Origin: Blastocatellia bacterium | GTDB taxonomy: Bacteria > Acidobacteriota > Blastocatellia > Chloracidobacteriales > Chloracidobacteriaceae | NCBI GenBank assembly: GCA_019695185.1 | Contig: JAIBAN010000056.1 | Coordinates: 1 to 54,027, forward strand | DNA length: 54,027 nt | Direction of reading: 5' to 3' | Shown here: piece after piece, positions 1 through 54,027 of the stretch | Layout of the letters: every line of letters starts with the position of its first letter | Numbering within the stretch: the stretch's first letter is position 1 | The notes under the pieces: model-generated | Told to the model about the DNA's origin: nothing | The model's input: only the letters and a program-made list of their open reading frames with translations | The model's database searches: none | Made by a program: the position numbers and the translations under genes

Positions 1-667
1 CCTGGGTCAGCGCATCGGCTTCCCCGCGCTGGTCACCGGCTTCGTGAAATCCGGCCCGTGCTTTTTCATACTGAGCCAACCCGGCCTCAAATCCGGCCTT
101 GGTCTGTTTTTTGCGCTCCCGGTCCCCGGTCATGGCCGCCTGCATGGCGGCAAACCGGGTCCGGTCGGTCGCGGTGGCCACCCGCAGCGGTTCCATCTGC
201 AACCGGTAGCGTCCCCCCCGTGCTGTCCGGTTGGGGCTTTCCACTGTCAGCCGATAGTCTCCTGCACTCAGAGCAACAAACAGCAGTATTTCCGGTCCCC
301 AGCTTCCGGTCGGGTTGCCCACCACCAGCACAGCCTCTTTTCCGGCTTCCCCCAGCCGCAACGTGAGGTCAATTCCCGCCTGTTCCACCGTCAAAGCCAA
401 ACACTGGTCCGCGTCCAAGCGCAGGGAAAAATTCTGTGCTTCACCACCTTTGATGGCCTGTTCAACTCTGTTTCCCGATTCCAAAGGGCTGGCCACCGGC
501 TCAACCGTTTGCGCTGTTTTGGGTTCTGCGCCAGGTGTCGTCGCCGGTGTTTGCATTGCTGCCCAGGCTGTCAGCCCTGGCTGCAACATGGTAACGGCCA
601 GCAGCCATATCAATCCGGAATGGAAGGGTTGTGGTTGCTTGAGAAAATACTGAAGAGGACCTTGCAT
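1..667 (-). CDS. Partial CDS (5' end in window): secreted N-terminal domain protein, paralog of the adjacent TPR/CHAT protein
   Basis: Minus-strand reading from ~667 gives MQGPLQYFLKQPQPFHSGLIWLLAVTMLQPGLTAWA..., a signal peptide. It is followed by a domain similar to the N-terminal region of the 1149-aa ORF (GDYRLTVESP...GGRYRLQMEPLRVATATDRTRFAA versus GRYRIEIES...GGRFVARILELRPATAQDRDQSQYRFAA). It is not in the ORF track because it runs off the window edge. The plus-strand 239-aa ORF 44..763 is a GC-rich antisense artefact. Confidence 0.5.
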   Translation of the reverse strand, partial: MQGPLQYFLKQPQPFHSGLIWLLAVTMLQPGLTAWAAMQTPATTPGAEPKTAQTVEPVASPLESGNRVEQAIKGGEAQNFSLRLDADQCLALTVEQAGIDLTLRLGEAGKEAVLVVGNPTGSWGPEILLFVALSAGDYRLTVESPNRTARGGRYRLQMEPLRVATATDRTRFAAMQAAMTGDRERKKQTKAGFEAGLAQYEKARAGFHEAGDQRGEADALTQ

Positions 668-701
668 AAAATACTTGCCCTGCCGTTTGAAACAGCTTTG
701 C

Positions 702-1253
702 TTACAACTTGTCCAAAATTCGATAGTAGACAACCGTTGGATCCAGCTTGCCGGTTTCACTGAGACAAAACTGCGGAATGACTCCGGCTGGTTGATAACC
801 GATTTTCCGATAGAGCAGTTCCGACGGCTCTCCCTGGCGGGTATCAAGCACCAACAAAGTACGACCATGAGCCCTGGCCCAGGCTTCCAGTACCTCCATC
901 AGTGCTTGCCCCAGGCCCCGTCGCCGCGCCCGGCGATGGACCAACAACCGCTGGACTTCGGCCCGGTGGAGTCCGTTGGGTTTGGTCACCAGGCTCAATT
1001 GGACGGTTCCAACAATGAACTCATCCTGACGGGCAATCCAGAGCTGGCGGCTTCCGTTTTCAACTTCCTCCGCCATTTCCAGCCAGTATTGCCGGGCTGT
1101 TTCTGCCGCCAGTGGGGGCAGGAATCCGACTGAAGCCCCGGAATCAACCGCATCCTGCAACAATTCAGTCAAGCTTTCGATTTCCTGCCTGACCATCCTG
1201 GCGTTTATCAGTTCGATTTCCGATGGCATCCGGATCCTCACCTCATTATTCAA
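702..1253 (-). CDS. GNAT family N-acetyltransferase
   Basis: 183 aa. Acetyl-CoA binding motif region ...AEVQRLLVHRRARRRGLGQALME... (the Q/RxxGxG/A GNAT signature). Stop is 8 nt from the start of the upstream CHAT gene. Confidence 0.8.
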   Translation of the reverse strand: MNNEVRIRMPSEIELINARMVRQEIESLTELLQDAVDSGASVGFLPPLAAETARQYWLEMAEEVENGSRQLWIARQDEFIVGTVQLSLVTKPNGLHRAEVQRLLVHRRARRRGLGQALMEVLEAWARAHGRTLLVLDTRQGEPSELLYRKIGYQPAGVIPQFCLSETGKLDPTVVYYRILDKL

Positions 1254-1260
1254 ATGAAAA

Positions 1261-4200
1261 TTATTGCCAGTCCCCTTGAATTTGAAAAGCCGCCCAAAAA
1301 TAGGGTGACCGCCAACGTCTTTCAGCTCGCATGGAAAGTTGTGCCTGGCGCAAAGCCGTTGAGGGCGGCAGATTGTCCCTGAACATACCCTGGTAAAACC
1401 GTTTCATCAGTTCCGCCGTAGCCTGGTCACTGACATTCCACAAACTGACGACGACTCGGCGGGTTCCGGCATGTAAAAACCCACTGGTAAACCCGATGAT
1501 GCCTTCGTCTCCCACACTTTCACCTTTGCCTGTTTCGCAAGCAGACAAAGTGACCAGACTGGCATTCAGTTTCAGCCTGAAGATTTCCGGCAACACCACG
1601 AAACCGTTCTGGGGGTCCCCTTTTTCATCCACCAGAGAAAGAACCAGACTCGAAAATTCCGGTTGGTCCTGGCTGATAATTCCATGAGTGGCAAAGTGCA
1701 GCATCCGGTATTGGCTTAGATCCAATTTCTCAAAAGAAGCCCGACTGGCGGAAAAATCAACCAAAAAGGTGCTTTCGGCAGCAGGTACGAGCCGGGCAAT
1801 GGCGGCAGCTTCCCGCCTGGTTCCCAGCAATCGCGGCAGCGCCATGGACTCCGTGCCAAAGATACTTCTGGCCACTTCGGCAGCCTCTTGCCGGGTTGAA
1901 ACCGGTTCGTTCGGTTCCAGCGCGGGAAAATCCGATTTTACCTCCGGGGTTGACTTTCTTCGATAGGGCACAAGCCGTCTATCTTTTCGTGAAAACACCG
2001 GGTCGGCAAACACGGCAACCGTCTTTCCATCCACAACCGGATTGATGGGCGATTGCCGAATCTCCCGCAGTGCCATGGTGGAGGGAGCCAAAACAATCTC
2101 ATGGTCTTCAATCAGCATTTTTGCAACCCTGGATGTTTTTTCCGTCACCGGCAAGATGCCAAATGGAACGTAGGCCAGATTTTTGTCCGTTACAATCACC
2201 AATCGTTTGCATTCGATTTTCTCTTTCACCGGATCCAAAATCAGGCGACTCAAATGGCGGGCGGCTGACAGCATACGGCTTTCATTGGCACTGACCGCCG
2301 GAGCAATTTTGGTCAGATTGCGGACTGCCGCTGAAGTGGCTGTCAAACTGGCGGAAAGTGCCTGGGCCGCCTCGATGATTTCCTGACTTCCAGCCAGTTC
2401 AAAGGTTTGAAACGAATTCTGGGTCAATACCCAGACATAACTTTTTTCCTCTGCCAGGTGGAATTGCAACAAGGTGGTTTCCGCATCCAGCACATGCTGC
2501 TGCACCTCGGTGGGAGTGATAAACTCAGAAGCCAGTAAGGCCCCATATGCAGGATTGCTTTTCTGAATTTCCGCCTGGGCCAAGCGGAGCTGGGTGGATG
2601 CCTCCAGGGCAACGGCCAAAGCTGCTTCCAACACCGTCTCCGGTGCCTTGGTCAACTTGAGGCGGGTCACTTTTTCACTGGCGGCGGTAAACCGGATGCG
2701 ACAGTCCTGCTCCCGCTGGCGCAATGCGACCGGGATTTTTTGGTTAATATCCACTTTTGCATTTCGCAGCAGGTCGAGCAACGAACGGGCCTTGACCTGT
2801 TCACTGACTGTGAATGCCCGCCGGTCAAACCCGCTTTGCGGTTCGGCTTGGTGGAGCCGCATCAGAATTTCCAGGTACAAATCATAGAAGCGATGGGTTT
2901 TTTCAAAATAGTAGCTGCGAAACTCCTGAGCCCCAAACAGCGCCCGCCGTCCTTCCGCAACCCGAACCGATCTTTCAATATAGGTTTTGGCCTGAGCCAG
3001 ATTGCCCCTGGCCAGCTCCACCTGAGCCAAAGAGCCACAGACATACATTGTGTCTTCCTGGCTTTCCACCTCTTCGCACACCGCCAATCGTTGTCTGAAG
3101 CAGGATTCGGCCTGGTCAAAGTCCCCCAAAGCCAACCGGACCCGCCCCAGTTTCTCCAACGCCTTGGACTCTCCCCAACGATCTTTGGCCTGGCGGCTGA
3201 GGTCCAATGATTGACTCGCCAGCTCCTGAGCCCTTTGATAATCCTTCTGACGGAAAGCCACTCCCCCCAACTGTTCCAACAACATGGTTTGATACCGTAT
3301 TGATTTGATTGAGCGGCTGATTTCCAGGGCTTCCGTGATGATTTCCTGCACTTTGTCAAACTGTTTCAGATTGGTGTACATGGTGGCCAGGCTTTGCAGC
3401 GTGGAAATCTGCCCCCGTTTGTCTTTGGTCTCCCGGCGAATGGCGAGCGCCTCCAAATAATAAGGAATCGCCCGTTGGGTCCGCCCCATTGAACCATATA
3501 TCGTGCCGATATTATTCAGGGCATAGGACACAGCATTGTTGTTCTTGAGTCCCCTGGCCCGGTCACGGGACTGAAAATAGTATTCCAGGGCTTTTTCGCT
3601 CTCTTCCAAAAGCGCATATGCCCCGCCCAGATTTACCAGTGTGATGACTTCCCCGGTTTGGTGTCCGACTTCCTGTCTTATTTTCAAACAAGGCAGCAAA
3701 TATTCCAGCGCTTTGCGGGGTTCATTGAGGTCCAGGTAAATTCGCCCAATATTGCTCAAGACAATGCCTTCGGTGAACTGGTCGTGCAATGCCTGCACCA
3801 GAGAGAGTGCCTTCACTTGACATTCCAGATCGGCCTGGTGCTGGTCGTGTCCATCTCCTAAGGCAACCCCTTCATTGACTAACATTTGAGCAATGCCACC
3901 TTGGTCTCCGGCAGCCGTAAAACAATCTCGCCCGGCTTGGTATGCCTTCACCGCAGCTTCAAATTCATCCAATTCCTCATTGACTTCCCCGATTCGGTTG
4001 CGCACGGTGCCTTCGCCAGGTTGGTCGTGTGCCGCCCGGAACGCTGTGGCCGCATCTGCCAATTTCACGAGAGCTTTTTGCAAATCTGCCTTAGCTTGGC
4101 TGCCCCTGAGCCGATTGGCTTCCTGCAAGGCTGCCTCTGCGGCAAACCGGTACTGGCTTTGGTCCCGGTCCTGCGCCGTGGCTGGCCGCAATTCAAGGAT

Positions 4201-4710
4201 GCGGGCCACAAACCGCCCGCCTGTGGTTTGTTCATCGGAGGATTCGATTTCGATTCGATAGCGCCCTTTTTCCGGTGCTACCCAAAAAACAGTTTCCGGG
4301 CTTTGGGTTCCGTTGGTCGTGTTGACCTCAAACAACAGTTTTCCAACAGGTGAAAACACCCGCACCACGAGATCAATACCCTGTTGGTCAACCCGCAAGC
4401 GAATGAATTCGTCCGGATCCACCAGAACGGTGCAGTTGATTTTGGTGGCTGCCGGGATTTCCTTCTCAACCGGACTGGCTGGGGTCAATACCAGGGCAGG
4501 AGGGGTTTGCCCGGCCACCGGAAACACCAACCAGAGCCAGAGCCAAATCCAGCTCAGAGCCGTTCGGACGAGTTCCTGTGATCTTCCTTTTTTTGCGTGA
4601 GTGGACGTTTCGCCTTGCAAGACCGATACGTTGACCTTCCCAAAGCATGGAAGTGAGCTAATTATTCCCGAAGTGGGACCGACTTTGGTATAAAGCACTG
4701 CTGAAAACAT
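1261..4710 (-). CDS. TPR-repeat protein with C-terminal CHAT (caspase-like) domain, secreted or membrane-anchored
   Basis: 1149 aa. Hydrophobic stretch SWIWLWLWLVFPVAG near the N-terminus. Multiple TPR-like repeats (ALEYLLPCLKIRQ..., ALEYYFQSRD..., AIPYYLEALAIRR...). C-terminal CHAT signature HFATHGII...LVTLSACETGKGE with the His/Cys dyad. True start is probably downstream of the annotated ATG, because only 23 nt separate it from the divergent tsaD start. Confidence 0.8.
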   Translation of the reverse strand: MFSAVLYTKVGPTSGIISSLPCFGKVNVSVLQGETSTHAKKGRSQELVRTALSWIWLWLWLVFPVAGQTPPALVLTPASPVEKEIPAATKINCTVLVDPDEFIRLRVDQQGIDLVVRVFSPVGKLLFEVNTTNGTQSPETVFWVAPEKGRYRIEIESSDEQTTGGRFVARILELRPATAQDRDQSQYRFAAEAALQEANRLRGSQAKADLQKALVKLADAATAFRAAHDQPGEGTVRNRIGEVNEELDEFEAAVKAYQAGRDCFTAAGDQGGIAQMLVNEGVALGDGHDQHQADLECQVKALSLVQALHDQFTEGIVLSNIGRIYLDLNEPRKALEYLLPCLKIRQEVGHQTGEVITLVNLGGAYALLEESEKALEYYFQSRDRARGLKNNNAVSYALNNIGTIYGSMGRTQRAIPYYLEALAIRRETKDKRGQISTLQSLATMYTNLKQFDKVQEIITEALEISRSIKSIRYQTMLLEQLGGVAFRQKDYQRAQELASQSLDLSRQAKDRWGESKALEKLGRVRLALGDFDQAESCFRQRLAVCEEVESQEDTMYVCGSLAQVELARGNLAQAKTYIERSVRVAEGRRALFGAQEFRSYYFEKTHRFYDLYLEILMRLHQAEPQSGFDRRAFTVSEQVKARSLLDLLRNAKVDINQKIPVALRQREQDCRIRFTAASEKVTRLKLTKAPETVLEAALAVALEASTQLRLAQAEIQKSNPAYGALLASEFITPTEVQQHVLDAETTLLQFHLAEEKSYVWVLTQNSFQTFELAGSQEIIEAAQALSASLTATSAAVRNLTKIAPAVSANESRMLSAARHLSRLILDPVKEKIECKRLVIVTDKNLAYVPFGILPVTEKTSRVAKMLIEDHEIVLAPSTMALREIRQSPINPVVDGKTVAVFADPVFSRKDRRLVPYRRKSTPEVKSDFPALEPNEPVSTRQEAAEVARSIFGTESMALPRLLGTRREAAAIARLVPAAESTFLVDFSASRASFEKLDLSQYRMLHFATHGIISQDQPEFSSLVLSLVDEKGDPQNGFVVLPEIFRLKLNASLVTLSACETGKGESVGDEGIIGFTSGFLHAGTRRVVVSLWNVSDQATAELMKRFYQGMFRDNLPPSTALRQAQLSMRAERRWRSPYFWAAFQIQGDWQ

Positions 4711-4733
4711 TTTGAACGACCCTCAAGACTGAT

Positions 4734-5813
4734 ATGCGTTTTGTGCTTGGTATTGAAAGCTCGTGTGATGAAACCGCAGCAGCGGTGGTTGAAGATGGCC
4801 GTATTGTACATTCAAATGTCATCGCTTCCCAGATTGAGACCCATAAAATCTACGGTGGGGTGGTTCCCGAAATCGCTTCCAGGGAACACCTTTCCAAGAT
4901 CACCGCAGTGGTTGCTCAGGCCCTGGAACAGGCCGGTAAGTCCTTTGCCGAAATTGATGGAATCGCCGTCACCTGCGGACCCGGTTTGGTTGGTTCCTTG
5001 CTGGTGGGCCTCGCTTACGCCAAATCAGTAGCCTTTGCCCTGGGAAAACCTTTGATTGGCATCCATCATATTGAAGGTCACATTTTCTCGGTTGCTTTCG
5101 AACATCCGCCGGTTTCCTATCCAGCCCTTGCCTTTATCATTTCCGGGGGCCATACCAATTTGTTCTGGATGCCGGAGGCTGGTCATTACGTGCGTCTGGG
5201 ACATACCCGTGACGATGCCGCCGGGGAGGCTTATGACAAAGTGGCAAAACTGTTGGGATTGGCCTATCCCGGCGGGCCAATCCTGGACCGCATGGCCAAA
5301 GCCGGTGATGCAGCCGCTGCCCCATTGGTCTTCCGGCCACCGCTCATGCCCGATGCACCCTACGACTTTTCATTTAGCGGCCTGAAGACAGCCGTGCTGC
5401 GTTTTGTCCGGGAACAGCACCTGGAAACCAAAGTGCCAGCCGAGCCATTACCCCAGGTTTACTTCGATGTGGCCGCCAGTTTCCAACAGGCTGTGGTTCA
5501 GACTTTGGTGAAAACCCTGGGCCGCGCCCTCCGTGACTATCCAGTCCAAACCGTTGTCATTGGTGGTGGAGTGGCCTGTAATTCAGCCCTCAGAAAGGGA
5601 TTAGAGGAACTTGCAGCTCATTCTCAAACCCCGATTTATGTTCCCAGTCCGGTCTACACCACTGACAATGCCGCCATGATTGCAGCAGCGGGGCATTTCC
5701 GTTTTTCTCGGGGAGAACGTTCCGATTGGACCTTGGGTGTCAATCCAGCCTTGAAACTGCACCATTCGGATATTCGCCCTCCAACCCAGCGAAAAATCAG
5801 ATACCGATCTTGA
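4734..5813 (+). CDS. tsaD: tRNA N6-adenosine threonylcarbamoyltransferase TsaD (Kae1/YgjD family)
   Basis: N-terminus MRFVLGIESSCDETAAAVVEDGRIVHSNV... carries the GIESSCDET hallmark. HxxGH metal-binding region (GIHHIEGH) is present. Confidence 0.9.
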   Translation: MRFVLGIESSCDETAAAVVEDGRIVHSNVIASQIETHKIYGGVVPEIASREHLSKITAVVAQALEQAGKSFAEIDGIAVTCGPGLVGSLLVGLAYAKSVAFALGKPLIGIHHIEGHIFSVAFEHPPVSYPALAFIISGGHTNLFWMPEAGHYVRLGHTRDDAAGEAYDKVAKLLGLAYPGGPILDRMAKAGDAAAAPLVFRPPLMPDAPYDFSFSGLKTAVLRFVREQHLETKVPAEPLPQVYFDVAASFQQAVVQTLVKTLGRALRDYPVQTVVIGGGVACNSALRKGLEELAAHSQTPIYVPSPVYTTDNAAMIAAAGHFRFSRGERSDWTLGVNPALKLHHSDIRPPTQRKIRYRS

Positions 5814-5850
5814 AATGAAGGTTTTTTCCGTTCCTGGACTTGCCTTGAGG

Positions 5851-5890
5851 CAAAGAAAAAAGGAGGCTGAATTTCAGCCTCCTTTTCTGT
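5851..5890. terminator. Bidirectional intrinsic terminator between convergent tsaD and the beta-helix/NHL gene
   Basis: aaagaaaaa AGGAGGCTG aattt CAGCCTCCT tttct: a 9-bp GC-rich stem flanked by an A-run upstream and a T-run downstream. Confidence 0.55.
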
Positions 5891-5911
5891 GATTCCTTCC
5901 CGGCTTGATGC

Positions 5912-8464
5912 TTACTTGATCTTGCTCGGAAGGTTGAATTGTCCAATGATCGAACCTGACGTGTTGGTGATGTTGCCACCGATTCTGACAAACGTTCCAG
6001 GCGGAATCGGCACACTCAGGATTCGGTGTTTAGCCGTATCGCTGATCTGGAGTGATGGGACTGGCAACGTTCCCAAAACAAATTGATTAACGGCCACGCC
6101 TTCAGGTGTTGACACCTGATTGATCGCGGTTCCAGGGCCAGTGGCAATGATAGTGGCAACTCCAGGATTGCCGCCTGGGAAGAGCAAGATCCGGTTGTTT
6201 TGCGTATCAGCCACATACAAATTACCAGTATTGGTGGTTGCCACCCCTTCAGGATTCCGTACCCGAGTGGTGGAGGATACGTTGTCAGCCACAATCACCG
6301 CCGGCAATGGTGTTACTGGAGTTGTCAAAACCGACAACACGTTGTTGAACCGTTGCACCCGGCTGTTGCCGGTATCGGCCACAAACAGGTTGAAGTTGTT
6401 GTCAATGGCCAAACCACGTGGGTTGTTGACCAAACCGGCTCCGGCTCCCAATTGGGCCAGCACCACCGGAACTCCGGGTGCGCCGCCTTCGAACCGTTTC
6501 ACCCGATTTTGGCCTGTGTCACCCACATAAAGGTTCCCCAACAAATCAAGGGCCAAGCCTTGCGGGGCATTCACGTTCTGCGGAAGACCACCGGTCACCG
6601 CGACGTCAATCCAGGTGTTTCCGCCGTCAGTTGAACGTTGTACCCGGTTGGCATCCGCCACAAAGATCAATGAGGCGTTGAAGTTTCCGGTGACTGCTTC
6701 AGGTTTGGTGAATTGGCCCGGACCGCTTCCTGGTTTGTTGTCGGCTCCGACCACCGTCCAGTTCAAACCGTCAAATTTCTGTACCCGGTTGTTTTGGGTG
6801 TCAGCCACCAACAGCACGCCGTTTTCGGCAAATCCGGTATTGCCGCAGGAGGTTGAGCCAGCCGGGCAACCAGTTGTCAGGAACGGAGTGAAATTGACAT
6901 TGGTGCTGACCGGGTCACCACCGCCAGTACCACCTGGGGCACCTGGTCCGTTTGCTGCATTCCACCAGTTCTGCAACGCGTTGATGGCAGCACCAGTGGT
7001 GTTGTTGACAGCAAACGAAGTATTTTGGACAAAGCAGTTGTTGCCAGGGGTGACACCATCACCCAGGTTGGCAGTTCCTGCATTGCGTACCAAAACACCA
7101 GTCACATTTCGGATAAAGGTGGTGTTGCGCACGGTGGCATTGCCACCATTGACATCCACGGCCACATTAAAGCGGCCCATGAAGTTTCCGCAATTGCTGC
7201 CACTCACCAGGGTTCCCTGAATCGTGGCAATACTTCCAGTATCAACCCGGACTCCGGTTGAAGTTGCACTGAAAATGCTGTTACCAGCCGTCAAATTGGC
7301 AATGGTGGCCCGTCCCAGGCTTTGCACCACAATCCCGGTATTGCAATCCAGCACCGTATCAGACAGGAGTTGCACCGGCATAAAGGCACTGAAATCTTCA
7401 ATAAAGCCCGGTTCAATCCATTCAAAGCCAATGTTGGCCCCAATCACCGTGTTTCCTTGATACAGCGTCGTGGATGCGGCAGTGGAGTGCGAGGTAATCC
7501 GGAACCCGCGTTGGCGGTTATTGGCCGGAACGTTCCCGCCAGCAAAATTCAGAAACTGATTGTTCCGAATGGTCTGGTTCCCCTGGTGGGAGTATCCATT
7601 TTCCCAAATTCCCAAAATCACTTCAGGGGTAGCCGACTGGGCTCTCAAAATCCGAACCCGGTTGTTGTCAATCAACAATCCGTTGTACACGTTATTGTTG
7701 CTGTTAAACGTGTTGGATTGAATTGCCGTCGAAGCCGATTCGTTTCCGGCACCGGCAGCGCTCACCCCATCTCCGCCAATATCAATGGTATTGTTGGAAA
7801 TGGTCTGGTTGGCTCCCCAGGAAAAGTGAATGGCGATGTTTTGAAAAACGTCGTTGGGAGCCACCACCGGATTGAGATCGGTTGGCACGCGAATGTAGTT
7901 GTTGGTGATGGTTGTTCCGTTGAAAGCAGTGCCGCCACCGGCTCCCTGGAACATCCCAATCCCAAGGTCAAAATCCAACAGGCGTAAGTTTGAAATCACC
8001 CAGTTCTGGTTTGGTCCGCCGTTGAAGAAGAAAACTCCTTCCAAATCATAGGCAGCCAAATCCCCCGGGCCTTGAATGGTAGCCGCCCCCAGACTGGCAG
8101 CCGTTACCGTCACGTTGTTGAGTCCAGCCGGAACCAGAATGCTGTAATCGTCAATGGTACCGCCGATTCCATCGTTCCCCAAAGCCCAACTGGCCGCCGC
8201 GTTTGGTTCTGTCCAGTTAAAGGTACCGGAAAGATTGATCGTGCTCCCCGGCGTCGCTGCCTGAATTGCATTGCGGATACGGGTGTAATCGTTATCCGTT
8301 GGGGTCGGTGCAGCGGCGGGCGTCACAGTAACAGTTTGCGCACGGGTCCGAGTCATCGGTCCCCACACCAAAGTGGCAGAAGCCACAAGCAGAATCGAAA
8401 ATACTAAGAGAATTTTCTTTAGGGACTTTGGCAATAACCTGCCGCTATCGTGTGTCAAATTCAT
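5912..8464 (-). CDS. Secreted protein with right-handed beta-helix (pectate-lyase-like) repeats and C-terminal NHL-repeat beta-propeller
   Basis: The track ORF runs to 8506. The second ATG (MNLTHDSGRLLPKSLKKILLVFSILLVASATLVWG, a signal peptide) is preceded by GGAGGGGAAG and is the likelier start. The middle is rich in N/T/G parallel-beta-helix repeats (NNTIDIGGDG...). The C-terminus has five or more NHL-type repeats (LLVADTQNNRVQKF, LYVGDTGQNRVKRF, LFVADTGNSRVQRF, LYVADTQNNRILLF). Confidence 0.7.
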   Translation of the reverse strand: MNLTHDSGRLLPKSLKKILLVFSILLVASATLVWGPMTRTRAQTVTVTPAAAPTPTDNDYTRIRNAIQAATPGSTINLSGTFNWTEPNAAASWALGNDGIGGTIDDYSILVPAGLNNVTVTAASLGAATIQGPGDLAAYDLEGVFFFNGGPNQNWVISNLRLLDFDLGIGMFQGAGGGTAFNGTTITNNYIRVPTDLNPVVAPNDVFQNIAIHFSWGANQTISNNTIDIGGDGVSAAGAGNESASTAIQSNTFNSNNNVYNGLLIDNNRVRILRAQSATPEVILGIWENGYSHQGNQTIRNNQFLNFAGGNVPANNRQRGFRITSHSTAASTTLYQGNTVIGANIGFEWIEPGFIEDFSAFMPVQLLSDTVLDCNTGIVVQSLGRATIANLTAGNSIFSATSTGVRVDTGSIATIQGTLVSGSNCGNFMGRFNVAVDVNGGNATVRNTTFIRNVTGVLVRNAGTANLGDGVTPGNNCFVQNTSFAVNNTTGAAINALQNWWNAANGPGAPGGTGGGDPVSTNVNFTPFLTTGCPAGSTSCGNTGFAENGVLLVADTQNNRVQKFDGLNWTVVGADNKPGSGPGQFTKPEAVTGNFNASLIFVADANRVQRSTDGGNTWIDVAVTGGLPQNVNAPQGLALDLLGNLYVGDTGQNRVKRFEGGAPGVPVVLAQLGAGAGLVNNPRGLAIDNNFNLFVADTGNSRVQRFNNVLSVLTTPVTPLPAVIVADNVSSTTRVRNPEGVATTNTGNLYVADTQNNRILLFPGGNPGVATIIATGPGTAINQVSTPEGVAVNQFVLGTLPVPSLQISDTAKHRILSVPIPPGTFVRIGGNITNTSGSIIGQFNLPSKIK

Positions 8465-9300
8465 CTTCCCCTCCGTAAAGGATGAAAATCTTGAAAAATT
8501 GTTCATCCAAACTTCGTTGCCGAAATGTCAGTTGCGAAAGGTCCGGAGACCCACAGTGGGATCTAGCCATTGCCCAACGACTTTGCCCAACTTAAAACCT
8601 TTGTAAATCGAACCAAAAGGACATACAGCCAGGATGGGGGCTGCCATAAGGATAAAGCATATGCGAACAGACGAAAATCCTTTGGGTCAAAGCGTTGAAC
8701 AGGCTAAAACCTCACCTTATGTTCGTGCTCCGGCACAGAACCTGAGCCAAAACCACACACTCAAATACTATTTCAGAGCTGGGAAATTACCTTGGAAGCT
8801 GGATTACTTGCGGATGCAAATTTCGGCCTAACGTAACACTTTTTCCGGTATCAGGCAACTCCGAATCCAAATTTTCTCAGCCGGAGCCCACTTGTGTCCG
8901 GGAAACCCGGCTGGATTTAAGCTCACTGCCCCCCGGAATTGAAGCGATTTGAGCACTTAAACCAACGAGTTAGGTCAATCCAAATGTGAGCCAGGGCGAA
9001 AGGACGACGCGGCTGGATAGAACCATATGACAAAATTCCGCCCGTTTGGCAAGAGGGACGCTCATAAAAACGAGGATGGCCAAATCACACCAAGGTGCAT
9101 CAGGCCTCCCGCTTTCGGATTTCACCGGAAGTTCAGTTCCCTCCTCGCAGTTAGCCGCTTTAGGCCGGGTTGTTTGTTGCAGCCTGATACAGGCCACGCT
9201 ATTGTCTTGTGACAATCGCCAAAGTGTCCCAGCTTTTCACCCGTTCCTGGCACATTCACACTACATTCAAGGGGAAATTCAAATGTTTTGAGGAGGCTCC

Positions 9301-12300
9301 ATGGACCAGACTCCCCCGACTCATGCTCCCCCATCACAACGGTGCTGTCATTGTGGAGCGCAGGTTGCCACCACCTGGGAATTTTGCATGACCTGCGGGT
9401 TACGGCTGGACGAGGCCGTTCTCAAAGAGATTTCCCATATTGATTACTTGCTGCAACAGGTCCATTCGTGGCCTCAAAAACAACTGATTTCCCAACCTGT
9501 GGCGCACAAGGTAACCGGTTATTACCAGGAGAATCGACATCACCTGATTCGGTCCCTCCTGCCGCGTCCGCCGATCCCCCCAAGAGAATCCACGGAACAA
9601 CCATTTCCAAACAACCTGACTCCCCTGCCCGAATTCCCGGCAAGATTGTATCCCGGTTCCGACAGGGGGCCGGCTCCAGGCACACCACCCCGACCAGAAA
9701 CACCCCCAAGTGGGTATTCCGGTCCCAGCGGACCGGCTCCGGGAACTCCTCCCCGGCCTGAGCCGCCCCCTTTTACTCCACCGCAACCTTCCTGGATTGA
9801 ACGACTTTCCGCCCCGCAGATCCTGATGTGGATGGTCTATGGCGGAGCCGGTCTGTTTGTCATTGGAACGCTGGTTTATCTGCGGGATGTGATCGCCCAG
9901 CAATTGCGACAACCGGTTGTCCAGGCCGGACTGCTGGCACTTCTGACCATTGGGGCCTTGGCCAGTGGCATCGGATTGCTGAAACGCACGCAACAACGAT
10001 TGGCGGGCCGGGGATTGGTCCTGTTGGGGTCGCTCCTCATCCCGGTCAACCCCTGGTTTTTGGTCCATTCCGGGTTGTTGCCCAGGGGAGACAAAGCCTG
10101 GGCGGTCGGACTGTTCTGCACCGTTGCCTATGGAACCCTGACTGTCATTCTCAACGAGCCGCTCCTGCTTTATTTAGCCTTGCCAGCCCTGCTGCTTTCC
10201 GGATTTGGCATATTGAACACGGTCTTACACGCACCTCCGGACGGGTACGCCCTGCTGGCCGCCATCTTTTCCCTGGTGGTGTTGTATGCTGAAACCCAAC
10301 TGGAACAGAATCCCCCCAAGGTATCGCCCACGGGCTCGCTTCCCTTTTCCCGGCCTTTCCTGCATGTAGGGCACCTCGTATTGGCAGCAACCCTGGCCGT
10401 CTATCTGGTGGTTTACCCGGTGGTGGGTTCTCCGGGAGCGTATGAAATCCGGCTCATTATCGGAGATTCAGCAGGTGCGCTTTCACAGGCCGGGTATGTT
10501 GGCCTCCTGCTGCTGGCGGCATTGGCCTATTTTGCAACGGCCTACCAGAAACAGATGCCGGTTCTGATGTATCTGGGCACGTTGTTGACGGTTTGGGCTT
10601 ACAGCAGTGAAATTTTCTGGTTCCGGCATGACCAGATTTCCGCACTGGTTCGGGTTGGTATCTGGATGGCAGGGACCTTTCTCTTTCTGCGGCTGGTGAC
10701 GTGGTTTGAGGCGGCTGCGGCTGCGGCTCAACGGTCAGGCCGTACTTACTGGCTGGGCGGTCAGTATATTTTTGCCCTCCGGCGTTGCTCCTATGCCCTT
10801 TTTGCGGTTTCGGCCCTGCTGACGTTGACAACGATCAGATTTGGCGGATTTGATGTGTTTGGAACCGTCAACCTGTTGGTTCAATTTGAGTTTTTCCTGT
10901 TGGCACTCTATTTCGCCCACCATGCCCGCCTGCGCGCCACCATGACACTTTCTTATCTGGCAGCCTGGCTGGCGCTCTTTATCATCAGTTGGGATGTCTG
11001 TGCCTTTGCTGTCCGGCAGCAGCCTTTGGCTGGGCTCAAACTAGGTCCGTATCACCTCTGGATGCTGACAGGGTTCGCGTTTCTCGGTGCGGCTCTGGCC
11101 GTGCGCCGGAATGCCCAGCCGGTCACACAAGGTCCTGACCGTCCCCAAATTATCATTGAAACGCTGTGGGCCGTGGCGGTTCTGGTTGCCCTCGTGAATG
11201 GCGTCCACTGGTTGGACCAGCTCTCCTACGGCGACCGGTTCAGGGTTCTGGTGCTGGGCGGTCAACTGGCGGCTTTTTTTGCGATTTCAGGGCACTGCAC
11301 CCGCAACCGGTTGGCAGGAATGGCCCAGGTGTTTGTCATGGCGGTGTTTGCCACCGGCTCTTATCTTGTCTTTACCCAAGAGCATTTGGCCTGGGCCGCG
11401 CTGTGGGCGGTTGTGCTTGCGGTTGCATTTGCCGGAATGCTGAAGATGAATCCGGTGAATGATTTTCGTTGGCCAGCCGGTTTGCTGGCAACCGGAACTC
11501 TGTATGGAACCGGTTTGACAGCTTATTTGGGAATGCGCCTCCTGACCATTTCCCTTGACCGGTTCCCTCGCTTCGAAAAATACGAATTGCTTTCCGCCGG
11601 TTTGCTTGCCCTCTGGGCTTTTGTACAGGCAGGGGTCCTTTGGCATGCACCAAACGGACTGGTGTCCGGGTTTGGCATTGACACAACGGAAACCTCCGGT
11701 CCCCGTTTCCGCAAAGCCGTTGTTCTCGGTTCAGCCTTTGCCGCCTGGGTCAACGTGTTTGCCGTTGTGGCTGCCAGCGGAGATACCGGCCTGCCCCGTC
11801 TGATTCCGTTTCAGGCTTCTTTTTATGCGGTTGTTTTAACCATTGGCGGAATCGCCATTTTGGAAACAGCCAAACTGACCGGTGCCGACAACCTGTGGCA
11901 TCTGTTTGGGAAAGCGGCTTTTGCGTTCATCTGTGTGTTTGCCCCCTGGCTGGTGGTCATCTCGTTGCCTCATATTGGACCGGCCACGGCTGCATTTGGA
12001 CAGCATGCCCTGTGTGTGTTTGCGACCATTGGCGTTTTGGGCACCTATCTGGCCGAGCGGCGGCATAACCGATTTATGTATCCGGCCCTGGGCTGTTTCT
12101 TTTTGGCCTATCTCCGGATTTTGATTTTCTGCCAAATGCCGGAAACCATGTTCCCTGCAACGATTTTGTTCTATGGATTCGTGTTGCTGGTTGCCGGAGT
12201 CCAAATCCTGCCCAAGCTGGCCAGCCGGTTTGAAAGCCAGGTCCGGAAAACCGGCCAGGTGTTTTCCTGGCTGGGTTTGGTTTTGGTTGGTTTGCAGGGC

Positions 12301-12966
12301 ATCCTTTGGTTCCCTGGTTTAGCCTCCGACCAACGGTTACTGTTGGTCTCGTTGATGGTGGGTGTGGTTGCGGCAGCAGTCAGCAGTTTTGTCCTCCGCA
12401 GTGAGGGAACCCGTAGCGGGTTTGGCTGGGCTGGTTTTGGGTTGGGTAATCTGCTCTATGTCCGCTGGATTGGTTTTTTGGGGTTTGAAATCTGGAAAGA
12501 CGTCGAAATTTATGCGGTTCCCCTGGGCGTGGCCCTGCTGGTTACCGGCTATATCAACCTGCGTCGAGGTGGCGCTACCGAAACACTCGGACGTTTCTTT
12601 ATCTGGCAGGGCAGCTTGATGGCCTGCGTTCCAACCCTGCTCCATGCCTTGCAATCCAGGTTTTTCCTGGAACATGCGTCGTACCGGTCGGATATCACAC
12701 TGGACACCATTTCCCTCCTGATGATTCTGGCCGGGGTCATACTGCCATTACGCGCACCATTGATGGTGGGCATTGCTTCGCTTTCGATCCACCTGCTGGC
12801 CGTCATTATTCAGTTTGTTCCCTGGGGGCAGATTCACTATGCCGTTTACCTGTCTGTCATTGGGGCTTCCCTGTTCGTTGCCGGCTGGATGCTCAACAAC
12901 CGGCGTGAACGAATTGCCAAGACATTCAGTGAAAAATATGACCCTCCCCACAATCCGATCCCTTAA
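9301..12966 (+). CDS. Large polytopic membrane protein (about 25 TM) with N-terminal zinc-ribbon and Pro-rich tandem repeat linker
   Basis: 1221 aa. RBS GAGGAGG lies 6 nt upstream. N-terminus has CCHCGAQVATTWEFCMTCGLRL (CxxC...CxxC). This is followed by a repeated GPAPGTPPRPE(T/P)PP motif and then continuous hydrophobic helices to the C-terminus. No known family is assigned. Confidence 0.7.
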   Translation: MDQTPPTHAPPSQRCCHCGAQVATTWEFCMTCGLRLDEAVLKEISHIDYLLQQVHSWPQKQLISQPVAHKVTGYYQENRHHLIRSLLPRPPIPPRESTEQPFPNNLTPLPEFPARLYPGSDRGPAPGTPPRPETPPSGYSGPSGPAPGTPPRPEPPPFTPPQPSWIERLSAPQILMWMVYGGAGLFVIGTLVYLRDVIAQQLRQPVVQAGLLALLTIGALASGIGLLKRTQQRLAGRGLVLLGSLLIPVNPWFLVHSGLLPRGDKAWAVGLFCTVAYGTLTVILNEPLLLYLALPALLLSGFGILNTVLHAPPDGYALLAAIFSLVVLYAETQLEQNPPKVSPTGSLPFSRPFLHVGHLVLAATLAVYLVVYPVVGSPGAYEIRLIIGDSAGALSQAGYVGLLLLAALAYFATAYQKQMPVLMYLGTLLTVWAYSSEIFWFRHDQISALVRVGIWMAGTFLFLRLVTWFEAAAAAAQRSGRTYWLGGQYIFALRRCSYALFAVSALLTLTTIRFGGFDVFGTVNLLVQFEFFLLALYFAHHARLRATMTLSYLAAWLALFIISWDVCAFAVRQQPLAGLKLGPYHLWMLTGFAFLGAALAVRRNAQPVTQGPDRPQIIIETLWAVAVLVALVNGVHWLDQLSYGDRFRVLVLGGQLAAFFAISGHCTRNRLAGMAQVFVMAVFATGSYLVFTQEHLAWAALWAVVLAVAFAGMLKMNPVNDFRWPAGLLATGTLYGTGLTAYLGMRLLTISLDRFPRFEKYELLSAGLLALWAFVQAGVLWHAPNGLVSGFGIDTTETSGPRFRKAVVLGSAFAAWVNVFAVVAASGDTGLPRLIPFQASFYAVVLTIGGIAILETAKLTGADNLWHLFGKAAFAFICVFAPWLVVISLPHIGPATAAFGQHALCVFATIGVLGTYLAERRHNRFMYPALGCFFLAYLRILIFCQMPETMFPATILFYGFVLLVAGVQILPKLASRFESQVRKTGQVFSWLGLVLVGLQGILWFPGLASDQRLLLVSLMVGVVAAAVSSFVLRSEGTRSGFGWAGFGLGNLLYVRWIGFLGFEIWKDVEIYAVPLGVALLVTGYINLRRGGATETLGRFFIWQGSLMACVPTLLHALQSRFFLEHASYRSDITLDTISLLMILAGVILPLRAPLMVGIASLSIHLLAVIIQFVPWGQIHYAVYLSVIGASLFVAGWMLNNRRERIAKTFSEKYDPPHNPIP

Positions 12967-13509
12967 AAACGTTTTTAGGAATTGGGGCGCGATGTGTTTA
13001 TCGCACCTGGCTTGAGGTCGAACCCAGAGCGACTTTTGGTGGAAGGCGATTGTGGCTCGGTTGGTTGACGGCTTCAAGAAACAGTAAACCTGCGATGAAA
13101 CCCATCGTGCCACATTTTTGCTAAATCGGACCACCCAACATTGGAACACTTTGCCATTTTTTTCTCACCGCAGAGGCGTAGAGAAAACGCAGAGAATGCG
13201 CAAAGAAAAAAACAGAAAAACTCTGCGAAAACTCTGCGAAAACTCCGCGTCTTCACGCTGAAAGTAAAAATTTAAAATGTTCCCATCTTTTGTGGATTGA
13301 TTTAGCCAAGAACTGCTGATTTTGACGATGAAGGCCGGGCGGAGGGAGTGGGTACAAATTTGAGAGGCTGTAGCAGATATTCAGCTTTCCTTTCACTCCT
13401 CTGCCATAGACCCAAAACCTGAAACTCAAAATTTGTAGGAATTCTGACGGCGGCTGTTTTAGGATGCAGCCGCATTTTTTATTTTCATGACAGGGAGTCA
13501 AAGGTTGCC

Positions 13510-15510
13510 ATGCTGAACATCAACCGGGTGATTTTATACAAACACGGAATTGGATATTTTGAACGAGCCGGTTCCATCGAAGGCGACAGGGCGGTGGATT
13601 TGTTTTTCCGCACCTCGGAAGTGAGCGACGTCCTCAAATCGCTGACGGTGATTGACCTGGACGGAGGCGAGATTGCCTCGGTGTCTTATGATTCCATCAA
13701 GCCGCTCGACGAACTGCTGCGCGACATTTCCCTGTCGGTGCCCGACGACAACAGTCTGCTCGGACTCCTGCCGCAATTGAAAGGGGCACAGGTGGAAATC
13801 CAGTGTGGCGGTGAAACCCTGCAAGCCATGATTGTGGGAATTGACCAGACGACCTCCCGCTCGGCGGACGGCATTACAACCACGCCCTCCATCACGGTTT
13901 TGACTTCAGACGGGCAACTGCAATCACTTTCCATGCGCGAGATTCGTTCGATTACCCTGCTTGAGGAACGACTGCGCAAGGAATTGGAGTATTACCTCAC
14001 CATGCATCTGTCCTCCAAAAAGAAGGACATCAAGAAATTCACTGTGTTCACCCAGGGGCAAGGTACCCGCCGGTTGCAGGTGAGCTACACGCTGCCCATG
14101 CCGGTCTGGAAGGCGACCTATCGCATCATCCTGGAGCCAAACCGCGAATCCATCATTCAAGGCTGGGCCGTGGTGGACAACACCCAGGACGAAGACTGGG
14201 AAAACGTCTCGTTGTCGCTGGTTTCCGGCCTTCCGATTTCGTTTATTCACGACCTCTATACCGCCCGCTATCTGCCGCGCCCGGTGGTGGCCGTCCAGGA
14301 GGAAACCTCGCTGGCACCACCGATGATGGAGGAACCCGTCTACCGCCAGGAACGCGCCACCAAAGAAATCTATCCGGGGGCAGCCGCAGCTCCGGCTCCG
14401 GCTCCGGCAGCCGAAAGTTATGCGACCACCGGCCTGGCGCAGGAAATGTCATTTGGGCATCAGGCCAAACGCCGGACCGCTCCGCAAGGCATCAGCAGCG
14501 TCAACGTCCAAACCCGCGAGCGGGCGGTGGGCGACCTGTTCCAGTACGAAATCACAACGCCGGTCACCATCAAGCGCAACCAGTCGGCGCTGGTTCCAAT
14601 TGTGTTTAAGAAATTCAAAGGCCGGTCGGTCCTCCTCTATAATGAACAAACCCGTGCCCGTAACCCGCTGACCTGCGTCGAGATGGAAAACACCACCGAA
14701 TTGACGCTGGAAGGCGGTCCGGTGACTGTGCTCGAAGGAGACACCTATGTGGGCGAGGCCATGCTGCAAACCATGAAGCCGGAGGAAAAACGACTGGTGC
14801 CCTATTCGGTTGAGCTGGGTGTCGTGGCCGAGGCCAAAATGGAAAGCCGGCAGGAACGAACCCACTTTGTCAAAATCGTCAACGGCACGTTGGAAGCCTG
14901 TTATCTGGATGTCCGGCAAAAAGTCTATGTGTTCAACAACAAGGTCAAAGCGGAACGGACCGTTTATATTGAACATCCGCGCGACCTGGGTTGGGAACTG
15001 ACTTCCACGCCGGAACCGGTTGAGACCACGCCCACCTATTACCGGTTCAAGGCCAAACTGGAACCCGACAGCACGGCGCGGTTTACGGTTCATGAAAAGC
15101 AGGAACGGAGCCACTATTATCAACTGCGCAATATCACAAGCGATGAGTTGGAATTCTACATTGGCCAGCGTTATGTCAACCGGCAGGCGGCAGAGACCCT
15201 GCAAAAAGTGCTGGAACTCAAACAGCAAATCAACGACCTTGACCTCGACCTGGGGCGTGCGGAAGTTGAAAGCCGTGACATTGAAACCGACCAGAAACGG
15301 ATCCGCGAAAATCTGCAATCGCTCAAGGAAGGCCGGGGTGAACAGGAACTCCGCACCCGGCTGGTGGAAAAACTGCTCAGTCAGGAGGAACGTCTGGAGC
15401 AATTGCAGAAATCCATCAGCCTGCAACGGGCCGAGCGCATCACCTTGCATGAAAAAATCAATTCGCTGATTGCTGACATCCGGATGGAAATCAATCTGAA
15501 TCAGGACTGA
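13510..15510 (+). CDS. Conserved hypothetical protein with C-terminal coiled-coil (possibly DUF4139/DUF4140-like)
   Basis: 666 aa. RBS AGGGAG. The globular N-terminal two thirds are followed by a heptad-rich coiled coil (LELKQQINDLDLDLGRAEVESRDIETDQKRIRENLQSLKEG...). The family assignment is from memory only and is weak. Confidence 0.55.
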   Translation: MLNINRVILYKHGIGYFERAGSIEGDRAVDLFFRTSEVSDVLKSLTVIDLDGGEIASVSYDSIKPLDELLRDISLSVPDDNSLLGLLPQLKGAQVEIQCGGETLQAMIVGIDQTTSRSADGITTTPSITVLTSDGQLQSLSMREIRSITLLEERLRKELEYYLTMHLSSKKKDIKKFTVFTQGQGTRRLQVSYTLPMPVWKATYRIILEPNRESIIQGWAVVDNTQDEDWENVSLSLVSGLPISFIHDLYTARYLPRPVVAVQEETSLAPPMMEEPVYRQERATKEIYPGAAAAPAPAPAAESYATTGLAQEMSFGHQAKRRTAPQGISSVNVQTRERAVGDLFQYEITTPVTIKRNQSALVPIVFKKFKGRSVLLYNEQTRARNPLTCVEMENTTELTLEGGPVTVLEGDTYVGEAMLQTMKPEEKRLVPYSVELGVVAEAKMESRQERTHFVKIVNGTLEACYLDVRQKVYVFNNKVKAERTVYIEHPRDLGWELTSTPEPVETTPTYYRFKAKLEPDSTARFTVHEKQERSHYYQLRNITSDELEFYIGQRYVNRQAAETLQKVLELKQQINDLDLDLGRAEVESRDIETDQKRIRENLQSLKEGRGEQELRTRLVEKLLSQEERLEQLQKSISLQRAERITLHEKINSLIADIRMEINLNQD

Positions 15511-15639
15511 GGACTGAGGACTGAGGGCTGAGAACCAACCGGAGCAGCAACCTGAAGCTGAGACTTTCCATGAAAGACTCCCCTGCATAATTTTGCTATG
15601 GCCAACACACGAAAAACTCAGTCCTCAGTCCTCAGTCCT
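15503..15639. repeat. Inverted pair of CTGAGGA-family heptamer arrays flanking the RBS/start of the ATP-grasp gene
   Basis: GGACTGAGGACTGAGGACTGAGGGCTGAG (15503-15532) and CTCAGTCCTCAGTCCTCAGTCCTG (15617-15639) are reverse complements separated by ~85 nt. Confidence 0.8.
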
Positions 15640-16896
15640 GTTTTTACTTCCTACGCTGAGTTTGCCCAAGCCCTTTATCAAACCGGGATTCTGTCGGACC
15701 CTTGGTTTGACGGGAACGAACGGTTCCGGCTGGAAGGCATCCGGCTGACATCCGACACCCTTCGCCAACTGGCCAAAACTGCCGAGCGGGTGGCCTATCT
15801 GCATCAGGAACTGGTGGAAATTCTGCTGGAGCACCCGGAACTGGTGGCCGAATTTTATCATTTGACACCGTGCCAGCAGGCCATGTGGGAAACCTCCGGC
15901 GGTGAATGGCATGGAATGGCCCGCGCCGACCTCTTTCTTTGCGAAGACGGACGGGTCCTCTGTTGCGAACTCAACAGCGACACGCCTTCGGGTCAGCCGG
16001 AGGCGGTCGTCCTGAATCAGCTTTTACACAATCATAATGGCCAACCGGAAGACCCAAACGCCGGATTTGCCGCCCGGTTTCTGGAGATGCTCCAGGAAAG
16101 CCATGCCAAACGAACCGACCAGCCGCTGGCACAGGTCGGCATCATCTATCCCACTGAACTCACCGAGGATTTGGGCATGATGACTCTTTTCCGCCGCTGG
16201 CTGGAAGCTGCTGGAATCCAGGTGGTGGTGGGTTCGCCTTTCAACCTGCACCGCACTGCAGACCGACTGGAAATCCTGGGCGTGCCGGTGGATTTGGTGG
16301 TGCGGCATTACAAAACCGACTGGTGGGGCGAACGGCTTCCCGTGTGGGCCGACCAAGCCGAGTTTCCCGACCCGGACCCGCTCTATGGTCCGCTCAAAAC
16401 CCTGCTCAAAGCCGAACTGGATGGCGTGGTGACCGTCGTCAATCCGTTTGGAGCGGTGGTTACCCAAAATAAATTTTCCCTGGCCTTTTTCTGGGAGGAA
16501 ATCGCCCGCTTCTCCCCCCGCTCGGCCCGCTGGATTCGCAAACACATTCCGGAAACCTATCGTATGACCACAGTGCCGCTCGAATTGCTGCGGGCTGAAC
16601 GGGAGCGGTGGGTCCTCAAAAGCGACTACGGCTGCGAAGGTGCAGAAACCGTGGTCGGCCCTTTCGTCAGTGATGAAATCTGGCACAAGAGTCTGGACAT
16701 GGCATTCCCCGAACATTTTGTCGTCCAACGATTTTTCCACGTCAAACCGGATGCCGCCGGCTGGTTGCCGAATTTCGGCGTCTTTGTGCTGGGCGGGAGC
16801 ACTGCCGGTTTCTTTACCCGGCTTTCCCCCAAAAGTACGGGGTATGACGCCGTGACGGTGCCAACTTTTGTTGCCAACTCATCGGCTGATAGGTGA
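15598..16896 (+). CDS. Glutathionylspermidine-synthase-like ATP-grasp amidoligase (YgiC/YjfC family, circularly permuted ATP-grasp)
   Basis: 432 aa. Motif RADLFLCEDGRVLCCELNSDTPSGQPEAVVLNQ matches the GSP_synth preATP-grasp signature (RxDF...DG..K.lEyNADTPtsl.Ea). Codons 7-14 are encoded by a CTGAGGA-family heptamer array. Confidence 0.7.
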   Translation: MANTRKTQSSVLSPVFTSYAEFAQALYQTGILSDPWFDGNERFRLEGIRLTSDTLRQLAKTAERVAYLHQELVEILLEHPELVAEFYHLTPCQQAMWETSGGEWHGMARADLFLCEDGRVLCCELNSDTPSGQPEAVVLNQLLHNHNGQPEDPNAGFAARFLEMLQESHAKRTDQPLAQVGIIYPTELTEDLGMMTLFRRWLEAAGIQVVVGSPFNLHRTADRLEILGVPVDLVVRHYKTDWWGERLPVWADQAEFPDPDPLYGPLKTLLKAELDGVVTVVNPFGAVVTQNKFSLAFFWEEIARFSPRSARWIRKHIPETYRMTTVPLELLRAERERWVLKSDYGCEGAETVVGPFVSDEIWHKSLDMAFPEHFVVQRFFHVKPDAAGWLPNFGVFVLGGSTAGFFTRLSPKSTGYDAVTVPTFVANSSADR

Positions 16897-16945
16897 ACAT
16901 ACTGAAAAAATTGTTTGGCTGTGAATCAAGGAGCAAAGCAAAACC

Positions 16946-18340
16946 ATGTCAGATGGGAATTTTCCTGAGCAGAAACCTTTTGGACGCGTCAATCGCCGGA
17001 CGGCTGCCTACGGCGGCGAATCGAAGGATTGGTGGCGGACATCGCGCCGCAAATTCATCATCGGCGGGGCGGTGGCCGGGGTCGGAGCCCTGGCTGTAGC
17101 TGGAGGCGGCCTCTATTGGCTGCTCAAAGACGATACCTCCGAAGTCAATCACGACTCGCTGGACTTGCAGAAAAAACATGGCTGGAACATTGGTTCCGAG
17201 GAAAAAACCATTTCGCTTCCCAATGCCCAAACCAAGGATTCGCTGGGAACGGAAAACTGGAAGAAGTATCTGGACCAGAATGCCATGCTGGCGGCCTGGA
17301 CTCCCAAAGCACCAAACTGGGCACCCTATTTTGTGCCAACCCTGATACAGTCGCTCCAGTTTGAAACCCTGCGCAAGGTGATGACACCGGTTTTCACGCC
17401 CGATATGCAGGAAGCCTACGAACGGGCGCAATCCATCGCCAGGGATTTTCTGGCCAATGCCCAGAATGCCGCCGACACTGCCATTGTGGTGGATGTTCCC
17501 GGACGGGACAGTGTCGCGTTTGGCGCGGGCATGGCCGATTCGGGCCGCCTGATTGCCGGGTTTGACAATTTTCCGCACCCGCTGGGCGTGGTTCCCTCGC
17601 ACGAAACGCTGGGAGCGTTGCTGTATTACACAGGCGAAATCGAAACCAAACAGGCCCAGGTGAAGGATACGGCTCCGGCGGTGTTTCTGCTCGATTCAAA
17701 GCGGCTTTCCGAGTACAAGGACGAAGAAACCCAGTTTGACAACCGCTTTCTGGCCAAACTGCCCTCGGCTCAGAAACTCCGTGAAGCAGGCATCAAATCC
17801 ATTCTCTATATCACACCGGACCGGGCCCGGAGCGAGGAACTCGACGACCTGAACGAGGATTTTGTCGCATTCAAAGACCAGGGCCTGAGCGTGGCCGTCC
17901 TGCCGCTCAGTGATTTCACCCCCGTCAGCGAAACCGTGGCCCAAAAACAGGCCGACGGAACCACGCAAACCCAGGTGGTGCGGCATTATTATTATGGCGG
18001 GAACCCGCTGGGGCACACGTGGTTTTTCTACTCGTACCCGTTTTATTCGCCCTATCCGTCGTATGTGCAACGGTATCCGACCTATTCGCGCCCGCCCTCA
18101 CCGCCGCCGGTCAGCGCGCCCAGATACCTGCCTGCACCACGCCCGACCATGTTTTCAGGCACCCGCATCGGAGGTTCGGCCAGCGGGGTCGGACGCAGCA
18201 AACCGAGCGGTTTCGGTCGCACCACAGTTCGCGTTTCGCCGAGCGGTTCGGTCGTCGGAACCCGCCCTGGACGGTCGGGCTACTATTCGCCCAGCCGGAG
18301 CGGCTCGTTTGGCCGGAGCGGTTCATCTTCAGGCGGATAA
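16946..18340 (+). CDS. Membrane-anchored protein with Tyr/Pro-rich and Ser/Gly/Arg-rich low-complexity C-terminal tail (possible DUF1190/YgiB-YjfM-like partner of the ATP-grasp)
   Basis: 464 aa. RBS AAGGAGCA. One TM helix (IIGGAVAGVGALAVAGGGLYWLL). C-terminus is ...YYYGGNPLGHTWFFYSYPFYSPYPSYVQRYPTYSRPPSPPPV...GRSGSSSGG. The DUF1190 call rests on neighbourhood logic (E. coli ygiBC and yjfMC) plus weak tail similarity. Confidence 0.5.
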   Translation: MSDGNFPEQKPFGRVNRRTAAYGGESKDWWRTSRRKFIIGGAVAGVGALAVAGGGLYWLLKDDTSEVNHDSLDLQKKHGWNIGSEEKTISLPNAQTKDSLGTENWKKYLDQNAMLAAWTPKAPNWAPYFVPTLIQSLQFETLRKVMTPVFTPDMQEAYERAQSIARDFLANAQNAADTAIVVDVPGRDSVAFGAGMADSGRLIAGFDNFPHPLGVVPSHETLGALLYYTGEIETKQAQVKDTAPAVFLLDSKRLSEYKDEETQFDNRFLAKLPSAQKLREAGIKSILYITPDRARSEELDDLNEDFVAFKDQGLSVAVLPLSDFTPVSETVAQKQADGTTQTQVVRHYYYGGNPLGHTWFFYSYPFYSPYPSYVQRYPTYSRPPSPPPVSAPRYLPAPRPTMFSGTRIGGSASGVGRSKPSGFGRTTVRVSPSGSVVGTRPGRSGYYSPSRSGSFGRSGSSSGG

Positions 18341-18352
18341 GCGGTTTTCCGA

Positions 18353-19159
18353 ATGCCTTTTACCCTCTCACATCCGGCGGCGGTGCTTCCCTTTACCCGC
18401 CGGGGCTGGAGTTTGTCGGCCCTGGTCACAGGAAGCATGGCCCCGGATTTTCTGTATTTCCTGCTGCTGGTGCCGGGCACTCATTTTGGCCATACCCTGC
18501 CCGGTATTTTCCTTTTTTGCCTGCCGGCAGGCTGGATGGCTTTAGGGCTTTTTCATGGTCTGCTCAAATGGCCCCTGCTGGCGCTTTTGTCGCCACCCCA
18601 CCAAGCCCGGCTGCTGCTTCCCACCCGTGCCTTTGCGGTTCAATCCCTGGCCCAGCTCTTTTCAATCAGCAGCCAGATGTGCCTGGGGACCGTTACCCAT
18701 ATCGTTTGGGATTCCTTTACCCACGAACCCGGCTGGTCGGTCCAACGGTTGCCCTTTTTACTGGCTCCGGCGGTTACCTTCGGAACGGTTTCCCTACCCT
18801 GGTGCAAGTTGCTGCAACACCTGAGCACTCTGGCCGGCGGAGCGGTGCTCTTTTTCAGATACCGCCGCTGGTTTCAGACTGCTCCTGAAACCACCACCCC
18901 AGGCATGCTTCAACTTACCCTGAAACAAAAATTTCTGACTGGTGTTGGAATCATTCTGTTTGGCAGCCTGGGAGGAGTGATCTTTATTTGGAACAAAGTA
19001 CCGTTTGGGTTTGATTTCCGAACCCTGAACATTTTCCTGACCCGGCTGGGAATTTCCTCCCTCTCGTTCAGTTTTGTGGGACTCCTGCTGTATAGTGTCG
19101 GCTGGCACTGGTTTTTTCGCCAGTCTGGGCAACAAACACTCGACCCAGCTTCAGACTGA
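18353..19159 (+). CDS. DUF4184 family membrane protein
   Basis: 268 aa. N-terminus MPFTLSHPAAVLPF... matches the characteristic MPFTFSHPA start of DUF4184. Several TM helices. Confidence 0.55.
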   Translation: MPFTLSHPAAVLPFTRRGWSLSALVTGSMAPDFLYFLLLVPGTHFGHTLPGIFLFCLPAGWMALGLFHGLLKWPLLALLSPPHQARLLLPTRAFAVQSLAQLFSISSQMCLGTVTHIVWDSFTHEPGWSVQRLPFLLAPAVTFGTVSLPWCKLLQHLSTLAGGAVLFFRYRRWFQTAPETTTPGMLQLTLKQKFLTGVGIILFGSLGGVIFIWNKVPFGFDFRTLNIFLTRLGISSLSFSFVGLLLYSVGWHWFFRQSGQQTLDPASD

Positions 19160-19185
19160 AGAGTTTCTTTTCCCGCGAAGGTTGT

Positions 19186-19593
19186 ATGAAGTCCACCCCA
19201 AAACCGCCGCGCAGACCCCGCAAGCCATCGCCTCAAAGCGACAACCTGCCGCCCTTTGTGAAAACCTTTGTGATGGGAGCCAGACCGGATGGCACCCCCA
19301 TCCTTCATACTCCCGAACAGATGCGTGCCTTCCTGGCCCAAAAAACCGGTGACGGGGAGATGACGCTGGCGGAACTGACAGCCCTGAATACCCTGGGTGA
19401 ACTGTGCGGCGACTTGTATGACATCCAGGAATTGACCAGACGATTTCACGAAATCGGAGCGAGCTATCAAAAAAACAATCAACTGGTAAAGGCTCTGGCA
19501 ATCTTCAAAAAAATCGCAAAACTTGACCCATCGGACATAGTGGCAGCGCAGAAGTGCAAGGAAATCCTGGACACTCTGGGAATCAAATCATAA
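19186..19593 (+). CDS. Hypothetical small protein (basic N-terminus, TPR-like C-terminus)
   Basis: 135 aa. GAAGG lies upstream of the ATG. No family recognised. The competing antisense ORFs look like GC artefacts. Confidence 0.4.
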   Translation: MKSTPKPPRRPRKPSPQSDNLPPFVKTFVMGARPDGTPILHTPEQMRAFLAQKTGDGEMTLAELTALNTLGELCGDLYDIQELTRRFHEIGASYQKNNQLVKALAIFKKIAKLDPSDIVAAQKCKEILDTLGIKS

Positions 19594-19790
19594 CCATCAG
19601 CGGAGTTAAGGCGTTGCTCCGGTGTTTTACCCTTCGGGTGCTTCCAAGAAACCGTCCCGATGACTTGCACATTTCCAGGAATTTTGGATAACTGCAACCA
19701 AACCGGACGATTTTCCACGATAGAATGGATGTTTCGCAACCTGAACAAAGGCTGCCTTCATTCCTTTGCACCAAAACAGTTGAGGTACCT

Positions 19791-20390
19791 ATGTTTCGAA
19801 CCCTAATCACAGTTGTTTTGTTTTTGCTCTGTGTTCCAATGACCGGTTTCGGTTTTTTGCAGGAACCCAAATCCGCCTTTTTCCCGCAAAACGTGGGCGA
19901 CCAGCACACCTACCGGAAAACCGGTCTGGGCGGGCAGGCCGTTGAATGGACCGACATTGTCCTCCAGAACGAAGGCCGCCGTTTCCAGCATTCCGATTAC
20001 TGGGGTGATGGCCGGCCCCGCTGGCTGTTGGCCAAAAACGCCGAAAAAATCTATGAATTCGACAATGGGAAAAAACTGCTCTGGTATAAGTTTGGAGCCA
20101 GTGAAAAAGAGGAATGGACCATCCAGGTGATGGGCGAAACGCCGGTTTGCGTCAATCAATCGGTGCTCCGGGTGGTGGGACGCGATGAAATCGTGACTGT
20201 TCCGGCAGGGACATTTGAACATTGCCTGCATCTTTCCTTTGAGCCCAAATGCTCCGATGCGGGAGCGCTGCAACAGTGGTTTGCCCCCAATGTCGGTCTG
20301 GTCAAACAGCTTGACAATACGATTGGCGGCCCTATCAAGGTTGAACTGATCCGGGCCCGTGTCAACGGAAAAACTGTCGGACAGAACTGA
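19791..20390 (+). CDS. Secreted hypothetical protein
   Basis: Internal start MFRTLITVVLFLLCVPMTGFG (signal peptide) is preceded by GAGG. The overlapping minus-strand ORF 19803..20579 is judged spurious. Confidence 0.5.
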   Translation: MFRTLITVVLFLLCVPMTGFGFLQEPKSAFFPQNVGDQHTYRKTGLGGQAVEWTDIVLQNEGRRFQHSDYWGDGRPRWLLAKNAEKIYEFDNGKKLLWYKFGASEKEEWTIQVMGETPVCVNQSVLRVVGRDEIVTVPAGTFEHCLHLSFEPKCSDAGALQQWFAPNVGLVKQLDNTIGGPIKVELIRARVNGKTVGQN

Positions 20391-20546
20391 CATGGAAACA
20401 GGGCTGAAGACTGAAAACTGAGTTTGTTTCCATTCCTGGCGGTGCGTCGCCAGGGTCATGAAGTTTGATATGGAAAAGCCGGTGAATGGTAAATGACTGA
20501 TTGAGTGAAGGCCCTTCCATTTACCATTCATCATGCACCAAAACCT

Positions 20547-21512
20547 ATGGGTGATTTCTTTCAGTTTCTGATGAAACATGGGTACTCGGTCGTGTTTGGC
20601 TGGGTGCTGGCGGAACAGTTGGGAATTCCGGTCCCGGCGGCTCCGGTCCTGCTGGCAGCGGGAGCGCTGGTGGCCTTGGGCAAAATGAACCTGCTCCTGG
20701 CAGCGGGGTTGGCCTTGGCGGCCTCGGTTTGTGCCGACCTGCTCTGGTATGAAATCGGGCGGCGGCGCGGCAGCCGGGTCTTGACCTTCCTCTGCAAAAT
20801 TTCACTGGAGCCAGACTCCTGCGTCAAAAACACTGAAAACGCCTTTGCCCGGAATGGAGCCCGGTCACTGGTTCTGGCCAAACTGGTTCCCGGACTGGGC
20901 ACGGTCGCACCGCCTCTGGCGGGAATCATGGGGATGCGGCTGGGCCGGTTCCTTTTCTTTGATGCCTGCGGGGCGCTGCTCTGGATTGGCCTTTTTATGG
21001 GGCTGGGCATGATTTTTTCCAACCAGCTTGAGCTGGTCCTCGAACTGGCTTCGCAGCTTGGTGAAAAATTCGGCCTTTTACTTGGCGGCACGCTTGCAGC
21101 CTACATTGGTTGGAAGTACATTCAGCGGCAACTGTTCATCCGTCATTTGCGTTCAGCCCGCATCACGCCCCAACAACTGAAAGAAAAACTGGATGCCGGA
21201 GAAAATGTGATTGTGGTTGACCTGCGGCACACGGCGGCACTCCAGTATGACCCGGATACCATTCCCGGAGCCAGGCACGTTGACCCCGACGAGTTGGACG
21301 AGAAAAACGACCTGATTCCACCGGACCGGGAGGTAATTCTTTTCTGCACTTGACCGAACGAAGCCAGCAGCGCCCGGGTGGCGCTCCGATTGCAGAAAAA
21401 AGGCATTACCAATGTGCGGCCCCTGCTCGGTGGCCTGGATGGCTGGCGGACCCAGAATTTTCCGGTGGTCCAACATCCGCTCACCACCGGTTCAGAAGTT
21501 GAAACCGGTTGA
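20547..21512 (+). CDS. DedA/VTT-family membrane protein fused to C-terminal rhodanese domain, with in-frame TGA (candidate Sec) in the rhodanese catalytic loop
   Basis: DedA part: MGDFFQFLMKHGYSVVFGWVLAEQLGIPVP... Rhodanese part: ...NVIVVDLRHTAALQYDPDTIPGARHVDPDEL...REVILFCT. TGA at ~21351-21353 is followed in the same frame by PNEASSARVALRLQKKGITNVRPLLGGLDGWRTQNFPV, a complete rhodanese C-terminal half. Next in-frame stop is ~21510-21512. The track ORF ends at 21353. Confidence 0.55.
21369..21385 (+). promoter_or_regulatory. Hairpin 15 nt downstream of the in-frame UGA (candidate bacterial SECIS-like element)
   Basis: AGCGCC CGGGU GGCGCU: 6-bp GC stem with a 5-nt loop containing G and U. 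Position is within the distance window used by bacterial SECIS models. Confidence 0.3.
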
Positions 21513-21553
21513 TTGCAACCGATTCCTATTCAAATTTGGAGGATGTTCCAACC

Positions 21554-22153
21554 ATGTCGTGGTTTTCACGCATGTTCGGCGGCGAACAAAGTTACTTTTT
21601 GGGTCTTCAGGTTTTGATTCGGGCCTTTGGTGAAGACACCATTCGGGCCCGCTTTGCCAATGTGATTGCAGACCCGGACGGCAGTTTGCAGGATGTCGAA
21701 GCCAAACGCCGGTACCTCAAACGGATTGTGGCCTTATTGCTGGAACAGGAACCCTACTGGAGCCAGGGGTTTTGGGATTATAAAACCGACCACGGTGAGG
21801 CAACGGCGGAATTTGACTCCTGGGCAGCAGAGCTTTCGGCTACCACTGCCACTGAGCATGAGGAATTTGATTCCGATGTGGATGGCATGCGGCGGCTTTC
21901 CAAGAAAAAAGACTATATTTGCGTGACCATCATCCTGCATCTCAGCGAACCGTTCCCGCCCGCCGATGTCACCAACGAAGCACTCTTTTGGCAGCGCCAG
22001 ACCTTTCGCCAACTTTTTAACGGACTCCTGTATCTGAACCCTGAAGCCATTCTGGCGGATGGGGTGTTTGTGGTTCCCGGCAGTCCTGAAGACGGGCTTT
22101 CCGAAGAAGACCTGCTCACCGGTGGCTGGAGCTATTTGCGGGCGATTGCCTAA
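21554..22153 (+). CDS. Hypothetical protein, possibly DUF1517-like
   Basis: GGAGGA lies 10 nt upstream of ATG (MSWFSRMFGGEQS...). The C-terminal ...VVPGSPEDGLSEEDLLTGGWSYLRAI resembles the DUF1517 C-terminal pattern from memory. Weak. Confidence 0.45.
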   Translation: MSWFSRMFGGEQSYFLGLQVLIRAFGEDTIRARFANVIADPDGSLQDVEAKRRYLKRIVALLLEQEPYWSQGFWDYKTDHGEATAEFDSWAAELSATTATEHEEFDSDVDGMRRLSKKKDYICVTIILHLSEPFPPADVTNEALFWQRQTFRQLFNGLLYLNPEAILADGVFVVPGSPEDGLSEEDLLTGGWSYLRAIA

Positions 22154-22160
22154 CTTAAAG

Positions 22161-22313
22161 GCTGAGGACTGAGAGTCTTCTTTTGGATACATTTAATCCA
22201 GATTGAGGACATTTCTGTACTTCGATGGTATAAATCATCCAGAAATTGTTTCTCAGTCCTCAGTCCTGAATTTTTCTCAGTCCTCAGTCCTCAGTCCTCA
22301 GTCCTCAGTCCTG
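22161..22313. repeat. CTGAGGA-family inverted heptamer arrays between the DUF1517-like gene and the STK
   Basis: GCTGAGGACTGAGAG ... CTCAGTCCTCAGTCC ... (TCAGTCC)x6. Confidence 0.8.
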
Positions 22314-22324
22314 GGAGCTTCATT

Positions 22325-24025
22325 GTGCTGACCTCAATGCTTGGGCAAACCATTGATAACAAAATCCTCCTGGAGTCCGTTCTGGGCGAGGGTGGAATGG
22401 GAGCGGTGTTTCGAGGGCGGCACCTGCGGTTGGACCGGACCGTCGCAGTCAAGGTCATTCAACCGGACCTAGTGGCGGACCGGCAGGCAGTTGACCGGTT
22501 CCTGCGGGAAGCCCGCACCGCCGCCCGGATTGAACATCCCAACGTCATCACCATTTTTGATTTCGGGGCTTTGACCAACGGGTGTGCCTACCTGGAAATG
22601 GAATTTATCGAAGGAGTGTCGCTGTTTCAGATTTTGGTCCGGCAAGGCGCACTCCCGCTTGAGGTGGCCTTCCCCATCATCCGGGAGGTCTGTGCAGCAG
22701 TGGAAGCGGCTCATGCCAAAGGGGTGGTCCATCGGGACCTGAAACCGGCCAACATCATGCTCAAGCAGTTGGACCGGGGTGGATGGACGGTCAAAGTGCT
22801 TGATTTTGGGCTGGCGAAAGCCATTGAAGGCTCTGACAACCTGACCAAAACCGGAGAATTTCTGGGCACTCCCATGTATATGTCACCGGAACAATGTGAC
22901 GGTGCAGAGCTTGACCAAAGGTCAGACATCTACAGCCTGGGCGTCATTTTTTATGAAATGCTGGCGGGCCGTCCGCCGTTCAAGGGACGACTGGTTGAAA
23001 TCATCAAATCGCACGCCACCAGAAACCCTGAGCCAATCTCCAATTTCAACCCGATTGTCACCAACCAGGTCAGCCAGGCGATTTTAACCGCTATGGCCAA
23101 AGACCCCAATGACCGCCCGGCAACGGTCAGGGACTATTTCGCCCGGTTGGAACAGGCGTTCACCCAACAATTGGCAACTCCGGTACAAACACTGAACCTG
23201 AATGGAATAGCCTTTGGAGCCGTGCCTGTCCCATCGTATTCCGGCACACTCAGCGAGCAACCCAGTCCAACTCCGTTTCAAACCTTAAAGGAAACACCGC
23301 CATCCAGATCAGTGGTACCGCTCTCCAGCCCTGTGGTGGAGGATACCGACCCCAAGCACTCTTCTTTTCAGCCTACCCTGAAAGAAACTCTCGCTCCTGG
23401 TACCAAAGGCGGAACCATCTCTTTGGGTTCCAGTCAACCGCTTGACAAAGAAGTAATCCCGCCTGATGCCTATCGCACCCGTCAATCGGTACCGGTTTCC
23501 ACCGGGCAATCCGGCAATCTGGCAACTTTGCGCGACCCCCTGCCGCTTCCGTTGACTGAAAATATCAAACCGACACAGGCCCGGTCCAAGCGCACACCGC
23601 TACTGGTGGGAGGATTGGTGACCAGTCTGGTTGCAGTGACTGTGGGAGGCTGGTGGATGTTTGTTCCCAAACCCGCTCCGGCGCAACCCAGCACGCCCGT
23701 TACCAAACCGGGACCGGTTGAACCGGCCAGCACCAAGTTGACCCCGGAAAACCCCGGTACCAATGTCCAACCACAACCGGCCAGCCCGGTTGAAAAAAAA
23801 CCCACCTCCGCTCCCGACCCCAGGCCGACCGCTTCGCATGAGCCTGAGCCTCCACCAATTCGCCCAGGTGACCGTCCCCCCATTCAACGACCTGAACCAC
23901 CCAAAAAGGAAAATGTCTGGAAAAAAATGGGCAAAGGGATGCTCGGCGTCCTTACCGGCGAAGATAAAAACAACAAGGACCGTGGCAAAGACAAAAAGAA
24001 TAAACACAATCGGGACCGGGATTGA
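22325..24025 (+). CDS. Membrane-anchored Hanks-type Ser/Thr protein kinase
   Basis: 566 aa. Kinase subdomains GEGGMGAVFRG, AVK, HRDLKPANIML, DFGLAK, SPEQ. Pro/Thr-rich linker, one TM helix (LLVGGLVTSLVAVTVGGWWMF), and a Lys/Asp-rich tail. GTG start. Confidence 0.85.
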   Translation: MLTSMLGQTIDNKILLESVLGEGGMGAVFRGRHLRLDRTVAVKVIQPDLVADRQAVDRFLREARTAARIEHPNVITIFDFGALTNGCAYLEMEFIEGVSLFQILVRQGALPLEVAFPIIREVCAAVEAAHAKGVVHRDLKPANIMLKQLDRGGWTVKVLDFGLAKAIEGSDNLTKTGEFLGTPMYMSPEQCDGAELDQRSDIYSLGVIFYEMLAGRPPFKGRLVEIIKSHATRNPEPISNFNPIVTNQVSQAILTAMAKDPNDRPATVRDYFARLEQAFTQQLATPVQTLNLNGIAFGAVPVPSYSGTLSEQPSPTPFQTLKETPPSRSVVPLSSPVVEDTDPKHSSFQPTLKETLAPGTKGGTISLGSSQPLDKEVIPPDAYRTRQSVPVSTGQSGNLATLRDPLPLPLTENIKPTQARSKRTPLLVGGLVTSLVAVTVGGWWMFVPKPAPAQPSTPVTKPGPVEPASTKLTPENPGTNVQPQPASPVEKKPTSAPDPRPTASHEPEPPPIRPGDRPPIQRPEPPKKENVWKKMGKGMLGVLTGEDKNNKDRGKDKKNKHNRDRD

Positions 24026-24145
24026 GTTCCGAATTCTGAGTTCTGAGTTCTGAGTTCCGCCTGAAGGCGAACCCTCAATCACCCGCCTGTACTTTCCCGC
24101 TTCCCTCCCCTTGAGATGCAGTCCGGTAGAATTTTGAAAATTTTG

Positions 24146-24176
24146 CTTGACGGCCCCAAAAATCGGATTAGCATTT
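24146..24176 (+). promoter_or_regulatory. Candidate sigma70-type promoter of the riboswitch leader
   Basis: TTGACG, 16 nt, TAGCAT. Confidence 0.35.
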
Positions 24177-24219
24177 CACTTGCTTTTTTAGTTTTACCAA
24201 AGTTCTTTGCCAGAGTCAG

Positions 24220-24400
24220 TTTTGCAGCCGAGTCTGCTTCCGCCCAGATGAGAAGCAGAGCGGGGGAACCAATTCGAAAGTGCAGTTTCGCTTTCAGGGG
24301 TGAATCCGGTGACGGGCAACCGTCGCTGGTAGGGTACTTCAGAGCCCGAATCCGTCAGCTAACCTCGTAGGCCCATTCTGGATGAGCAGACGATCTGCGT
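24220..24400 (+). ncRNA. ydaO: c-di-AMP riboswitch (ydaO-yuaA class)
   Basis: Contains GCGGGGGAACCA, GGGGUGAAUCCGG, CCCGAAUCCGUCAGCUAACCUCGUAGGC. The last closely resembles the crystallised Thermoanaerobacter c-di-AMP riboswitch segment CCCGACAGCUAACUCCGGAGGC. The element has a pseudo-twofold arrangement, lies between a promoter and an intrinsic terminator, and sits upstream of a KimA-like transporter. Confidence 0.6.
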
Positions 24401-24415
24401 GTACTCATTTTTAGA

Positions 24416-24452
24416 GCCACAGACCGCTTGGTCTGTGGCTTTTTGCTTTTTT
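24416..24452 (+). terminator. Intrinsic terminator (expression platform of the riboswitch)
   Basis: GCCACAGACC gctt GGTCTGTGGC followed by TTTTTGCTTTTTT. Confidence 0.7.
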
Positions 24453-24466
24453 GGGGCTTTTTTTCT

Positions 24467-26440
24467 ATGTGGTCTTTTTTGAAACGGGCGATTGTTGGAA
24501 ATCCGATTCCAACTGAGCAAGCGCACCACGAACGGCTTTCCAAACGGATTGCGCTGGCTGTGTTTTCTTCCGACGCTCTGTCTTCCACGGCTTATGCAAC
24601 TGAAGAAATCCTGCGGGTGTTGGCGGTTGCCGTGGTCTTTGGCCAAGGACATGCCTTTACCTACGTGATTCCGATTTCGGTGGGCATTTCAATCCTCCTG
24701 GCTGTGGTAGGCATGAGCTACCGGCAGACGATTTATGCCTATCCGTCAGGAGGTGGAGCCTATATCGTTGCCAAGGAAAACCTGGGAACAATGCCGGGAC
24801 TGGTCGCTGCGGCTTCACTGCTGGTGGATTATGTGCTGACGGTGTCCGTATCGGTGGCGGCAGGGGTGGCGGCCATCACGTCTGCCGCTCAGGGAACCTC
24901 CTTTGCCTGGGTTTCCAACCATTCCGTGGCCATGTGCCTGGTGTTGATTGTTTTTATTGCCCTGGCCAATCTGCGAGGCGTGAAAGAATCGGGACTGCTT
25001 TTTTCCATTCCGACCTATGCCTTCATTTTTTCCTTCGTGGGAATGATTGTCTGGGGTTTGGGCCGCTACCTCATGTTTGGTGTGACGCCGACTCCGCCTT
25101 TGGAACCCGCCATCGCTGAAGGCTACCATCCGGGTCCGTTAACCCTGATGCTCTTTTTGGGGGCGTTTTCCAATGGCTGTACTGCACTGACTGGGATTGA
25201 GGCCATTTCCAACGGGATTCCCGCTTTCCGCAAACCGGAGTCGCGCAACGCCGCCACCACCCTGGTCTGGATGAGCATCACGCTGATTGGACTGTTCCTG
25301 GGCGTGAGCGTACTGGCTTATTTCTACAAAGTTGTTCCCAGCGAAGCGGAAACCGTCACGTCCCAAATCGCCCGCCAGATTTTTTCGGGACCGATGCAAT
25401 GGTTTTTCTTTTTTCTTCAGGCCGCCACCGCAGCCATCCTGGTTCTGGCCGCCAACACCAGCTTTGCGGATTTTCCGCGCCTGACTTCGCTTTTGGCACG
25501 GGACAGGTTTCTTCCCCGTCAATTTGCCAACCAGGGCGACCGGCTGGTTTTTTCCAATGGGGTAGTGGTCCTGGCCGTTCTTTCCTCCTTGCTCCTGGTA
25601 ATGTTCAAGGGAGATACGCACCGCCTGATTCCGCTTTATGCCGTGGGTGTTTTTGTCTCCTTTACCCTGTCCCAGGCAGGTATGGTCCTCCATTGGCTGC
25701 GGGAACGTGACCAAAGCCGGGTTCACACGGCTGCTGAGGCGACCAAACGGGAACGCAAGGAAAAGAGCAAAGACGTTGACACCGGACGGTTGATTGGGGA
25801 CTTCACCGAAATCAGCGGGTGGAAGACCTCGCTCATGATTAACGCCCTGGGAGCAATCGCCTGTGCCGTGGTGCTGGTGGTGTTTGTCATCACGAAATTC
25901 GTTCACGGAGCCTGGGTCGTGTGCGTGCTGATTCCGGTGATTGTCATCATGTTCCGGGGCGTGCGAAGGCATTATGATAATGTGGCCGACCAGCTTGTCA
26001 TCACCTGGAAACCCAAACTCAAACAGCGCAAACATACCGTCATTGTTCCGATTTCAGGAATTCACAATGGTGTGATTCCAGCCCTGGAATATGCCCGTTC
26101 CCTCTCGAAGGATTTCAAGGATGCCAGAGCTGTTTATATCAGTATTGACCCGGCAGCGACTGCCCAGGTGAAAAAAGAATGGGAAACGTACGCTGATTTT
26201 ATGCCGCTGGTGATTCTGGATTCCCCATACCGTTCACTGTTGAAACCACTAATGGATTATATTGACGAGGTTTCCAATGAAAATGAAGATACGTTTGTTA
26301 CCGTCGTGCTGCCGGAGTTTGTCCCAGCCCGGTGGTGGCATAATTTCCTCCATAATCAATCGGCAATTTTGATTAAGGCAGCCCTCCTGTTTCGGCGAGG
26401 AGTGATTTCCGTCAGCGTGCCCTATCATTTGACGCATTGA
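24467..26440 (+). CDS. kimA: APC-superfamily transporter, KimA (YdaO)-like K+/amino-acid permease with C-terminal cytoplasmic domain
   Basis: Twelve predicted TM helices. APC signature ...SSDALSSTAYATEEIL.... C-terminal domain of ~200 aa. Start taken at the ATG after the terminator (MWSFLKRAIVGNP...). Confidence 0.7.
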   Translation: MWSFLKRAIVGNPIPTEQAHHERLSKRIALAVFSSDALSSTAYATEEILRVLAVAVVFGQGHAFTYVIPISVGISILLAVVGMSYRQTIYAYPSGGGAYIVAKENLGTMPGLVAAASLLVDYVLTVSVSVAAGVAAITSAAQGTSFAWVSNHSVAMCLVLIVFIALANLRGVKESGLLFSIPTYAFIFSFVGMIVWGLGRYLMFGVTPTPPLEPAIAEGYHPGPLTLMLFLGAFSNGCTALTGIEAISNGIPAFRKPESRNAATTLVWMSITLIGLFLGVSVLAYFYKVVPSEAETVTSQIARQIFSGPMQWFFFFLQAATAAILVLAANTSFADFPRLTSLLARDRFLPRQFANQGDRLVFSNGVVVLAVLSSLLLVMFKGDTHRLIPLYAVGVFVSFTLSQAGMVLHWLRERDQSRVHTAAEATKRERKEKSKDVDTGRLIGDFTEISGWKTSLMINALGAIACAVVLVVFVITKFVHGAWVVCVLIPVIVIMFRGVRRHYDNVADQLVITWKPKLKQRKHTVIVPISGIHNGVIPALEYARSLSKDFKDARAVYISIDPAATAQVKKEWETYADFMPLVILDSPYRSLLKPLMDYIDEVSNENEDTFVTVVLPEFVPARWWHNFLHNQSAILIKAALLFRRGVISVSVPYHLTH

Positions 26441-26444
26441 AGAA

Positions 26445-26544
26445 AGGGTTCAGGGTTCAGGGTTTCAAACCCTGCTCCCACAGGCATAAATTGGGATTCA
26501 AACTAAAATCTTTATCTCCCTGAACCCTGAACCCTGAACCCCAA
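26445..26544. repeat. CCTGAAC-family inverted heptamer arrays
   Basis: (AGGGTTC)x3 ... ~70 nt ... (CCTGAAC)x3, directly after the kimA-like stop. Confidence 0.8.
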
Positions 26545-26552
26545 AGGTATTT

Positions 26553-27047
26553 ATGAGCAACCGCGTTGAGGTTTTGATTACGGTTTTACCTCCGACAGTG
26601 GAAGAAAATTCACCTTGCCGGACCGCCTTATGTCAGTTGCGGGTCGAATCAAAAAAATCACTGCCCCGTGCGCCTTACTCTGGGACGGTGCGGGTTGCAG
26701 GTGTGGAAACGACGATTACAGGGCGTCATCCCTGCCGGTTGCTCAAGCATTATACGGTCGAGTTTCTTGAAGCCCTGCAACATGGCGGGCTGTACCAGGT
26801 TTCGGTGGACCTCAGTGACGAACTGCCTAAGCCACCTGTACCAAACAATCCTGCCCCGGACGAATATGTTCCGTTCCATCAGCCCCAACCTATGGCGAAT
26901 CCCACGCCAGGGCTGGGGGTGAAAGAACTGGCCGAACCTCTGGAAGCCATCTGTAAACGGATAGCCGGAGTCTTTGGCCGCTATTGCGAAGAATTCCGCC
27001 CCCCGACCGTAGCAGTCAACGTCTCCCGGTCGGATGAAGGCGAATGA
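26553..27047 (+). CDS. Hypothetical protein
   Basis: 164 aa. No family recognised. Preceded by the CCTGAAC heptamer array. Confidence 0.4.
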   Translation: MSNRVEVLITVLPPTVEENSPCRTALCQLRVESKKSLPRAPYSGTVRVAGVETTITGRHPCRLLKHYTVEFLEALQHGGLYQVSVDLSDELPKPPVPNNPAPDEYVPFHQPQPMANPTPGLGVKELAEPLEAICKRIAGVFGRYCEEFRPPTVAVNVSRSDEGE

Positions 27048-27110
27048 GGAAAAACGGTTTGTTTCCTCTTTTTTTAGACTGGCTGCCCCTCAGGCAAAAA
27101 GGAAAATCCT

Positions 27111-27443
27111 ATGACCACGATTTTTGCTGCTTATGTCTTTTCCTCTCTTTTGATTGCAGCATTATCCATCCCGATGATTCTGCGCAAAATTCCACCCAAC
27201 AACTGGTATGGCTTCCGGGTTCCCAAAACCCTGAACAATCCGCATATCTGGTATCCCGCCAATGCCTATGCCGGTTTATGCCTCTTCTGGGCGAGTATTC
27301 TTTCCTTTGTCATGACGGTGACACTCTATTTTGTTCCCAATCTGAGTCTCGAAACCTACGCCATCTCATGTGCGGTCATCACCATTATGGGGTTAGTGGT
27401 CGCAACCGTGATGAGTTTTCGCTATTTGAGCAAACTTTCCTGA
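27111..27443 (+). CDS. SdpI/YhfL-family small membrane protein
   Basis: 110 aa. RBS AAAGGAAAA. Motif PNNWYGFRVPKTL matches the SdpI/YhfL PNxxxGxRTxxT signature. Three to four TM helices. Confidence 0.55.
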   Translation: MTTIFAAYVFSSLLIAALSIPMILRKIPPNNWYGFRVPKTLNNPHIWYPANAYAGLCLFWASILSFVMTVTLYFVPNLSLETYAISCAVITIMGLVVATVMSFRYLSKLS

Positions 27444-27567
27444 ACCACAGGAGTCGGGAATCAAATTTGTTGAAGGCATAAGGTAAAAGGCAGAGCACAA
27501 AGCTGAAAAAAACGGATTAAGAAGTCCCAATTTTTCCCTGCTGATTTCCAACTTTAGACTTTGGCAA

Positions 27568-27601
27568 ACCCTGAACCCTGAACCCTGAACCCTGAACCCT
27601 C
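27568..27601. repeat. CCTGAAC x5 direct heptamer array in the 5' leader of the flotillin-like gene
   Basis: ccctgaaccctgaaccctgaaccctgaaccct lies immediately upstream of the AAGGAG RBS. Confidence 0.8.
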
Positions 27602-27616
27602 ATAAAGGAGTTTTCT

Positions 27617-29581
27617 ATGGAACCGGTCATCGGCGTTATTGTGCTGGTTGTGCTTGGCTTGGTGGTTCTTTCAATCATCAATCCGTTTTATCTGATTCGT
27701 GAATCTGAAGTCGGTCTGCTGGAAAAGAAAATCATCGGCGGCCAGTTGCCTGCCGGAAGGGTGCTGGCGACCGGTCAACAGGGATTGCAGGCCCGAACCC
27801 TGACGCCAGGGCTTCACTTTTTGCCAGCCCCGTTCTATCGGGTCACGCGGTTCCAGATTATCGAGGTTCCCCAGGGTCAAATCGCTCTGGTGACGGCGAT
27901 TGACGGGGCTCCGCTCCGGACCGGACAGATGTTTGCCGACAGCGTGCCTGACCATTTCAATTTTCAGGACGGCGAAGCCTTTCTGCGCAACGGCGGCCAA
28001 AAAGGGCCGCAGGTGGACCTCCTCACGCCGGGCCGGTATCGTATCAACACCCGCTTGTTTGACCTGCAACTGGCTCCGGTGGTGTCCATTCCGCAGGGCA
28101 AAGTCGGAATGGTGACCGCAGCCGACGGGGCTCCGCTGGCAACCGGGCAAATCCTGGGCAAACGGGTTCACGGCCATAAAAACTTCCAGGATTGTCAGGC
28201 GTTCTACCGCGCTGGCGGTCAAAAAGGCCCACAGGTGGATATCCTCACGCCAGGGCAGTATTACATCAATCCCCGGGTTTTCCAGATTGTCCTGGCGGAT
28301 GCCATCAGGGTCAGCATTGGCGAAATCGGATTGATTGAAGCCTATGACGGAGGCTACCTGCGCGATGAGCAAATCCTGGGTGACAGCGTGCCGGGCCACA
28401 ATGATTTTCAGGACGGACAGGCGTTTTTGGACAACGGCGGTCAGCGTGGTCCGCAATTGGATATTCTGAAACCGGGCGGATACTACATCAACACCATGCT
28501 CTTTGGCGTAACCGTGCAGGATGCCACCGTCATTAACATCGGCGAAGTGGGCGTGATGCGTTCCAACGTCGGAATTTTGCCCCCCGTCGGTGAAGATGGA
28601 CGGACGCCCGACCTGGTGGACGAAGGCTATCGGGGTGTGCTCAAAACGGTGCTGGAACCCAATACCTATTACCTCAATCCGACTGCCCATGTGGTCTTTC
28701 CGATTTCAACCCTGAACCTGACGATTGACTGGAGCACCACCAATCGGGAAACGCCCCTCGACTCGATTACCGTTAAAAGCCGGGATGGGTTCTCCTTCCC
28801 GGTGGATGTCAAAGTGGTGATTCGGGTACCGAAGGAAAAAGCCCCCATGGTGGTTTCGAAAATCGGTTCGATTCAAAACGCAATTGACCGCGTGATTCAC
28901 CCGGCCATTGGGGCGACGTTCCGGAACAACGCCGAAAAATGCGATGCGCTCGACTTTTTGAACAATCGTTCGCAGCAGCAGGCCAACGCCAAGGAAATCA
29001 CCATTACCATGTTGCGCGAATATGGCATCGAAACCGTGGATGTCCTGGTGGGGGATGTTGGCATTCCTGAGACACTGCTCAAAACCCAGACCGACCGCTT
29101 TTTGGCCAAGGAACGGGAAAAGACCTATAAAGAGCAGAAAATAGCCGAAGACACTCGCCGCGACCTCGACGCCGCCACGGCCCAGGCCGACCAGCAAAAG
29201 AACATTGTGGCCGCCCAGGCTGCGGTGGACATCGCCAAAGCCAAAGCCCAGTCGGTTGTGGTTACCGCCGAAGCCGAGGCCAAAGCCACAGTGGTTGGTG
29301 CCGAAGCCGAAGCCACCCAAATCAAGCTCCGCGCCGAAGCCAATAAAATCGCCTTTGAAATGCTCACCGAACAGGTGGGACGCGAAGGCGTCATGATGCT
29401 TGAAACCCTCAAACTCGTGAAGGAAGGGCAAATCAAGATTACACCGGATGTCTTTATCAACGGCGAAGGTTCGCCGCTTTCGGCTCTGGCCGCCACCATG
29501 CTCAACGGGCAGATACTCAAACCAATGTTACAACTTTCGGAAAAAGCTGGAGAAGGCTCAAAAACCTCCAGTCAAGGCTAA
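27617..29581 (+). CDS. Flotillin-like SPFH/band-7 protein with triple internal repeat insertion
   Basis: 654 aa. RBS AAGGAG. N-terminal membrane hairpin. Three ~83-aa tandem repeats (VTAxDGAPLxTGQ...NFQDxxAFxxxGGQKGPQVDxLTPGxYxIN). SPFH-like core. C-terminal Ala/Glu-rich flotillin-type repeats (AEAEAKATVVGAEAEATQIKLRAEA). Confidence 0.65.
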   Translation: MEPVIGVIVLVVLGLVVLSIINPFYLIRESEVGLLEKKIIGGQLPAGRVLATGQQGLQARTLTPGLHFLPAPFYRVTRFQIIEVPQGQIALVTAIDGAPLRTGQMFADSVPDHFNFQDGEAFLRNGGQKGPQVDLLTPGRYRINTRLFDLQLAPVVSIPQGKVGMVTAADGAPLATGQILGKRVHGHKNFQDCQAFYRAGGQKGPQVDILTPGQYYINPRVFQIVLADAIRVSIGEIGLIEAYDGGYLRDEQILGDSVPGHNDFQDGQAFLDNGGQRGPQLDILKPGGYYINTMLFGVTVQDATVINIGEVGVMRSNVGILPPVGEDGRTPDLVDEGYRGVLKTVLEPNTYYLNPTAHVVFPISTLNLTIDWSTTNRETPLDSITVKSRDGFSFPVDVKVVIRVPKEKAPMVVSKIGSIQNAIDRVIHPAIGATFRNNAEKCDALDFLNNRSQQQANAKEITITMLREYGIETVDVLVGDVGIPETLLKTQTDRFLAKEREKTYKEQKIAEDTRRDLDAATAQADQQKNIVAAQAAVDIAKAKAQSVVVTAEAEAKATVVGAEAEATQIKLRAEANKIAFEMLTEQVGREGVMMLETLKLVKEGQIKITPDVFINGEGSPLSALAATMLNGQILKPMLQLSEKAGEGSKTSSQG

Positions 29582-29678
29582 CCCCCAAACGACTACAGGC
29601 GCGAGGGGTTTACCGCTTGGAAACCCAGGGCCGGGAAATCCTTGCGCCTGCCGGTTGGACCTGATTCCGTACTGCTTT

Positions 29679-30296
29679 ATGTCACATCAAAAACCCCAGG
29701 TTTTGACTGGTTTGGCTCCATTTTCAACCAGCGGGTTCGCCCAACCACAGGCGGTTTCCAATCGAACGGGCCAATTCCCCTTTTTCATTTGGATGCCCTT
29801 GGGATTGGGAGCCTTGACCCTGTTGCTGCTGTTGGGCGGGTTGGTTTGTTCCCTCTGGTTTGACGCAACCAAGGGAAATCTTTGTTTGAAAGCCGGCTTT
29901 GCAGTCACGGTCATCCTGGGTCTGTTTTCCCATCTTGGTACCGGCAGCAGGCTTTCAGCCCGCTGCCCCGACCCGGTTTTTTTCTGTCGGCTTGAACAAT
30001 CTCTCAACCGATTGCTCAAGGTATTGGTGTTGGGCTGCGGGCTGGCATTGGCAACGCTGGTTTATTCCGGAAATGGAATTCCCAGTTCAACCGACCCGCA
30101 GGCATTGTTGGCCCAACGCTCCCAATATCTGCTCTGCCAACGTGGAAAGGAAACCGCAGTTCCCCGGCAACAGTTTGTCTTGAATGGAATCTGTGCCCAG
30201 GTGGTCTGGAATTCCGCCCTGCTGCTCGGAACTACCGCTTTCCTGCTGCGCCTGCTTGGTCACCGGAATCACCTTTCACAAAGCTCTGAAGACTGA
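29679..30296 (+). CDS. Hypothetical membrane protein
   Basis: Internal start chosen to avoid overlap with the flotillin gene. Hydrophobic helices present. No RBS. Weak. Confidence 0.3.
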   Translation: MSHQKPQVLTGLAPFSTSGFAQPQAVSNRTGQFPFFIWMPLGLGALTLLLLLGGLVCSLWFDATKGNLCLKAGFAVTVILGLFSHLGTGSRLSARCPDPVFFCRLEQSLNRLLKVLVLGCGLALATLVYSGNGIPSSTDPQALLAQRSQYLLCQRGKETAVPRQQFVLNGICAQVVWNSALLLGTTAFLLRLLGHRNHLSQSSED

Positions 30297-30322
30297 AAAG
30301 GTTCTTTCAAGGAGGAATGTCC

Positions 30323-31051
30323 ATGACGAGCCCTCACTTGACTATCCGCCATGAATCACCGCCAGAACGCTGCGAAATCTGCCATCAGGCGGACCAGTTT
30401 GACCCGCAGACCGGGGTGTGTCAGCGCTGTGCCCCGTTGCTTGACCGTTCTTTAGTTGCCAAAGCCCAAATCCCATCACTTCCGCAGCCCTTTCAATCAG
30501 TTCTGGAAAGTCACCTGACGATGGGTGAAGGGATTCTGTGGACCGGGCAGCCTGCCCGATGGCATGCAATCATTTTGACTTTTTTTGCTTCCCTGTTGTT
30601 TTTCCTCCCTTTGCTTTTGGTGGGAGGGTTTTTTTCTTCTCTGAGCAAAGGCTGGATTGGAATCAACCTGGTCCTGCATCCGGTTGTCCTGCTGCTTTGG
30701 TCTGGCATAGCCGTTTTGCTCATGTACCTGCAATGGAAAAAAAACTGCTCCACGTATTATGTGGTGACAGACCGAAAACTCGCGTATCTGGAAGGAAAAT
30801 CCATCACCAAAATCCGATTGGCAACTCCGACAGACCTCCACCACCTTGAATGCCTTGAGCGAAAGAGTGGTTCAGGCAGTTTGTATTGGAAGCATTATGG
30901 AGCCGATGGTGGAACCCAGGATGAACCGGCCTTTCGCGGGTTTGAAAATATTGAACGGGTTCATGAAGTAAAAATGCTGATTCAAAGGCAGTTGCTCCGA
31001 ACCACGCCGTTTCCCGGAGACTCCGCACATGCCCCCGAAGGTTTCAACTGA
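30323..31051 (+). CDS. Zinc-ribbon + 2TM + bPH(DUF304-like) membrane protein, paralog 1
   Basis: RBS AAGGAGG lies 7 nt upstream. ERCEICHQADQFDPQTGVCQRC (CxxC-x12-CxxC). Two TM helices. YYVVTDRKLAYLEG is a bacterial PH-like motif. Confidence 0.6.
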   Translation: MTSPHLTIRHESPPERCEICHQADQFDPQTGVCQRCAPLLDRSLVAKAQIPSLPQPFQSVLESHLTMGEGILWTGQPARWHAIILTFFASLLFFLPLLLVGGFFSSLSKGWIGINLVLHPVVLLLWSGIAVLLMYLQWKKNCSTYYVVTDRKLAYLEGKSITKIRLATPTDLHHLECLERKSGSGSLYWKHYGADGGTQDEPAFRGFENIERVHEVKMLIQRQLLRTTPFPGDSAHAPEGFN

Positions 31052-31772
31052 CAGAAAACTCCTGGTTCGGCACGAAGGACTTGCCCAAAGGTGTGAAATC
31101 TGCCACCAGATTGACCTTTTTGAACCCGTTTCCGGAATTTGTCGCCGCTGCCCCCCCAGCCGGATTCCACCGCCCCAGGTGCTTGACCCGCAAAGTCCGG
31201 CATTTTCACAGCGTGTCCGGCGAATTCTGGGCCATGAACTGATGCCGAATGAACGGGTTCTTTGGGTTGGAACTCCAAGTTGGTGGTATATCCCAAGTCA
31301 AACCATTGGCTCCTTTGTTGTTTCTACCTTGATTGTCGGGTTGATTGGCTTTGGTTGTATAGTGAACCATCTGGTTTGGCTGGGAATCCTGCTCTGGGCT
31401 CTGATTGGAGGCGCTTTTCTCGATGGGCTTAACCGTTGTCTCAACCGGCCCGTTTATCTGGTTTCAGACCGGCGGGTGTTGATAGTGACCCAAAGGTTGT
31501 TCCAAACCAACTCACTTTCGTATTTTGGCTCCCAGCTCCAGCGGGTGACCCATATCCGTCATTCCGGGCAACGAAGCAGCCTTATTTTTGACCATCACCC
31601 GATACAGCCCCAAGCCGAAATTAAGGCAAATGGGATTGGGTTCAAAAGCATTCCCCAGGCCGAAACGGTGGAACAATTGATTCGAACCTATGTCCTGCCC
31701 CCGACCAGCCCGCTTGGGTTCAAAGAAAGAAACGAAGATGCCAGCCAAATCAGACTTTCAGATTCGGAATGA
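31029..31772 (+). CDS. Zinc-ribbon + 2TM + bPH-like membrane protein, paralog 2
   Basis: AQRCEICHQIDLFEPVSGICRRC. TM helices. VYLVSDRRVLIV PH-like motif. Overlaps the ends of paralogs 1 and 3. Confidence 0.6.
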   Translation: MPPKVSTDRKLLVRHEGLAQRCEICHQIDLFEPVSGICRRCPPSRIPPPQVLDPQSPAFSQRVRRILGHELMPNERVLWVGTPSWWYIPSQTIGSFVVSTLIVGLIGFGCIVNHLVWLGILLWALIGGAFLDGLNRCLNRPVYLVSDRRVLIVTQRLFQTNSLSYFGSQLQRVTHIRHSGQRSSLIFDHHPIQPQAEIKANGIGFKSIPQAETVEQLIRTYVLPPTSPLGFKERNEDASQIRLSDSE

Positions 31773-32502
31773 AAAATTACCCGAACGCTGCGAAATCTGC
31801 CATCAGGCGGACCAATTTGACCCGCAGACCGGAGTGTGTTTGCGGTGTCAAAACCTGCCTCAGCCGCCAGTATCGGAAAACTTGCGGACTGCCATCAGGT
31901 TTCGATTTCTGCAAATCGGGATGCTCCTGTTCCTGGCTGGAAGTGTGGGATTGGGGTTGGTTGGACTTTTATTCCTGAGCCATAGCTGGATATGGTGTGG
32001 TATGGCAGGGTTTCTGGGAATCTGGGGAATGGGGTGGATCAGTTTGGACCAGTCATCCCGGAGGCAAAAGAAAAAAACGACCACCGAAAAAGCGCCGGAC
32101 TCAAGCCTTGAACCCACCCCAATCACCTTGGCGGTCGTGGTTCCCTGGGTTGCCACATACCGAAAACTCTATGAATCGGTTGCATTCTTTTTCATGGTCC
32201 TGGGAATGATTGGAATCCCGTTGGTATTGCTCTCAACGGCTTGGCAAAAAGGCTCCTATCCTACGAGTCAGGACACCACCGTGTTTGCCCCGCAGGAACA
32301 TTATTATTTCACCGACCATGGTAAGCAGATAGAAGTCACTCGCCTCAGGTATGTTCTGAATGGATTTCTCATTTTCGGTTCCTGGCACTGTTTCACCATG
32401 GCTTTTGCACTCATGATGATTCAGAAACTGGCGTATGAAAAACCTCTGGGGAAGCCGGAGGAGGGAAAGTCGGGAAATCCATATTCCAAGGCCAGCCCGT
32501 GA
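31738..32502 (+). CDS. Zinc-ribbon membrane protein, paralog 3 (divergent C-terminal part)
   Basis: PERCEICHQADQFDPQTGVCLRC is near-identical at DNA level to paralog 1. Four TM helices. Confidence 0.55.
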   Translation: MPAKSDFQIRNEKLPERCEICHQADQFDPQTGVCLRCQNLPQPPVSENLRTAIRFRFLQIGMLLFLAGSVGLGLVGLLFLSHSWIWCGMAGFLGIWGMGWISLDQSSRRQKKKTTTEKAPDSSLEPTPITLAVVVPWVATYRKLYESVAFFFMVLGMIGIPLVLLSTAWQKGSYPTSQDTTVFAPQEHYYFTDHGKQIEVTRLRYVLNGFLIFGSWHCFTMAFALMMIQKLAYEKPLGKPEEGKSGNPYSKASP

Positions 32503-32567
32503 CCAGGGCGGCTGGAAAATGACCCCATCCCTTTGTATCAAATCCAGGAACGGGGCCGGAAAAATAA

Positions 32568-33137
32568 TTAGCGGACGCGTTTGACAAATTCACCGGTGGT
32601 TGTGTCCACCAGAATCCGTTCACCGTTTTCGAGGTAGGTTGGAACTTTAATCACCGCGCCGGTGTTGAGGGTGGCGTTTTTGAGGGTTTTTCCGGTGGCC
32701 GTGTCGCCCCGTGAGCCAGGTTCGGTTTCCACCACGTCAAATTCCAGAAATTGCGGCAGTTCGACACCGACCACTTCCCCGTTGAAAACAATGGATTTAA
32801 GAATCGCATTTTCGGCCAGATAGGGCACGATGTCTTCCATTTTTTCGGTGGGGAGGGCGAACTGTTCGTATGTTTCCTGGTCCAAAAAGTGGTATTCCCC
32901 ACCGGATTCATACAAATACTGCGCTTCGCGCTGCTCAATGTCGGGTTCGTCAAACTTGTCGCCCGCCTTGAAGGTTTTTTCAAATACAGCACCGGAAATC
33001 ATGTGCCGGACCTTGGCTTTGACAAGCGTCGAAGCTCCCCGTGCCGACGGGGAGTGAACCGTAAAATCAGCGACGGCAAAAGGCTCGCCGTCAATTAAAA
33101 TCTGTGCGCCGCGCTTAAAATCAGCGGTCGTAAGCAT
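32568..33137 (-). CDS. efp: Elongation factor P
   Basis: Start at internal M (MLTTADFKRGAQILIDGEPFAV...). Full-length alignment to EF-P (...GDTATGKT...ATLNTGAVIKVP...). The beta3-beta4 loop HSPSARGAST carries Arg, not the canonical Lys. Confidence 0.9.
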   Translation of the reverse strand: MLTTADFKRGAQILIDGEPFAVADFTVHSPSARGASTLVKAKVRHMISGAVFEKTFKAGDKFDEPDIEQREAQYLYESGGEYHFLDQETYEQFALPTEKMEDIVPYLAENAILKSIVFNGEVVGVELPQFLEFDVVETEPGSRGDTATGKTLKNATLNTGAVIKVPTYLENGERILVDTTTGEFVKRVR

Positions 33138-33240
33138 AACGTATTCCTCTATTTTATAATTTAACCGGCTGTTGCCCCAAACTGCGACAACAGCCTTGTA
33201 TGTGTGGGCGCAAGTCAACCACAACTGAGCTGGACTCTCA

Positions 33241-33436
33241 AGGACTGAGGACAAATCCAGGACTGAGGACTGAGGACTGAGGTTAAAGTTGTTTGGGTGA
33301 TTTCCAAGACCATTCTCAGTCCTCAGTTCTCAGTCCTCAGTCCTCAGTTCTCAGTCCTCAGTCCTCAGTCCTCAGTCCTCAGTCCTCAGTCCTCAGTCCT
33401 CAGTCCTCAGTTCTCAGTCCTCAGTCCTCAGTCCTG
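33241..33436. repeat. Largest inverted heptamer array: (GGACTGA)x4 and (TCAGTCC/TCAGTTC)x~18
   Basis: Located between the ECF sigma stop and the efp start (both minus strand). Confidence 0.85.
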
Positions 33437-33440
33437 AACC

Positions 33441-34001
33441 TTATTTCTTTTCCAACTCCCGTTGGAGCCACGCCCGTGCCAGACTCCATTCGCGTTTGAT
33501 GGTTGGAGTTGAAACACCAACCACCTCGGCGGTTTCCTCAACGGTCAGTCCACCAAAATAGCGCAGTTCGACAATCCAGCTTTTCCGGGGGTCAAACGCC
33601 GCCAGAGCGGTCAGGGCTTCGTCGAGGGCGACAACCTCCGCCGGCTTCTCGACCGAAACCGGCAGGCAATCATCCAACGGTGAGAGCGGACCGCCGTCCC
33701 GCTTTTGCCGGACCTGACCACGGGCATGGTCTACCAGAATGTGACGCATCACCTGGGCTGCAATGCGAAAGAAATGTGCCCGGTCCTGCACGCCACCGCC
33801 CTCGTACTCAACCAACCGCAGATAGGCTTCGTGAACCAGTGCGGTGGGCTGCAAGGTATGGTCAGGGCGCTCCGCCTGGAGGTATCTTCCGGCCAGTCGC
33901 CGCAGTTCGTCATAAACCAGCGGCCAGATTTGATTCATGACATCCTGGTTGCCATTGCGAAACTCAACCAAAAGTTGCGTAATGCTTGGGGTGGTGGACA
34001 T
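33441..34001 (-). CDS. ECF sigma factor, STK-associated type (ECF43-like / TIGR02999-like)
   Basis: Start at MSTTPSITQLLVEFRNGNQDVMNQIWPLVYDELRRLAGRYL...HTLQPTALVHEAYLRL (region 2). ...LTVEETAEVVGVSTPTIKREW (region 4). The upstream extension of the track ORF only translates TTGAGAA heptamer repeats. Confidence 0.85.
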   Translation of the reverse strand: MSTTPSITQLLVEFRNGNQDVMNQIWPLVYDELRRLAGRYLQAERPDHTLQPTALVHEAYLRLVEYEGGGVQDRAHFFRIAAQVMRHILVDHARGQVRQKRDGGPLSPLDDCLPVSVEKPAEVVALDEALTALAAFDPRKSWIVELRYFGGLTVEETAEVVGVSTPTIKREWSLARAWLQRELEKK

Positions 34002-34009
34002 AGGGCAGC

Positions 34010-34170
34010 AGCAATTGAGAATTGAGAATTGAGAATTGAGAATGGGAATGAAGGGATTGGTATTCGTACCCGGATTCTTGCATTCACTCTCTGATTTCTG
34101 TTCCGGAACATCAACAGTGTTTTCTGTCTCAATTCTCAATTCTCAATTCTCAATTCGTAATTCTCAATTA
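34010..34170. repeat. TTGAGAA-family inverted heptamer arrays in the divergent sigma/STK intergenic region
   Basis: (AATTGAG)x4 ... ~85 nt ... (CTCAATT)x5. Confidence 0.85.
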
Positions 34171-34270
34171 TTTTTTTTCCGGATGATCCCGTTTTCAAAA
34201 AAAGGACGCTTCTCCCGTTCGAAAGGTCAAAAAAACCATATTTCAAACTCGAAATGAAAGAGGATTCCCC

Positions 34271-37200
34271 ATGACTCCCGAACGCTGGAAACAAGTCGAA
34301 GAATATTTTCAATTGGCGCTGGACGTGCCACCGTCCCTGCGTGAAAACCGTTTAGCCGAATTTTGTGAAAACGAGTCCATCCGGCGCGAAGTGATGGAAC
34401 TCTTCTCCTATCATGACCACGAAGCGGCGGTGGACGCCCCGATTCAACTGGCTTCGAAAATACCCACCGCCCTGGCCAATATGATTGGCCAGACCCTCGA
34501 CGGAAAATACAAAATTGAGCAACAGCTTGGAAAAGGTGGCATGGGCAGCGTCTATCGGGCGACACACCTTGGTACGGGCAGAACTGTGGCCGTCAAAGTT
34601 ATCACGCCCGAATTGACCCTGCATCCGGAATTTGTCGAACGCTTCAAACGCGAAGCCAAAGCCGCTGGCCGGCTCCGCCACCCGAACATTGTCAACGTCA
34701 CCGATTTCGGCATTGCTGAAAAGGAAGGGTTCCAGATGGCCTATCTGGTGATGGAATACCTGGACGGCTTTTCTTTGACCAAATATCTGAAAGACAACGG
34801 CAAACTCCCGGTGGAAAAGGTCTTTGAGATTTTGGAACAAATCTGCCCTGCCATTGACGCAGCCCATGAGCAAGGTGTCATTCACCGGGACCTCAAACCG
34901 GACAATATTTGGCTGGAACCCAATGGACGAGGCGGCCTGACGGTCAAAATTCTGGATTTCGGGTTGGCCAAATTCCGTGGAGCCGCCGGATTGCTGGAAG
35001 CCGACGAACTCCTTCCGGCAGGGCAGGACACAACGCCGGAAAGACTAAGAGAAATACTTGAAAACCGCCAGATTCCAGCTTGGACCCGCAGCCCACTTGA
35101 ATCCGGCAGTGAACGGTTGACCCAACTTCAGTCAGCGGGACAAACCCACCACGCCGGACTGACCCGCACCGGCGTCATGATGGGAACTCCGCTCTATATG
35201 TCGCCCGAACAATGCCGGGGCGGCCAGGTGGAAGCAGCCTCGGATATCTACGGCCTGGGCGTCATCACCTTCCAAATGCTGGCGGGAACCACGCCGTTTG
35301 CGGGAGAAACCCCCAAGGTGATTTCAGGGCATCTGTATGCCGAGCCTCCGGCCCTGGCCCCCCTTTGCCCGAAACTGTCGCGCCCGGTGGCAGCCATTGT
35401 CATGGAAGCCCTGGCGAAAAACCCGGTTCACCGTCCCTCCACCGCCGGTTCGTTTTTAACGGCAGCCCGCCTGCATCACGAGGGCGAGCACCATCTGGCG
35501 CGTGAAGCCCGGCACCTTTTTCGCACCTTTTTCCCGCAGTTGACTCGTGTTTCAGTCCAGAGTCAGGGACTGTGGGTTGCAGCAGCCTGTCTGACAGGGG
35601 CGGTGTTGCAGGCAGGAATCCCGTTTGACCTTCCGGGCGGTTGGCTGATTCAGGCTGCCTTGTGGGTTATCCCCTTTGTCTGCCTGTTGATTGGACTGGA
35701 AGCCAATGCCGGCACCCAGACCCTGTCGGTTGAGGCAATCCGGCGCAACCAACTGACCAACCAACCTTTTCCTGAAATTCAACTTAATCTGAAAACCACC
35801 CCTCAAACAATGGTTGGCAGTACCTTCAAAGGGCTCCTTTCCCCCTCCACCCTGCTGGCCACACCGGTAACCGCCTTTGAAAAAATCACTTTGCCCAATG
35901 CAGTCACCCGGTCCCGGCGTTTGCTGGCAAATTTGAACCCACTTGCTCTTCCGCTTTGGTTGCGCCAATTCACGCTTGCAGCCGGACAACTGGCACTCAC
36001 GGTCTTGTTATTGGGCACCACCCATCAGATTTTCCAGATTTTCGGCGAGAATCCGGCCAGCACCTTCATTGTCAAACTGGGAGTTGCGTTTTTGGGCTGC
36101 CTTGGACTGGGGGTTGTGTTTGGAACTCCACTGGCCTTGACTCGCGGCCTGCTCTATTTCCGGGCCCGTGAAGTGGCCGGAGAGCAGTTGGATGGCGGGT
36201 ACCATAAAGTGGTGGAGTTGCGACCACTCACCGGCAATTATGGGCAGCGGTTCCGCCTGCCTGCGCTGGTCGCCTCGACGTTGCTCATGGCCCTGGTCCT
36301 GCAAACCACGTATCTTCTGTATATTCCTCCGGTCGGCTTGCCGCCCCGGTTTGACAAACCGGTGGCCCGAACCGTTCCCACAGGGGAAAACGGCTGGGTT
36401 GAATATAACAAAGCGTTGAAAAAGGTAGGCAAAACCCCAAAGGACACATTGGATATTCCGGTTAATGTCACCAAGTACGCAAGTGGTGATGCACCCGAAT
36501 TGACCCAGGAAACCCAAGACTTCCTGGACTCTAATCAGGAAGCCATGCACCATCTGCTGGCTGGAGCCCGGTTTCCCCAACTCAGTATTCCCACGAATTG
36601 GAATGCGGCTGACTTTGAACCATTGGAACCAACCAAAAACATTTTGGCTTTTCGCAGTTTGAATCACATTGCCATGGCTAACTGCCGCCGTCTGGTCAAA
36701 GAGGGAAAAGGCAAAGAAGCCGCAGAACTGTTGATGGCCTCCTATCGGCTGGTCAGCGCAGTCAATCAAACTGATGAATCAGTATGGACAACCCTGATTG
36801 CGATTTCGGGCCGTGGGGCCGGACATACGACCTTGTTTTATTGGTATAGTCAAGGTGGGGCGGATGCAGCCACTGAAGCCACCGTGGTCAAAGGATTGGC
36901 AGCCTCAGTGACAAATGCCTCCACCCCCTATCAGGTTTTTCAGAAGGAATACCAGTTGGCAGGACAAAATTTGTACAAAAGGCTGATGGTGGATCCATTT
37001 TCAACGCATACCAGCCCGTATGGTGAGGAAAGACTTGAAAATATAGTGAAACTCTTTCCTGGCTTGCGTACCCGAACCTACCAAAGCTTTGTTGACACAA
37101 ACACATTCTTGCTAGAGTCCTTTCGACCCAACCTGGAAAACTGGGATTTATCGCATGGTGATTCAACCCAAAAAGAGATTTTTCGAAATTATCACTGGTG

Positions 37201-37597
37201 GTTGACCCCTTTCCCTGGAGAGCTGGCCGGACGATTTCTTACCCAAGGCCCACAACCGAATTGGATGGCCGCCATGCGGTCAATGTACCGCGACCGGGCT
37301 GGCAATGCGGCCCTTCAGGCTCTGATTGCGTGTAGCGCCTACAACAAAAACCACGGCCATTTTCCCGAAACACTGGAGCTGGCGATGAAAGAATGTGGCG
37401 TAGCGGTCCCAATTGACCCGGTTACCCGCAAACCCATCGGATACCGCCTTGAAAACGGCAAACCCGTGGTGTGGCTGGCCGGGTTTGACGGAGTGGACAA
37501 TGGGGGTCAAACTCCCTATGAACCTGCCACAGGGCCGATGCTGCAACCTGGAACGGATGTTATTTTTTACTATGGTCAGGCCCATAAAGTCTGGTAA
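34271..37597 (+). CDS. Ser/Thr protein kinase with conserved N-terminal extension, TM segments and large C-terminal domain (ECF-sigma-associated STK)
   Basis: 1108 aa. N-terminus MTPERWKQVEEYFQLALDVPPSLRENRLAEFCENESIRREVMELF is the extension typical of sigma-linked STKs. Kinase motifs GKGGMGSVYRA, HRDLKPDNIWL, DFGLAK. Hydrophobic segments then ~550 aa of unknown domain. Confidence 0.85.
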   Translation: MTPERWKQVEEYFQLALDVPPSLRENRLAEFCENESIRREVMELFSYHDHEAAVDAPIQLASKIPTALANMIGQTLDGKYKIEQQLGKGGMGSVYRATHLGTGRTVAVKVITPELTLHPEFVERFKREAKAAGRLRHPNIVNVTDFGIAEKEGFQMAYLVMEYLDGFSLTKYLKDNGKLPVEKVFEILEQICPAIDAAHEQGVIHRDLKPDNIWLEPNGRGGLTVKILDFGLAKFRGAAGLLEADELLPAGQDTTPERLREILENRQIPAWTRSPLESGSERLTQLQSAGQTHHAGLTRTGVMMGTPLYMSPEQCRGGQVEAASDIYGLGVITFQMLAGTTPFAGETPKVISGHLYAEPPALAPLCPKLSRPVAAIVMEALAKNPVHRPSTAGSFLTAARLHHEGEHHLAREARHLFRTFFPQLTRVSVQSQGLWVAAACLTGAVLQAGIPFDLPGGWLIQAALWVIPFVCLLIGLEANAGTQTLSVEAIRRNQLTNQPFPEIQLNLKTTPQTMVGSTFKGLLSPSTLLATPVTAFEKITLPNAVTRSRRLLANLNPLALPLWLRQFTLAAGQLALTVLLLGTTHQIFQIFGENPASTFIVKLGVAFLGCLGLGVVFGTPLALTRGLLYFRAREVAGEQLDGGYHKVVELRPLTGNYGQRFRLPALVASTLLMALVLQTTYLLYIPPVGLPPRFDKPVARTVPTGENGWVEYNKALKKVGKTPKDTLDIPVNVTKYASGDAPELTQETQDFLDSNQEAMHHLLAGARFPQLSIPTNWNAADFEPLEPTKNILAFRSLNHIAMANCRRLVKEGKGKEAAELLMASYRLVSAVNQTDESVWTTLIAISGRGAGHTTLFYWYSQGGADAATEATVVKGLAASVTNASTPYQVFQKEYQLAGQNLYKRLMVDPFSTHTSPYGEERLENIVKLFPGLRTRTYQSFVDTNTFLLESFRPNLENWDLSHGDSTQKEIFRNYHWWLTPFPGELAGRFLTQGPQPNWMAAMRSMYRDRAGNAALQALIACSAYNKNHGHFPETLELAMKECGVAVPIDPVTRKPIGYRLENGKPVVWLAGFDGVDNGGQTPYEPATGPMLQPGTDVIFYYGQAHKVW

Positions 37598-37648
37598 GCC
37601 ACATCCCGACTGCACCTGAAACAAGGTACAACTGGAACCAAGCCAGGG

Positions 37649-37704
37649 TGACAGGATACAATCGCCGGACAAAAATTCGGCACCTGTCACCCTGTTTTTA
37701 TTTC
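37649..37704 (+). terminator. Intrinsic terminator after the STK
   Basis: AGGGTGACAGG ...inner hairpin... CCTGTCACCCT followed by GTTTTTATTT. Confidence 0.5.
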
Positions 37705-37737
37705 CCGGAACGCCTTCAAGGAAAAAACTTCCCGTTC

Positions 37738-38592
37738 ATGAAACCGAATTTAGCGCAGGAGCTTGAAAAGACCCTTGGAACCCCGCCGGTTCGCATCGCC
37801 CCGCTGTCGGGTGGATGTGTGGGCGAAGTCTATCGTGTCTGGCTCAAGGATGGTTCCTCGGTGGTTGCCAAAGTTGACCAGTCAAAGCAAGCCGTGCTCT
37901 CCTGCGAAGGGTTCATGTTGAACTACCTGCGGAAGTCAACGACCTTGCCGGTTCCCCAAGTCCTTTTTTCATCCAACCAGTTGTTGGTCATGGAGTTTCT
38001 TCCGGGAAGCAGCAGTTTTTCCCCACAGGCCGAAGTCCATGCCGCCCAATTGCTTGCCGGCCTTCATTCCATCCGGGCACACCAATTCGGCTTTGAACAA
38101 TCAACCCTGATAGGCGGCTTGGCACAGCCCAACCCATGGTCTGATTCCTGGATAACTTTCTTTCGGGAACAACGGCTGCTGTTCATGGCTCGTGAAGCTT
38201 TTCGCGTGGGGCATCTCTCCTCCGGACAACTGACTTCCATCGAAACACTTGCCCTGCAACTGGATACCCTGTTGGAAGAACCTGAGGCTCCGGCACTCAT
38301 CCATGGTGATGTCTGGAGCGGCAATGTCCTGGCCTTGTCCGACCACATCACCGGATTTCTGGACCCTGCCATTTATTTTGGCCATCCGGAAATCGAACTT
38401 GCCTTTATCACGCTCTTTGGCACGTTTGGGGACCGCTTTTTCAGCACCTATCATGAAATCCGCCCTATTCAGCCCGGTTTTTTTGAAACCCGGCGTGATG
38501 TTTACAACCTCTATCCCCTGCTGGTTCATGCCCGGCTGTTTGGCGGCAGTTATGCCCAATCAGTTGAAAGAACCGTCAAAAGGTTTCTGTAA
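37738..38592 (+). CDS. Fructosamine-3-kinase family protein (aminoglycoside-phosphotransferase-like)
   Basis: Start MKPNLAQELEKTLG.... Motifs LIHGDVWSGNVL and FLDPAIYFGHPEIELAFITLFGTF match the fructosamine kinase family. Confidence 0.75.
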   Translation: MKPNLAQELEKTLGTPPVRIAPLSGGCVGEVYRVWLKDGSSVVAKVDQSKQAVLSCEGFMLNYLRKSTTLPVPQVLFSSNQLLVMEFLPGSSSFSPQAEVHAAQLLAGLHSIRAHQFGFEQSTLIGGLAQPNPWSDSWITFFREQRLLFMAREAFRVGHLSSGQLTSIETLALQLDTLLEEPEAPALIHGDVWSGNVLALSDHITGFLDPAIYFGHPEIELAFITLFGTFGDRFFSTYHEIRPIQPGFFETRRDVYNLYPLLVHARLFGGSYAQSVERTVKRFL

Positions 38593-38754
38593 TTGGAGTT
38601 CGAGTCTTTTGAAGGCAAAGGGCCAATGCCTGGGTTCCCCCGCCTCGTGCAACTTCCCTATAGTCAAAACTCAAAAAACTCGGTAGTGTTACCCAACCGC
38701 AAAACATTGCTGAGTTTCTTCCAGGGTTGACCTGCTTGGGCAGACTGAACAAAC

Positions 38755-38845
38755 AGTCTTGAGGGTCTTGAGGGTCTTGGGAATCTTGGGAGTCTTGGGA
38801 GTCAACACCAATTCTCAATTCTCAATTCTCAATTCTCAATTCTCC
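38755..38845. repeat. Compound array of TCTTGAGGG/TCTTGGGAG and AATTCTC x5 heptamers
   Basis: gtcttgagggtcttgagggtcttgggaatcttgggagtcttgggagtc...aattctcaattctcaattctcaattctc. Confidence 0.75.
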
Positions 38846-38878
38846 AACCGCCCCTTTTCCCCAGAAATCTGAAATTGT

Positions 38879-40549
38879 ATGGCGTTACTCGGCAACATCA
38901 AGAAAGGGACCCTTCCCAATTTATTGCGGGCGCTTGGTTTGCGCCGCGCCACGGCAACCCTGGTTTGTGAAAAAAGCCCCAAGGAACGTGCCACCGTCCA
39001 CATGATTGAAGGGAAACTTCATCGGGCCTGGCTGGGTGATGCCACGGGTGAAAATGCCCTCTCGGAATTGTTTCGCTGGCACGAGGGCTATTATTACCTG
39101 ATTAAGGGCCGGATTGAGGAAAACGTTGGCACCATTGGTGCTCCCGCAGGCAGCGGTGATACCCGAAAACATATCCTGGTGGTTGATGATGACGCTCAAA
39201 CCACCGCATTGATTGAACGCCACCTGGAGCGCGAAGGTTATCGGGTCAGTATCGCTTTTGAGGGGCGGCACGCGCTCGACCTGATTTCCAATGTCAAACC
39301 GGATTTGGTCCTGCTTGACGTGATGATGCCCGGATTGAACGGCCTGGAAGTGGCCCGCCGTCTGCGGGAACAGCCCGAAACCGAGAAAATCCCGATTATC
39401 ATCATCAGCGCCATTGTGCGCGAGGTTCCCGAAGCCTACAAAAAATGGAACTGGCCTTTTTTGGCCAAACCTTTCAAGGCCCTGACCCTGATTGAAACGG
39501 TTCGGAACGAAGTTGCCAAACCGCCGGCCACTCCCGATTTTACCTTGACCCGGTTTGACCTGGACCCTCATATCTCAGCCGAAATCATTGATATTTTGGC
39601 CACTGACCTGCCGCTGCCTTCACCTGAGACGATTTTTGGCAAAACCGAAGCGCTGGAAATCAGGCTGGCATTGGGAAACTTTGAAGAGGAAACCGTTCGC
39701 TTTTTTGACCTCTTTGACGGGGTTCGGTCCATTGGGGAAATTCTCAGACAACATGCCATTGCCGCAGCCAAAATCAACTTGTTGACCGCCCACATGGTCA
39801 CGTTTGGGTTGCTTGAAAAAATCGAACCGCTCCCGACCCATTCAACCGGCAAGACCGCCCGGCTCTTGTTATCCCAGTTTGATGCTTTAGGTGTTGCCGG
39901 AACCACCGCCCCACTGCCTGCGGCGGGAAGCGTTCCGGAAATCGTCGAGGAACCGGAACCAGCGCCACCTCCGGTTCCAGCCCTGGAATTTTTTACCCCG
40001 GAAGAAGTCGAACTCCTCCGCCGTCATTTGCACAAACGGTTTGGAGCCGGTTCCAACTGTGCCAAAATTGTTGTGTTCGGACTGGTGGGGGCAGTCCAGG
40101 CAGCGTTCCTGGCCTCCGTTCGGACCTTGGGCCATGCTTTTCAGGACCGGTTGACCGAACCGGTCACCTTTCAGACGCCGCCCATTCCCGGCTCGGAACT
40201 GGCACGGTTGCCGCTGGCACCTGATTGTGGAATCCAACTTTACCATGTCACCGTGGAAGGCGAACTGCCCCGCCTGATTCGCCATGTCGGCAGCGATTTG
40301 TGGGGAGCCGTCTACGTCATTGATGCCCACAATCGGTTTGAACTGAATTACACCAAATACCTGTTGAATTCGATGAGTGAATCCTATCGGCTGCCCTTTG
40401 TGGCTGCCGTGTTTGACCGGACCCAGGCCACCATTGACATGGCAGCCATTGCGGAGGCCATCGGAACTGATACCGACCACCTCACCGCCATTGATGTGGC
40501 TTCACCACAATCGGTCTTGGAAATGTTACGGAAGCTGCTTGAGGATTGA
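38879..40549 (+). CDS. Response-regulator receiver protein with DUF4388/PATAN-like N-terminal domain and C-terminal degenerate small-GTPase-like domain
   Basis: DUF4388-like LPNLLRALGLRRATATLVCE...HMIEGKLHRA...GENALSELFRWHEGYYYL. REC domain ILVVDDD...DLVLLDVMMPGLNGLEV...IPIIIISA. C-terminal KIVVFGLVGAVQAAFL ... AVYVIDAHNRFELNYTKYL ... VAAVFDRTQ resembles Ras-like G1/G4 elements but lacks GKS/T and NKxD. Confidence 0.55.
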   Translation: MALLGNIKKGTLPNLLRALGLRRATATLVCEKSPKERATVHMIEGKLHRAWLGDATGENALSELFRWHEGYYYLIKGRIEENVGTIGAPAGSGDTRKHILVVDDDAQTTALIERHLEREGYRVSIAFEGRHALDLISNVKPDLVLLDVMMPGLNGLEVARRLREQPETEKIPIIIISAIVREVPEAYKKWNWPFLAKPFKALTLIETVRNEVAKPPATPDFTLTRFDLDPHISAEIIDILATDLPLPSPETIFGKTEALEIRLALGNFEEETVRFFDLFDGVRSIGEILRQHAIAAAKINLLTAHMVTFGLLEKIEPLPTHSTGKTARLLLSQFDALGVAGTTAPLPAAGSVPEIVEEPEPAPPPVPALEFFTPEEVELLRRHLHKRFGAGSNCAKIVVFGLVGAVQAAFLASVRTLGHAFQDRLTEPVTFQTPPIPGSELARLPLAPDCGIQLYHVTVEGELPRLIRHVGSDLWGAVYVIDAHNRFELNYTKYLLNSMSESYRLPFVAAVFDRTQATIDMAAIAEAIGTDTDHLTAIDVASPQSVLEMLRKLLED

Positions 40550-41047
40550 AACAAGGCGGGAAAAAAATTAGGGGAAAGCTTTCCTCCCACTAGCACGGGC
40601 ATCCTGCGGAAGTCCTGCCCTTCCCGTGCATAGGTTCAGCCGTCACGCCACCTTTGAGAGGAAATCTTTCCCGAACGGCCTCTTTGTAGCTCGGATTTAT
40701 TGCGAAATTATTGCGTGAAAAATTTTTTTGAAAAATTTCTGCTATTTATTTGCTCGAAGTTCAGCCTTGTGGCCTGAGGTTGGAATTCTTTGACCACAGG
40801 CACAGAAGGGCAAAGAACACACAGAAATCCGGCTTTCTTTGTGAAACTGAAGCAGCGAGGGCCGCCCTCTATCAATCAATGCTTGGGATTTGCTTGAGCC
40901 TGGAACTTTTGGTTGGCCTGGGTACTTCATCCGATTTGAGGCCAATTGGACCTTGACTGATAGGGTACCATCCCGGCACGGCGCTTTCTTTGGATCGGTG
41001 TTGCTTTTTTTGCGGTCCTTCCATTTCTCGACTTCGCCGAGGATTAT

Positions 41048-41833
41048 ATGCAATTGGCAATGTTTCAGGTTGACGCCTTTACCGACCAAGTGTTTGGCGG
41101 TAACCCGGCTGCGGTTTGCCCTCTTGAACATTGGCTGCCTGATGCAGTCATGAAAAAGATAGCCATGGAAAATGCCGTGGCGGAAACAGCCTTTTTCATT
41201 CCACATCCGGAAGGATTCGCCATTCGCTGGTTCAGCCCGGAGATTGAGCTTGACCTGTGTGGCCATGCGACTCTCGCCACGGCGCATGTCCTGGCCCGGC
41301 ATTTTCACTACCCTGCAACCACAATTCACTTTCAATCTCCAAGTGGAAAACTATCGGTAGAAGTGTCGGAATCGCGCCTGACTTTGAATTTCCCTTCCCG
41401 ACCGCCTGTCCCCTGTGAGGTTCCTGAACTCATCCTCAAATCGCTTCCAGTCAAACCTTTGGCAGCCTTCAAAGCACGGGATTATGTGCTGCTCTATGAA
41501 ACCGAAGAAATTGTCCGCTGTCTGACACCCCATCAAAGTCTAATGAACCAGATCAATATTGACCCTGGTGGGGTTATTGTCACGGCACCCGGCACCGAAG
41601 TTGATTTTGTTTCACGTTTTTTTACCCCCCAGGCGAGTATCTTTGAAGACCCGGTGACCGGTTCGGCTCATTGTTCCTTGATTCCATTCTGGAGCCAGCG
41701 CTTGGGCCGAAAATCACTCATGGCCTTGCAGGTCTCACCACGGGGGGGAAAACTGTATTGTCAGGACTTGGGTGAACGGGTTCTCATTGCCGGTTCAGCC
41801 GTGACCTATTTTACAGGCAAAATTACCATTTGA
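41048..41833 (+). CDS. PhzF-family phenazine-biosynthesis-like isomerase (YddE-like)
   Basis: MQLAMFQVDAFTDQVFGGNPAAVCPLEHWLPDAVMKKIAMENAVAETAFF... with full-length PhzF fold hallmarks. Confidence 0.85.
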   Translation: MQLAMFQVDAFTDQVFGGNPAAVCPLEHWLPDAVMKKIAMENAVAETAFFIPHPEGFAIRWFSPEIELDLCGHATLATAHVLARHFHYPATTIHFQSPSGKLSVEVSESRLTLNFPSRPPVPCEVPELILKSLPVKPLAAFKARDYVLLYETEEIVRCLTPHQSLMNQINIDPGGVIVTAPGTEVDFVSRFFTPQASIFEDPVTGSAHCSLIPFWSQRLGRKSLMALQVSPRGGKLYCQDLGERVLIAGSAVTYFTGKITI

Positions 41834-41910
41834 GGTGACCCCAGCCAGACTGCCTGGAGGGTGACTGCCCCAGGTGAACGGATTGCACCACCGCACGTTC
41901 ATCAGAAAAT

Positions 41911-44235
41911 TCACTCTTTCACCACATAGACCTTGCCCTCAAACACCACCACCACTCTGGTTCCCAGGGCGAAAAAGTCCGCCAGTTTCGGCTTTTGCTG
42001 GAGCAGGGCGAAATAGGCATCGCTGCCGAATTTCACTTCCACGGTTGCGGTCTTGGCCTCTGGCTTGAAGTCGTCATCCGTCCAGACATCATCCAGCAGC
42101 CGGAAGGTTTTCTTACCCACCGTGCGCACAGTGCTGGATTCATACCGTTCGGCCTTGTCGGCATCTTTGAGCTTGGCGGTTTCCTTGCTCACCCGCACAG
42201 CCGATTCACCTGTCACGGCCACAATTTCAGACGAATTGCTCTGGCTCATCACCCCATCTGCCGTTGAGCCCGGCACACCACCCGGAGCGGACTTCCGGGC
42301 CGCCATCTGGTCTCGGCGGTCCCCTTCGCGGGCACGGCCACCGCTGCCCGCCCCCAATCCGCCGGAAACCATCGGAGCCGGACGATTTTGAGCGGTTATC
42401 GGCTGTCCCGGACGGTAATTGTCTTCCGTTGCCAGATATGAGGTGTAGGGCGTCACAATGCCATATCTTGTGCCCAGGTCGATGATTTCGTCGGTCAGTT
42501 CCTTATGTTCGCCATTCTGCCGAATCTGTTCCATCAAGGCTCCCACCCGGCGGGTGGCCCAGAGCTTCGGCAAAAATTCATTCTCGGATTGCACTCGTGG
42601 AAAAGCTTGTTCCTCAAAACCAAAGACCTGTTCCCGTCCCTGCACGTTGCCGGTCAGCTTGACGGTCACTTTGCGGTCGGAATCGTTGCGATACCGTCCG
42701 ACCACCACCAACTGCCCGCCCCGAAATAAATCAGGCAGGCTGCGTGGGTAGACATAATCGGTCGTCACACTGCCGAAATCGAGTTTGGTATCGGACAGGA
42801 CCGGATAATTGACCCGGCCAAAGAAGTTTGAAACCCGGACTTCGAGGTCTTCATTCGGTTCAATGTAATCACTGACACCCCGGTTGTTTTGCGCCAGCGC
42901 GTCCAACAGCCGCGTGTTGACATCATAGCCAACGCCAAAGGTGAACAGCCGCACATTGGCTGCATTCGACTTTTTGACCATTTGCTCAATGGCGTTTGGG
43001 TCGGTTGGTCCGACAGTTGGCAAACCGTCGGTCATAAACACAATCATGCGGGTATTTTCTGAATTGGAGGGGAACAGTTTGAGCGCAGCCGCCAGCGAAT
43101 CATGAATATTGGTTCCGCCTTCGGCCCGAAAACCATTGACGTACTCAGTTGCCCGCCGGATGTTTTCCGGAGTCGCCTGAATCAAACCGTTTTCAAACAG
43201 ATGTTCCTCACCCGAAAACTTAATCACGTTAAAGCGGTCCTGTCCGCCCAGCGAATTCAATCCGAACCGGAGCGCATTTTTGGCCTTTTCGATTTTTTCA
43301 CCACTCATTGAACCTGAGGTGTCAAACACGAACACAATCTCCTTGGTCAGCCGCTCGCGTTCGGAAACGACGACTTTCGGAGCCACCAGCATCAGGAAAT
43401 ACCCATCCTTGCCGGGTTCGCGGTGGGTCAGCAGGCTGACACCGAAATCCTTGTCACTCAATCCATAATAGAGTTGGAAATCCTCGGCGGCTTTGGTTCC
43501 GCCGGATTCAAAACTGAGGCGGGCCTTGCGCTCGCCATCCCGCTTGAGGTCAATCGAATGACTGGGTGAGTACACGGTTTTGACCGGAATCTGGGAATCA
43601 ATCTCAACCACACCGGCCACCGTCTGAGCGGGGGCTCCCATCGCCCGCTGGCCGCTGGCCAACGGATACCGATAGGCGACCAGGCCGTTTTCCGCCGTCA
43701 GCACCTGCGAATAGACCAGTTCTATTTTCTTTTCACTGTTGCCCGGAATCGGGAAAACACTCGCCTGAAACAGGTCTTTACCGACGTATTCAAGCAGTCC
43801 GGGGTCACGCATGGTGCGGACAATATCGTTGTAAATCTGACGGGCTTTGTTTTTTTCGACCACTTCACCCACCAGTCGGCGCGGTCCGTCCCAAATGGCA
43901 AACTCCGACAGCGCAGCATTTTCCGGAATCGGAAAACAATAGGTTCCTTCCAGTGTGGCGGGCGTTTCGTTCAGAAAAATCTGTTCCACCGAGGTCCGCG
44001 CCACCTGATTTTTAATGGTGGTCGTCACTTTGACGCTTTTTACTTTCAGCGTATGGGGTAACGGAACCGGTCTGGGCAGCGGGCGCGGCACCGGGCGGGT
44101 GATGTCCGGTTCCCGTGGAATCAGAATGCCCTGGGCCAAAGCCGAGCCTGTCAGTCCCCAAACCGACACGGCAATCAGCAGAAAAACTCCCCGGCAAAAT
44201 CCGGGGATTGCGATTGAAGTATTGTAGTGGTGCAT
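41911..44235 (-). CDS. Secreted VIT + von Willebrand factor A domain protein
   Basis: Start at MHHYNTSIAIPGFCRGVFLLIAVSVWGLTGSALAQG (signal peptide, GGAGG RBS). VIT domain (LKVKSVKVTTTIKNQVARTSVEQIF...). VWA MIDAS IVFVFDTSGSMSG. Confidence 0.8.
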   Translation of the reverse strand: MHHYNTSIAIPGFCRGVFLLIAVSVWGLTGSALAQGILIPREPDITRPVPRPLPRPVPLPHTLKVKSVKVTTTIKNQVARTSVEQIFLNETPATLEGTYCFPIPENAALSEFAIWDGPRRLVGEVVEKNKARQIYNDIVRTMRDPGLLEYVGKDLFQASVFPIPGNSEKKIELVYSQVLTAENGLVAYRYPLASGQRAMGAPAQTVAGVVEIDSQIPVKTVYSPSHSIDLKRDGERKARLSFESGGTKAAEDFQLYYGLSDKDFGVSLLTHREPGKDGYFLMLVAPKVVVSERERLTKEIVFVFDTSGSMSGEKIEKAKNALRFGLNSLGGQDRFNVIKFSGEEHLFENGLIQATPENIRRATEYVNGFRAEGGTNIHDSLAAALKLFPSNSENTRMIVFMTDGLPTVGPTDPNAIEQMVKKSNAANVRLFTFGVGYDVNTRLLDALAQNNRGVSDYIEPNEDLEVRVSNFFGRVNYPVLSDTKLDFGSVTTDYVYPRSLPDLFRGGQLVVVGRYRNDSDRKVTVKLTGNVQGREQVFGFEEQAFPRVQSENEFLPKLWATRRVGALMEQIRQNGEHKELTDEIIDLGTRYGIVTPYTSYLATEDNYRPGQPITAQNRPAPMVSGGLGAGSGGRAREGDRRDQMAARKSAPGGVPGSTADGVMSQSNSSEIVAVTGESAVRVSKETAKLKDADKAERYESSTVRTVGKKTFRLLDDVWTDDDFKPEAKTATVEVKFGSDAYFALLQQKPKLADFFALGTRVVVVFEGKVYVVKE

Positions 44236-44360
44236 GGAATAAGCCTCCAACAAAGTAAACGAATGAAATCCGGTGGTTGGGGCTGTTGTCGCCTGGGAGG
44301 GGAAATGGTTCCAAAGAAAATGTTCAGGCCGGTCCAAAGGCTGCGGATGTCCAACCAGGT

Positions 44361-44732
44361 CTAGGACAAATCCCGCATAACCTCTCCCAACACGGTTCTG
44401 ACCCGTTCGTATTCGGCCTGCAAATCGATGTAAAGCGCAGCGCCTCCTTCAGTCTTTCCAGCGGCTCCCATTTGTTCCAATTGCAGACAGATTTGCGCCA
44501 TTTTCAAGGCTCCAACATTGCTGCAACTACCTTTCAGGCTGTGGGCTGCCCGTTTAAGCTGGTTGGGGTCAGTGTGCTCCAAAGCTTTTCCAATATTGTG
44601 TAAATGGGTTGGTGAATCACTGACAAACAAATCAAGGATTTCGATAAAAGGCGCAATATCATCGTCTTCCTGCATGATTTCACGCAGATTTTCCAAAACC
44701 CCTGCGTCAACCGAATCATTGGAAAGTATCAT
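44361..44732 (-). CDS. Hpt (histidine phosphotransfer) domain protein
   Basis: 123 aa. HSLKGSCSNVGA phosphorelay His motif. Confidence 0.75.
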   Translation of the reverse strand: MILSNDSVDAGVLENLREIMQEDDDIAPFIEILDLFVSDSPTHLHNIGKALEHTDPNQLKRAAHSLKGSCSNVGALKMAQICLQLEQMGAAGKTEGGAALYIDLQAEYERVRTVLGEVMRDLS

Positions 44733-44853
44733 GGAGGTGGTTCCTTTTTGCCATTTGCCATTTATGAAAAAGGCGGTCGGAAATTCAGGGAAATGCCTTT
44801 GAGCAATGATGAATTGCTCCTACACAAATGGAAATCGCCAATGCTGCTGTCGG

Positions 44854-45864
44854 CTACTGGGTGCGTTCCAATTCTTCTTCCTTCTGTGTCTTGCGAATCA
44901 TAATGGTTTCAGCATCATCCGGATTGGCCAGATGTTCGTTGGTGTCGTAAGACAAATCACCTGACATCAGCATGCGACCGGCAACCTGGTCGGGTGAATG
45001 AATCAGCTCAAACCGCACCCGTGCGCCGCCCAAACACAAAACATCCCCGTCATAAAGCTGCACCCGCTGGCGAAAATTGGTTGAAATGGGTACATCAATC
45101 ACGGCTCCGGCGCGTTCGACCGAACTCCCGTTGGCGCTGCCCGTGTCGTAAAAGAAAAACTCCCCGTCTTCAAAGACCACTTTGGCATGCTGGCGTGACA
45201 CACTGGCATTGACCGAATCGGGCACATGTTGCCGGGCAAAAACAAAATCATTGCGGCGGATGACCTGATTGGTGGCCTTGTCCATTACGTTACGCAACCG
45301 CCCCATAAACACCGTTGGGCGGGTGATGGTGTAATCGTTGCGATAGACTTCGGCATTGAGCGCAGTCAGACGGGCCAACCGGGGGATTTCAGGTTTCGGC
45401 TCGCAAACTTCCAAAATCTTGCGGGCTCCGGTGTCAAACTTGGCAGTGACTTGTTCCAACGATTCTTCTTCTGCCGGCCAATCAAAAAACAGATAACAGG
45501 GGCCACCGAGTTCCCGCTGGTCGGGTTCGGCAAATTTGATTTCCACCCGCATGAAATCAAAGAGTTTATACCCGGACTCGGTGATGTATTCATACAGGTA
45601 TTTCATAAACACCATCGAGTTGAAAAGCACCTCGACTTCTTCGAGCTTTTCGGCGTGCGGTTCCATCACATACACGGTCAGCAAATTCGGCACATAGGTG
45701 GCTCCGTCAAGAAACTCAAAACGGCGGTCCGTCAGTTGTTCCTCAATTTGCTCCACAATCGCCGCCGGGTTCACATCGGCAAACGTCAGCCAGTAATTCG
45801 CTTCAATCGAAAGACGTAAAAAGTGCTCCAATTCCTGCAAACTCAAACTTTGATGTTCAGACAT
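44854..45864 (-). CDS. FhaA-like protein (N-terminal DUF3662 + C-terminal FHA domain)
   Basis: N-domain VPNLLTVYVMEPHAEKLEEV...ESGYKLFDFMRVEIKF parallels the mycobacterial FhaA DUF3662 pattern. C-terminal FHA: TVFMGR...SRQHAKVVFEDGEFFFYDTGSANGSSV. Confidence 0.7.
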   Translation of the reverse strand: MSEHQSLSLQELEHFLRLSIEANYWLTFADVNPAAIVEQIEEQLTDRRFEFLDGATYVPNLLTVYVMEPHAEKLEEVEVLFNSMVFMKYLYEYITESGYKLFDFMRVEIKFAEPDQRELGGPCYLFFDWPAEEESLEQVTAKFDTGARKILEVCEPKPEIPRLARLTALNAEVYRNDYTITRPTVFMGRLRNVMDKATNQVIRRNDFVFARQHVPDSVNASVSRQHAKVVFEDGEFFFYDTGSANGSSVERAGAVIDVPISTNFRQRVQLYDGDVLCLGGARVRFELIHSPDQVAGRMLMSGDLSYDTNEHLANPDDAETIMIRKTQKEEELERTQ

Positions 45865-46108
45865 GGTCGCCCCCTGGTACCCTTTTTGTTGATAAACTCA
45901 AGCAATTGAACGAAGAAAGATGGTGAGCACAAGCAACCGCATTGTACTGAAATCAGCCCGTGGCACAAGGGTGAAGAGGTGAAAGGGTGAAGAGGTGCCA
46001 CAGTGCCGGGATGATTTCTGGTCAGTACCGCCTGCGGCAGCGGGCGGCTCCGGGTCAGTACCGCCTGCGGCAGCGGGCGGCCTCTCCATAAGGCTCGGCA
46101 TAGAGAAA

Positions 46109-46678
46109 TCATTCCTCTTCAAACTCTGTCTCAATCCAGTTGCCGTCCTCGTCATAGTAGCCGTAAATCCCGGCTTCGTGGTCGTTGAGGCCGTAATAGA
46201 CCGTCATGCCGCCATAGCGTTCGCATTCGTAGGGAATATCGAATTTTTCACCCGGATGCAGGAAATCCCCGTCCAGCGGAAGAATCGGCATTGAATCCCA
46301 ATCAATCTCAACCCGGATTCCGTCCACTGCCTCGTTGACCAGCCGGTGGGATAACTGGTCTCCGGTTGGCAGCAAATCGTCCGCCCGGCGACTGTAGCCT
46401 TCCACCGTGCCCTCTTCATCAATCGTGATTTCGGCATAACCGGGAATCTGAAAAGTGAAAAAAGGCAACAGGCTGAACGTCTGTACATTGATGCCGTGCT
46501 GATATGTCGTCAAACAAATACTTTCGTCATGCACGACCGCCAGCCAGACTCCCTGGTTGGTGCGAAACTCCTCTTCCAACCGTTGCCTGATTTTCTGAAT
46601 ATCGTTCAAGGCCCATAATTCAAACCGCCGGACCGTTCCTGGTGTCACGGAAAACTCAAGAACGTAGAAACTTCGCAT
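46109..46678 (-). CDS. Hypothetical protein with acidic C-terminus
   Basis: Start at MRSFYVLEFSVTPG... preceded by AGGAG. No family recognised. Confidence 0.4.
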   Translation of the reverse strand: MRSFYVLEFSVTPGTVRRFELWALNDIQKIRQRLEEEFRTNQGVWLAVVHDESICLTTYQHGINVQTFSLLPFFTFQIPGYAEITIDEEGTVEGYSRRADDLLPTGDQLSHRLVNEAVDGIRVEIDWDSMPILPLDGDFLHPGEKFDIPYECERYGGMTVYYGLNDHEAGIYGYYDEDGNWIETEFEEE

Positions 46679-46867
46679 AGGAAGCTGAACTCCTGTCAGA
46701 AATGTGGGGTGAAGGGGTGGAACCAGGCGACCGAGGGGACGGCATTCGGACCAATTCTCCCTTGTCCGGCAACGCTTGTCCATTCTCTTTTTTCAACGTT
46801 TTGCGGCTTTTCCATCGCGTATGAAGCAACGGAGCCGGGGGCCTGTCCCCAACCGGCCAAGAGTGAC

Positions 46868-46955
46868 CGGTAAATGGTAGATGGGAAATGCCATCCACTT
46901 TTGGTTACGGCAGATGTTCCTTACGGTTCACCAATCGCCATTTACCATTTACCTC
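46868..46955. repeat. TGGTAAA-family inverted short arrays
   Basis: GGTAAATGGTAGATGG ... CCATTTACCATTTACC. The same unit family recurs at ~20481-20533 (GGTGAATGGTAAATGA ... CATTTACCATTCATC). Confidence 0.7.
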
Positions 46956-47016
46956 AAGAGCCCCTAAAATCCGGAATCCGATTCAACTCCCTCAACCTTT
47001 TGACTGATTTTTCACT

Positions 47017-48402
47017 ATGATTTTCGAAAACACACTTTTGCTGCTTAAACTCTATCTGCGTCCGATTGCCGGAATGAGCGACATCATGGACCGGGGCCGG
47101 TTGCTCTTTTTCCTCGGCTTTGTGGTGGTACTGTCAGCCCTGTGGCAATTGGGCATTGCGTCCCGGATTTACCAGAATTTTGAAAAAGTGCCCTACACGG
47201 TAACCCTGCCGGCCCAGATGGATATGGATGATGAAGCTGCTCCACAGGCCGCACCGGCAGCCAGCTATCCGCAAACGCGGACATTTTACCGGCGCGAACC
47301 ACTGCCACTGGTCGGGCAGGTCGGCTGGTGGTTTGTCAGTTTCAAGCCTTTCAGCATTTTTGCCACGTTTGCCGTTTTGGGGTTGCTGTATGTGCCGGGC
47401 ATTATTCTCATCATGACTTTTACCGAACACCTGGGGAGCTTTGATGTCATTTTGCGCCGTGATTACGGGCCGCTACTGGCCTGTACGCTGTCCAGTTGGG
47501 CGGCCTCTCACCTGCCTTTCGCCCTGCTCGGCCTGCTGCTGGATGTAATTTGTCGCAGTGCCGCCGGAGTGCTCAGCCCTCCCATGCAGGCGCTGACCGG
47601 AATGGTCTTTGACCCGGTCAAACTGGCGGCGGCCTTGGCTTTTGTTCTATGGATGGCAGCCACGCTGTACTTTGGCATCCTGATGATTTTCACTCTCCGC
47701 ACGGTTTTTGGCACAACCTGGGGCAAAGCCCTCGTGGTGATTTCCTGCGCCTGGATGTCAATGATTTTCGAAGGTGTCATTCTCATGCTGGCCTCGCCCT
47801 TCATTTTATACTGGGCCTATGTCTATTTCCGGGGAGACATCACTGACATTGACTCGGCGTTTCGCACCCGCCAAAGCCTGCACCATAACCTGGTGGCGGC
47901 CACAGTCAATCCGCACGATGCCGAAGCCCATTATCAACTGGGGCTGATTTACCAACAACGGCGGCAATATACCGAGGCCATCAACCGGTTCAAAAGAGCG
48001 ATTGAAATTGACCCGCGCGAGATTGACGCCCATTTCCAACTGGGTCGAATTGCCCGCGAGCAGGGACGCCTGCAAGAGGCCATCTCGCATTTTGACGCCG
48101 TGGTTTCACTCGACGACAAACATTGTCGCCATGAAATCTGGCGTGAAATCGGAGCCACCTATCTGGCTGCGGGTATGACAGCGGATGCTCTGACGGCACT
48201 GGAACGTTATACCGGACGGCGTGAGTACGACCCGGAAGGGCTGTGTCTGTTTGGCGAAACTCTGGCCAAACTGGGGCAGAAAGAACGTGCCCGGCAGGTT
48301 TTTGAGCATTGTATCGAAGCGGTTCGCACCATGCCCTATTATCGGCGGGGGCAGGTCCGCCGGTGGAGCAAGCTGTCCAAGGAACATTTAGGCAAACTTT
48401 AA
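47017..48402 (+). CDS. Polytopic membrane protein with C-terminal TPR repeats
   Basis: 461 aa. About 5 TM helices, then TPR motifs (AEAHYQLGLIYQQRRQYTEAINRFKRAIEIDP, AHFQLGRIAREQGRLQEAISHFD). Confidence 0.6.
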   Translation: MIFENTLLLLKLYLRPIAGMSDIMDRGRLLFFLGFVVVLSALWQLGIASRIYQNFEKVPYTVTLPAQMDMDDEAAPQAAPAASYPQTRTFYRREPLPLVGQVGWWFVSFKPFSIFATFAVLGLLYVPGIILIMTFTEHLGSFDVILRRDYGPLLACTLSSWAASHLPFALLGLLLDVICRSAAGVLSPPMQALTGMVFDPVKLAAALAFVLWMAATLYFGILMIFTLRTVFGTTWGKALVVISCAWMSMIFEGVILMLASPFILYWAYVYFRGDITDIDSAFRTRQSLHHNLVAATVNPHDAEAHYQLGLIYQQRRQYTEAINRFKRAIEIDPREIDAHFQLGRIAREQGRLQEAISHFDAVVSLDDKHCRHEIWREIGATYLAAGMTADALTALERYTGRREYDPEGLCLFGETLAKLGQKERARQVFEHCIEAVRTMPYYRRGQVRRWSKLSKEHLGKL

Positions 48403-48403
48403 T

Positions 48404-48584
48404 CAGGGTTCAGGGTTCAGGGTCCAGGGTCCAGGGTTTTTTGAATGGATAATTGACAATGGACAATTGACAATGAAAGCCCCATCCAGAGCTTCAAATC
48501 TGCTGATATTCGAAAACCCCGAACCCTGAACCCTGAACCCTGAACCCTGAACCCTGAACCCTGAACCCTGAACCCTGAATCCGA
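48404..48584. repeat. CCTGAAC-family inverted heptamer arrays: (AGGGTTC/AGGGTCC)x5 and (GAACCCT)x9
   Basis: Lies between the TPR-membrane gene and the PP2C phosphatase gene. The spacer itself contains a duplicated ACAATTGACAATG. Confidence 0.85.
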
Positions 48585-48663
48585 AACTTCCGGTTGCAAA
48601 GCCAATCCCCCCATTCTATCTTGCTGGCTTCCAGCGCCAACAACCTTTTCAATCAATCTTCAG

Positions 48664-51117
48664 GTGTTCCGGATTTCTTCCATGTCTTTTGCCCTCTCAA
48701 CAGGTTCTGCCCTTTCCAACCGTATTGCGGTAGGAATCATTCTGATTGGTTTGGTGCTCCTGGTCATTCTGGTACCGCGTGGGTTTCAGGCCCCCCCGCC
48801 AGTTCAACTGACAGCAGCACAGGCCGAGGCTCGGGCCGGAGAATGGTTGCTTAAACTTCGCCCGGTTTCCCAACCTGCGGTCCCCTTGGCAAGATATGCC
48901 ACCTCTCATACCTTTCAGTTACGGCGCTCGATTTTGGACGCCGAATGGGAGTTTGGGTTCTACCTCAAAGAAGAAAAATGGCTGTACCAAATCTATCTGG
49001 AAACGGATGGCAGCCTGCGCAGCTTCCGCGTGTTTCATCTGGTTAAAGCTCCGGAAACTGATTCTCCGGTCCTTTCCAGTGAAATTGCCCTCCAGACAGC
49101 CCGCCAAACCATCGAGACCGCCGGTCTGAGCCGGGTGTTGCTGTCCAAACCACCTGAAATTGACGTAACGGCTTCCGTAGCGGGAAATCCCCGCCGGGTG
49201 GTGCGGTGGGAAACCAATCAACTCAACTGGGATGGAAAACCAAAAAACCTGCAAGTCACTTTTGAAGGTTCGGATTTACAAGCGGTCGAACTGAAAAATC
49301 CCGATCAACTTCCGGAATCGTTCACCCGGCGGCTCTTGATTGGCCTCACTGGCATCATTCTTTTGATTGGCTCCTTTTTGCCGGTTATCTATTCTTTTTT
49401 CCGGGATTTCGGACGGCGCGAGATTGGCTCGCGGGCCTCGCTCGTGCTGAGTCTGGGAACCGTGCTGCTGGCCAACGGGTCTTTGTTCCTGACGCTGATG
49501 GTCATCACCTGGAGTGAGTTGAAGGGACAAACCGCCAAATACCACACCTTTGTCGAAACCCTCATGGCCCCCACGCTGGAGGCCAATTTGCCCTATCCGG
49601 TCTGGGTGATGATTGCCCTGATTGGCATCTTGGGCATCTTTATCACTGTTTTTTTGTTTATCCCGGCCTTTGTTATTTTTAGCGCCACCGAGTCAAATGA
49701 CTGGGCCACTCAGGCCAATTTCCTGACCGATGTTCTGCGGGTTGTTCGCCTCAGAACCCTGGAATGGGTCCGGATTCGGCAGATATATCTGGCCGGCCTG
49801 GCTTTCGGCGTGTTGGTGCTGTTGCTCGAAACGGTTGGGGTCCTCTTGGAGCCCGCCGCTGGTGGCTGGTTACGGTTGCTGTTTTTCTCGCACAACTTCG
49901 CCGTTGGTTTATTTAAGCCGACCGAAATGCTGTTCCTGTTTTTTCTGTGGCAGGCAGTGGTGGGATTTTGGTTGATGCCGCTGTACGGCTCGCTTTTGCG
50001 GATCCGAAATCATCCCCTGGGAGCCGGAATTGTCGTAGTGGCGCTCAGTTGGCTGGTCTTTTTCCTGGTCATCAATCCTTCCCTCAAGGCAGCCAGTGAA
50101 CTTTTGATTCTCTTTGGCTTGACCGCCGTTATGCTCGTCCGGTTTGGCTGGCTGACCACTGCTCTGGGCTGGATGGTTCCCTTTGCCCTCTTCCCTTTGT
50201 TGTGGGCTTGCCGGTTTCCGGGCATGTTTCAGGCCAAAATGCTTTTGGGTCTGCCGTTTTTGGCCATTCCCGCCCTGCTGGGTTTGGTGCGGCAGGTGGC
50301 TCCCCGGACCGGCAAAATCGAAGAATTTGAAATTGCCCCGCCTTTTGTGCGGGAACGTTTCCAGCACGAACGCCGCAAGCAGGAGCTTGACATTAGATGG
50401 TCCATCCATCAAAACCTGATTCCAGCCAATGGGCTGGTGTTACGGGAACGCTCCATTGCTGTCGAATATCTGCACCTGCCTGACCACGGGCGGGAGCTTT
50501 TTTCATTTATCCCGCTGTCCCCCACCAGGTTGGGAATTGCCATTGGAGAGGTCAGTGGGCACGGCATTGAGGCTTCGATGCTCCTGGCCGTCACCATGAC
50601 CACTTTGAAATCAAAAGCCCTGCGCCATCCTGACAGTCCGGCTCAGACGCTTGAAAAAATCAACCGGTTTCTGGCGGAACGACTGCAACAGACCAATTCC
50701 ACCATTCAAATGGTTTATGGAATTGCGGATTTTGAGCACTCCACCTTCACTTTTTGCAACGCCGGATATGTTCCACCCTTGCTCCTGAAAGAAAAACCTG
50801 AGGCCGCCAAAGCCCTCCTCAAACACCTTCAAAAACTCCCTCCCTTGGGAAAAATGGACAACACCATCATCCAGGACCAAATCTGGAAAGCGGCTCCGGG
50901 TGACGCCTTGGTGCTCAACAGTGACTGGATGTGGGATTTATTTGACCCGGAATCAAGTCCGGTCCGCCTGGAAGAAAAACTGTGCGACCAAATCCTGCCC
51001 TTACAGCACCTGCCGGCCCAGGAACTGGTCCGCGCGATTGTGGCGCAAGGTCAAAGCCTCCAAGCGGCCCAGGGGAAAACCCCGATTGAAATTACGGCGG
51101 TATGCGTGCGGTTCTGA
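48664..51117 (+). CDS. Membrane-integral PP2C/SpoIIE-family Ser/Thr phosphatase
   Basis: 817 aa. Ten or more TM helices. C-terminal GIAIGEVSGHGIEASMLLA..., the SpoIIE/RsbU-type phosphatase core. Confidence 0.7.
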   Translation: MFRISSMSFALSTGSALSNRIAVGIILIGLVLLVILVPRGFQAPPPVQLTAAQAEARAGEWLLKLRPVSQPAVPLARYATSHTFQLRRSILDAEWEFGFYLKEEKWLYQIYLETDGSLRSFRVFHLVKAPETDSPVLSSEIALQTARQTIETAGLSRVLLSKPPEIDVTASVAGNPRRVVRWETNQLNWDGKPKNLQVTFEGSDLQAVELKNPDQLPESFTRRLLIGLTGIILLIGSFLPVIYSFFRDFGRREIGSRASLVLSLGTVLLANGSLFLTLMVITWSELKGQTAKYHTFVETLMAPTLEANLPYPVWVMIALIGILGIFITVFLFIPAFVIFSATESNDWATQANFLTDVLRVVRLRTLEWVRIRQIYLAGLAFGVLVLLLETVGVLLEPAAGGWLRLLFFSHNFAVGLFKPTEMLFLFFLWQAVVGFWLMPLYGSLLRIRNHPLGAGIVVVALSWLVFFLVINPSLKAASELLILFGLTAVMLVRFGWLTTALGWMVPFALFPLLWACRFPGMFQAKMLLGLPFLAIPALLGLVRQVAPRTGKIEEFEIAPPFVRERFQHERRKQELDIRWSIHQNLIPANGLVLRERSIAVEYLHLPDHGRELFSFIPLSPTRLGIAIGEVSGHGIEASMLLAVTMTTLKSKALRHPDSPAQTLEKINRFLAERLQQTNSTIQMVYGIADFEHSTFTFCNAGYVPPLLLKEKPEAAKALLKHLQKLPPLGKMDNTIIQDQIWKAAPGDALVLNSDWMWDLFDPESSPVRLEEKLCDQILPLQHLPAQELVRAIVAQGQSLQAAQGKTPIEITAVCVRF

Positions 51118-51120
51118 CTG

Positions 51121-51262
51121 ATTTGCCATTTGCCATTTGCCATTTGCGATTGACCATTTGATTGGTTCAGGCATTTGACTTTGCCCAATGGCCATTACGG
51201 GAAATGCTTTCCAGACTCGCGGCGTTATTCATGGCAAATCGCAAATCGCAAATCGCAAATGG
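51121..51262. repeat. TTGCCAT/ATGGCAA + TTGCGAT/ATCGCAA inverted heptamer arrays between convergent PP2C and fur genes
   Basis: (TTGCCAT)x3 TTGCGAT ... (ATGGCAA)(ATCGCAA)x3. Confidence 0.85.
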
Positions 51263-51264
51263 TT

Positions 51265-51753
51265 TTACTGGTTGCTGCTCTGGCGCTTGGCTTTCTGGCA
51301 ATAGGGCGGAAAATCACCTTCGTTTGCAAAAAATGCGTTGCAGGTGCCAAATAACCGGTGGCTGTGGCTTTGAACGTGGAACCCAAAGGATTTGGCAATT
51401 TCTTCCTGGAGGCGTTCGATTTCGGGGTTGTAAAATTCAATCAGGGCACTGCATTCGGTGCAAATCAGGTGGTCATGATGATCATGTTTATATTCGTGTT
51501 CATAACGGGTTCGACCGTCGTTAAACTCCACCTGCCGGGCCAGACCAGCCTCCACCAACAGGTGCATGGTCCGATAGACAGTGGTAAATCCAACCGATGA
51601 GTCCTTTTGTTTGACCAAATCATACAGTTCCTCGACGCTCAAATGCCGCTCAATGTCGAGAAATACTTCCAGAATCAAATCACGCTGGCTGGTCCGTTTC
51701 AGCTTTTGCTGTTGCAGGTGGCGATGAAAGACTTCCAATTCTTCGCGCATCAT
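51265..51753 (-). CDS. fur: Fur-family metal-responsive transcriptional regulator
   Basis: [16 protein letters not shown] metal-site motif. Winged-helix N-terminal. Confidence 0.85.
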
Positions 51754-51970
51754 GAGTCCCTTTTTGTAGTTCTGAGTTTTGGGTTGGAGGTTGGAGGTTG
51801 CATTCCCTTGGTGAAAGCAATTCGCTCAGAAAGATCATTGTTTCACGCTCTGAAAGAACAAAACAAGTCTTTTTGACGGGTTGGAAAGACCGCTGGATTT
51901 TGCCCTGGGAACCTGTTTATGCTGCCCACCAGATATCCTCAAAGCTCAAAACTCAAAACCCAAAACTCTT

Positions 51971-52330
51971 ATGTCACTTGTTCTTGCCGTCGGAAGCGAC
52001 CTGTTTTTCTCCGCCAAAATCAAAGAGGCCGGTGTCCAAACGGGCATCACCATCGAATTCGCCCGCCGGATGGACGAGGTGGTGGCCAAAGCTCAAACTC
52101 TGGGTCCGCAACTGGTGATTCTGGACTTGAACAGTACCCGTTTGGATGCCTTGGAAGTGCTGACTCGGCTGAGAGCCGAAGGAAATCTCTCTTCCCTGCC
52201 GATTCTTGGTTTTTATTCTCATGTCCAGGCTGAACTGCGCCGTGAAGCCCTTGCCCGTGGCTGTACCAGAGTTGTGCCCCGGTCTGAGTTTTCAGCCAAA
52301 CTCCCAATCTTTCTCAGGGCTGAGGACTGA
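51971..52330 (+). CDS. Single-domain receiver (REC)-like protein, possibly atypical
   Basis: Start MSLVLAVGSDLFFSAKIKE.... LVILDLN holds the putative phospho-acceptor Asp. The N-terminal acidic pair is degenerate (GSD). Confidence 0.5.
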   Translation: MSLVLAVGSDLFFSAKIKEAGVQTGITIEFARRMDEVVAKAQTLGPQLVILDLNSTRLDALEVLTRLRAEGNLSSLPILGFYSHVQAELRREALARGCTRVVPRSEFSAKLPIFLRAED

Positions 52331-52419
52331 GGACTGAGGACTGAGGTCCTTTTATTGATGTGGAAAACTCAAAGCAAAGCAGCAGATTCTGCCCACTCAG
52401 TCCTCAGTCCTCAGTCCTG
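52319..52419. repeat. CTGAGGA-family inverted heptamer arrays between convergent REC-like gene and ftsY
   Basis: (CTGAGGA)x4 ... 48 nt ... (TCAGTCC)x3. Confidence 0.85.
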
Positions 52420-52427
52420 GATTCGTC

Positions 52428-54005
52428 CTATTCAAAAAGTCCGTTGACATAATCCTCTGGAGAGAACACCACCAGGTCATCCAACTGTTCGCCTGTCCCG
52501 ACATAACGAATCGGGATTCCCAGTTCCTTGGCAATCGCCACTACAATTCCGCCCTTGGCCGTGCCATCCAGTTTGGTTAAGACCAGCCCGGTCACCGGCA
52601 CGGTTTTGACAAACTGACGGGCCTGCTCCAATCCGTTCTGGCCCGTGGCGGCATCCAGCACGAGCAGGACTTCGTGAGGTGCCTCTGGAACCTCCCGTCC
52701 GGCAATCCGGGACATTTTTTCCAGTTCCTGCATCAGGTTGACCTTGTTATGCAGGCGTCCGGCAGTATCAATAATGACCACATCCACATCGCGGGCTTTG
52801 GCGGCGGAAAGTGAATCATACACCACGGCAGCCGGGTCGGTGCCGGGTTTCTGTTGAATGATATCAATTCCAGTTCGGTTGGCCCAAATGGCCAACTGGT
52901 CCGAGGCTGCTGCGCGAAAAGTGTCCGCTGCACAGACAATCACATCGTTGCCTTCGTTTTTGATGAGATTGGCCAGTTTGGCAATGGTGGTGGTTTTACC
53001 GACCCCGTTGACCCCGACCATCATCATCACATAGGGACGGATGTCGGCGGCCACATCCACTTCGGAACTGACCACTTTGCCAAATTTCTTCATTGGCGGG
53101 GCTTTGAGAATGGTCAACAATTCGTTGCGCAGCAGCCGTTTCAACTCCTCGGCATCATTGATGAGTTTGCGGTCCACCTGACTCCGGATTTGTTCAACCA
53201 AATCAAGCGTAGTCTGAACACCAATGTCAGCCCCAATCAGAATTTCTTCCAAATCATCCATCATTTCAGGGCTGATGGTTTTCTTTCCAAGAAAGAGTGT
53301 GTCGAGGCGTCCGACCAGGTTCTGGCGGGTTCGCTGGACGGCTTTTTTGAACCGATAAAAGAGCTTTTGCTGTTCCTGCTCTTCGGAAACAGCCGGGGGC
53401 AAAGGGGGTGCCGTGAGCGGCGCAGTGGTCCCTGAGCCAGCGTCGGAAAACAATCTTGAGAAAAAGCCGGGTTTGGCGGTCCCTTCCGGAGCCACTGGGG
53501 TCGGCGGCAAGGAAGTCAGCAAACCGGTTTCAGCCGCTGGCGGCAGTGCAACCGCCGGTTCAGGCGGCAAAGCGGCAGGTGGAAGCGATTGCAACGGCAT
53601 GGTGGCCGTGGCGGGTGGATTGGGTTCCACCGCAGGGAGTGGTTTGGTCGTCGAGCGATTAAAAAGACGCCCCCAGAGTCCTTGTTTTTCGACACCGGTA
53701 CTGGTCAGCTCGGTTGTGACCTCAACTGGGGCAGGGGCAATCGGCTCATTGACTGAAACCGGAGCCGGGGGTTCAGGCTCAGGTAATGTTTGCGGTGGAG
53801 CCACCAAAGGGACAGTATGTGTGTAAAGCTCGCTGGCGACCTCAACCGGAGCAGGCGTGGCCGCCGCTGACTCCGTCGGTTTGACTTCGGTTTCTTCCCG
53901 GCCCAAAAACCGGTTCAAAAATCCTGACCCCGATGCAGGGGTTTCGCTTTTCGCCGGTTCGTTTTCAGCCGACTCTTTTTTCTTTCGATTCCAGAATAAA
54001 CCCAT
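52428..54005 (-). CDS. ftsY: Signal recognition particle receptor FtsY
   Basis: C-terminal NG domain with [26 protein letters not shown]. Long Pro/Ala/Glu-rich N-terminal A domain. Confidence 0.9.
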
Positions 54006-54027
54006 AACTCAGATGTCTCGCTGCCAC

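Follow-up and report, generated by a model that had tools for sequence, protein, structure and literature searches.

Tandem heptanucleotides recur at the gene boundaries of a 54,027-nt stretch of a Blastocatellia bacterium (contig JAIBAN010000056.1), referred to here as the window. This raises the question to which class of repeats the arrays belong, how they have come about and whether they act on the genes beside them.

Inventory and class of the heptamer arrays

Arrays were detected with Tandem Repeats Finder and with our own period scan of the window. The scan identified 19 arrays of period 7 with at least three copies. For other periods one (period 5), two (period 6) and one (period 9) were found, none for period 8 or periods 10-12, and 50 shuffles of the window contained no array of at least three copies. 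In metagenome contigs, 249 arrays of period 7 stand against 18, 9 and 2 for other periods. Period 7 alone is enriched, in the window as well as in the metagenome contigs; the polymerase footprint is a published, speculative idea for why it is favoured. The median copy number is about four units, with 4.3 in the window and 4.1 in non-target arrays elsewhere. Several unit families with at least six unrelated units occur within this one genome, and the unit CTGAGGA was found at four distant loci of the window, in over 120 contigs from metagenomes and in 32 viral ones. The array density of the window is 36 times that in 1.2 Mb from other Acidobacteriota. The arrays are not assembly artefacts; they were present at the same places in two independent assemblies (ENA contig L001 and Logan contig L202), the former being 100% identical over 1256 nt and terminating within an array.

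The sequence-only reading had compared these repeats to the STRR elements of cyanobacteria. This holds for their character, as they are tandem heptamers, nearly all intergenic and mostly arranged as inverted pairs of the same unit. It had further taken them to be undescribed outside cyanobacteria, which is wrong: such heptamers are published for Xanthomonas, Geobacter, Burkholderia, Actinobacteria, Beggiatoaceae and Bacteroidetes. As summarised in PMC4679880, Mrazek et al. (2007) reported heptamers as the top class of long simple-sequence repeats (SSRs) in most genomes rich in repeats with units of 5-11 nt, and these genomes include Burkholderia, Xanthomonas and Actinobacteria. Rehm et al. (2015) counted arrays of GGGAATC in two xanthomonads, 186 in one and 183 in the other, with convergent inverted pairs in 70 and 75 cases (PMC4692102); position and strand rule of the Xanthomonas and Nostoc repeats are the same as in the window (PMC4692102). 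For Geobacter metallireducens tandem heptamer elements were annotated by Aklujkar et al. (2009), one class being drawn as paired opposite-strand sites (PMC2700814). TAACTGA arrays were described in Beggiatoaceae, Cyanobacteria and Bacteroidetes (MacGregor 2015; PMC4679880). In cyanobacteria, STRR hairpins that separate hupS from hupL were proposed to function in transcript stability or in coupling of translation (PMC2670836). The arrays of the window belong to this class of heptameric simple-sequence repeats, which go by the name STRR in cyanobacteria and are otherwise known as long SSRs (units of 5-11 nt). The host itself is not a cyanobacterium but a soil-type member of the Acidobacteriota, placed near Blastocatellia/Pyrinomonadaceae.

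Placement of the arrays at gene ends

Heptamer arrays were present at every position listed in the sequence-only reading, and its claims that genic sequence is nearly free of them and that they are placed non-randomly against gene ends were both borne out. Intergenic DNA makes up 12.4% of the window, and all arrays but one lie there or at gene edges. The single truly intragenic array (43643-43660) was counted after three start codons had been corrected by Pfam matches. Of some 22 intergenic gaps that reach 50 nt or more, 14 hold an array, all within 15.5-52.4 kb. Arrays enclose three stop codons and come within 0-9 nt of six others, and in front of six start codons a C-rich arm ends 2-34 nt upstream. 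The neighbouring genes are of all functional classes.

At locus A the G-rich arm (15501..15526, CTGAGGA, 3.7 copies) encloses the TGA stop of gene 13510-15510, and the C-rich arm (15617..15639, CTCAGTC, 3.3 copies) covers codons 7-14 of the ORF 15598-16896; the pair gives a 26-bp stem with a 90-nt spacer (z = -6.8). A degenerate run of three units (20402..20422; GGCTGAA, GACTGAA and AACTGAG, pattern xxCTGAx), read from the sequence 11 nt past the stop codon 20388-20390, is probably a decayed array. The listed position 20481 holds only an inverted repeat of 12 bp with two degenerate units (GAATGGTAAATG / CATTTACCATTC; 20484-20495 and 20518-20529, within 20484..20529), which coincides with the start of gene 20505-21353 or immediately precedes it. 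Locus B has a G-rich arm of two CTGAGGA copies (22162..22175) 8 nt past the stop codon 22151-22153, and C-rich arms of TCCTCAG (22250..22312, 2.6 and 5.6 copies) ending 12 nt before the GTG (22325) of a Ser/Thr kinase gene. The stop of this gene (22325-24025) is the first TGA of a solitary G-rich array, TGAGTTC in five copies (24023..24057). At locus C, AGGGTTC (26445..26464, 2.9 copies) starts 4 nt past a permease stop and CCCTGAA (26518..26541, 3.4 copies) ends 11 nt before ATG 26553, with a 20-bp stem (z = -6.7). A solitary C-rich array follows (27567..27600, AACCCTG, 4.9 copies), 16 nt before ATG 27617 with the ribosome-binding sequence AAGGAG in between.

Locus D is transcribed from the minus strand. 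Its long arm (33313..33435, 17.6 copies, CTGAGGA on the minus strand) lies 5 nt past the stop of an ECF sigma gene. The short arm (33259..33282, AGGACTG on the plus strand, 3.4 copies) reads as the C-rich one on the transcribed strand and precedes the EF-P start (33137) by 121 nt; a further pair of copies occurs at 33243-33255. Only 27 bp of the long arm can pair with the short one (z = -11.9). Locus E separates divergent genes: 34013..34043 (AATTGAG on the plus strand, CTCAATT on the minus strand, 4.4 copies) precedes the ECF sigma ATG 34001 on the minus strand by 11 nt, and 34127..34156 (TCTCAAT, 4.3 copies) lies 114 nt upstream of a kinase ATG at 34271, forming a 29-bp stem with an 83-nt spacer (z = -7.7). 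At locus F a 9-mer array (38755..38803, GTCTTGAGG, 5.4 copies) pairs out of register with the neighbouring C-rich heptamer array (38809..38844, CAATTCT, 5.1 copies; z = -2.5), the latter standing 34 nt before ATG 38879. A small array of TTTGCCA (44747..44763, 2.4 copies) is located between two minus-strand genes, one of which, the Hpt gene 44361-44732, starts 14 nt away.

Locus G occupies a divergent intergenic region with three imperfect copies of GGTAAAT (46869..46890) and 2.3 copies of CCATTTA (46938..46953); the paired arms are 16 nt long, 94% complementary and 53 nt apart (z = -4.1). At locus H the G-rich arm (48403..48437, TCAGGGT, five copies) begins directly after the TAA stop 48400-48402. 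An array of a different unit, AATGGAC/AATTGAC (48444..48475, 4.6 copies), lies within the spacer, and the C-rich arm (48515..48579, AACCCTG) reaches 9.3 copies (z = -9.5). Locus I is found between convergent genes. One arm (51121..51160, ATTTGCC, 3.9 copies plus degenerate units) starts 3 nt past the stop 51115-51117 and is the exception in polarity with less G than C; the other (51231..51260, GCAAATC, 4.3 copies) is 4 nt from the stop of the minus-strand Fur gene (z = -4.2). The two arms consist of different variant units, with one mismatch per unit between them. Upstream of Fur, 14 nt from its minus-strand ATG, stands the degenerate arm of the divergent locus J (51767..51800; TAGTTCT, GAGTTTT, GGGTTGG, AGGTTGG, AGGTTG). 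Its partner (51938..51969, CTCAAAA, 4.4 copies, imperfect) ends 2 nt before ATG 51972 of a receiver-domain gene, and about 12 bp pair (z = -2.9). At locus K, CTGAGGA (52316..52346, 4.4 copies) encloses the TGA stop 52328-52330 and CTCAGTC (52396..52418, 3.3 copies) is 9 nt from the stop of the minus-strand FtsY gene, with a 25-bp stem and a 49-nt spacer (z = -6.5).

Pairing, strand polarity and turnover

The arrangement as inverted pairs with long stems, claimed before for most arrays, was confirmed on folding. Nine loci gave predicted folding energies of z = -4 to -12 with uninterrupted stems of 20-29 bp, and the same analysis gave no such signal for solitary arrays. Neighbouring arrays of the same unit were inverted in 68 cases and direct in 19 (p = 1e-7). 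For the searched unit, G exceeded C in the 5' arm of 33 out of 36 pairs. Other units contributed 32 pairs, 31 of them informative, and 24 showed the same excess. On the sense strand, arrays near stop codons had more G than C (88 vs 27) and arrays near start codons less (48 vs 20; Fisher p = 5e-10, stop vs start); beyond the window these counts use crude ORF-based gene calls, and 70 arrays were scored as genic, probably from spurious long ORFs, which are common in high-GC contigs. The polarity recurs in more than 120 metagenome contigs, some of them acidobacterial, and was also seen in units unable to form G-quadruplexes.

Arms of a pair are often unequal, with 17.6 vs 3.4 copies at locus D, 5 vs 9.3 at H and 2 vs 2.6 plus 5.6 at B. 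Together with the mismatches per unit at locus I, this shows that there is no strong maintenance of perfect pairing. Some arrays of the window have degenerate units at their edges, and decayed runs occur as well. A difference in copy number was seen at one locus: at locus C, where the window has 2.9 copies of AGGGTTC, 4.1 or more were counted in the relative L202 (96.8% DNA identity, identical permease protein), the contig of which breaks off within the array. The relative L203 (77% protein identity) keeps both flanking genes, and a gap of about 20 nt replaces the 112-nt module 26441-26552. Relatives at 65-67% protein identity had no array in the 30 kb examined. The nearest labelled relative, the Blastocatellia MAG L003, has the same layout with another unit, i.e. 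a stop codon, a GATTGAA array, 99 nt, an AATCTTC array and an ATG.

Origin and possible effect

We consider, with moderate confidence, that the arrays are best explained as microsatellites born by slippage, filtered by selection and probably acting as RNA hairpins when both arms are co-transcribed. Replication slippage, partly evident from the copy-number data, would lengthen or shorten arrays in steps of 7 nt. Pairs probably begin as short inverted repeats at gene boundaries, the arms of which may then expand independently; this would account for unequal lengths and arm-specific variant units. The pattern suggests that selection purges coding sequence of arrays, since a period of 7 is not divisible by 3, and sets the strand rule of G-rich units just after stops and C-rich units just before starts. 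G-rich units such as CTGAGGA resemble a Shine-Dalgarno sequence and often carry TGA, and hence may be tolerated after a stop but not before a start. A pair within one RNA, from co-directional or convergent genes, would fold into a stem of 20-29 bp, the base of which would place the upstream stop codon beside the downstream ribosome-binding region. As far as sequence anatomy goes, this fits an intercistronic or 3'-end hairpin, the most likely form of the stem. Such a stem could keep 3' exonucleases from degrading the upstream mRNA, serve as a target of RNase III and tie downstream translation to ribosomes opening it while finishing the upstream gene. Between the arms of the divergent loci E, G and J promoters are probably situated, so that each mRNA would carry one arm and no RNA hairpin would form there.

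It is possible, although we rather doubt it, that the arrays are slippage-prone microsatellites without function, and that location, polarity and pairing reflect mutational bias and loss of harmful insertions, the hairpins being inconsequential. The fast turnover seen at the L203 site, the unequal arms, the imperfect match at locus I, the decayed arrays, the many unrelated units and the neighbouring genes of every functional class agree with this, as does the study of Rehm et al., who found no regulatory role for the Xanthomonas repeats (PMC4692102). However, random orientation does not predict the excess of inverted over direct neighbours, and polarity and tight abutment to stops and starts recur across phyla and units. 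Going by what is established for RNase III substrates, a transcribed stem with 20-29 bp of perfect duplex would be unlikely to lack an effect. The three divergent loci, where a transcript over both arms is unlikely, and a geometry symmetric on both strands speak for an element acting as DNA and not by way of RNA, comparable to REP or BIME. At gene boundaries such an element would extrude cruciforms, or be bound by gyrase or a nucleoid protein, with an effect on supercoiling or as punctuation by a bound protein. The paired heptamers of Geobacter were annotated as putative binding sites of global regulators (Aklujkar et al.; PMC2700814). Furthermore, arrays of (TTGAGAA)n imitate the sequence of a sigma-70 promoter, with TTGAGA and GAGAAT 17 nt apart. 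Nevertheless, we judge this explanation improbable: cruciform extrusion is kinetically unfavourable with spacers of 30-90 nt, six or more unrelated units would call for several proteins or for one that recognises shape only, no candidate protein was identified, and the polarity follows the boundaries of coding strands, an indication of RNA or translation.

The sequence-only reading had suggested spread by copying or recombination, which was not supported. As a mobile foldback element (MITE- or REPIN-like), the pairs would have heptamer arms as terminal inverted repeats and would be copied by a transposase encoded elsewhere. The wide reuse of CTGAGGA, the insertion-like appearance of the module 26441-26552 against L203 and flanks common to two loci (CCTGGATT(T/C)GTCCT) could be read in this way. 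However, spacers showed no homology to one another, either inside the window or in a set of 48 (each at least 20 nt long) taken from the inverted pairs of all contigs. Arm lengths vary freely and the arms differ in their variant units, target-site duplications were not evident, no transposase or RAYT gene is encoded in the window, and Rehm et al. reported no association with mobile elements either (PMC4692102). Unrelated spacers, unequal arms and the lack of a transposase in the window favour origin by slippage; for the window a mobile element is largely refuted and very improbable. Least credible of all are G-quadruplex elements, as proposed for repeats of Xanthomonas and Nostoc (GGGAATC and GGGGAYT). 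The median of about four units equals the four G-tracts needed, and each AGGGTTC unit holds a GGG tract. However, most units (CTGAGGA, TTGAGAA, TGAGTTC, ATTTGCC and GGTAAAT) lack G-tracts of three or more and are nevertheless alike in copy number, pairing and polarity, which weakens a quadruplex explanation for the class as a whole.

For this known class of repeats, the very high density and the several unit families within one genome are new. New as well are the polarity in units without G-quadruplex capacity, recurring in metagenome contigs, and the pace of change, with a copy-number difference at 96.8% DNA identity and the absence of a whole module at 77% protein identity.

Heptamer arrays and their position at gene ends

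Tandem heptamer arrays were detected with Tandem Repeats Finder and an independent period scan at every position where the sequence-only reading had placed them. The period scan of the window yielded 19 period-7 arrays of at least three copies, with 681 nt in total and up to 17.6 copies. At the same threshold one array was found for period 5, two for period 6, one for period 9 and none for period 8 or periods 10–12. No period-7 array occurred in 50 shuffled copies of the window. Both features of the SSR class, tandem 7-nt units in runs longer than chance and an excess of period 7, are present, and the arrays are heptameric microsatellites. The unit families are CTGAGGA/TCCTCAG (four loci), AGGGTTC/CCCTGAA (three loci), TTGAGAA/TTCTCAA (two loci), ATTTGCC with its relatives, GGTAAAT, TGAGTTC and GAGTTTT. 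Beside these heptamers a 9-mer unit, GTCTTGAGG, was found.

The arrays are real in two independent assemblies, the ENA contig L001 and the Logan contig L202, which rules out an assembly artefact. L001, a metagenome contig, is identical to the window over 1256 nt and terminates within the array upstream of EF-P. As a practical effect, short-read assemblies break at heptamer arrays; both independent contigs terminate within arrays.

The gene map was based on ORFs and codon usage, and three starts were corrected by Pfam and NCBIfam matches (ECF sigma factor, ATG 34001, minus strand; receiver-domain gene, ATG 51972; EF-P, ATG 33137, minus strand). On this map 87.6% of the window is coding and 12.4% intergenic. 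Coding DNA excludes the arrays: of 24 arrays with 17 nt or more, a single small one at 43643–43660 is truly intragenic. About 22 intergenic gaps reach 50 nt or more, and 14 of these carry arrays, all of them between 15.5 and 52.4 kb. Phase variation is recognised by repeats in the ORF or promoter of surface or host-interaction genes, where expression is switched as the repeat length changes. One array covers codons 7–14 of the ORF 15598–16896. The genes next to the arrays serve housekeeping or regulation (EF-P, FtsY, Fur, ECF sigma factor, kinases), and a stop codon precedes many of the arrays. Positions 1–15500 are free of heptamer arrays despite the long intergenic regions 8507–9300 and 12967–13509.

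At about 10 of the about 14 array-bearing loci the same unit forms an inverted pair, with 30–155 nt between the arms. The loci lie between co-directional genes (A, 15501–15639; B, 22162–22312; C, 26445–26541; D, 33259–33435; F, 38755–38844; H, 48403–48579), convergent genes (I, 51121–51260; K, 52316–52418) and divergent genes (E, 34013–34156; G, 46869–46953; J, 51767–51969). Uninterrupted stems of 20–29 bp were predicted for the RNA. Compared with dinucleotide shuffles, the fold z-scores were -4 to -12 for A, C, D, E, G, H, I and K. The signal was weaker at F and J and absent from the solitary arrays at 24023 and 27567.

Three stop codons lie within arrays (15508–15510, 24023–24025 and 52328–52330), since the repeat unit itself provides TGA. 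Six others are 0–9 nt from an array (26440, 33441, 48402, 51117, 51265 and 52428). Six starts follow the end of a C-rich arm by 2–34 nt (22325, 26553, 27617, 38879, 34001 on the minus strand and 51972); any ribosome-binding sequence that can be recognised there stands between the two. In nearly all pairs of the window the 5' arm is the G-rich version on either strand. Thus, the G-rich version follows stops and the C-rich version precedes starts in any gene orientation. Counted by array, G exceeds C in nine of ten stop-proximal cases, and C exceeds G in six of seven start-proximal ones.

Intrinsic terminators, with a short GC-rich stem, a loop of 3–8 nt and a U-tract, were considered and rejected, as the stems found here have 20–29 bp and enclose 30–90 nt instead. 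The whole pair is followed by a T-run only at loci A and B; at H and K a T-run comes after a single arm. No enrichment of terminators was found in the scan of the window (35 sites vs 27.9 ± 5.8 expected). Canonical promoters were also rejected; the consensus scan was uninformative, and promoter-like matches in TTGAGAA arrays reach only 9 of 12 positions. This sigma-70-like pattern, TTGAGA-17 nt-GAGAAT, is yielded by (TTGAGAA)n at 34015–34043 on the plus strand and at 34167–34139 and 38839–38811 on the minus strand. Locus E is divergent, and there the pattern faces each flanking gene. It could be a chance product of the unit.

Some further repeats were observed. At 13180–13249 the adjacent 11-nt arrays AGAGAAAACGC (2.7 copies) and AAAACTCTGCG (3 copies) are partly reverse-complementary (z = -3.3); hence, the habit of inverted pairs is not strictly limited to 7 nt. 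A perfect 29-nt direct repeat, GGTCAGTACCGCCTGCGGCAGCGGGCGGC, is located at 46020 and 46053 (spacing 33 nt) and a perfect 15-nt repeat at 45967 and 45983 (spacing 16 nt). These repeats (45967–46081) lie within a 244-nt gap downstream of an FHA-domain gene and upstream of the ORF 46109–46783; this gene and the ORF are on the minus strand. Between convergent genes in the heptamer-free part, at 5858–5886, a perfect palindrome of 14 bp (AAAAGGAGGCTGAA T TTCAGCCTCCTTTT, loop of 1 nt) resembles a conventional bidirectional terminator.

Turnover of the arrays and occurrence beyond the window

The permease gene 24467–26440 was the source of the two relatives compared. L202 (Logan run SRR26871262) encodes an identical permease protein, and the DNA is 96.8% identical over 2412 nt. 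Array length differs between these close relatives at this one locus: after the permease stop AGGGTTC is present in at least 4.1 copies in L202, where the contig terminates in the array, vs 2.9 copies in the window. The flank of the upstream array is far more diverged between the two than the neighbouring riboswitch. The more distant relative L203 (77% protein identity) has kept both flanking genes, and its downstream ORF is 57% identical to 26553–27047. The gap between these genes has about 20 nt without repeats in L203, compared with a 112-nt arm-spacer-arm module in the window. This module is therefore specific to the window's lineage. For relatives at 65–67% protein identity no arrays were found in 30 kb. 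The arrays turn over completely within family-level distance.

The riboswitch upstream of the permease belongs to the c-di-AMP (ydaO/yuaA) type (24216–24388, plus strand; 72 bits vs a gathering score of 38). L202 has almost the same riboswitch, and in L203 it can still be recognised. A terminator-like stem with a T-run follows at about 24427–24455, before this APC-family amino-acid permease gene. The riboswitch is the only known RNA family detected in the window and is unrelated to the arrays; tRNA and tmRNA genes were not found there.

Arms within pairs carry unequal copy numbers (17.6 vs 3.4; 5 vs 9.3; 2 vs 2.6 plus 5.6), and those of locus I differ in variant (ATTTGCC vs ATTTGCG). Degenerate units are present at array edges, and decayed runs at 20402–20422 and 51767–51800. 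An all-vs-all comparison of 48 spacers from the window and all contigs detected only leftover heptamer matches. REP, BIME and REPIN elements of Proteobacteria are abundant intergenic inverted doublets which form hairpins between co-directional or convergent genes and stabilise the upstream mRNA. A REP is an imperfect palindrome of 20–40 nt with a conserved sequence and no tandem microsatellite, and its spread depends on a RAYT transposase. In contrast, the arms in the window are pure 7-nt arrays and the spacers are unrelated. No transposase, of RAYT or other type, was found among the about 36 genes of the window. A MITE or REPIN element was rejected because of the spacers without homology and the missing transposase in the window. 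In the flanks beyond their C-rich arms, loci D and K have CCTGGATT(T/C)GTCCT in common (33243–33258 and 52419–52432). No other hint of homology was seen outside the arrays, and this one may be a decayed repeat unit.

The window has about 54% G+C and carries ordinary chromosomal genes for TsaD, EF-P, FtsY, Fur, an ECF sigma factor, Ser/Thr kinases and FHA, VWA and TPR proteins. Among 185,579 species representatives the top EF-P matches (69% identity) were one Blastocatellia MAG and one MAG labelled Actinomycetota, followed by other Acidobacteriota with 52–59% identity. Relatives of the permease are named Pyrinomonadaceae, Blastocatellia or Acidobacteria. Thus, the host belongs to the Acidobacteriota close to Blastocatellia, and a cyanobacterial origin is ruled out by these relatives. 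The EF-P search gave no species-level representative of the host in the reference set of 185,579.

The regions around EF-P in 80 other genomes, most of them Acidobacteriota, comprise 1.2 Mb and contain 12 arrays. The window is 36 times as dense, with 0.35 arrays per kb vs 0.0099. The few arrays of those genomes are arranged as in the window. The Blastocatellia MAG L003 shows the order stop, GATTGAA in 2.6 copies, 99 nt, AATCTTC in 3.6 copies and ATG; a GAAGACA/CTTCTGA pair was found in a Bryobacterales MAG (L037), and about 17 copies of CCCCAGT in a MAG of Acidobacteriaceae (L034). Upstream conservation at EF-P in L002 and L003, the two closest EF-P relatives, had been hinted at by tblastn and was rejected, as the DNA alignment gave no real homology to the window and just a degenerate AATCxxx run in these relatives (AATCTTC AATCGAA A[A/C]TCGTC AATCCGT; about 9940–9985). 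This run lies about 20–45 nt upstream of the EF-P start, in the place of the window's C-rich arm and with another unit family.

At least 120 metagenome contigs carry (CTCAGTC)3.3, with G+C contents of 0.37–0.71 among the matches listed. In these, 249 arrays of period 7 were counted, compared with 18 of period 6, nine of period 5, two of period 8 and one of period 9, and many further units form inverted pairs. Two array-rich contigs could be placed by protein clusters at 90% identity, L183 in Thermoanaerobaculia and L113 in Pyrinomonadaceae. None of the 120 metagenome contigs listed holds a locus orthologous to the window and close enough to compare (blastn, tblastn), and exact-protein records for the Fur, SPFH and TPR proteins were not found. 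At least 3.3 copies of CTCAGTC were also present in 32 viral or proviral contigs of IMG/VR (L208–L239). Opposite-strand matches of this unit occurred in none of the 32 viral contigs vs 12 among the 80 metagenome matches listed. On the metagenome contig L165 arrays lie within an ORF for a MutS-like protein of 1094 aa (2448–5732, minus strand), which is recorded at equal length in several sources, and give in-frame SPVSSLQ repeats. Hence, arrays with a copy number that is a multiple of three may persist in coding linkers.

For the pooled loci, with the metagenome part taken from the matches listed, inverted orientation is preferred in array pairs: same-unit neighbours were inverted in 68 cases and direct in 19 (p = 1e-7). 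Among the matches listed, the 5' arm is richer in G than in C for 33 of 36 pairs built from the searched unit. For other units, also among the matches listed, 32 pairs were counted, 31 of them informative, and 24 show this bias. The order of G-rich before C-rich arms is linked to stops and starts. On gene calls that are crude outside the window, and among the matches listed, stop-proximal arrays have more G than C on the sense strand in 88 cases vs 27, and start-proximal arrays less G than C in 48 vs 20 (Fisher p = 5e-10 for the contrast). Arrays of the window have a median of 4.3 copies, and non-target arrays elsewhere, among the matches listed, one of 4.1.

Comparison with known heptamer repeats

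The sequence-only reading had assumed that heptamer arrays are undescribed outside cyanobacteria. This premise is refuted by reports for Xanthomonas, Geobacter, Beggiatoaceae, Bacteroidetes, Burkholderia and Actinobacteria. For Acidobacteriota no description was found in the literature searched. According to the survey of Mrazek et al. 2007, as summarised by MacGregor 2015 (PMC4679880), heptanucleotides are the most abundant class of long SSRs in most genomes rich in units of 5–11 nt, and the richest genomes named there are those of Burkholderia, Xanthomonas, Actinobacteria and Cyanobacteria.

Rehm et al. 2015 (PMC4692102) described 186 and 183 GGGAATC arrays in two xanthomonads, with 70 and 75 convergent inverted pairs. 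The arrays have 2–26 copies with a mode of about four and are strongly intergenic. Their G-rich strand lies at most 50 bp after stops, as coding strand, or before ORFs, as non-coding strand. Part of the arrays overlap stops, the length differs between species at conserved positions, an association with mobile elements is absent, and a function was not found (PMC4692102). The arrays of the window resemble the GGGAATC/GGGGAYT repeats of Xanthomonas campestris, X. axonopodis and Nostoc PCC 7120, as these are also intergenic tandem heptamers with convergent inverted pairs and stop overlap. Frequent inverted pairs of the same unit and the rule for the G-rich strand at stops and starts are common to both. 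In contrast to those genomes, each with one dominant unit and all with units capable of quadruplexes, at least six unrelated units occur in 39 kb of the window. Furthermore, arrays are far denser here, with 14 array-bearing intergenic regions in 39 kb vs about 186 arrays in a whole Xanthomonas genome, and the phylum differs.

The canonical units of the cyanobacterial repeats STRR1–3 are CCCCAGT, TTGGTCA and CAACAGT, and the GGGGACT unit of Nostoc corresponds to STRR1, CCCCAGT. The arrays described here are no STRR in the strict sense, as the host belongs to the Acidobacteriota and the units are others than the canonical ones. The unit ACTGAGG is one base off the Nostoc unit GGGGACT (ACTGGGG when rotated) of PMC4692102. 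As in Calothrix, Nostoc and Anabaena, several heptamer families per genome are found between genes, and part of the cyanobacterial hairpins lie between co-transcribed genes such as hupS and hupL (PMC2670836, PMC4692102). For the hairpins between hupS and hupL, transcript stabilisation or translational coupling was proposed (PMC2670836).

Aklujkar et al. 2009 (PMC2700814) listed tandem heptamers (GGACCGG; MTYCTGA) of 4–5 copies for dozens of sites in Geobacter metallireducens. The MTYCTGA class is drawn looping between strands, and the putative global-regulator sites are mostly paired. These elements are annotated there as regulator-binding sites or RNA elements, some of them intragenic, and polarity was not analysed. 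MacGregor 2015 (PMC4679880) reported TAACTGA arrays directly upstream of starts in Beggiatoaceae, Cyanobacteria and Bacteroidetes. With 2–6 and up to 43 copies, they are similarly intergenic, a few nt before starts or overlapping the end of the upstream ORF, and they likewise often break contigs and show indels in 7-nt steps between strains (PMC4679880). Unlike the arrays of the window they have a single unit and are almost all direct, with 1 of 170 inverted in the Orange Guaymas genome. As proposed role, a single-stranded binding site for S1, Csp or CsrA was named and not a hairpin (PMC4679880).

Possible origin and function of the inverted pairs

The arrays probably arise via replication slippage from short inverted seeds, with arms that would expand independently, and selection would then filter the array orientation. 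One likely reason for such a filter is that G-rich units like CTGAGGA resemble ribosome-binding sites and contain stops. If both arms are on one transcript, the predicted stem of 20–29 bp would set the upstream stop beside the downstream ribosome-binding region. It would probably act as an intercistronic or 3'-end hairpin in exonuclease protection, as a substrate of RNase III or in translational coupling.

The explanation by G-quadruplexes, as offered for Xanthomonas, could apply to AGGGTTC, the only unit of the window with the G-tract of at least three G described by Rehm et al. The units CTGAGGA, TTGAGAA, TGAGTTC, ATTTGCC and GGTAAAT, without such a tract, show a like polarity and a length of about four units, and the quadruplex explanation is weakened by this. 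The results argue for a shared rule that stems from constraints of gene boundaries and translation or from hairpin formation, rather than from quadruplex chemistry. Regarding the hairpin, caution towards a strong and uniform function in RNA is called for, since some loci are divergent and some pairs have arms of unequal length or with mismatches. A substantial probability has to be given to purely neutral arrays, and a role at the DNA level resembling that of REP/BIME may also be considered. It is conceivable, though improbable, that the arrays are a punctuation of gene boundaries across phyla, written or maintained by a dedicated heptamer-binding protein or by templated copying and read as intercistronic duplexes. 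If so, these duplexes would set mRNA processing, stability and translational coupling at a large share of operon junctions, and the polarity and the length of about four units would be design features and not filters on slippage products.

In general, we regard the arrays as members of a known, functionally unexplained class, found here with multiple units and in a new phylum. The observation is real, and the array density is striking. In the 39 kb concerned, about two thirds of the larger intergenic gaps hold arrays, and this genome is an extreme case. It follows the same rule of polarity and about four units as Xanthomonas, despite several units, most of which are unable to form quadruplexes. 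Heptamer microsatellites are the most frequent long simple repeats of bacteria, and inverted pairs are on record from several phyla. One architecture with different units, and close relatives that either have or lack a particular module, provide a natural test set. With it one could probe whether long intercistronic duplexes shape the fate of mRNA in a major, poorly studied soil phylum.

Follow-up and report, generated by a model that had tools for sequence, protein, structure and literature searches.

The window analysed here is a stretch of 54,027 nucleotides from a Blastocatellia bacterium (positions 1 to 54,027 of contig JAIBAN010000056.1). Three co-directional genes are present on its + strand, with exactly the coordinates and sizes given in a previous, sequence-only reading: gene A (13510-15510, 666 aa), gene B (15598-16896, 432 aa) and gene C (16946-18340, 464 aa). 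Gene A encodes a putative DUF4139/MuiA-like protein and adjoins the conserved module described below but lies outside it. Gene B encodes an amide ligase, predicted to be cytoplasmic, that is a circularly permuted ATP-grasp enzyme from the GSP_synth family, and gene C encodes a predicted exported, membrane-anchored protein with a basic C-terminal tail, which belongs to an unnamed family. B and C are separated by 49 nt. This interval contains a putative ribosome-binding site of gene C (AAGGAG, 16929-16934, + strand), read from the sequence, and its terminator-like sites are not above chance. Promoter and terminator scans were also considered for setting operon boundaries, and were dropped since their counts did not exceed those of shuffles. 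A fourth gene, DUF1517-like (21509-22153, + strand), encodes a predicted cytoplasmic protein. No DUF350 gene, which is found with distant relatives of C, is present in the window, and no polyamine biosynthesis gene was detected among the window ORFs scanned.

The product of gene B is a genuine circularly permuted ATP-grasp enzyme. It scores 43.7 bits against the Pfam GSP_synth model PF03738 (cut-off 29.3) over model positions 29-355 of 371, and the PF03738 flag is precomputed on 120 of the 120 gene B homologues listed. It contains no hydrophobic segment. The top Foldseek matches of its AF2 model (pLDDT 86.9) are 2io8, 7uk6, 7uk8 and 7uka, with E values from 5e-18 to 7e-17; GspS (2io8) is matched at E 5e-18 with a TM of about 0.65, YjfC (7uk6) with TM values of 0.70/0.77, and YgiC is represented by 7uk8 and 7uka. 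Near its N-terminus, B carries the motif GMARADLFLCEDGRVLCCELNSDTP (residues 106-130; 15913-15987, + strand), the counterpart of the R-x-D...E-x-N metal/ATP motif that classical ATP-grasp enzymes have in their C-terminal part. The motif residues are invariant in 61 B homologues, and in a profile of B homologues this stretch aligns with residues 300-335 of D-Ala-D-Ala ligase. The presence of a classically C-terminal motif near the N-terminus of B indicates circular permutation. Thus, the earlier assignment of B as a GSP-synthetase-type ATP-grasp is borne out by the Pfam HMM score above the cut-off, by the permuted motif and by the fold.

The narrower label of a YgiC/YjfC-type enzyme is correct for the Pfam family and the fold, but not for orthology. 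Identity with YgiC and YjfC in BLASTP is 27-31% over only about 90 residues, and the hhalign probability is 0.2%. The PDB entries of YgiC, YjfC and GspS were matched neither by phmmer with B nor by the profile of B homologues, and BLASTP of B against five DUF1190-linked ligases gave E values of at least 0.11. Judged by these sequence comparisons, B belongs to a separate GSP_synth subfamily and is not a YgiC/YjfC orthologue. The sequence-only reading had also stated that none of the three genes has an assigned function, which no longer holds for the enzyme class, since the RefSeq product names of YgiC and YjfC are peptide--spermidine ligases. In 2023 both enzymes were shown to join spermidine to peptides, according to a review that leaves open what they modify in the cell and what the DUF1190 proteins encoded beside them do (PMC11762307).

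Gene C founds an unnamed family. It has no Pfam or NCBIfam family match, a protein search yields 718 homologues, and in a library of representatives the family comprises 339 clusters at 50% identity with E<=1e-30 and 1019 with E<=1e-3. No match on plasmids was obtained for C or its partner. The only hydrophobic segment of the protein (residues 38-56) agrees with its previous description as a membrane-anchored protein of 464 aa. This segment is part of a putative twin-arginine-type signal anchor, TSRRKFIIGGAVAGVGALAVAGGGLYWL (residues 32-59; 17039-17122, + strand), in which a hydrophobic stretch rich in Gly and Ala comes after TSRRKFII. R34 and R35 do not vary among 73 homologues, an RR-x-hydrophobic motif is present in 115 of the 127 family representatives, and a lipobox-like Cys is also found in 35 of these 127. 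The sole match of C to TAT models is TIGR02811, weak and under threshold (E=0.09), and one C homologue carries a JGI label of TAT signal. The conserved twin arginine fits a maturation of C in the cytoplasm ahead of export. The central region is a predicted alpha/beta domain (residues ~90-365; 17213-18040, + strand) containing the invariant polar motifs FDNxPHPLGV, HE, D..R..Y, QFDNRY and ExDDxN; no solved relative of this domain was found.

The protein ends in a conserved basic tail (residues 392-464; 18119-18337, + strand), proposed below as a ligase target or partner element, that is Tyr/Pro-rich at first, then Ser/Gly/Arg-rich, and finishes with GG. A peptide of this tail is ...RSGSFGRSGSSSGG, the tail pattern is Y.P..RPTMFSGTR.GG..GVGRSKPSGFGRTTVR...GTR.GRSG...RSGSFGR...GG-COOH, and the family motif is RSGS[FWY]GR. 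The last 75 residues of the window protein include 11 Arg/Lys and no Asp/Glu. The last 70 residues of close homologues have medians of 0 acidic and 11 basic residues, and 73 of the 127 representatives have no acidic residue in their last 60, the protein body being 12.9% acidic. A [RK][ST]GS-aromatic motif occurs in 88 of the 127 representatives, and its distance from the end is fixed, with a median of 14 residues. Of 117 close homologues, 113 have Gly as their terminal residue, although the Gly content of the tail is only about 0.3, and this Gly is equally conserved in homologues lacking an adjacent ligase (47 of 49); of the 127 distant representatives, 124 end in G, S or A (S in 37, A in 9). 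The AF2 model of C is of low confidence over the tail. In 73 aligned homologues the tail motifs are invariant or nearly so, a degree of conservation that marks the tail as a selected element and not as drifting low complexity. The term low-complexity tail used previously therefore describes the S/G/R/Y/P composition well, but not the constraint.

The same tail had been considered DUF1190-type, a claim that the profile searches contradict. Pfam DUF1190 (PF06693) matched neither full-length C at E<=0.1 nor four isolated C-type tails at E<=10, in a run that scored YgiB at 187 and YjfM at 64 bits. Neither a 72-column C-tail HMM, applied to the YgiB and YjfM tails, nor an HMM of the 16 C-terminal residues, applied to seven DUF1190 tails, scored the real tails above shuffles: from 250 to 1465 of 2000 composition-matched shuffles reached the real DUF1190 score. 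All that the two kinds of tail have in common is a short [GS]-G-[FYW]-G(R) element and a GG/GS end. The Pfam scans and the two shuffle-controlled profile tests give no support to homology between the C tail and DUF1190. What C shares with DUF1190 proteins is its context: a ligase gene neighbours C in the window and in many of its relatives, DUF350 accompanies it in distant relatives, and C is likewise predicted to be exported and membrane-tethered.

Gene A had been described as a coiled-coil protein, which holds for residues ~555-666 (the last ~110 residues). The remainder is probably DUF4139/MuiA-like, on the basis of weak matches to Pfam PF13598 (DUF4139; 15.8 bits, cut-off 31.8, E=0.011) and TIGR02231 (23 bits, cut-off 112.6, E=2.9e-5). 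PF13598 is precomputed on about half of the gene A homologues (~50% identical) and is marked weak at two A-homologue loci. A survey of C loci comprised 80 genome and 80 metagenome loci, and none of these 160 contains a gene A homologue. Three gene A homologues were examined; they have no ligase and no C nearby and lie in unrelated contexts. The closest named relatives of A belong to the Gemmataceae/Planctomycetes, which, together with the absence of A from the 160 related loci, indicates that A is a local neighbour and not a member of the module. The 160 loci and the unrelated contexts of the three homologues rule A out as a cassette member, and the three-gene cassette does not stand as a conserved unit.

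It is therefore very improbable that A, B and C constitute a cassette in which B adds residues to a C tail homologous to the DUF1190 proteins YgiB and YjfM. The three genes do lie side by side in the same direction, and no terminator-like signal exceeding chance separates them; C and DUF1190 tails also both contain the [GS]-G-[FYW]-G-R element and end in GG. However, A is missing from the related loci and its relatives have other neighbours, DUF1190 is negative both in Pfam at E<=10 and in the shuffle-controlled profiles, and B is not a YgiC/YjfC orthologue.

Conservation of the gene neighbourhood is found for B and C, but not for A. A B-type ligase is located directly upstream of C in 27 of the 66 species-level genome loci with enough flank, for instance in Entotheonella (L064) and in L071, and the two genes are unlinked in 39. 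In 50 of the 80 genome loci there is no ligase within 8 kb, FHA, Ser-Thr kinase and PEGA genes being found upstream instead. Chloracidobacterium carries a 65%-identical ligase on another replicon, beside unrelated genes. For distant C relatives (~34% identity), 42 of 50 loci contain the ligase and 39 of 44 contain DUF350. A gene order found in these loci is DUF350, ligase, C and a protein of ~190 aa, and the ligase often overlaps the start of C by 4 bp. A 270-aa protein encoded upstream of distant C genes had no Pfam, NCBIfam or PDB sequence match. The ligase that accompanies C remains within one subfamily: in distant loci it keeps 46-52% identity where C keeps ~34%; for instance, B shares 46% identity with a ligase whose neighbouring C relative shares only 34% with C. 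The ligase recurs beside distant C proteins in two different gene arrangements.

The gene immediately following C, and co-directional with it, is DUF1517-like in 67 of 74 genome loci and in 67 of 67 metagenome loci; in the window, four inserted genes displace the DUF1517-like gene to 3.2 kb downstream of C. The window copy scores 32.5 bits against Pfam PF07466 (DUF1517; cut-off 23.3) over model positions 37-176 of 184, as compared with 25.8 bits for its relative in L005 and 31.2 bits for that in L043. The copy in L094, the most distant one, falls below Pfam and is connected to the window copy by tblastn (E 2.7e-9). A remote homology of this partner with YjfK/DUF2491 was rejected, as hhalign found nothing. 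FLAP1, a DUF1517 membrane protein of plants and cyanobacteria, has been linked to chloroplast pH and NPQ regulation (PMC9174948). Unlike FLAP1, the copies linked to C are mostly devoid of a transmembrane helix, are ~200 aa long and match the model partially, and the function of FLAP1 is not transferable to them. The conserved module, which is widespread, consists of DUF350, ligase, C and DUF1517-like genes, and the window carries its local form.

The adjacency of B and C might be accidental; C would then function with the DUF1517-like protein alone or, in some clades, also with the FHA/Ser-Thr kinase/PEGA genes. C and the DUF1517-like gene do form the tighter pair, and the 50 ligase-free genome loci with FHA, kinase and PEGA genes upstream are in line with this explanation, which we nevertheless consider improbable: the ligase persists beside C at ~34% C identity, in two arrangements and with overlapping stop and start codons, and chance synteny would not survive such divergence and rearrangement. 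A functional link between B and the tail-bearing C is thus supported, and the recurrence of the pair across distant bacteria makes C a testable candidate as substrate or partner of the ligase.

Given the enzyme family and fold that B displays, the way in which C is built and conserved, and the conserved linkage of the genes, we infer, tentatively, that B, C and the DUF1517-like protein may act in an envelope module in which B amidates the C-terminal carboxylate of C before Tat export; this is plausible, if still short of an even chance. As a cytoplasmic amide ligase, B would activate a carboxylate as acyl-phosphate and couple an amine to it; its E. coli relatives YgiC and YjfC couple spermidine to the C-termini of peptides. 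The substrate could be the C-terminal carboxylate of the C tail, which is predicted to be disordered, is free of acidic residues and has a small residue at its end. Capping by a polyamine or a similar amine would remove the only negative charge of the tail. Folded and modified C would then be exported by Tat and would stay membrane-anchored by its uncleaved signal or, in the lipobox-bearing relatives, by a lipid, and its polycationic tail could contact an anionic envelope component. Since the bulk and the tail of C are predicted to be outside the cytoplasm and B inside it, the model requires modification before export. Gene A would play no role.

Several observations weigh on this amidation model. 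Only peptides have been reported as substrates of the ligase class, which speaks against C as substrate. The 39 unlinked loci out of 66, with the Chloracidobacterium ligase on another replicon, and a terminal Gly as conserved without an adjacent ligase (47 of 49), also count against it. So do the variation of the last residue across the wider C family and the lack of a polyamine biosynthesis gene among the window ORFs scanned, and the model leaves the roles of DUF350 and of the DUF1517-like protein unexplained. It is also possible, although rather unlikely, that B and C share one pathway in which C is not the substrate. B would then make a small peptide-amine or other amide conjugate in the cytoplasm, the DUF350 membrane protein would move or sense it, the extracytoplasmic alpha/beta domain of C would bind, process or respond to it, and the basic tail would only position C on an anionic surface.

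A wider and doubtful generalization can be considered. GSP_synth-type ligases might be protein-modifying enzymes that, in the cytoplasm and before export, amidate with a polyamine the C-terminal carboxylate of a dedicated envelope protein (C here, DUF1190 in Proteobacteria), the unrelated C and DUF1190 having converged on one acceptor tail. Such a reaction would be a previously unrecognised post-translational modification, and the convergent acceptor would be basic, acid-free and of the form [GS]-G-aromatic-G-R ... G/S-COOH. The C proteins represent a second, independent family of ligase partners. This family is large, with no fewer than 339 clusters at 50% identity, has no Pfam/NCBIfam model and shows a C-terminus far more strongly conserved than that of DUF1190 proteins. 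A long-standing question, whether the ligase caps the C-terminus of its partner, becomes testable in this four-gene envelope module (DUF350, ligase, C and DUF1517-like), which is composed almost entirely of domains of unknown function.

Different known systems can be compared with this module. B shares the permuted ATP-grasp fold and the Pfam family with GspS and trypanothione synthetase. GspS activates the carboxylate of a C-terminal glycine and forms an amide with a polyamine. Unlike GspS, to which it is only 15-17% identical, B has no amidase domain and nothing links it to glutathione. The ATP-grasp enzymes of the RimK and tubulin-tyrosine-ligase type provide a precedent, as they act on the C-terminal carboxylate of a specific protein, encoded or working nearby; however, they are classical, non-permuted enzymes that add amino acids instead of polyamines, and their targets are cytoplasmic.

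In E. coli, yjfL-yjfM-yjfC and ygiB-ygiC likewise place a GSP_synth ATP-grasp gene beside that of an exported, membrane-tethered protein with a Gly/Ser/Arg tail. The former system encodes a DUF350 protein, a DUF1190 lipoprotein and a peptide--spermidine ligase, and DUF350 is often present with C as well. Seven of seven DUF1190 proteins, from five genera, have an adjacent GSP_synth gene and a GG or GS end that follows an R-G-G-[FYW]-G motif, and DUF350 is present at five of these seven loci. C differs from DUF1190 proteins in being twice as long and in having a separate alpha/beta domain without known relative and a putative twin-arginine anchor, whereas both have tails with a [GS]-G-aromatic-G-R element and a GG or GS end. 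The ligase of the C module belongs to a subfamily other than those of the yjf and ygi systems, and it is accompanied by a DUF1517-like gene instead of PspA, YjfI or YjfK genes. The ligase precedes C here, while the partner precedes the ligase in E. coli-type systems. Operons of the DUF350-DUF1190-GSP_synth type, found in Rhizobium, Azospirillum, Aureimonas and Vibrio, follow, like yjfL-yjfM-yjfC, the same module logic as the C module.

Three co-directional open reading frames, here called genes A, B and C, occupy positions 13510-18340 of the window, exactly where the sequence-only reading had placed them. Gene A (13510-15510, + strand) encodes 666 aa, gene B (15598-16896, +) 432 aa and gene C (16946-18340, +) 464 aa. 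The window, a contig of 54,027 bp, belongs to a metagenome-assembled genome of Blastocatellia (Acidobacteriota), under whose name C and B are found at 100% identity. A and B are 87 nt apart and B and C 49 nt, and an AAGGAG ribosome-binding site precedes gene C. The three genes may be co-transcribed; promoter- and terminator-like sites around them are no more frequent than in shuffled sequences, and the sole convincing hairpin with a T-run in the region (13450-13473) lies upstream of A. Directly upstream of the three genes is a 1221-aa polytopic membrane protein (9301-12966, +) with an N-terminal zinc-ribbon (weak matches), a Pro-rich linker and a SCO7613 C-terminal domain (NCBIfam 52.5 bits, cut-off 45).

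Gene B had been described as a GSP-synthetase-like ATP-grasp enzyme, and this holds. It scores 43.7 bits with Pfam GSP_synth (curated threshold 29.3). In a profile of B homologues, residues 106-130 (GMARADLF..EDGR....ELNSDTP) line up with the catalytic motif that D-Ala-D-Ala ligase carries at its C-terminal end, as is characteristic of circularly permuted ATP-grasp enzymes. An AlphaFold model built with 61 homologues (pLDDT 86.9) has as its best PDB match the E. coli glutathionylspermidine synthetase (GspS) domain 2io8 (E 5e-18), and also matches YjfC 7uk6 (TM 0.70/0.77) and YgiC 7uk8 and 7uka. B is thus an amide ligase of the GspS/YgiC fold, and it is devoid of an export signal. The further assignment to the YgiC/YjfC type stands for the fold but not for orthology: BLASTP identity is 27-31% across only ~90 residues, the PDB entries of YgiC/YjfC were not reached from B by phmmer or profile searches, and five DUF1190-linked ligases of other genera gave E values of 0.11 or higher.

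Gene C was examined together with its neighbours in two independent scans. The first comprised 80 C loci, one genome per species, nearly all of them from Blastocatellia, Pyrinomonadaceae or Chloracidobacterium, together with Entotheonella and Kapaibacteria. In 27 of the 66 loci with enough flank a B-type ligase immediately precedes C, and a DUF1517-like gene follows C directly on the same strand in 67/74. In a ligase-less Blastocatellia clade, the genes before C instead encode an FHA protein, a fusion of a Ser/Thr kinase with an FGE-sulfatase domain, and a secreted protein with a PEGA domain.

The second scan started from distant C relatives. Gene calls were looked up at three loci, which read DUF350 - GSP_synth - C - ~190 aa protein; GSP_synth - C; and 270 aa protein - DUF350 - GSP_synth - C - 198 aa protein; at each of them the ligase gene runs 4 bp into C. 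L094, one of these distant loci, has a ligase sharing 46% identity with B and a C protein at 34%, and its 198-aa product is homologous to the DUF1517-like protein. Analysis by tblastn of metagenome loci obtained with these relatives as seeds found the DUF1517-like gene downstream of C in 67/67 loci, DUF350 in 39/44 and the ligase in 42/50, either directly upstream of C on the same strand (20 of the 42) or in a divergent DUF350-ligase block (the other 22). The ligase adjoins C in many relatives, including those with a ~34%-identical C, and the counts from both scans define the conserved unit as DUF350, ligase, C and the DUF1517-like gene. This association persists through deep sequence divergence and through changes of gene arrangement.

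L094 (2445-3257) and 35 metagenome loci (e.g., L168:2308-3105) encode a conserved ~270-aa protein directly upstream of their distant C genes. It carries invariant H-R-D and D-x-H-G-V motifs resembling a 2-His-1-carboxylate iron site, matches nothing in Pfam, NCBIfam or the PDB sequences, and is absent from the window. Should it prove to be a hydroxylase, C would have a second candidate modifier.

Gene A does not belong to this unit. A three-gene cassette had been proposed, but A homologues occur in none of the 80 loci of the first scan, and tblastn detected neither A nor DUF1190, YjfK or PspA in the metagenome loci. Moreover, three ~50%-identical A homologues lie in unrelated contexts, with neither ligase nor C nearby; A thus lies beside the unit without being part of it. 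Its supposed coiled-coil character is confined, on composition, to residues ~555-666, the remainder being weakly DUF4139/MuiA-like in Pfam and NCBIfam profile scans. One homologue is 68% identical and the other best ones ~50%, and about half carry PF13598. Named A homologues come from Gemmataceae/Planctomycetes, whereas B and C relatives are from Acidobacteriota; A may be patchily distributed or horizontally transferred. At its stop codon there is a 7-bp repeat (15506-15533, +; GGACTGA three times, then GGGCTGA), which places TGA triplets every 7 bp and hence in all three reading frames.

The window contains a reduced, locally rearranged version of the unit. B and C adjoin, no DUF350 gene is present within the window, and the DUF1517-like gene (21509-22153; Pfam 32.5 vs 23.3 bits) is shifted by 3.2 kb. 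Four genes intervene (18353-21353, +): a DUF4184/Zn-phospholipase-C-like gene (18353-19159, +), a 135-aa ORF (19186-19593, +), a DUF3108-like gene (19725-20390, +) and a DedA/VTT plus rhodanese gene (20505-21353, +). This block looks like a local insertion, since the partner directly follows C in 67/74 other genomes. In Chloracidobacterium (L083, CP072648.1, versus protein P0100) the B-type ligase, 65% identical to B, has unrelated neighbours, among them a protochlorophyllide-reductase-like gene, and is carried by the 2.66-Mb replicon; the C homologue is on a 1.0-Mb replicon, where no DUF1517-like gene lies within 8 kb of it. In the window, the DUF1517-like gene is followed by a Ser/Thr kinase (22325-24025, +), and a kinase link to C recurs in L043, L061 and L086, where FHA, kinase-FGE-sulfatase and PEGA/CarboxypepD_reg genes lie upstream of ligase-less C. 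Further downstream, a 654-aa protein (27617-29581, +) has a Band_7/SPFH domain at residues 334-508 only, the long N-terminal part before it being unannotated; elsewhere in bacteria, Band-7 proteins are found with GSP_synth/PspA operons (PMC11237479).

Gene C matches no Pfam or NCBIfam family. Nevertheless, a word-indexed search gave 718 homologues and an exhaustive library search 339 representatives at E<=1e-30 (1019 at E<=1e-3), most of them 430-510 aa long and matching through to the C-terminus; C founds a large family. The protein can be divided into four parts, the first being an N-terminal signal anchor, the third an aromatic and proline-rich stretch and the fourth the tail. At the N-terminus an extension is followed by TSRRKFII and by a Gly/Ala-rich stretch, the sole hydrophobic segment in C. 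Both arginines of the RR motif are invariant in the homologue alignment; RR-x-hydrophobic is found in 115/127 diverse representatives, and a lipobox-like Cys additionally in 35/127, such as the Entotheonella and Kapaibacteria relatives. We read this N-terminus as a Tat-type anchor or a lipoprotein signal, with moderate support because curated Tat models remain below threshold.

The tail, previously regarded as low complexity, is not a drifting sequence: RPTMFSGTR, GVGRSKPSGFGRTTVR, GTRAGRSG and RSGSFGR vary little or not at all in 73 aligned homologues. In the window copy, the last 75 residues include 11 basic and 0 acidic ones. Among the 127 representatives, the median count of acidic residues over the last 60 positions is 0, and 73/127 lack them there altogether, against 12.9% in the protein body. 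A [RK][ST]GS-aromatic motif is found in 88/127, at a median of 14 residues from the C-terminus. The final residue is Gly in 113/117 close homologues, although the Gly content of the tail is only ~0.3, and G, S or A in 124/127 representatives. C is thus a predicted exported or anchored protein whose tail is under strong constraint, lacks acidic residues and ends in a small residue.

The tail had also been likened to DUF1190, the family of the YgiC/YjfC partners YgiB and YjfM, and every test run speaks against this. Pfam DUF1190 does not match full-length C, nor isolated C tails even at E<=10, in a run that gave 187 bits for YgiB and 64 for YjfM. YgiB and YjfM score no better than composition-matched shuffles with a 72-column C-tail HMM, and the same is true of seven DUF1190 tails (E. 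coli YgiB and YjfM, and one each from Vibrio, Sulfitobacter, Rhizobium, Azospirillum and Aureimonas) with a 16-residue C-terminal HMM. Only short compositional features are shared, namely a [GS]-G-[FYW]-G-R element and a GG or GS end, and the likeness is treated as analogy, possibly convergence, rather than homology.

How B and C might cooperate can be proposed tentatively. GspS activates a C-terminal Gly carboxylate. In the model that we prefer, while giving it somewhat less than even chances, B, in the cytoplasm, would activate the C-terminal carboxylate of C, the sole negative charge in the tail, and amidate it with a polyamine-type amine; finished C would then be exported via Tat. This fits GspS chemistry, the peptide-spermidine activity of YgiC/YjfC, the conserved C terminus of C, and Tat, because Tat exports completed proteins. 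On the other hand, B and C are often unlinked in Blastocatellia, the terminal Gly is equally conserved where the ligase is not adjacent, Ser or Ala termini occur in the wider C family, and the action of B on a protein substrate is inferred. The main rival, in our judgement only somewhat less likely, is that B would make a small conjugate that DUF350 handles and the C domain binds or processes.

YgiC and YjfC now bear the RefSeq product name 'peptide--spermidine ligase'; according to a 2025 review, their ligase activity was shown in 2023 and their physiological substrate is still open (PMC11762307). The B/C pair offers a clean test for that substrate in this ligase class. Our literature search, incomplete in coverage, found no paper describing the C family or the ligase-C linkage. 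The system appears to work like the DUF350/DUF1190/GSP_synth operons of Proteobacteria (PMC11237479). However, partner C is from a different, undescribed family, not DUF1190, the ligase B belongs to a different subfamily, and the accessory gene is DUF1517-like, whereas the operons of Proteobacteria have PspA, YjfI and YjfK.

Follow-up and report, generated by a model that had tools for sequence, protein, structure and literature searches.

The window, which is the whole stretch of 54,027 nucleotides that was analyzed, carries on its forward strand a gene whose reading frame joins a DedA/VTT membrane domain to a rhodanese-like domain, and an in-frame TGA codon followed by a hairpin lies inside the second domain (Table 1). 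The earlier note had placed this TGA directly after ...EVILFCT and had read the frame past it without any shift. In the open reading frame from the ATG at 20547, a start which agrees with the N-termini of homologues, the TGA was located at that place, and the unshifted frame gives PNEASSARVALRLQKKGITNVRPLLGGLDGWRTQNFPVV..., the second half of a rhodanese, up to the true stop. The product is shortened by gene callers to 268 aa, and this shortened product (P0001) is known from Logan assemblies and not from NCBI. TGA is otherwise an ordinary stop in the window, where it terminates 18 of 32 large ORFs and also the DedA-rhodanese gene itself; a genome-wide reassignment of UGA is ruled out by these 18 ORFs.

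Table 1. Features of the DedA-rhodanese gene and their positions in the window
Feature	Position	Strand	Evidence
Predicted selenoprotein gene, complete: 321-aa DedA-rhodanese fusion, residue 269 = Sec	20547..21512	+	Translation
DedA/VTT membrane domain, aa 29-154	20631..21008	+	Pfam PF09335, 52.2 bits vs cut-off 33.9
Rhodanese-like domain, aa 207-301, spanning the UGA	21165..21449	+	Pfam PF00581, 47.4 bits vs cut-off 22.2
Cys267 codon TGC, first residue of C-x-U	21345..21347	+	Invariant in 49 aligned homologues
UGA codon, U269	21351..21353	+	Alignment to invariant Cys269 of Cys homologues
Bacterial SECIS-type hairpin AGCGCC/CGGGU/GGCGCU, 6-bp stem	21369..21385	+	Sequence, fold, comparative data
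True stop TGA of the DedA-rhodanese gene	21510..21512	+	Sequence, translation

Two Cys of the DedA domain, C83 and C92 within LCxISLEPDSCV, are invariant in an alignment of 49 sequences, and the AF2 model of a homologue (P0002) is helical up to about residue 202. The protein scored under the cut-offs of the UptA equivalog NF052604 (47.7 vs 250) and of the E. coli-type DedA equivalog PRK10847 (55.1 vs 236).

The active-site loop of the rhodanese domain reads C267-T-U269-P-N-E-A-S-S, the ACT codon at 21348-21350 standing between the Cys267 codon and the TGA. The best NCBIfam match of this domain is NF041203 with 76.8 bits, under the cut-off of 115, and the Foldseek search against PDB returned single-domain rhodaneses. 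The canonical catalytic position is indicated as U by the alignment with 6mxv and as the first Cys by the alignments with 3tp9 and 3nhv and by the strand and helix limits of AF2; in view of this conflict between the alignments and the AF2 limits, the claim that U is outright the canonical catalytic Cys was dropped as unproven. A phosphatase or arsenate reductase of Cdc25/Acr2 type was rejected because the C-X5-R motif is missing, with no Arg at +6 of either the Cys or the Sec, and the thiosulfate sulfurtransferase GlpE was rejected by its score (NF001195, 24.7 bits vs cut-off 102).

The UGA codon and its hairpin in homologues

Among the 120 best homologues, 114 have C-x-C-P-N-E in the loop. 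Both loop Cys are invariant in the 49-sequence alignment, where the TGA of the window aligns with the second one, Cys269. Three homologue matches stop at exactly 268 aa, and in two of them (62-63% identical) the TGA occupies the same codon and the frame continues as PNEATSARVALLL...GGL..W. A DNA pattern for C-x-U-P-N-E-A-x-S-A was then scanned in species-representative genomes and gave at least 120 loci, about 35 matches being expected by chance according to our own arithmetic; the genome of the window itself is absent among the loci listed. In at least 119 sequences the TGA at the position of codon 269 is followed by a conserved C-terminal half of the rhodanese. The Sec-form set used below (n = 119) consists of the window, two Logan contigs and 116 genome loci among the matches listed, so the TGA form is found in at least 118 sequences besides the window and spans several phyla. 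It is shared by Blastocatellia relatives (Pyrinomonadaceae, L039 and L080). A rough NJ tree gives at least 28 switches between Sec and Cys.

The nearest comparisons come from two other assemblies. L003, an independent Logan assembly of SRR1027651 from the same lineage, has the identical TGA, and the relative L245 (SRR26871262; about 92% nucleotide identity) has kept it, with seven synonymous and no non-synonymous changes in codons 270-309 and an unchanged hairpin region. Orthologues ending at this codon and a sequencing error were among the findings which the earlier note had named as counting against its proposal; the orthologues have either Cys or TGA there, none of them simply ends and the frame runs on in at least 119 sequences, and the recurrence of the TGA in L003 and L245 speaks strongly against an error.

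The hairpin was also found as the earlier note had described it, with a perfect 6-bp stem and the loop CGGGU, starting 15 nt 3' of the UGA and overlapping the codons for S-A-R-V-A-L. The bSECIS model takes a loop of 3-9 nt with G in its first two positions and then G/U, a stem of 4-16 bp, a distance of 16-37 nt from the UGA and an MFE of -7.5 or lower (PMC13188914), and the window hairpin lies within these limits with a 5-nt loop, G then G/U, a 6-bp stem, a UGA-to-loop spacing of 21 nt and a fold energy of -9.9 kcal/mol. A seventh C-G pair found in many homologues is replaced by a C·C mismatch in the window. The 76-nt stretch did not fold better than shuffled sequences (z = +1.7; 194 of 200 shuffles folded equally well or better), and a hairpin which passes a simplified bSECIS filter follows about 2% of the TGA triplets across the window. 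Taken by itself the hairpin is within chance, and only the comparison with other sequences makes it significant. An Rfam scan of 21250-21520 found neither a SECIS nor any other family of meaning; its two matches, both with E above 2, are put down to chance. As for other selenoprotein candidates in the window, just two further sites with TGA plus hairpin were found, both in non-gene frames.

The comparative data separate the two forms at the RNA level, all counts being among the matches listed. A perfect stem in register is present in 95 of 119 Sec forms vs 14 of 85 Cys forms, and the difference holds where the peptide is identical: with SARVAL the stem is in register in 64/64 Sec vs 4/10 Cys forms, and with SARAAL in 29/29 vs 5/12. 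The third-codon positions +23, +29 and +32 are 93-99% fixed in Sec forms vs 53-55% in Cys forms. Each of the 119 Sec forms has a loop in which G is followed by G or U; at the loop Arg position 110 of them use CGU or CGG (the other nine have AGU, AGG or GGU), and none uses CGC, which is the commonest loop Arg codon of the Cys forms. RNAalifold gave a hairpin of -8.68 in the Sec forms and effectively none (-0.05) in the Cys forms. Across the Sec forms 92.7% of the cells are paired, with compensatory pairs at columns 18/36 (CG in 55 vs GC in 24) and 21/33 (CG in 107 vs UA in 6), and the covariation values were reached by none of 500 shuffles. The SECIS-like structure which had been looked for in orthologues is therefore conserved, covarying and specific to the TGA forms.

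Proposed decoding of the UGA and other explanations

These comparisons strongly suggest that the DedA-rhodanese gene is an intact selenoprotein gene in which the UGA is decoded as Sec, a reading to which we give a probability of about 0.88. The earlier note's proposal that the active-site loop of the rhodanese contains Sec, and that the gene is no pseudogene, has gained strong support from the other sequences. In translation the UGA would be decoded as selenocysteine, and the hairpin, judging from its RNA signature, would act as the SECIS which brings SelB and Sec-tRNA(Sec) to the ribosome. Such recruitment is the standard mechanism in bacteria. The product would be a 321-aa inner-membrane protein with a transporter-like DedA/VTT N-terminus, a basic linker and a C-terminal rhodanese; the C-terminal domain is probably cytoplasmic, since the linker is basic and the positive-inside rule applies. 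Sec269, at the position of the invariant Cys, is most likely the nucleophile which carries a sulfane sulfur or a selenium atom, and it may instead take part in selenenylsulfide cycling with Cys267. In this way Sec269 may provide the membrane domain with a head for catalysis or redox sensing, and a role in sulfur or selenium trafficking, as also raised by the earlier note, is a speculation.

The machinery for Sec was searched at several levels. On the 54-kb contig of the window neither selA, selB, selD nor tRNA-Sec was found (tRNA search, and Pfam on 30 large ORFs), no tRNA-Sec was found at the 120 Sec-form loci listed, and no Sec machinery adjoined the homologous loci. A tblastn search with an approximate E. 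coli SelD sequence against all the loci collected gave no matches. The Sec trait is known from Acidobacteria in general.

It is also possible, though improbable, that the UGA is recoded without Sec, by a SECIS/SelB-like insertion of Cys or by low-level near-cognate read-through with Trp or Cys, or that the gene is a relic after loss of the Sec machinery and makes mainly the 268-aa DedA protein. No Sec machinery of this genome was seen on the contig of the window, and the at least 28 changes of the rough tree show frequent switching; as Sec and Cys forms interconvert so often, lineages in transition must exist. Against this, the loop, spacing and stem fit the SelB-dependent bSECIS consensus, the TGA, the hairpin and the 3' codons are under purifying selection within the lineage (L245), TGA is a normal stop elsewhere, and the Pyrinomonadaceae of the same class share the TGA form.

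A pseudogene would have arisen by a nonsense mutation of TGC or TGT to TGA which inactivated the rhodanese, the 3' frame being a decaying remnant. The gene callers do end at the TGA, the lack of an NCBI protein for the gene is consistent with a pseudogene flag, and Sec machinery was not seen in the window. However, the same TGA stands in at least 118 other sequences from several phyla with the 3' half conserved at the protein level, the changes after the TGA in the close relative are all synonymous, and the hairpin is constrained at synonymous sites only in TGA forms. By the conservation of the TGA forms this explanation is effectively refuted at the level of sequence, and we regard it as very unlikely.

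That a Cys codon was misread in sequencing or assembly is hardly credible: TGC and TGT are one base away from TGA and the source is a metagenome-assembled genome, but the identical TGA is present in L003 and in the diverged L245, and it recurs in at least 118 other assemblies. The chance is negligible that the gene makes a DedA protein which stops at the TGA and, separately, a small protein from an ORF initiated on its own (an ORF of 44 aa does exist in the same frame from GTG 21378), as a single rhodanese fold would be cut between its central strand and active-site helix and the Cys homologues are always one polypeptide.

Related proteins and the spread of the module

The earlier note called rhodanese-like selenoproteins a described family, and this agrees with the literature. 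A rhodanese-like selenoprotein "form 3" with a CxU motif is listed in a 2026 catalogue (PMC13188914), and a rhodanese-related sulfurtransferase selenoprotein family including a UxU variant was reported before (PMC1976440). Going by its sequence, the window gene is a selenoprotein of this known class (CxU rhodanese) which is routinely mis-annotated, and the DedA-fused architecture is a new variant of it; no paper was found which describes a DedA-rhodanese fusion as a selenoprotein.

The C-x-U-P-N-E motif is common to the window protein and to NF041203 ("rhodanese_LYCAU, rhodanese-related (seleno)protein"). That family is a single-domain protein of about 126 aa, whereas the rhodanese of the window is joined, at the C-terminal end, to a DedA domain in a membrane protein of 321 aa; a stand-alone member (L010) scores 155.9 bits vs the 76.8 of the window domain, which is under the cut-off. 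The hairpin of L010 (AGCGCC-CGUGU-GGCGUC) lies at the same offset as that of the window with 5 of 6 stem pairs. The Cys DedA-rhodanese fusions have the same architecture and length as the window protein with 51-58% identity and share its invariant residues, including C83, C92, C267 and P270, but they have Cys in place of the UGA and no constrained hairpin, and their sequence varies far more over the S-A-R-V-A-L helix. They are named "DedA family protein/thiosulfate sulfurtransferase GlpE" in NCBI and [quoted passage not shown] in JGI, and the name GlpE on them is a domain-level one only.

In comparison with the consensus bSECIS (Zhang and Gladyshev model, per PMC13188914; prototype in the E. 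coli fdh genes), the window hairpin is likewise intragenic and directly 3' of the UGA, and has in common with it a small apical loop, G then G/U, a GC-rich stem of 6-7 bp, the 21-nt spacing and an energy of -7.5 kcal/mol or lower, although its sequence does not resemble that of the E. coli SECIS elements. Rhodaneses of GlpE/PspE type (domains of PDB 6mxv, 3gk5 and 3tp9) have the same fold by Foldseek (target-normalised TM-score up to 0.88, rmsd 1.5-2.7 Å) and likewise place the Cys or Sec in the loop that joins the central strand to the helix. The window loop differs from theirs in having C-x-U with two reactive residues, together with a Pro and a Glu, and the basic residues typical of thiosulfate-binding loops are missing from it. 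TsoB (NF045694), a rhodanese/DsbD fusion-like selenoprotein, also joins a Sec-bearing rhodanese to a membrane protein, but with another membrane partner and another motif (UxxxxU, with two Sec). NF045694 was not among the NCBIfam matches of the window protein; only the stand-alone relatives scored with it (19.5-22.4 vs cut-off 805).

Among the matches listed, about 86-96 of the 119 Sec forms are DedA fusions, and the rhodanese module with UGA and hairpin also occurs stand-alone and fused to Na+/H+ exchangers. As it occurs alone, on DedA and on these exchangers, the module behaves as a portable Sec-containing unit, and the presence of the same module on three architectures indicates that in bacteria the Sec codon can move together with its SECIS at the level of a domain. 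Tentatively, and with odds that we put below even, the DedA-fused form may be an unrecognised selenoprotein, and perhaps a dominant one, in soil Acidobacteriota, Rokubacteria/Methylomirabilota and Myxococcota which is systematically annotated as truncated or as a pseudogene, and the UGA, SECIS and active-site helix may form a portable cassette that has been shuffled onto at least three contexts (stand-alone/secreted, DedA and CPA1 Na+/H+ exchangers) and that, in the fusions, would link membrane transport to a selenium-dependent sensor or relay of redox state or sulfane sulfur. A link between DedA and selenite has reportedly been seen in Ralstonia, and the portable cassette, if true, could connect to it. 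A Sec head on DedA proteins and cation/proton transporters is a testable lead to what such membrane proteins, which are poorly understood, sense or carry.

For annotation, at least 86 species-level genomes have the DedA-fused Sec gene, and probably many more. Because the pipelines cut this gene at the UGA or drop it, and the NF041203 model does not reach it, the selenoproteomes of soil are under-counted. The data also give a case of SECIS constraining a protein, as the helix of the Sec forms is fixed to S-A-R-(V/A)-A-L by the RNA stem while the Cys forms vary freely. When the genes around 85 DedA-type Sec loci were clustered, no operon partner proved to be conserved; synteny was seen only at the level of lineages, with SDR, nitroreductase-like, YceI-like and MarR genes.

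Internal TGA and its homologues

The DedA-rhodanese gene was assessed as a bona fide selenoprotein gene with a probability of about 0.88, the remainder being left to the selenocysteine (Sec) machinery of the host genome and to non-Sec recoding. The window sequence has ...PPDREVILFCT directly before the internal TGA and runs on in the unchanged frame with PNEASSARVALRLQKKGITNVRPLLGGLDGWRTQNFPVVQHPLTTGSEVETG up to a terminal TGA; the features described in an earlier note (TGA stop after ...EVILFCT, same-frame continuation and hairpin) were each seen there, which confirms its observation; its Sec interpretation is supported. The N-termini of the homologues agree with the ATG start and favour it over a possible alternative GTG. 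With Cys substituted for the stop, the 321-aa product matches Pfam VTT/DedA (aa 29–154) and Pfam Rhodanese (aa 207–301), the latter match crossing the internal stop, and the gene reads as a DedA-rhodanese fusion bearing a CxU Sec module. Two Cys of the DedA domain, C83 and C92, are invariant in this subfamily (motif LC(K/R)ISLEPDSCV, 49-sequence alignment), and this pair could act as a redox partner for the C-x-U loop.

Coordinates of features in the window and in related loci
Feature	Position	Strand	Remark
ORF start ATG	20547	+	
Alternative start GTG	20505		upstream of ATG
C83 codon	20793-20795		DedA domain
C92 codon	20820-20822		DedA domain
Internal TGA (U269)	21351-21353	+	
Hairpin AGCGCC-CGGGU-GGCGCU	21369-21385	+	15 nt after UGA; loop 21 nt after UGA; -9.9 kcal/mol
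Terminal TGA	21510-21512	+	
Exchanger fusion, L008	~3833-3886	-	site in L008
Stand-alone Sec rhodanese, L010	5711-5764	+	
Stand-alone Sec rhodanese, L038	1125-1178	-	
Stand-alone Sec rhodanese, L025			
Stand-alone Sec rhodanese, L121			
ORFs without Pfam match	9301-12966, 13510-15510, 16946-18340, 29448-32502		
Signalling genes	1261-4710, 44854-45864, 33441-34139	-	
Signalling genes	22325-24025, 34271-37597, 48664-51117		
EF-P ORF as listed	32568-33254	-	228 aa from TTG
TsaD			MBX7222177.1

The protein search gave 3824 homologues, chiefly Acidobacteriota MAG proteins and usually named 'DedA family protein/thiosulfate sulfurtransferase GlpE'. C-x-C-P-N-E occurs in 114 of the best 120 of these, and in an alignment of 49 of the best 120 both C267 and C269 are invariant, the second Cys being the alignment partner of the window TGA. 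Three matches are exactly 268 aa long, the window product and two proteins (P0098, P0111) which are 62–63% identical; in the DNA of these two (L001, L002) the corresponding codon is likewise TGA, with an open frame PNEATSARVALLL...GGL..W and the same hairpin behind it. Across orthologues, which the earlier note had proposed to align, the position is Cys or the same TGA with the frame continuing. The truncated 268-aa DedA product has no NCBI protein record and was seen in Logan assemblies only; the gene is probably flagged as a pseudogene in the deposited annotation.

A nonsense pseudogene was the alternative that the note had ranked below Sec. An independent assembly of the window's organism (L003, SRR1027651) has the identical TGA, and a relative from another sample at ~92% DNA identity (L245, SRR26871262) keeps it. 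L245 differs from the window by 59 synonymous and 9 non-synonymous codons 5' of the TGA, by 7 synonymous and 0 non-synonymous codons in codons 270–309, and not at all in the hairpin region, its three replacements being confined to the C-terminal tail; this pattern upholds the preference for Sec. The same repetition of the TGA in L003 and L245 speaks against a sequencing error, which the note had named as a danger to its reading. TGA ends 18 of the 32 large ORFs of the window, the DedA-rhodanese gene included. Taken together, these results rule out pseudogenisation, sequencing error and genetic-code reassignment.

Hairpin downstream of the TGA

By itself, the hairpin of the window sequence is weak evidence; its 76-nt region is no more stable when folded than shuffled versions are (z = +1.7), and a simplified bSECIS filter was passed by a hairpin after 42 of the 2039 TGA triplets of the window (~2%). 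A DNA pattern for C-x-U-P-N-E-A-x-S-A was scanned over one genome per GTDB species and gave at least 120 loci, against a chance expectation of ~35 by our own arithmetic. Among the genome loci listed, two Logan contigs and the window, 119 distinct sequences are true rhodanese C-terminal halves, in frame past the TGA (Sec forms). The control pattern, with TGY for TGA, left 85 usable rhodanese sequences after filtering (Cys forms).

A perfect 6-bp stem in register was found in 95/119 Sec forms (23 more with 5 bp) against 14/85 Cys forms. Where the encoded peptide is SARVAL the stem is perfect in 64/64 Sec and 4/10 Cys forms, and for SARAAL in 29/29 and 5/12. The commonest base at third-codon sites +23, +29 and +32 reaches 98%, 99% and 93% in Sec forms against 55%, 53% and 54% in Cys forms, and synonymous sites flanking the stem are unconstrained in Sec forms. 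The RNAalifold consensus is a hairpin of -8.68 for Sec forms and effectively none (-0.05) for Cys forms. At the loop Arg codon, 110 of the 119 Sec forms have CGU or CGG and the other nine AGU, AGG or GGU; CGC, which Cys forms use most often for Arg, is absent. Every Sec form accordingly has G as second base of the loop and U or G as the next. In the 119-sequence alignment 92.7% of cells in the pair count are paired, with both-sided change in four of seven pairs (columns 18/36, CG 55 and GC 24; columns 21/33, CG 107 and UA 6); the covariation values were matched by none of 500 shuffles, and every slid register was far worse. The hairpin agrees in loop, G then G/U, spacing and energy with the published bacterial SECIS model (3–9 nt loop, G then G/U, 16–37 nt spacing, <= -7.5 kcal/mol; PMC13188914). 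The hairpin is under constraint as an RNA element and is peculiar to the TGA forms.

Distribution, relatives and possible function

Among the matches listed, the TGA form is carried mainly by Acidobacteriota (Bryobacterales, Acidoferrales, Terriglobia, Pyrinomonadaceae), with Rokubacteria/Methylomirabilota, Myxococcota and deltaproteobacterial MAGs as the other main taxa. The 119 sequences include 86 clear window-like DedA fusions, ~10 further ones interrupted by contig ends or, for three of them, by frameshifts, at least 10 CPA1 Na+/H+ exchanger fusions and a handful of small stand-alone Sec rhodaneses of 110–150 aa. Some stand-alone forms have signal-peptide-like N-termini, because of which the module is probably active on both sides of the membrane. 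The exchanger fusions (L008, L015, L017, L026, L036, L054, L059, L083, L088, L112) are ~500–580 aa long with the UGA-plus-hairpin module at the C-terminus (motif L-x-C-A-U-P-N-E); Pfam gave Na_H_Exchanger and Rhodanese on two representatives, of CPA1-type Na+/H+ (K+/H+) class. Among the TGA-form DedA-rhodanese loci, L042, L068 and L092 have frameshifts in the DedA part and L091 an in-frame TAG, which may be assembly indel errors or occasional real pseudogenes. When the domain sequences were placed on a rough neighbour-joining tree, Sec and Cys forms were mixed among each other and 28 or more changes were inferred, which fits the known dynamic Sec-Cys exchange.

The window is the whole 54,027-bp contig of a Blastocatellia MAG. 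No tRNA was found on it, none of its 30 large ORFs has a SelA, SelB or SelD domain, and homologous loci have no nearby tRNA-Sec or selD and no conserved operon partner. Acidobacteria are documented as Sec decoders (PMC1794560 Table 2), Occallatibacter riparius being one case (PMC12013277); with the TGA forms in Pyrinomonadaceae (Blastocatellia), this lends support to Sec here, but only indirectly.

A described family of rhodanese selenoproteins, as had been claimed, does exist: a 2026 prokaryotic catalogue has five rhodanese-like forms, form 3 being CxU, NCBIfam NF041203 (PMC13188914), and a paper of 2007 had already described a rhodanese-related sulfurtransferase selenoprotein that has a UxU variant (PMC1976440). 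NF041203 ('rhodanese_LYCAU, rhodanese-related (seleno)protein', 126 positions, cut-off 115 bits) is the best NCBIfam match of the window protein at 76.8 bits, and the stand-alone L010 passes at 155.9 bits with essentially the same hairpin; for these reasons the window module is a close relative of that family, although the protein falls under the curated threshold and differs in architecture. As limited negatives, full-text searches combining DedA/VTT/SNARE-associated with selenoprotein gave no paper, and among the listed papers with both 'DedA' and 'selenocysteine' no title or abstract describes a DedA-fused selenoprotein.

The AlphaFold2 model of a Cys homologue (P0002, pLDDT 84) has a helical DedA domain to ~residue 202 and then a rhodanese α/β domain with central strand 262–266, loop C267-T-C269-P-N-E and a helix from 273; Foldseek against PDB matched single-domain rhodaneses. 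By sequence 6mxv is the best match, and its gap-free alignment sets the catalytic Cys of CGGGFRS opposite U269, whereas 3tp9 and 3nhv place the first Cys of the loop there. Because of this disagreement U269 may be the canonical catalytic residue itself or may lie two positions further on, in an extended loop, in line with the hedge 'at or 2 residues after' the catalytic Cys. The GlpE model scores 24.7 bits, its cut-off being 102. Since the loop contains a Glu but lacks Arg, neither thiosulfate transfer of the GlpE type nor chemistry of the Cdc25/Acr2 type is implied. The protein may use Sec as a sulfur, selenium or redox head attached to its transporter-like membrane domain. A Sec rhodanese as such will not surprise a selenoprotein specialist; worth recording are how widespread the mis-annotated DedA form is, how SECIS constrains the protein sequence and how the module recurs on three architectures.

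Other genes of the contig

Pfam gave no match at E <= 1e-4 for long ORFs of 1221, 666 and 464 aa, nor for a row of four adjoining ORFs of 244–282 aa. Signalling genes are abundant (a CHAT-TPR protein, two Ser/Thr kinases, an FhaA/FHA protein, a SpoIIE-type phosphatase and an ECF sigma factor). The true EF-P start is probably ~40 codons downstream of the listed TTG, as the Pfam EF-P domains begin only at residue 42.

Follow-up and report, generated by a model that had tools for sequence, protein, structure and literature searches.

Does a soil acidobacterium govern potassium uptake through a c-di-AMP riboswitch, and if so, how would ligand at the aptamer decide the fate of the transcript behind it? 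The pairing of the ydaO riboswitch with KimA was originally described in Bacillus subtilis. The window, by which we mean the whole stretch of DNA analyzed here, is a complete contig (54 kb) of a Blastocatellia (Acidobacteriota) MAG; the host is a soil acidobacterium without culture. The leader and gene considered below (Table 1) are an ordinary, well-supported c-di-AMP riboswitch with a terminator before a KimA-type K+ importer, and the understanding of this riboswitch class is unchanged by the present case. Of minor interest are the phylum, the annotation upgrade and the fact that expression platforms switch between close relatives. Acidobacteriota are abundant soil bacteria that have been little studied, and they are not among the phyla in a 2019 list of predicted c-di-AMP riboswitches before K+ transporters (PMC6488665). 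The locus places c-di-AMP-dependent K+ homeostasis in this phylum at the RNA level and, very probably, at the protein level too.

Table 1. Coordinates of the features in and around the kimA leader
Feature	Position	Strand	Detail
Sigma-70-like promoter candidate	24147..24174	+	TTGACG 24147-52, 16-nt spacer, TAGCAT 24169-74
c-di-AMP (ydaO-class) riboswitch aptamer	24216..24388	+	Rfam RF00379
P1 helix	24227-29 with 24370-72	+	aptamer
Long-range helix	24260-65 with 24363-68	+	aptamer
Leader block GCGGGGGAACCA	24260-71	+	
Leader block GGGGUGAAUCCGG	24297-309	+	
Leader block CCCGAAUCCGUCAGCUAACCUCGUAGGC	24345-72	+	
Pseudoknot 5' strand UUCAGA	24338..24343	+	loop of last aptamer hairpin
Pseudoknot 3' strand (tail) UCUGGA	24377..24382	+	pairs with UUCAGA 24338-43
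Candidate antiterminator AT'	24370..24418	+	P1 3' strand GGC, pseudoknot tail and hairpin X, pairing with U-AGAGCC
Spacer hairpin X	24382..24408	+	AUGAG/CUCAU, inner CAGA/UCUG stem; in MFE and centroid folds
Intrinsic terminator	24413..24452	+	13-bp stem 24413-25 with 24430-42, loop GCUU
Terminator core GCCACAGACC-GCTT-GGTCTGTGGC	24416-39	+	followed by T-runs 24440-44 and 24447-52
kimA homologue, 657 aa	24467..26440	+	KUP-family K+/H+ symporter, C-terminal c-di-AMP-binding cytosolic domain
Long hairpin just 3' of kimA stop	26446..26541	+	inverted heptamer arrays: GGGTTCA repeats, TGAACCC repeats

Identity and upkeep of the aptamer

Judged by its sequence, the leader is a ydaO-class c-di-AMP riboswitch. 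Rfam family RF00379 matches it at 72 bits (gathering score, 38; E 8.1e-15), untruncated over model positions 1-134 of 134 and thus over both pseudo-symmetric halves, and this is the sole Rfam match in the 54-kb window. A preliminary description of this DNA had proposed such a leader from conserved blocks in two pseudo-symmetric halves; the blocks lie at or near the places it gave, and the full-model match agrees with it. Nearly all of the highly conserved positions of the family are matched, the one exception being an AA that reads AG at 24231-32. By analogy with the known behavior of the family, the leader would be expected to bind c-di-AMP. Riboswitches of this class are associated with genes for K+ or osmolyte transport and the cell wall (PMC7266159); here, the aptamer ends 78 nt 5' of the kimA homologue, on the same strand.

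Thirteen homologous leaders were aligned and compared for covariation and for the pseudoknot. Compensatory double changes keep pairing in 16 of 30 consensus pairs, and the loop-tail duplex is found in every one of the 13, with differing sequences. In the window, this duplex comprises 6 bp (-5.3 kcal/mol), and 4% of shuffled tails pair equally well; in six of the eight leaders from outside the Paenibacillaceae, it beats at least 90% of shuffled tails. An extension of P1, termed P0 (CCAGAGU 24210-16 with AUUCUGG 24375-81), was seen in MFE folds. We set it aside as a part of the aptamer because the family-wide pseudoknot needs the same tail; at most, P0 would be a ligand-free alternative. A G-U to A-U change in strain L031 fits P0.

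How widely is the leader kept? The preliminary description had made its conservation before orthologous transporters a test of the assignment, and for the closest relatives this conservation is found: every relative of at least 65% identity for which DNA was available (L031, L032, L091 and L033) carries the riboswitch leader, as do L039, L001 and three Paenibacillaceae. A metagenome scan for close relatives returned only proteins of at most 50% identity, too distant to inform on the expression platform. Six relatives at 60-64% identity have no riboswitch, which indicates that this control is dispensable, and in these kimA adjoins two-component or kdpD genes. Could the aptamer then be a decaying relic, or the sensor of another ligand, with kimA run mainly by regulators of another kind, for example the neighboring Ser/Thr kinase or two-component systems? 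Those six relatives are what one would expect on such a reading, and so is the change of a highly conserved position to AG. However, the AG variant is common to L033 and is thus a lineage trait, the score is close to double the gathering threshold, almost all conserved positions are in place, the aptamer of L031 (96.8% identical overall) differs from that of the window by a single 1-nt loop insertion, and compensatory changes across relatives have maintained the helices and the pseudoknot. We regard a relic or a change of ligand as very improbable.

Where would the leader begin? The promoter that the preliminary description placed about 290 nt before the ATG (TTGACG, 16 nt, TAGCAT) is there as to its elements, with 293 nt from the end of the -10 hexamer to the ATG and about 42 nt from the candidate to the aptamer, but its function as a promoter is plausible only: a consensus scan gives 9 of 12 matches to sigma-70, in a phylum whose promoter rules are poorly known. 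The scanned region holds 5 promoter-like sites versus 1.7 expected. All 28 nt of the element are identical in L031, and the approximately 10 nt directly 3' of the -10 hexamer contain four mismatches between the two. Based on this candidate, transcription probably starts at about 24181.

A KimA-type potassium importer

The gene starts at ATG 24467, the codon that lines up with Met1 of KimA; a TTG at 24428 offered by the ORF finder falls inside the terminator. A weak G-run Shine-Dalgarno (SD) sequence of kimA lies at 24453-56. The protein matches Pfam PF13520 (E 4e-34) and the KimA structure PDB 6S3K (6S3K_B; E 7.1e-145, 44.4% identity), with query residues 1-414 corresponding to chain residues 1-400 and 450-655 to 402-605. 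Its homology to KimA thus takes in the LeuT-fold domain with its 12 TMs as well as the cytosolic C-terminal domain, as the preliminary description had supposed of a KimA-like 12-TM protein with a cytoplasmic C-terminal domain; a charged insertion of approximately 35 aa (residues 415-449) lies in between.

The key residues are kept as well. In the window protein and 10 relatives, the K+ site and gate (D36, Y43, T121, T230 and Y377), the proton-coupling residue E233 and the trans-inhibition residue D117 are identical (roles from PMC6994465), and S125 is likewise conserved in the window protein; in window numbering, these positions include D36, Y43, D121, T125, T242, E245 and Y391. By analogy with the known behavior of its family, the protein would be expected to transport K+. 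A K+ role is further supported by relatives, where kimA adjoins kdpD, kdpA or kdpF. The preliminary description had extended its proposal to osmolyte uptake; nothing supports osmolyte transport, and the residues point to K+/H+ symport. The c-di-AMP pocket (R337, V457, L461, P479, H579, N580, Q581 and S582) is identical throughout in the window protein, and the residues of the cooperativity network are changed conservatively (F565L, R587K and W592F; roles of both sets from PMC10284832). Given the intact pocket, c-di-AMP probably inhibits the protein directly.

NCBIfam has no model naming this protein, and its GenBank entry (MBX7222189.1) is labeled only "APC family permease." The annotation can thus be upgraded from that label, with an unmarked leader, to a K+/H+ symporter of the KimA type controlled by a c-di-AMP riboswitch. 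Just beyond the stop codon, a hairpin with a 20-bp stem (-45.2 kcal/mol, z -5.2; none of 200 shuffles folds as well) probably indicates where the transcript ends.

If c-di-AMP is the signal, what makes and degrades it? No diadenylate cyclase (DAC), GdpP or PgpH domain occurs in the 38 scanned ORFs of the 54-kb contig, and a motif search of 594 kb (the window plus fetched loci) found no DAC motif. For Acidobacteria, DAC homologues were reported in 2011 from a database search (PMC11254362), and this remark was all that we found in the literature on c-di-AMP enzymes in that group.

Terminator, spacer and their proposed coupling to the aptamer

The strong intrinsic terminator that had been described 3' of the leader is found between the aptamer and the start codon and is conserved in relatives. 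Its stem of 13 pairs, 7 of them G-C, is the strongest in its neighborhood in a terminator scan that overall gave 4 sites versus 5.5 expected, that is, no enrichment; the hairpin has an energy of -23 kcal/mol. L031 has the terminator unchanged, and in L032 a single G-C pair has become G-U. Compared with L032 (77% aa identity), the window shows about the same conservation in terminator and spacer as in the aptamer core, whereas the variable aptamer hairpins have diverged. By this comparison, strong purifying selection acts on all three, aptamer, spacer and terminator.

Why should the spacer be conserved at all? A leader peptide (AUG 24382, a 10-codon ORF encoding MSRRSACTHF and ending just before the terminator) was ruled out because it has no suitable spacing from any SD and its AUG is missing in L032. 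Hairpin X contains a conserved block, ACGAUCUGCG (24390-99), that is identical in L032 although the inner stem of the hairpin is broken there. Conservation beyond structure is what would be expected if the terminated leader (~265 nt) were itself the product, a small RNA or c-di-AMP sponge with control of kimA secondary, and the terminator does look constitutive in models. Yet such an RNA has no target or precedent in the lineage, the block is complementary to the terminator 5' arm in L032 (an explanation in cis), and the aptamer directly precedes a gene in 13 of 13 leaders. This reading, too, is very improbable in our view.

Based on the computed elements (the identities of aptamer and KimA, the terminator, and conservation in relatives) and on the OFF logic that the family's known behavior would predict, we posit the following mechanism. 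Transcription would start at about 24181 from TTGACG/TAGCAT, and the first ~190 nt of the mRNA would fold as the ydaO-class aptamer. Abundant c-di-AMP would signal that K+ is sufficient and that there is no osmotic need; two molecules would lock P1, the helix 24260-65/24363-68 and the pseudoknot formed through the tail. With the aptamer locked, the spacer would fold alone as hairpin X, and the terminator would close fully, such that RNA polymerase would halt 15-25 nt short of the kimA start codon. At low c-di-AMP, the pseudoknot tail would be freed along with the P1 3' strand, and both would most likely extend hairpin X downward, capturing AGAGCC (24413-18) at the base of the terminator 5' arm; the terminator then could not close up to the U-run, and kimA would be transcribed. 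The KimA so made would import K+ with H+ and would probably be inhibited by c-di-AMP as well, giving two-level control as in B. subtilis. The ydaO riboswitch is known to repress kimA and ktrAB (PMC10284832), and at a c-di-AMP riboswitch, termination is promoted when c-di-AMP binds (PMC6488665; PMC9337991). Taken whole, this explanation, in which high c-di-AMP shuts off kimA transcription through the terminator, is in our judgment quite probable.

The claim of transcription attenuation in the preliminary description fits the anatomy, an aptamer followed by a terminator, from which we also infer it, but folding models of the window leader gave no convincing antiterminator. In equilibrium folding, the terminator forms with a probability of about 0.96 (core, 1.0) in every modeled state, with the aptamer unconstrained, constrained to close or constrained to open. 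The penalty for folding the window leader without the terminator is 18.7-24 kcal/mol, versus 6.5-9.9 kcal/mol in the same test on the leaders of Paenibacillus validus (L010), where a clear antiterminator was found, and the best competitor duplex for a terminator arm reaches -11 versus -23 kcal/mol.

The weakly supported candidate AT' has the right logic. Its pairing partner U-AGAGCC is the base of the terminator's 5' arm, and AT' is the MFE structure (-14.5 kcal/mol) of the nascent tail 24369-24429. Its stability is unremarkable (a fraction of 0.25 of shuffles fold as well), it covers less than half of the terminator 5' arm (6 of 13 nt), and at equilibrium it is weaker than the terminator by 5.5 kcal/mol. 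The homologous pairing in L032 has only -4.3 kcal/mol versus an MFE of -9.4 and is hence a non-preferred fold. A second pairing, AT2, joins the conserved ACGAUCUGCG to the terminator 5' arm CCACAGACCG; it is the MFE structure in L032 and reaches only about -7 kcal/mol in the window. A long helix between the aptamer 5' half (24213-44) and the spacer (24370-24406), termed State B, is iso-energetic with the native fold (-94.0 versus -92.3 kcal/mol); it was ruled out as the switch because it leaves the terminator intact and requires the local P2 hairpin to unfold.

Is it possible, then, that the aptamer senses c-di-AMP while the terminator is constitutive or leaky, and that control takes another path, for example through Rho, mRNA stability or initiation of translation at the weak SD (24453-56)? 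No equilibrium model gives ligand-dependent terminator formation, neither terminator arm has a strong competitor, and L033, L091 and L001 regulate translation through the same tail, which is an SD there. Against this, the SD-like tail of the window is unusable for kimA, permanent formation of a -23 kcal/mol terminator would shut the gene down, terminator and spacer share strong purifying selection with the aptamer, and terminator-type platforms are the documented mode of the class (PMC6488665; PMC9337991). We consider a terminator indifferent to ligand unlikely and retain the OFF switch.

Expression platforms among known systems and close relatives

How does this switch compare with those already described? 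As in B. subtilis, an RNA of family RF00379 precedes a gene of the same family (6S3K, E 7e-145), the leader has an intrinsic terminator, and the retained K+/H+ and c-di-AMP pocket residues predict control of both expression and activity. Unlike the B. subtilis system, the host is a Blastocatellia MAG rather than a Firmicute, the protein is 44% identical and has the charged insertion, and an extra spacer hairpin intervenes between P1 and the terminator, which is ~40 nt further on; this is a terminator version with no obvious antiterminator. The riboswitch of the Bacillus thuringiensis kdpFABC operon (PMC6488665) is likewise of the transcriptional OFF type: in the 5' UTR of genes for high-affinity K+ uptake, a canonical terminator comes after the aptamer. 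The regulated gene there is the kdp operon rather than kimA. Riboswitch-controlled kdp operons were reported almost only from Bacillales (PMC6488665). In the window's relatives, kdp genes adjoin kimA but carry their own KdpD-type regulators.

A translational c-di-AMP riboswitch, in which the pseudoknot hides the Shine-Dalgarno sequence, has been described for an engineered sensor (PMC11963983). The window has the same loop-tail pseudoknot. In relatives with the aptamer directly at the start codon, the homologue of the tail UCUGGA is the Shine-Dalgarno sequence CUGGAG. Among riboswitch-bearing relatives, L091, L033 and L001 come next in closeness after L032; in these, the tail (CUGGAG or GGGAG) is an SD directly before the AUG, at a distance of 6-8 nt in L033 and both L091 leaders. 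In the window, it lies 85 nt before the kimA AUG and thus cannot serve as its SD. Unlike the translational riboswitches, the window and L032 have no SD in the tail and an 85-nt module before the AUG, consisting of hairpin X, the terminator and a new weak SD. Sequence comparison suggests that in these two the output has moved from translation to transcription.

One aptamer with differing expression platforms among close relatives is a point of some general interest. We speculate further that, in a small Blastocatellia clade, insertion of the 85-nt hairpin/terminator module converted the output of a c-di-AMP aptamer from translational to transcriptional and that this required no antiterminator of the classical kind, with the P1 strand and tail, once freed, holding only the bottom 4-6 terminator pairs under purely kinetic control. 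This is a tentative idea that we think has a rather small chance of being right. If true, these leaders would offer a natural, closely related pair for studies of expression-platform evolution and of the minimal overlap that a riboswitch needs to veto a terminator.

The transporter and its leader

The 657-aa product of kimA matches Pfam AA_permease_2 and no NCBIfam model, and a PDB search returned a single match, Bacillus subtilis KimA (6S3K, 8B70, 8B71; E = 7.1e-145), which spans both the membrane domain (residues 1 to 414) and the cytosolic domain (450 to 655) and so bears out the KimA-like transporter with a C-terminal cytoplasmic domain proposed in a preliminary description. We aligned the functionally tested residues of two KimA structure papers (PMC6994465; PMC10284832) to this protein and ten Acidobacteriota relatives. 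All of them match KimA at the K+ site and gates (D36, Y43, T121, S125, T230, Y377), at the residues for proton coupling (E233), trans-inhibition (D117), and transmission (Y118, N237), and at the c-di-AMP contacts (R337, V457, L461, P479, H579, N580, Q581, S582). Relative to KimA, the cooperativity network carries conservative changes (F565L, R587K, W592F), and there is one charged insertion of about 35 residues (415 to 449 of the window protein). Based on this conservation, the product is, as judged from its residues, a KimA-subfamily K+/H+ symporter that very probably binds c-di-AMP itself. A K+ role also fits the placement of kimA beside kdpA, kdpD, or kdpF in four relative loci (L033, L036, L041, and the P0003 contig). 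The public record (MBX7222189.1) says just “APC family permease,” and relatives carry the JGI label “amino acid transporter”; a renaming to KimA-type K+/H+ symporter is supported by the residue evidence.

The gene now known as kimA gave the ydaO riboswitch its name. RF00379, the family of this riboswitch, gives the single above-threshold Rfam match across the 54-kb window, scoring 72 bits (gathering score, 38), and every sequence element quoted in the preliminary description is present at or beside its claimed position. These include the intrinsic terminator, for which the consensus scan finds 13 pairs. The proposed promoter is present too, but it matches only 9 of 12 consensus positions in a region with five such matches against 1.7 expected. 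The ORF finder placed the kimA start at a TTG within the terminator; the true start is the ATG at 24467, the codon that lines up with KimA Met1.

Features of the window and of related loci (strand where given)
Feature	Position	Detail
CHAT-TPR protein	1261-4710	
ORFs of 1221, 666, and 464 aa	9301-12966, 13510-15510, 16946-18340	no Pfam match
Promoter-like TTGACG-16-TAGCAT	24147-24174	consensus scan
RF00379 aptamer	24216-24388 (+)	Rfam scan; E = 8.1e-15; model positions 1-134/134
Pseudoknot	24338-43, 24377-82	UUCAGA with UCUGGA
Nascent-tail fold	24369-24429	P1 3' strand GGC, 24370-72; pseudoknot tail, 24377-81; U-AGAGCC, 24412-18
Spacer hairpin X	24382-24408	
10-codon ORF	24382-24414	AUG AGC AGA CGA UCU GCG UGU ACU CAU UUU UAG
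Terminator hairpin (T-run follows)	24413-24442	same consensus scan
kimA	24467-26440 (+)	
Four-ORF run	29448-32502	244-282 aa each; no Pfam match
ECF sigma factor and 1108-aa Ser/Thr kinase	33441-37597	
Heptanucleotide arrays (examples)	15503-15532/15617-15639, 22244-22313, 24023-24057, 26445-26464/26518-26541, 27567-27600	
Heptanucleotide arrays (further examples)	33259-33282/33315-33435, 34013-34043/34127-34169, 48403-48438/48515-48579, 51121-51160/51234-51260, 52316-52346/52396-52418	
Tandem aptamers, Paenibacillus validus	L010:4301-4501, L010:4589-4777	
Second riboswitch, L091	L091:3243-3401	76.8 bits
Acido-Lenti-1 RNA (RF01687), L033	L033:2649-2695	46.4 bits; gathering score 37

Expression platforms

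In B. subtilis, c-di-AMP both represses kimA via the riboswitch and inhibits the KimA protein (PMC10284832), and it promotes termination at ydaO-class riboswitches in Bacillus thuringiensis (PMC6488665) and Dehalobacter (PMC9337991). The riboswitch-kimA pair described here is of this known type and not a new mechanism; its phylum is Acidobacteriota, which is absent from a 2019 list of predicted K+-transporter riboswitches (PMC6488665). The pair is of use for annotating kimA and its leader, it carries two-level c-di-AMP control of K+ uptake into Acidobacteriota, and it raises a small question, open to testing, on how expression platforms evolve. The observation made in the preliminary description is confirmed and its interpretation supported, with a qualification concerning attenuation: OFF control of kimA by termination is likely, but the terminator core keeps a probability of 1.0 in ensemble folding of the whole leader whether unconstrained, with aptamer helices enforced, or with their 5' strands blocked.

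No strong upstream competitor for either terminator arm was found in the leader, the best duplex reaching -11 kcal/mol versus -23 for the terminator. As a control, the same terminator-loss test was run on other terminator-type leaders. Both copies in L010 (P. validus) have clear antiterminators, in which the 5' region of the aptamer takes over pairing with the terminator 5' arm and loss of the terminator costs 6.5 and 9.9 kcal/mol; the test found none in the window (18.7 to 24 kcal/mol) or in the L048 and L015 leaders. The sole structure found to join ligand-sensitive strands to the terminator is the nascent-tail fold (minimum free energy, -14.5 kcal/mol), in which the P1 3' strand, the pseudoknot tail, and hairpin X pair with the base of the terminator 5' arm. 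The logic of this modeled fold is that of a classical antiterminator, but it is a weak candidate: it overlaps just 6 of the 13 nt of the 5' arm, falls 5.5 kcal/mol short of the terminator state in stability, and is no more stable than shuffled sequence. Its counterpart in L032, a relative's locus, reaches -4.3 kcal/mol and is beaten by pairing of the terminator arm with ACGAUCUGCG, a block conserved inside hairpin X (-9.4 kcal/mol).

In 13 of 13 leaders, the last aptamer hairpin pairs through its loop with a purine-rich tail that follows P1, with differing sequences (e.g., CUUCCA with UGGAAG in L032 and CUUCCC with GGGAAG in L039). In L033, L001, and both L091 leaders, the aptamer ends 2 to 3 nt from the start codon and the tail, CUGGAG or GGGAG, serves as Shine-Dalgarno sequence, such that a ligand-induced pseudoknot would mask the ribosome-binding site. 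In the window and in L032, the spacer hairpin, terminator, G-run, and AUG come, in that order, after the homologous tail. Between these two, spacer and terminator show about the same conservation as the aptamer core, while the variable aptamer hairpins have diverged, with compensation; this comparison indicates that the platform is under selection. A 10-codon ORF spans the spacer hairpin and ends shortly before the terminator; it lacks a usable Shine-Dalgarno sequence, its AUG is missing in L032, and it is probably a coincidence.

Distribution among relatives

KimA homologues were gathered by protein, not by leader, and their flanks were then scanned with Rfam. Among species-representative genomes (36 to 52% identity), 4 of 29 loci with upstream DNA carry the riboswitch, namely, L001 (a Vicinamibacterales MAG) and three Paenibacillaceae (L010, L015, L017); among JGI metagenome contigs at 50% identity or less, 2 of 25 do (L048, L052). 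Conservation of the leader upstream of orthologous transporters, to which the preliminary description had pointed, holds in all four closest relatives with DNA at at least 65% identity (L031, 100%; L032, 77%; L091, 67%; L033-35, 65%) and, at 60 to 64% identity, in one of seven (L039/40). L031 encodes the same protein on DNA that is 96.8% identical. RNAalifold run on 13 leaders yields a consensus that matches the family fold, and 16 of 30 consensus pairs are preserved in one or more sequences by changes at both positions. Beside kimA, relatives lacking the riboswitch often carry kdpD or a two-component pair of histidine kinase and response regulator, and the loci L036, L041, L094, L091, L033, and P0003 suggest that, within the clade, the riboswitch and protein regulators substitute for one another.

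In L010, two complete aptamers, each with its own terminator and antiterminator, stand in tandem upstream of the kimA homologue; such tandem copies have been catalogued (PMC9481103). L091 has a second c-di-AMP riboswitch, whose promoter and leader are almost identical to those of its kimA copy. Directly behind it, a gene that begins at L091:3405 encodes a membrane protein of 651 aa that has no Pfam domain and lacks a homologue within the window; it may be an unrecognized member of the c-di-AMP regulon. In L033, an Acido-Lenti-1 RNA, which has no counterpart in the window by Rfam scan, lies about 135 nt upstream of the riboswitch, between kimA and the divergent kdpD-side gene.

Contig neighborhood and repeats

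The window spans an entire contig of a Blastocatellia (Acidobacteriota) MAG. The kimA neighbors encode Ser/Thr kinases, a PF07638 ECF sigma factor (adjacent to one such kinase), FHA and TPR/CHAT proteins, efp, tsaD, and ftsY, in keeping with Blastocatellia. No c-di-AMP enzymes were found among the neighboring genes on the window, nor was a diadenylate cyclase motif found across 594 kb of window and relatives' loci; a 2011 remark on such homologues in Acidobacteria is the sole literature pointer found (PMC11254362). A Pfam search of large window ORFs left three single ORFs and a four-ORF run, downstream of an SPFH/Band-7 protein, without a match.

The window also holds 25 short tandem heptanucleotide arrays (833 bases in total; CTCAGTC, AACCCTG, TGAGTTC, AATTGAG, ATTTGCC, and other families), nearly all intergenic. 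Many are inverted pairs whose members, 30 to 80 nt apart, would fold into very long hairpins. The candidate kimA promoter has one array just upstream of it, and an inverted pair directly after the kimA stop codon gives a 20-bp hairpin of -45 kcal/mol. These arrays resemble the heptameric STRR repeats of cyanobacteria.
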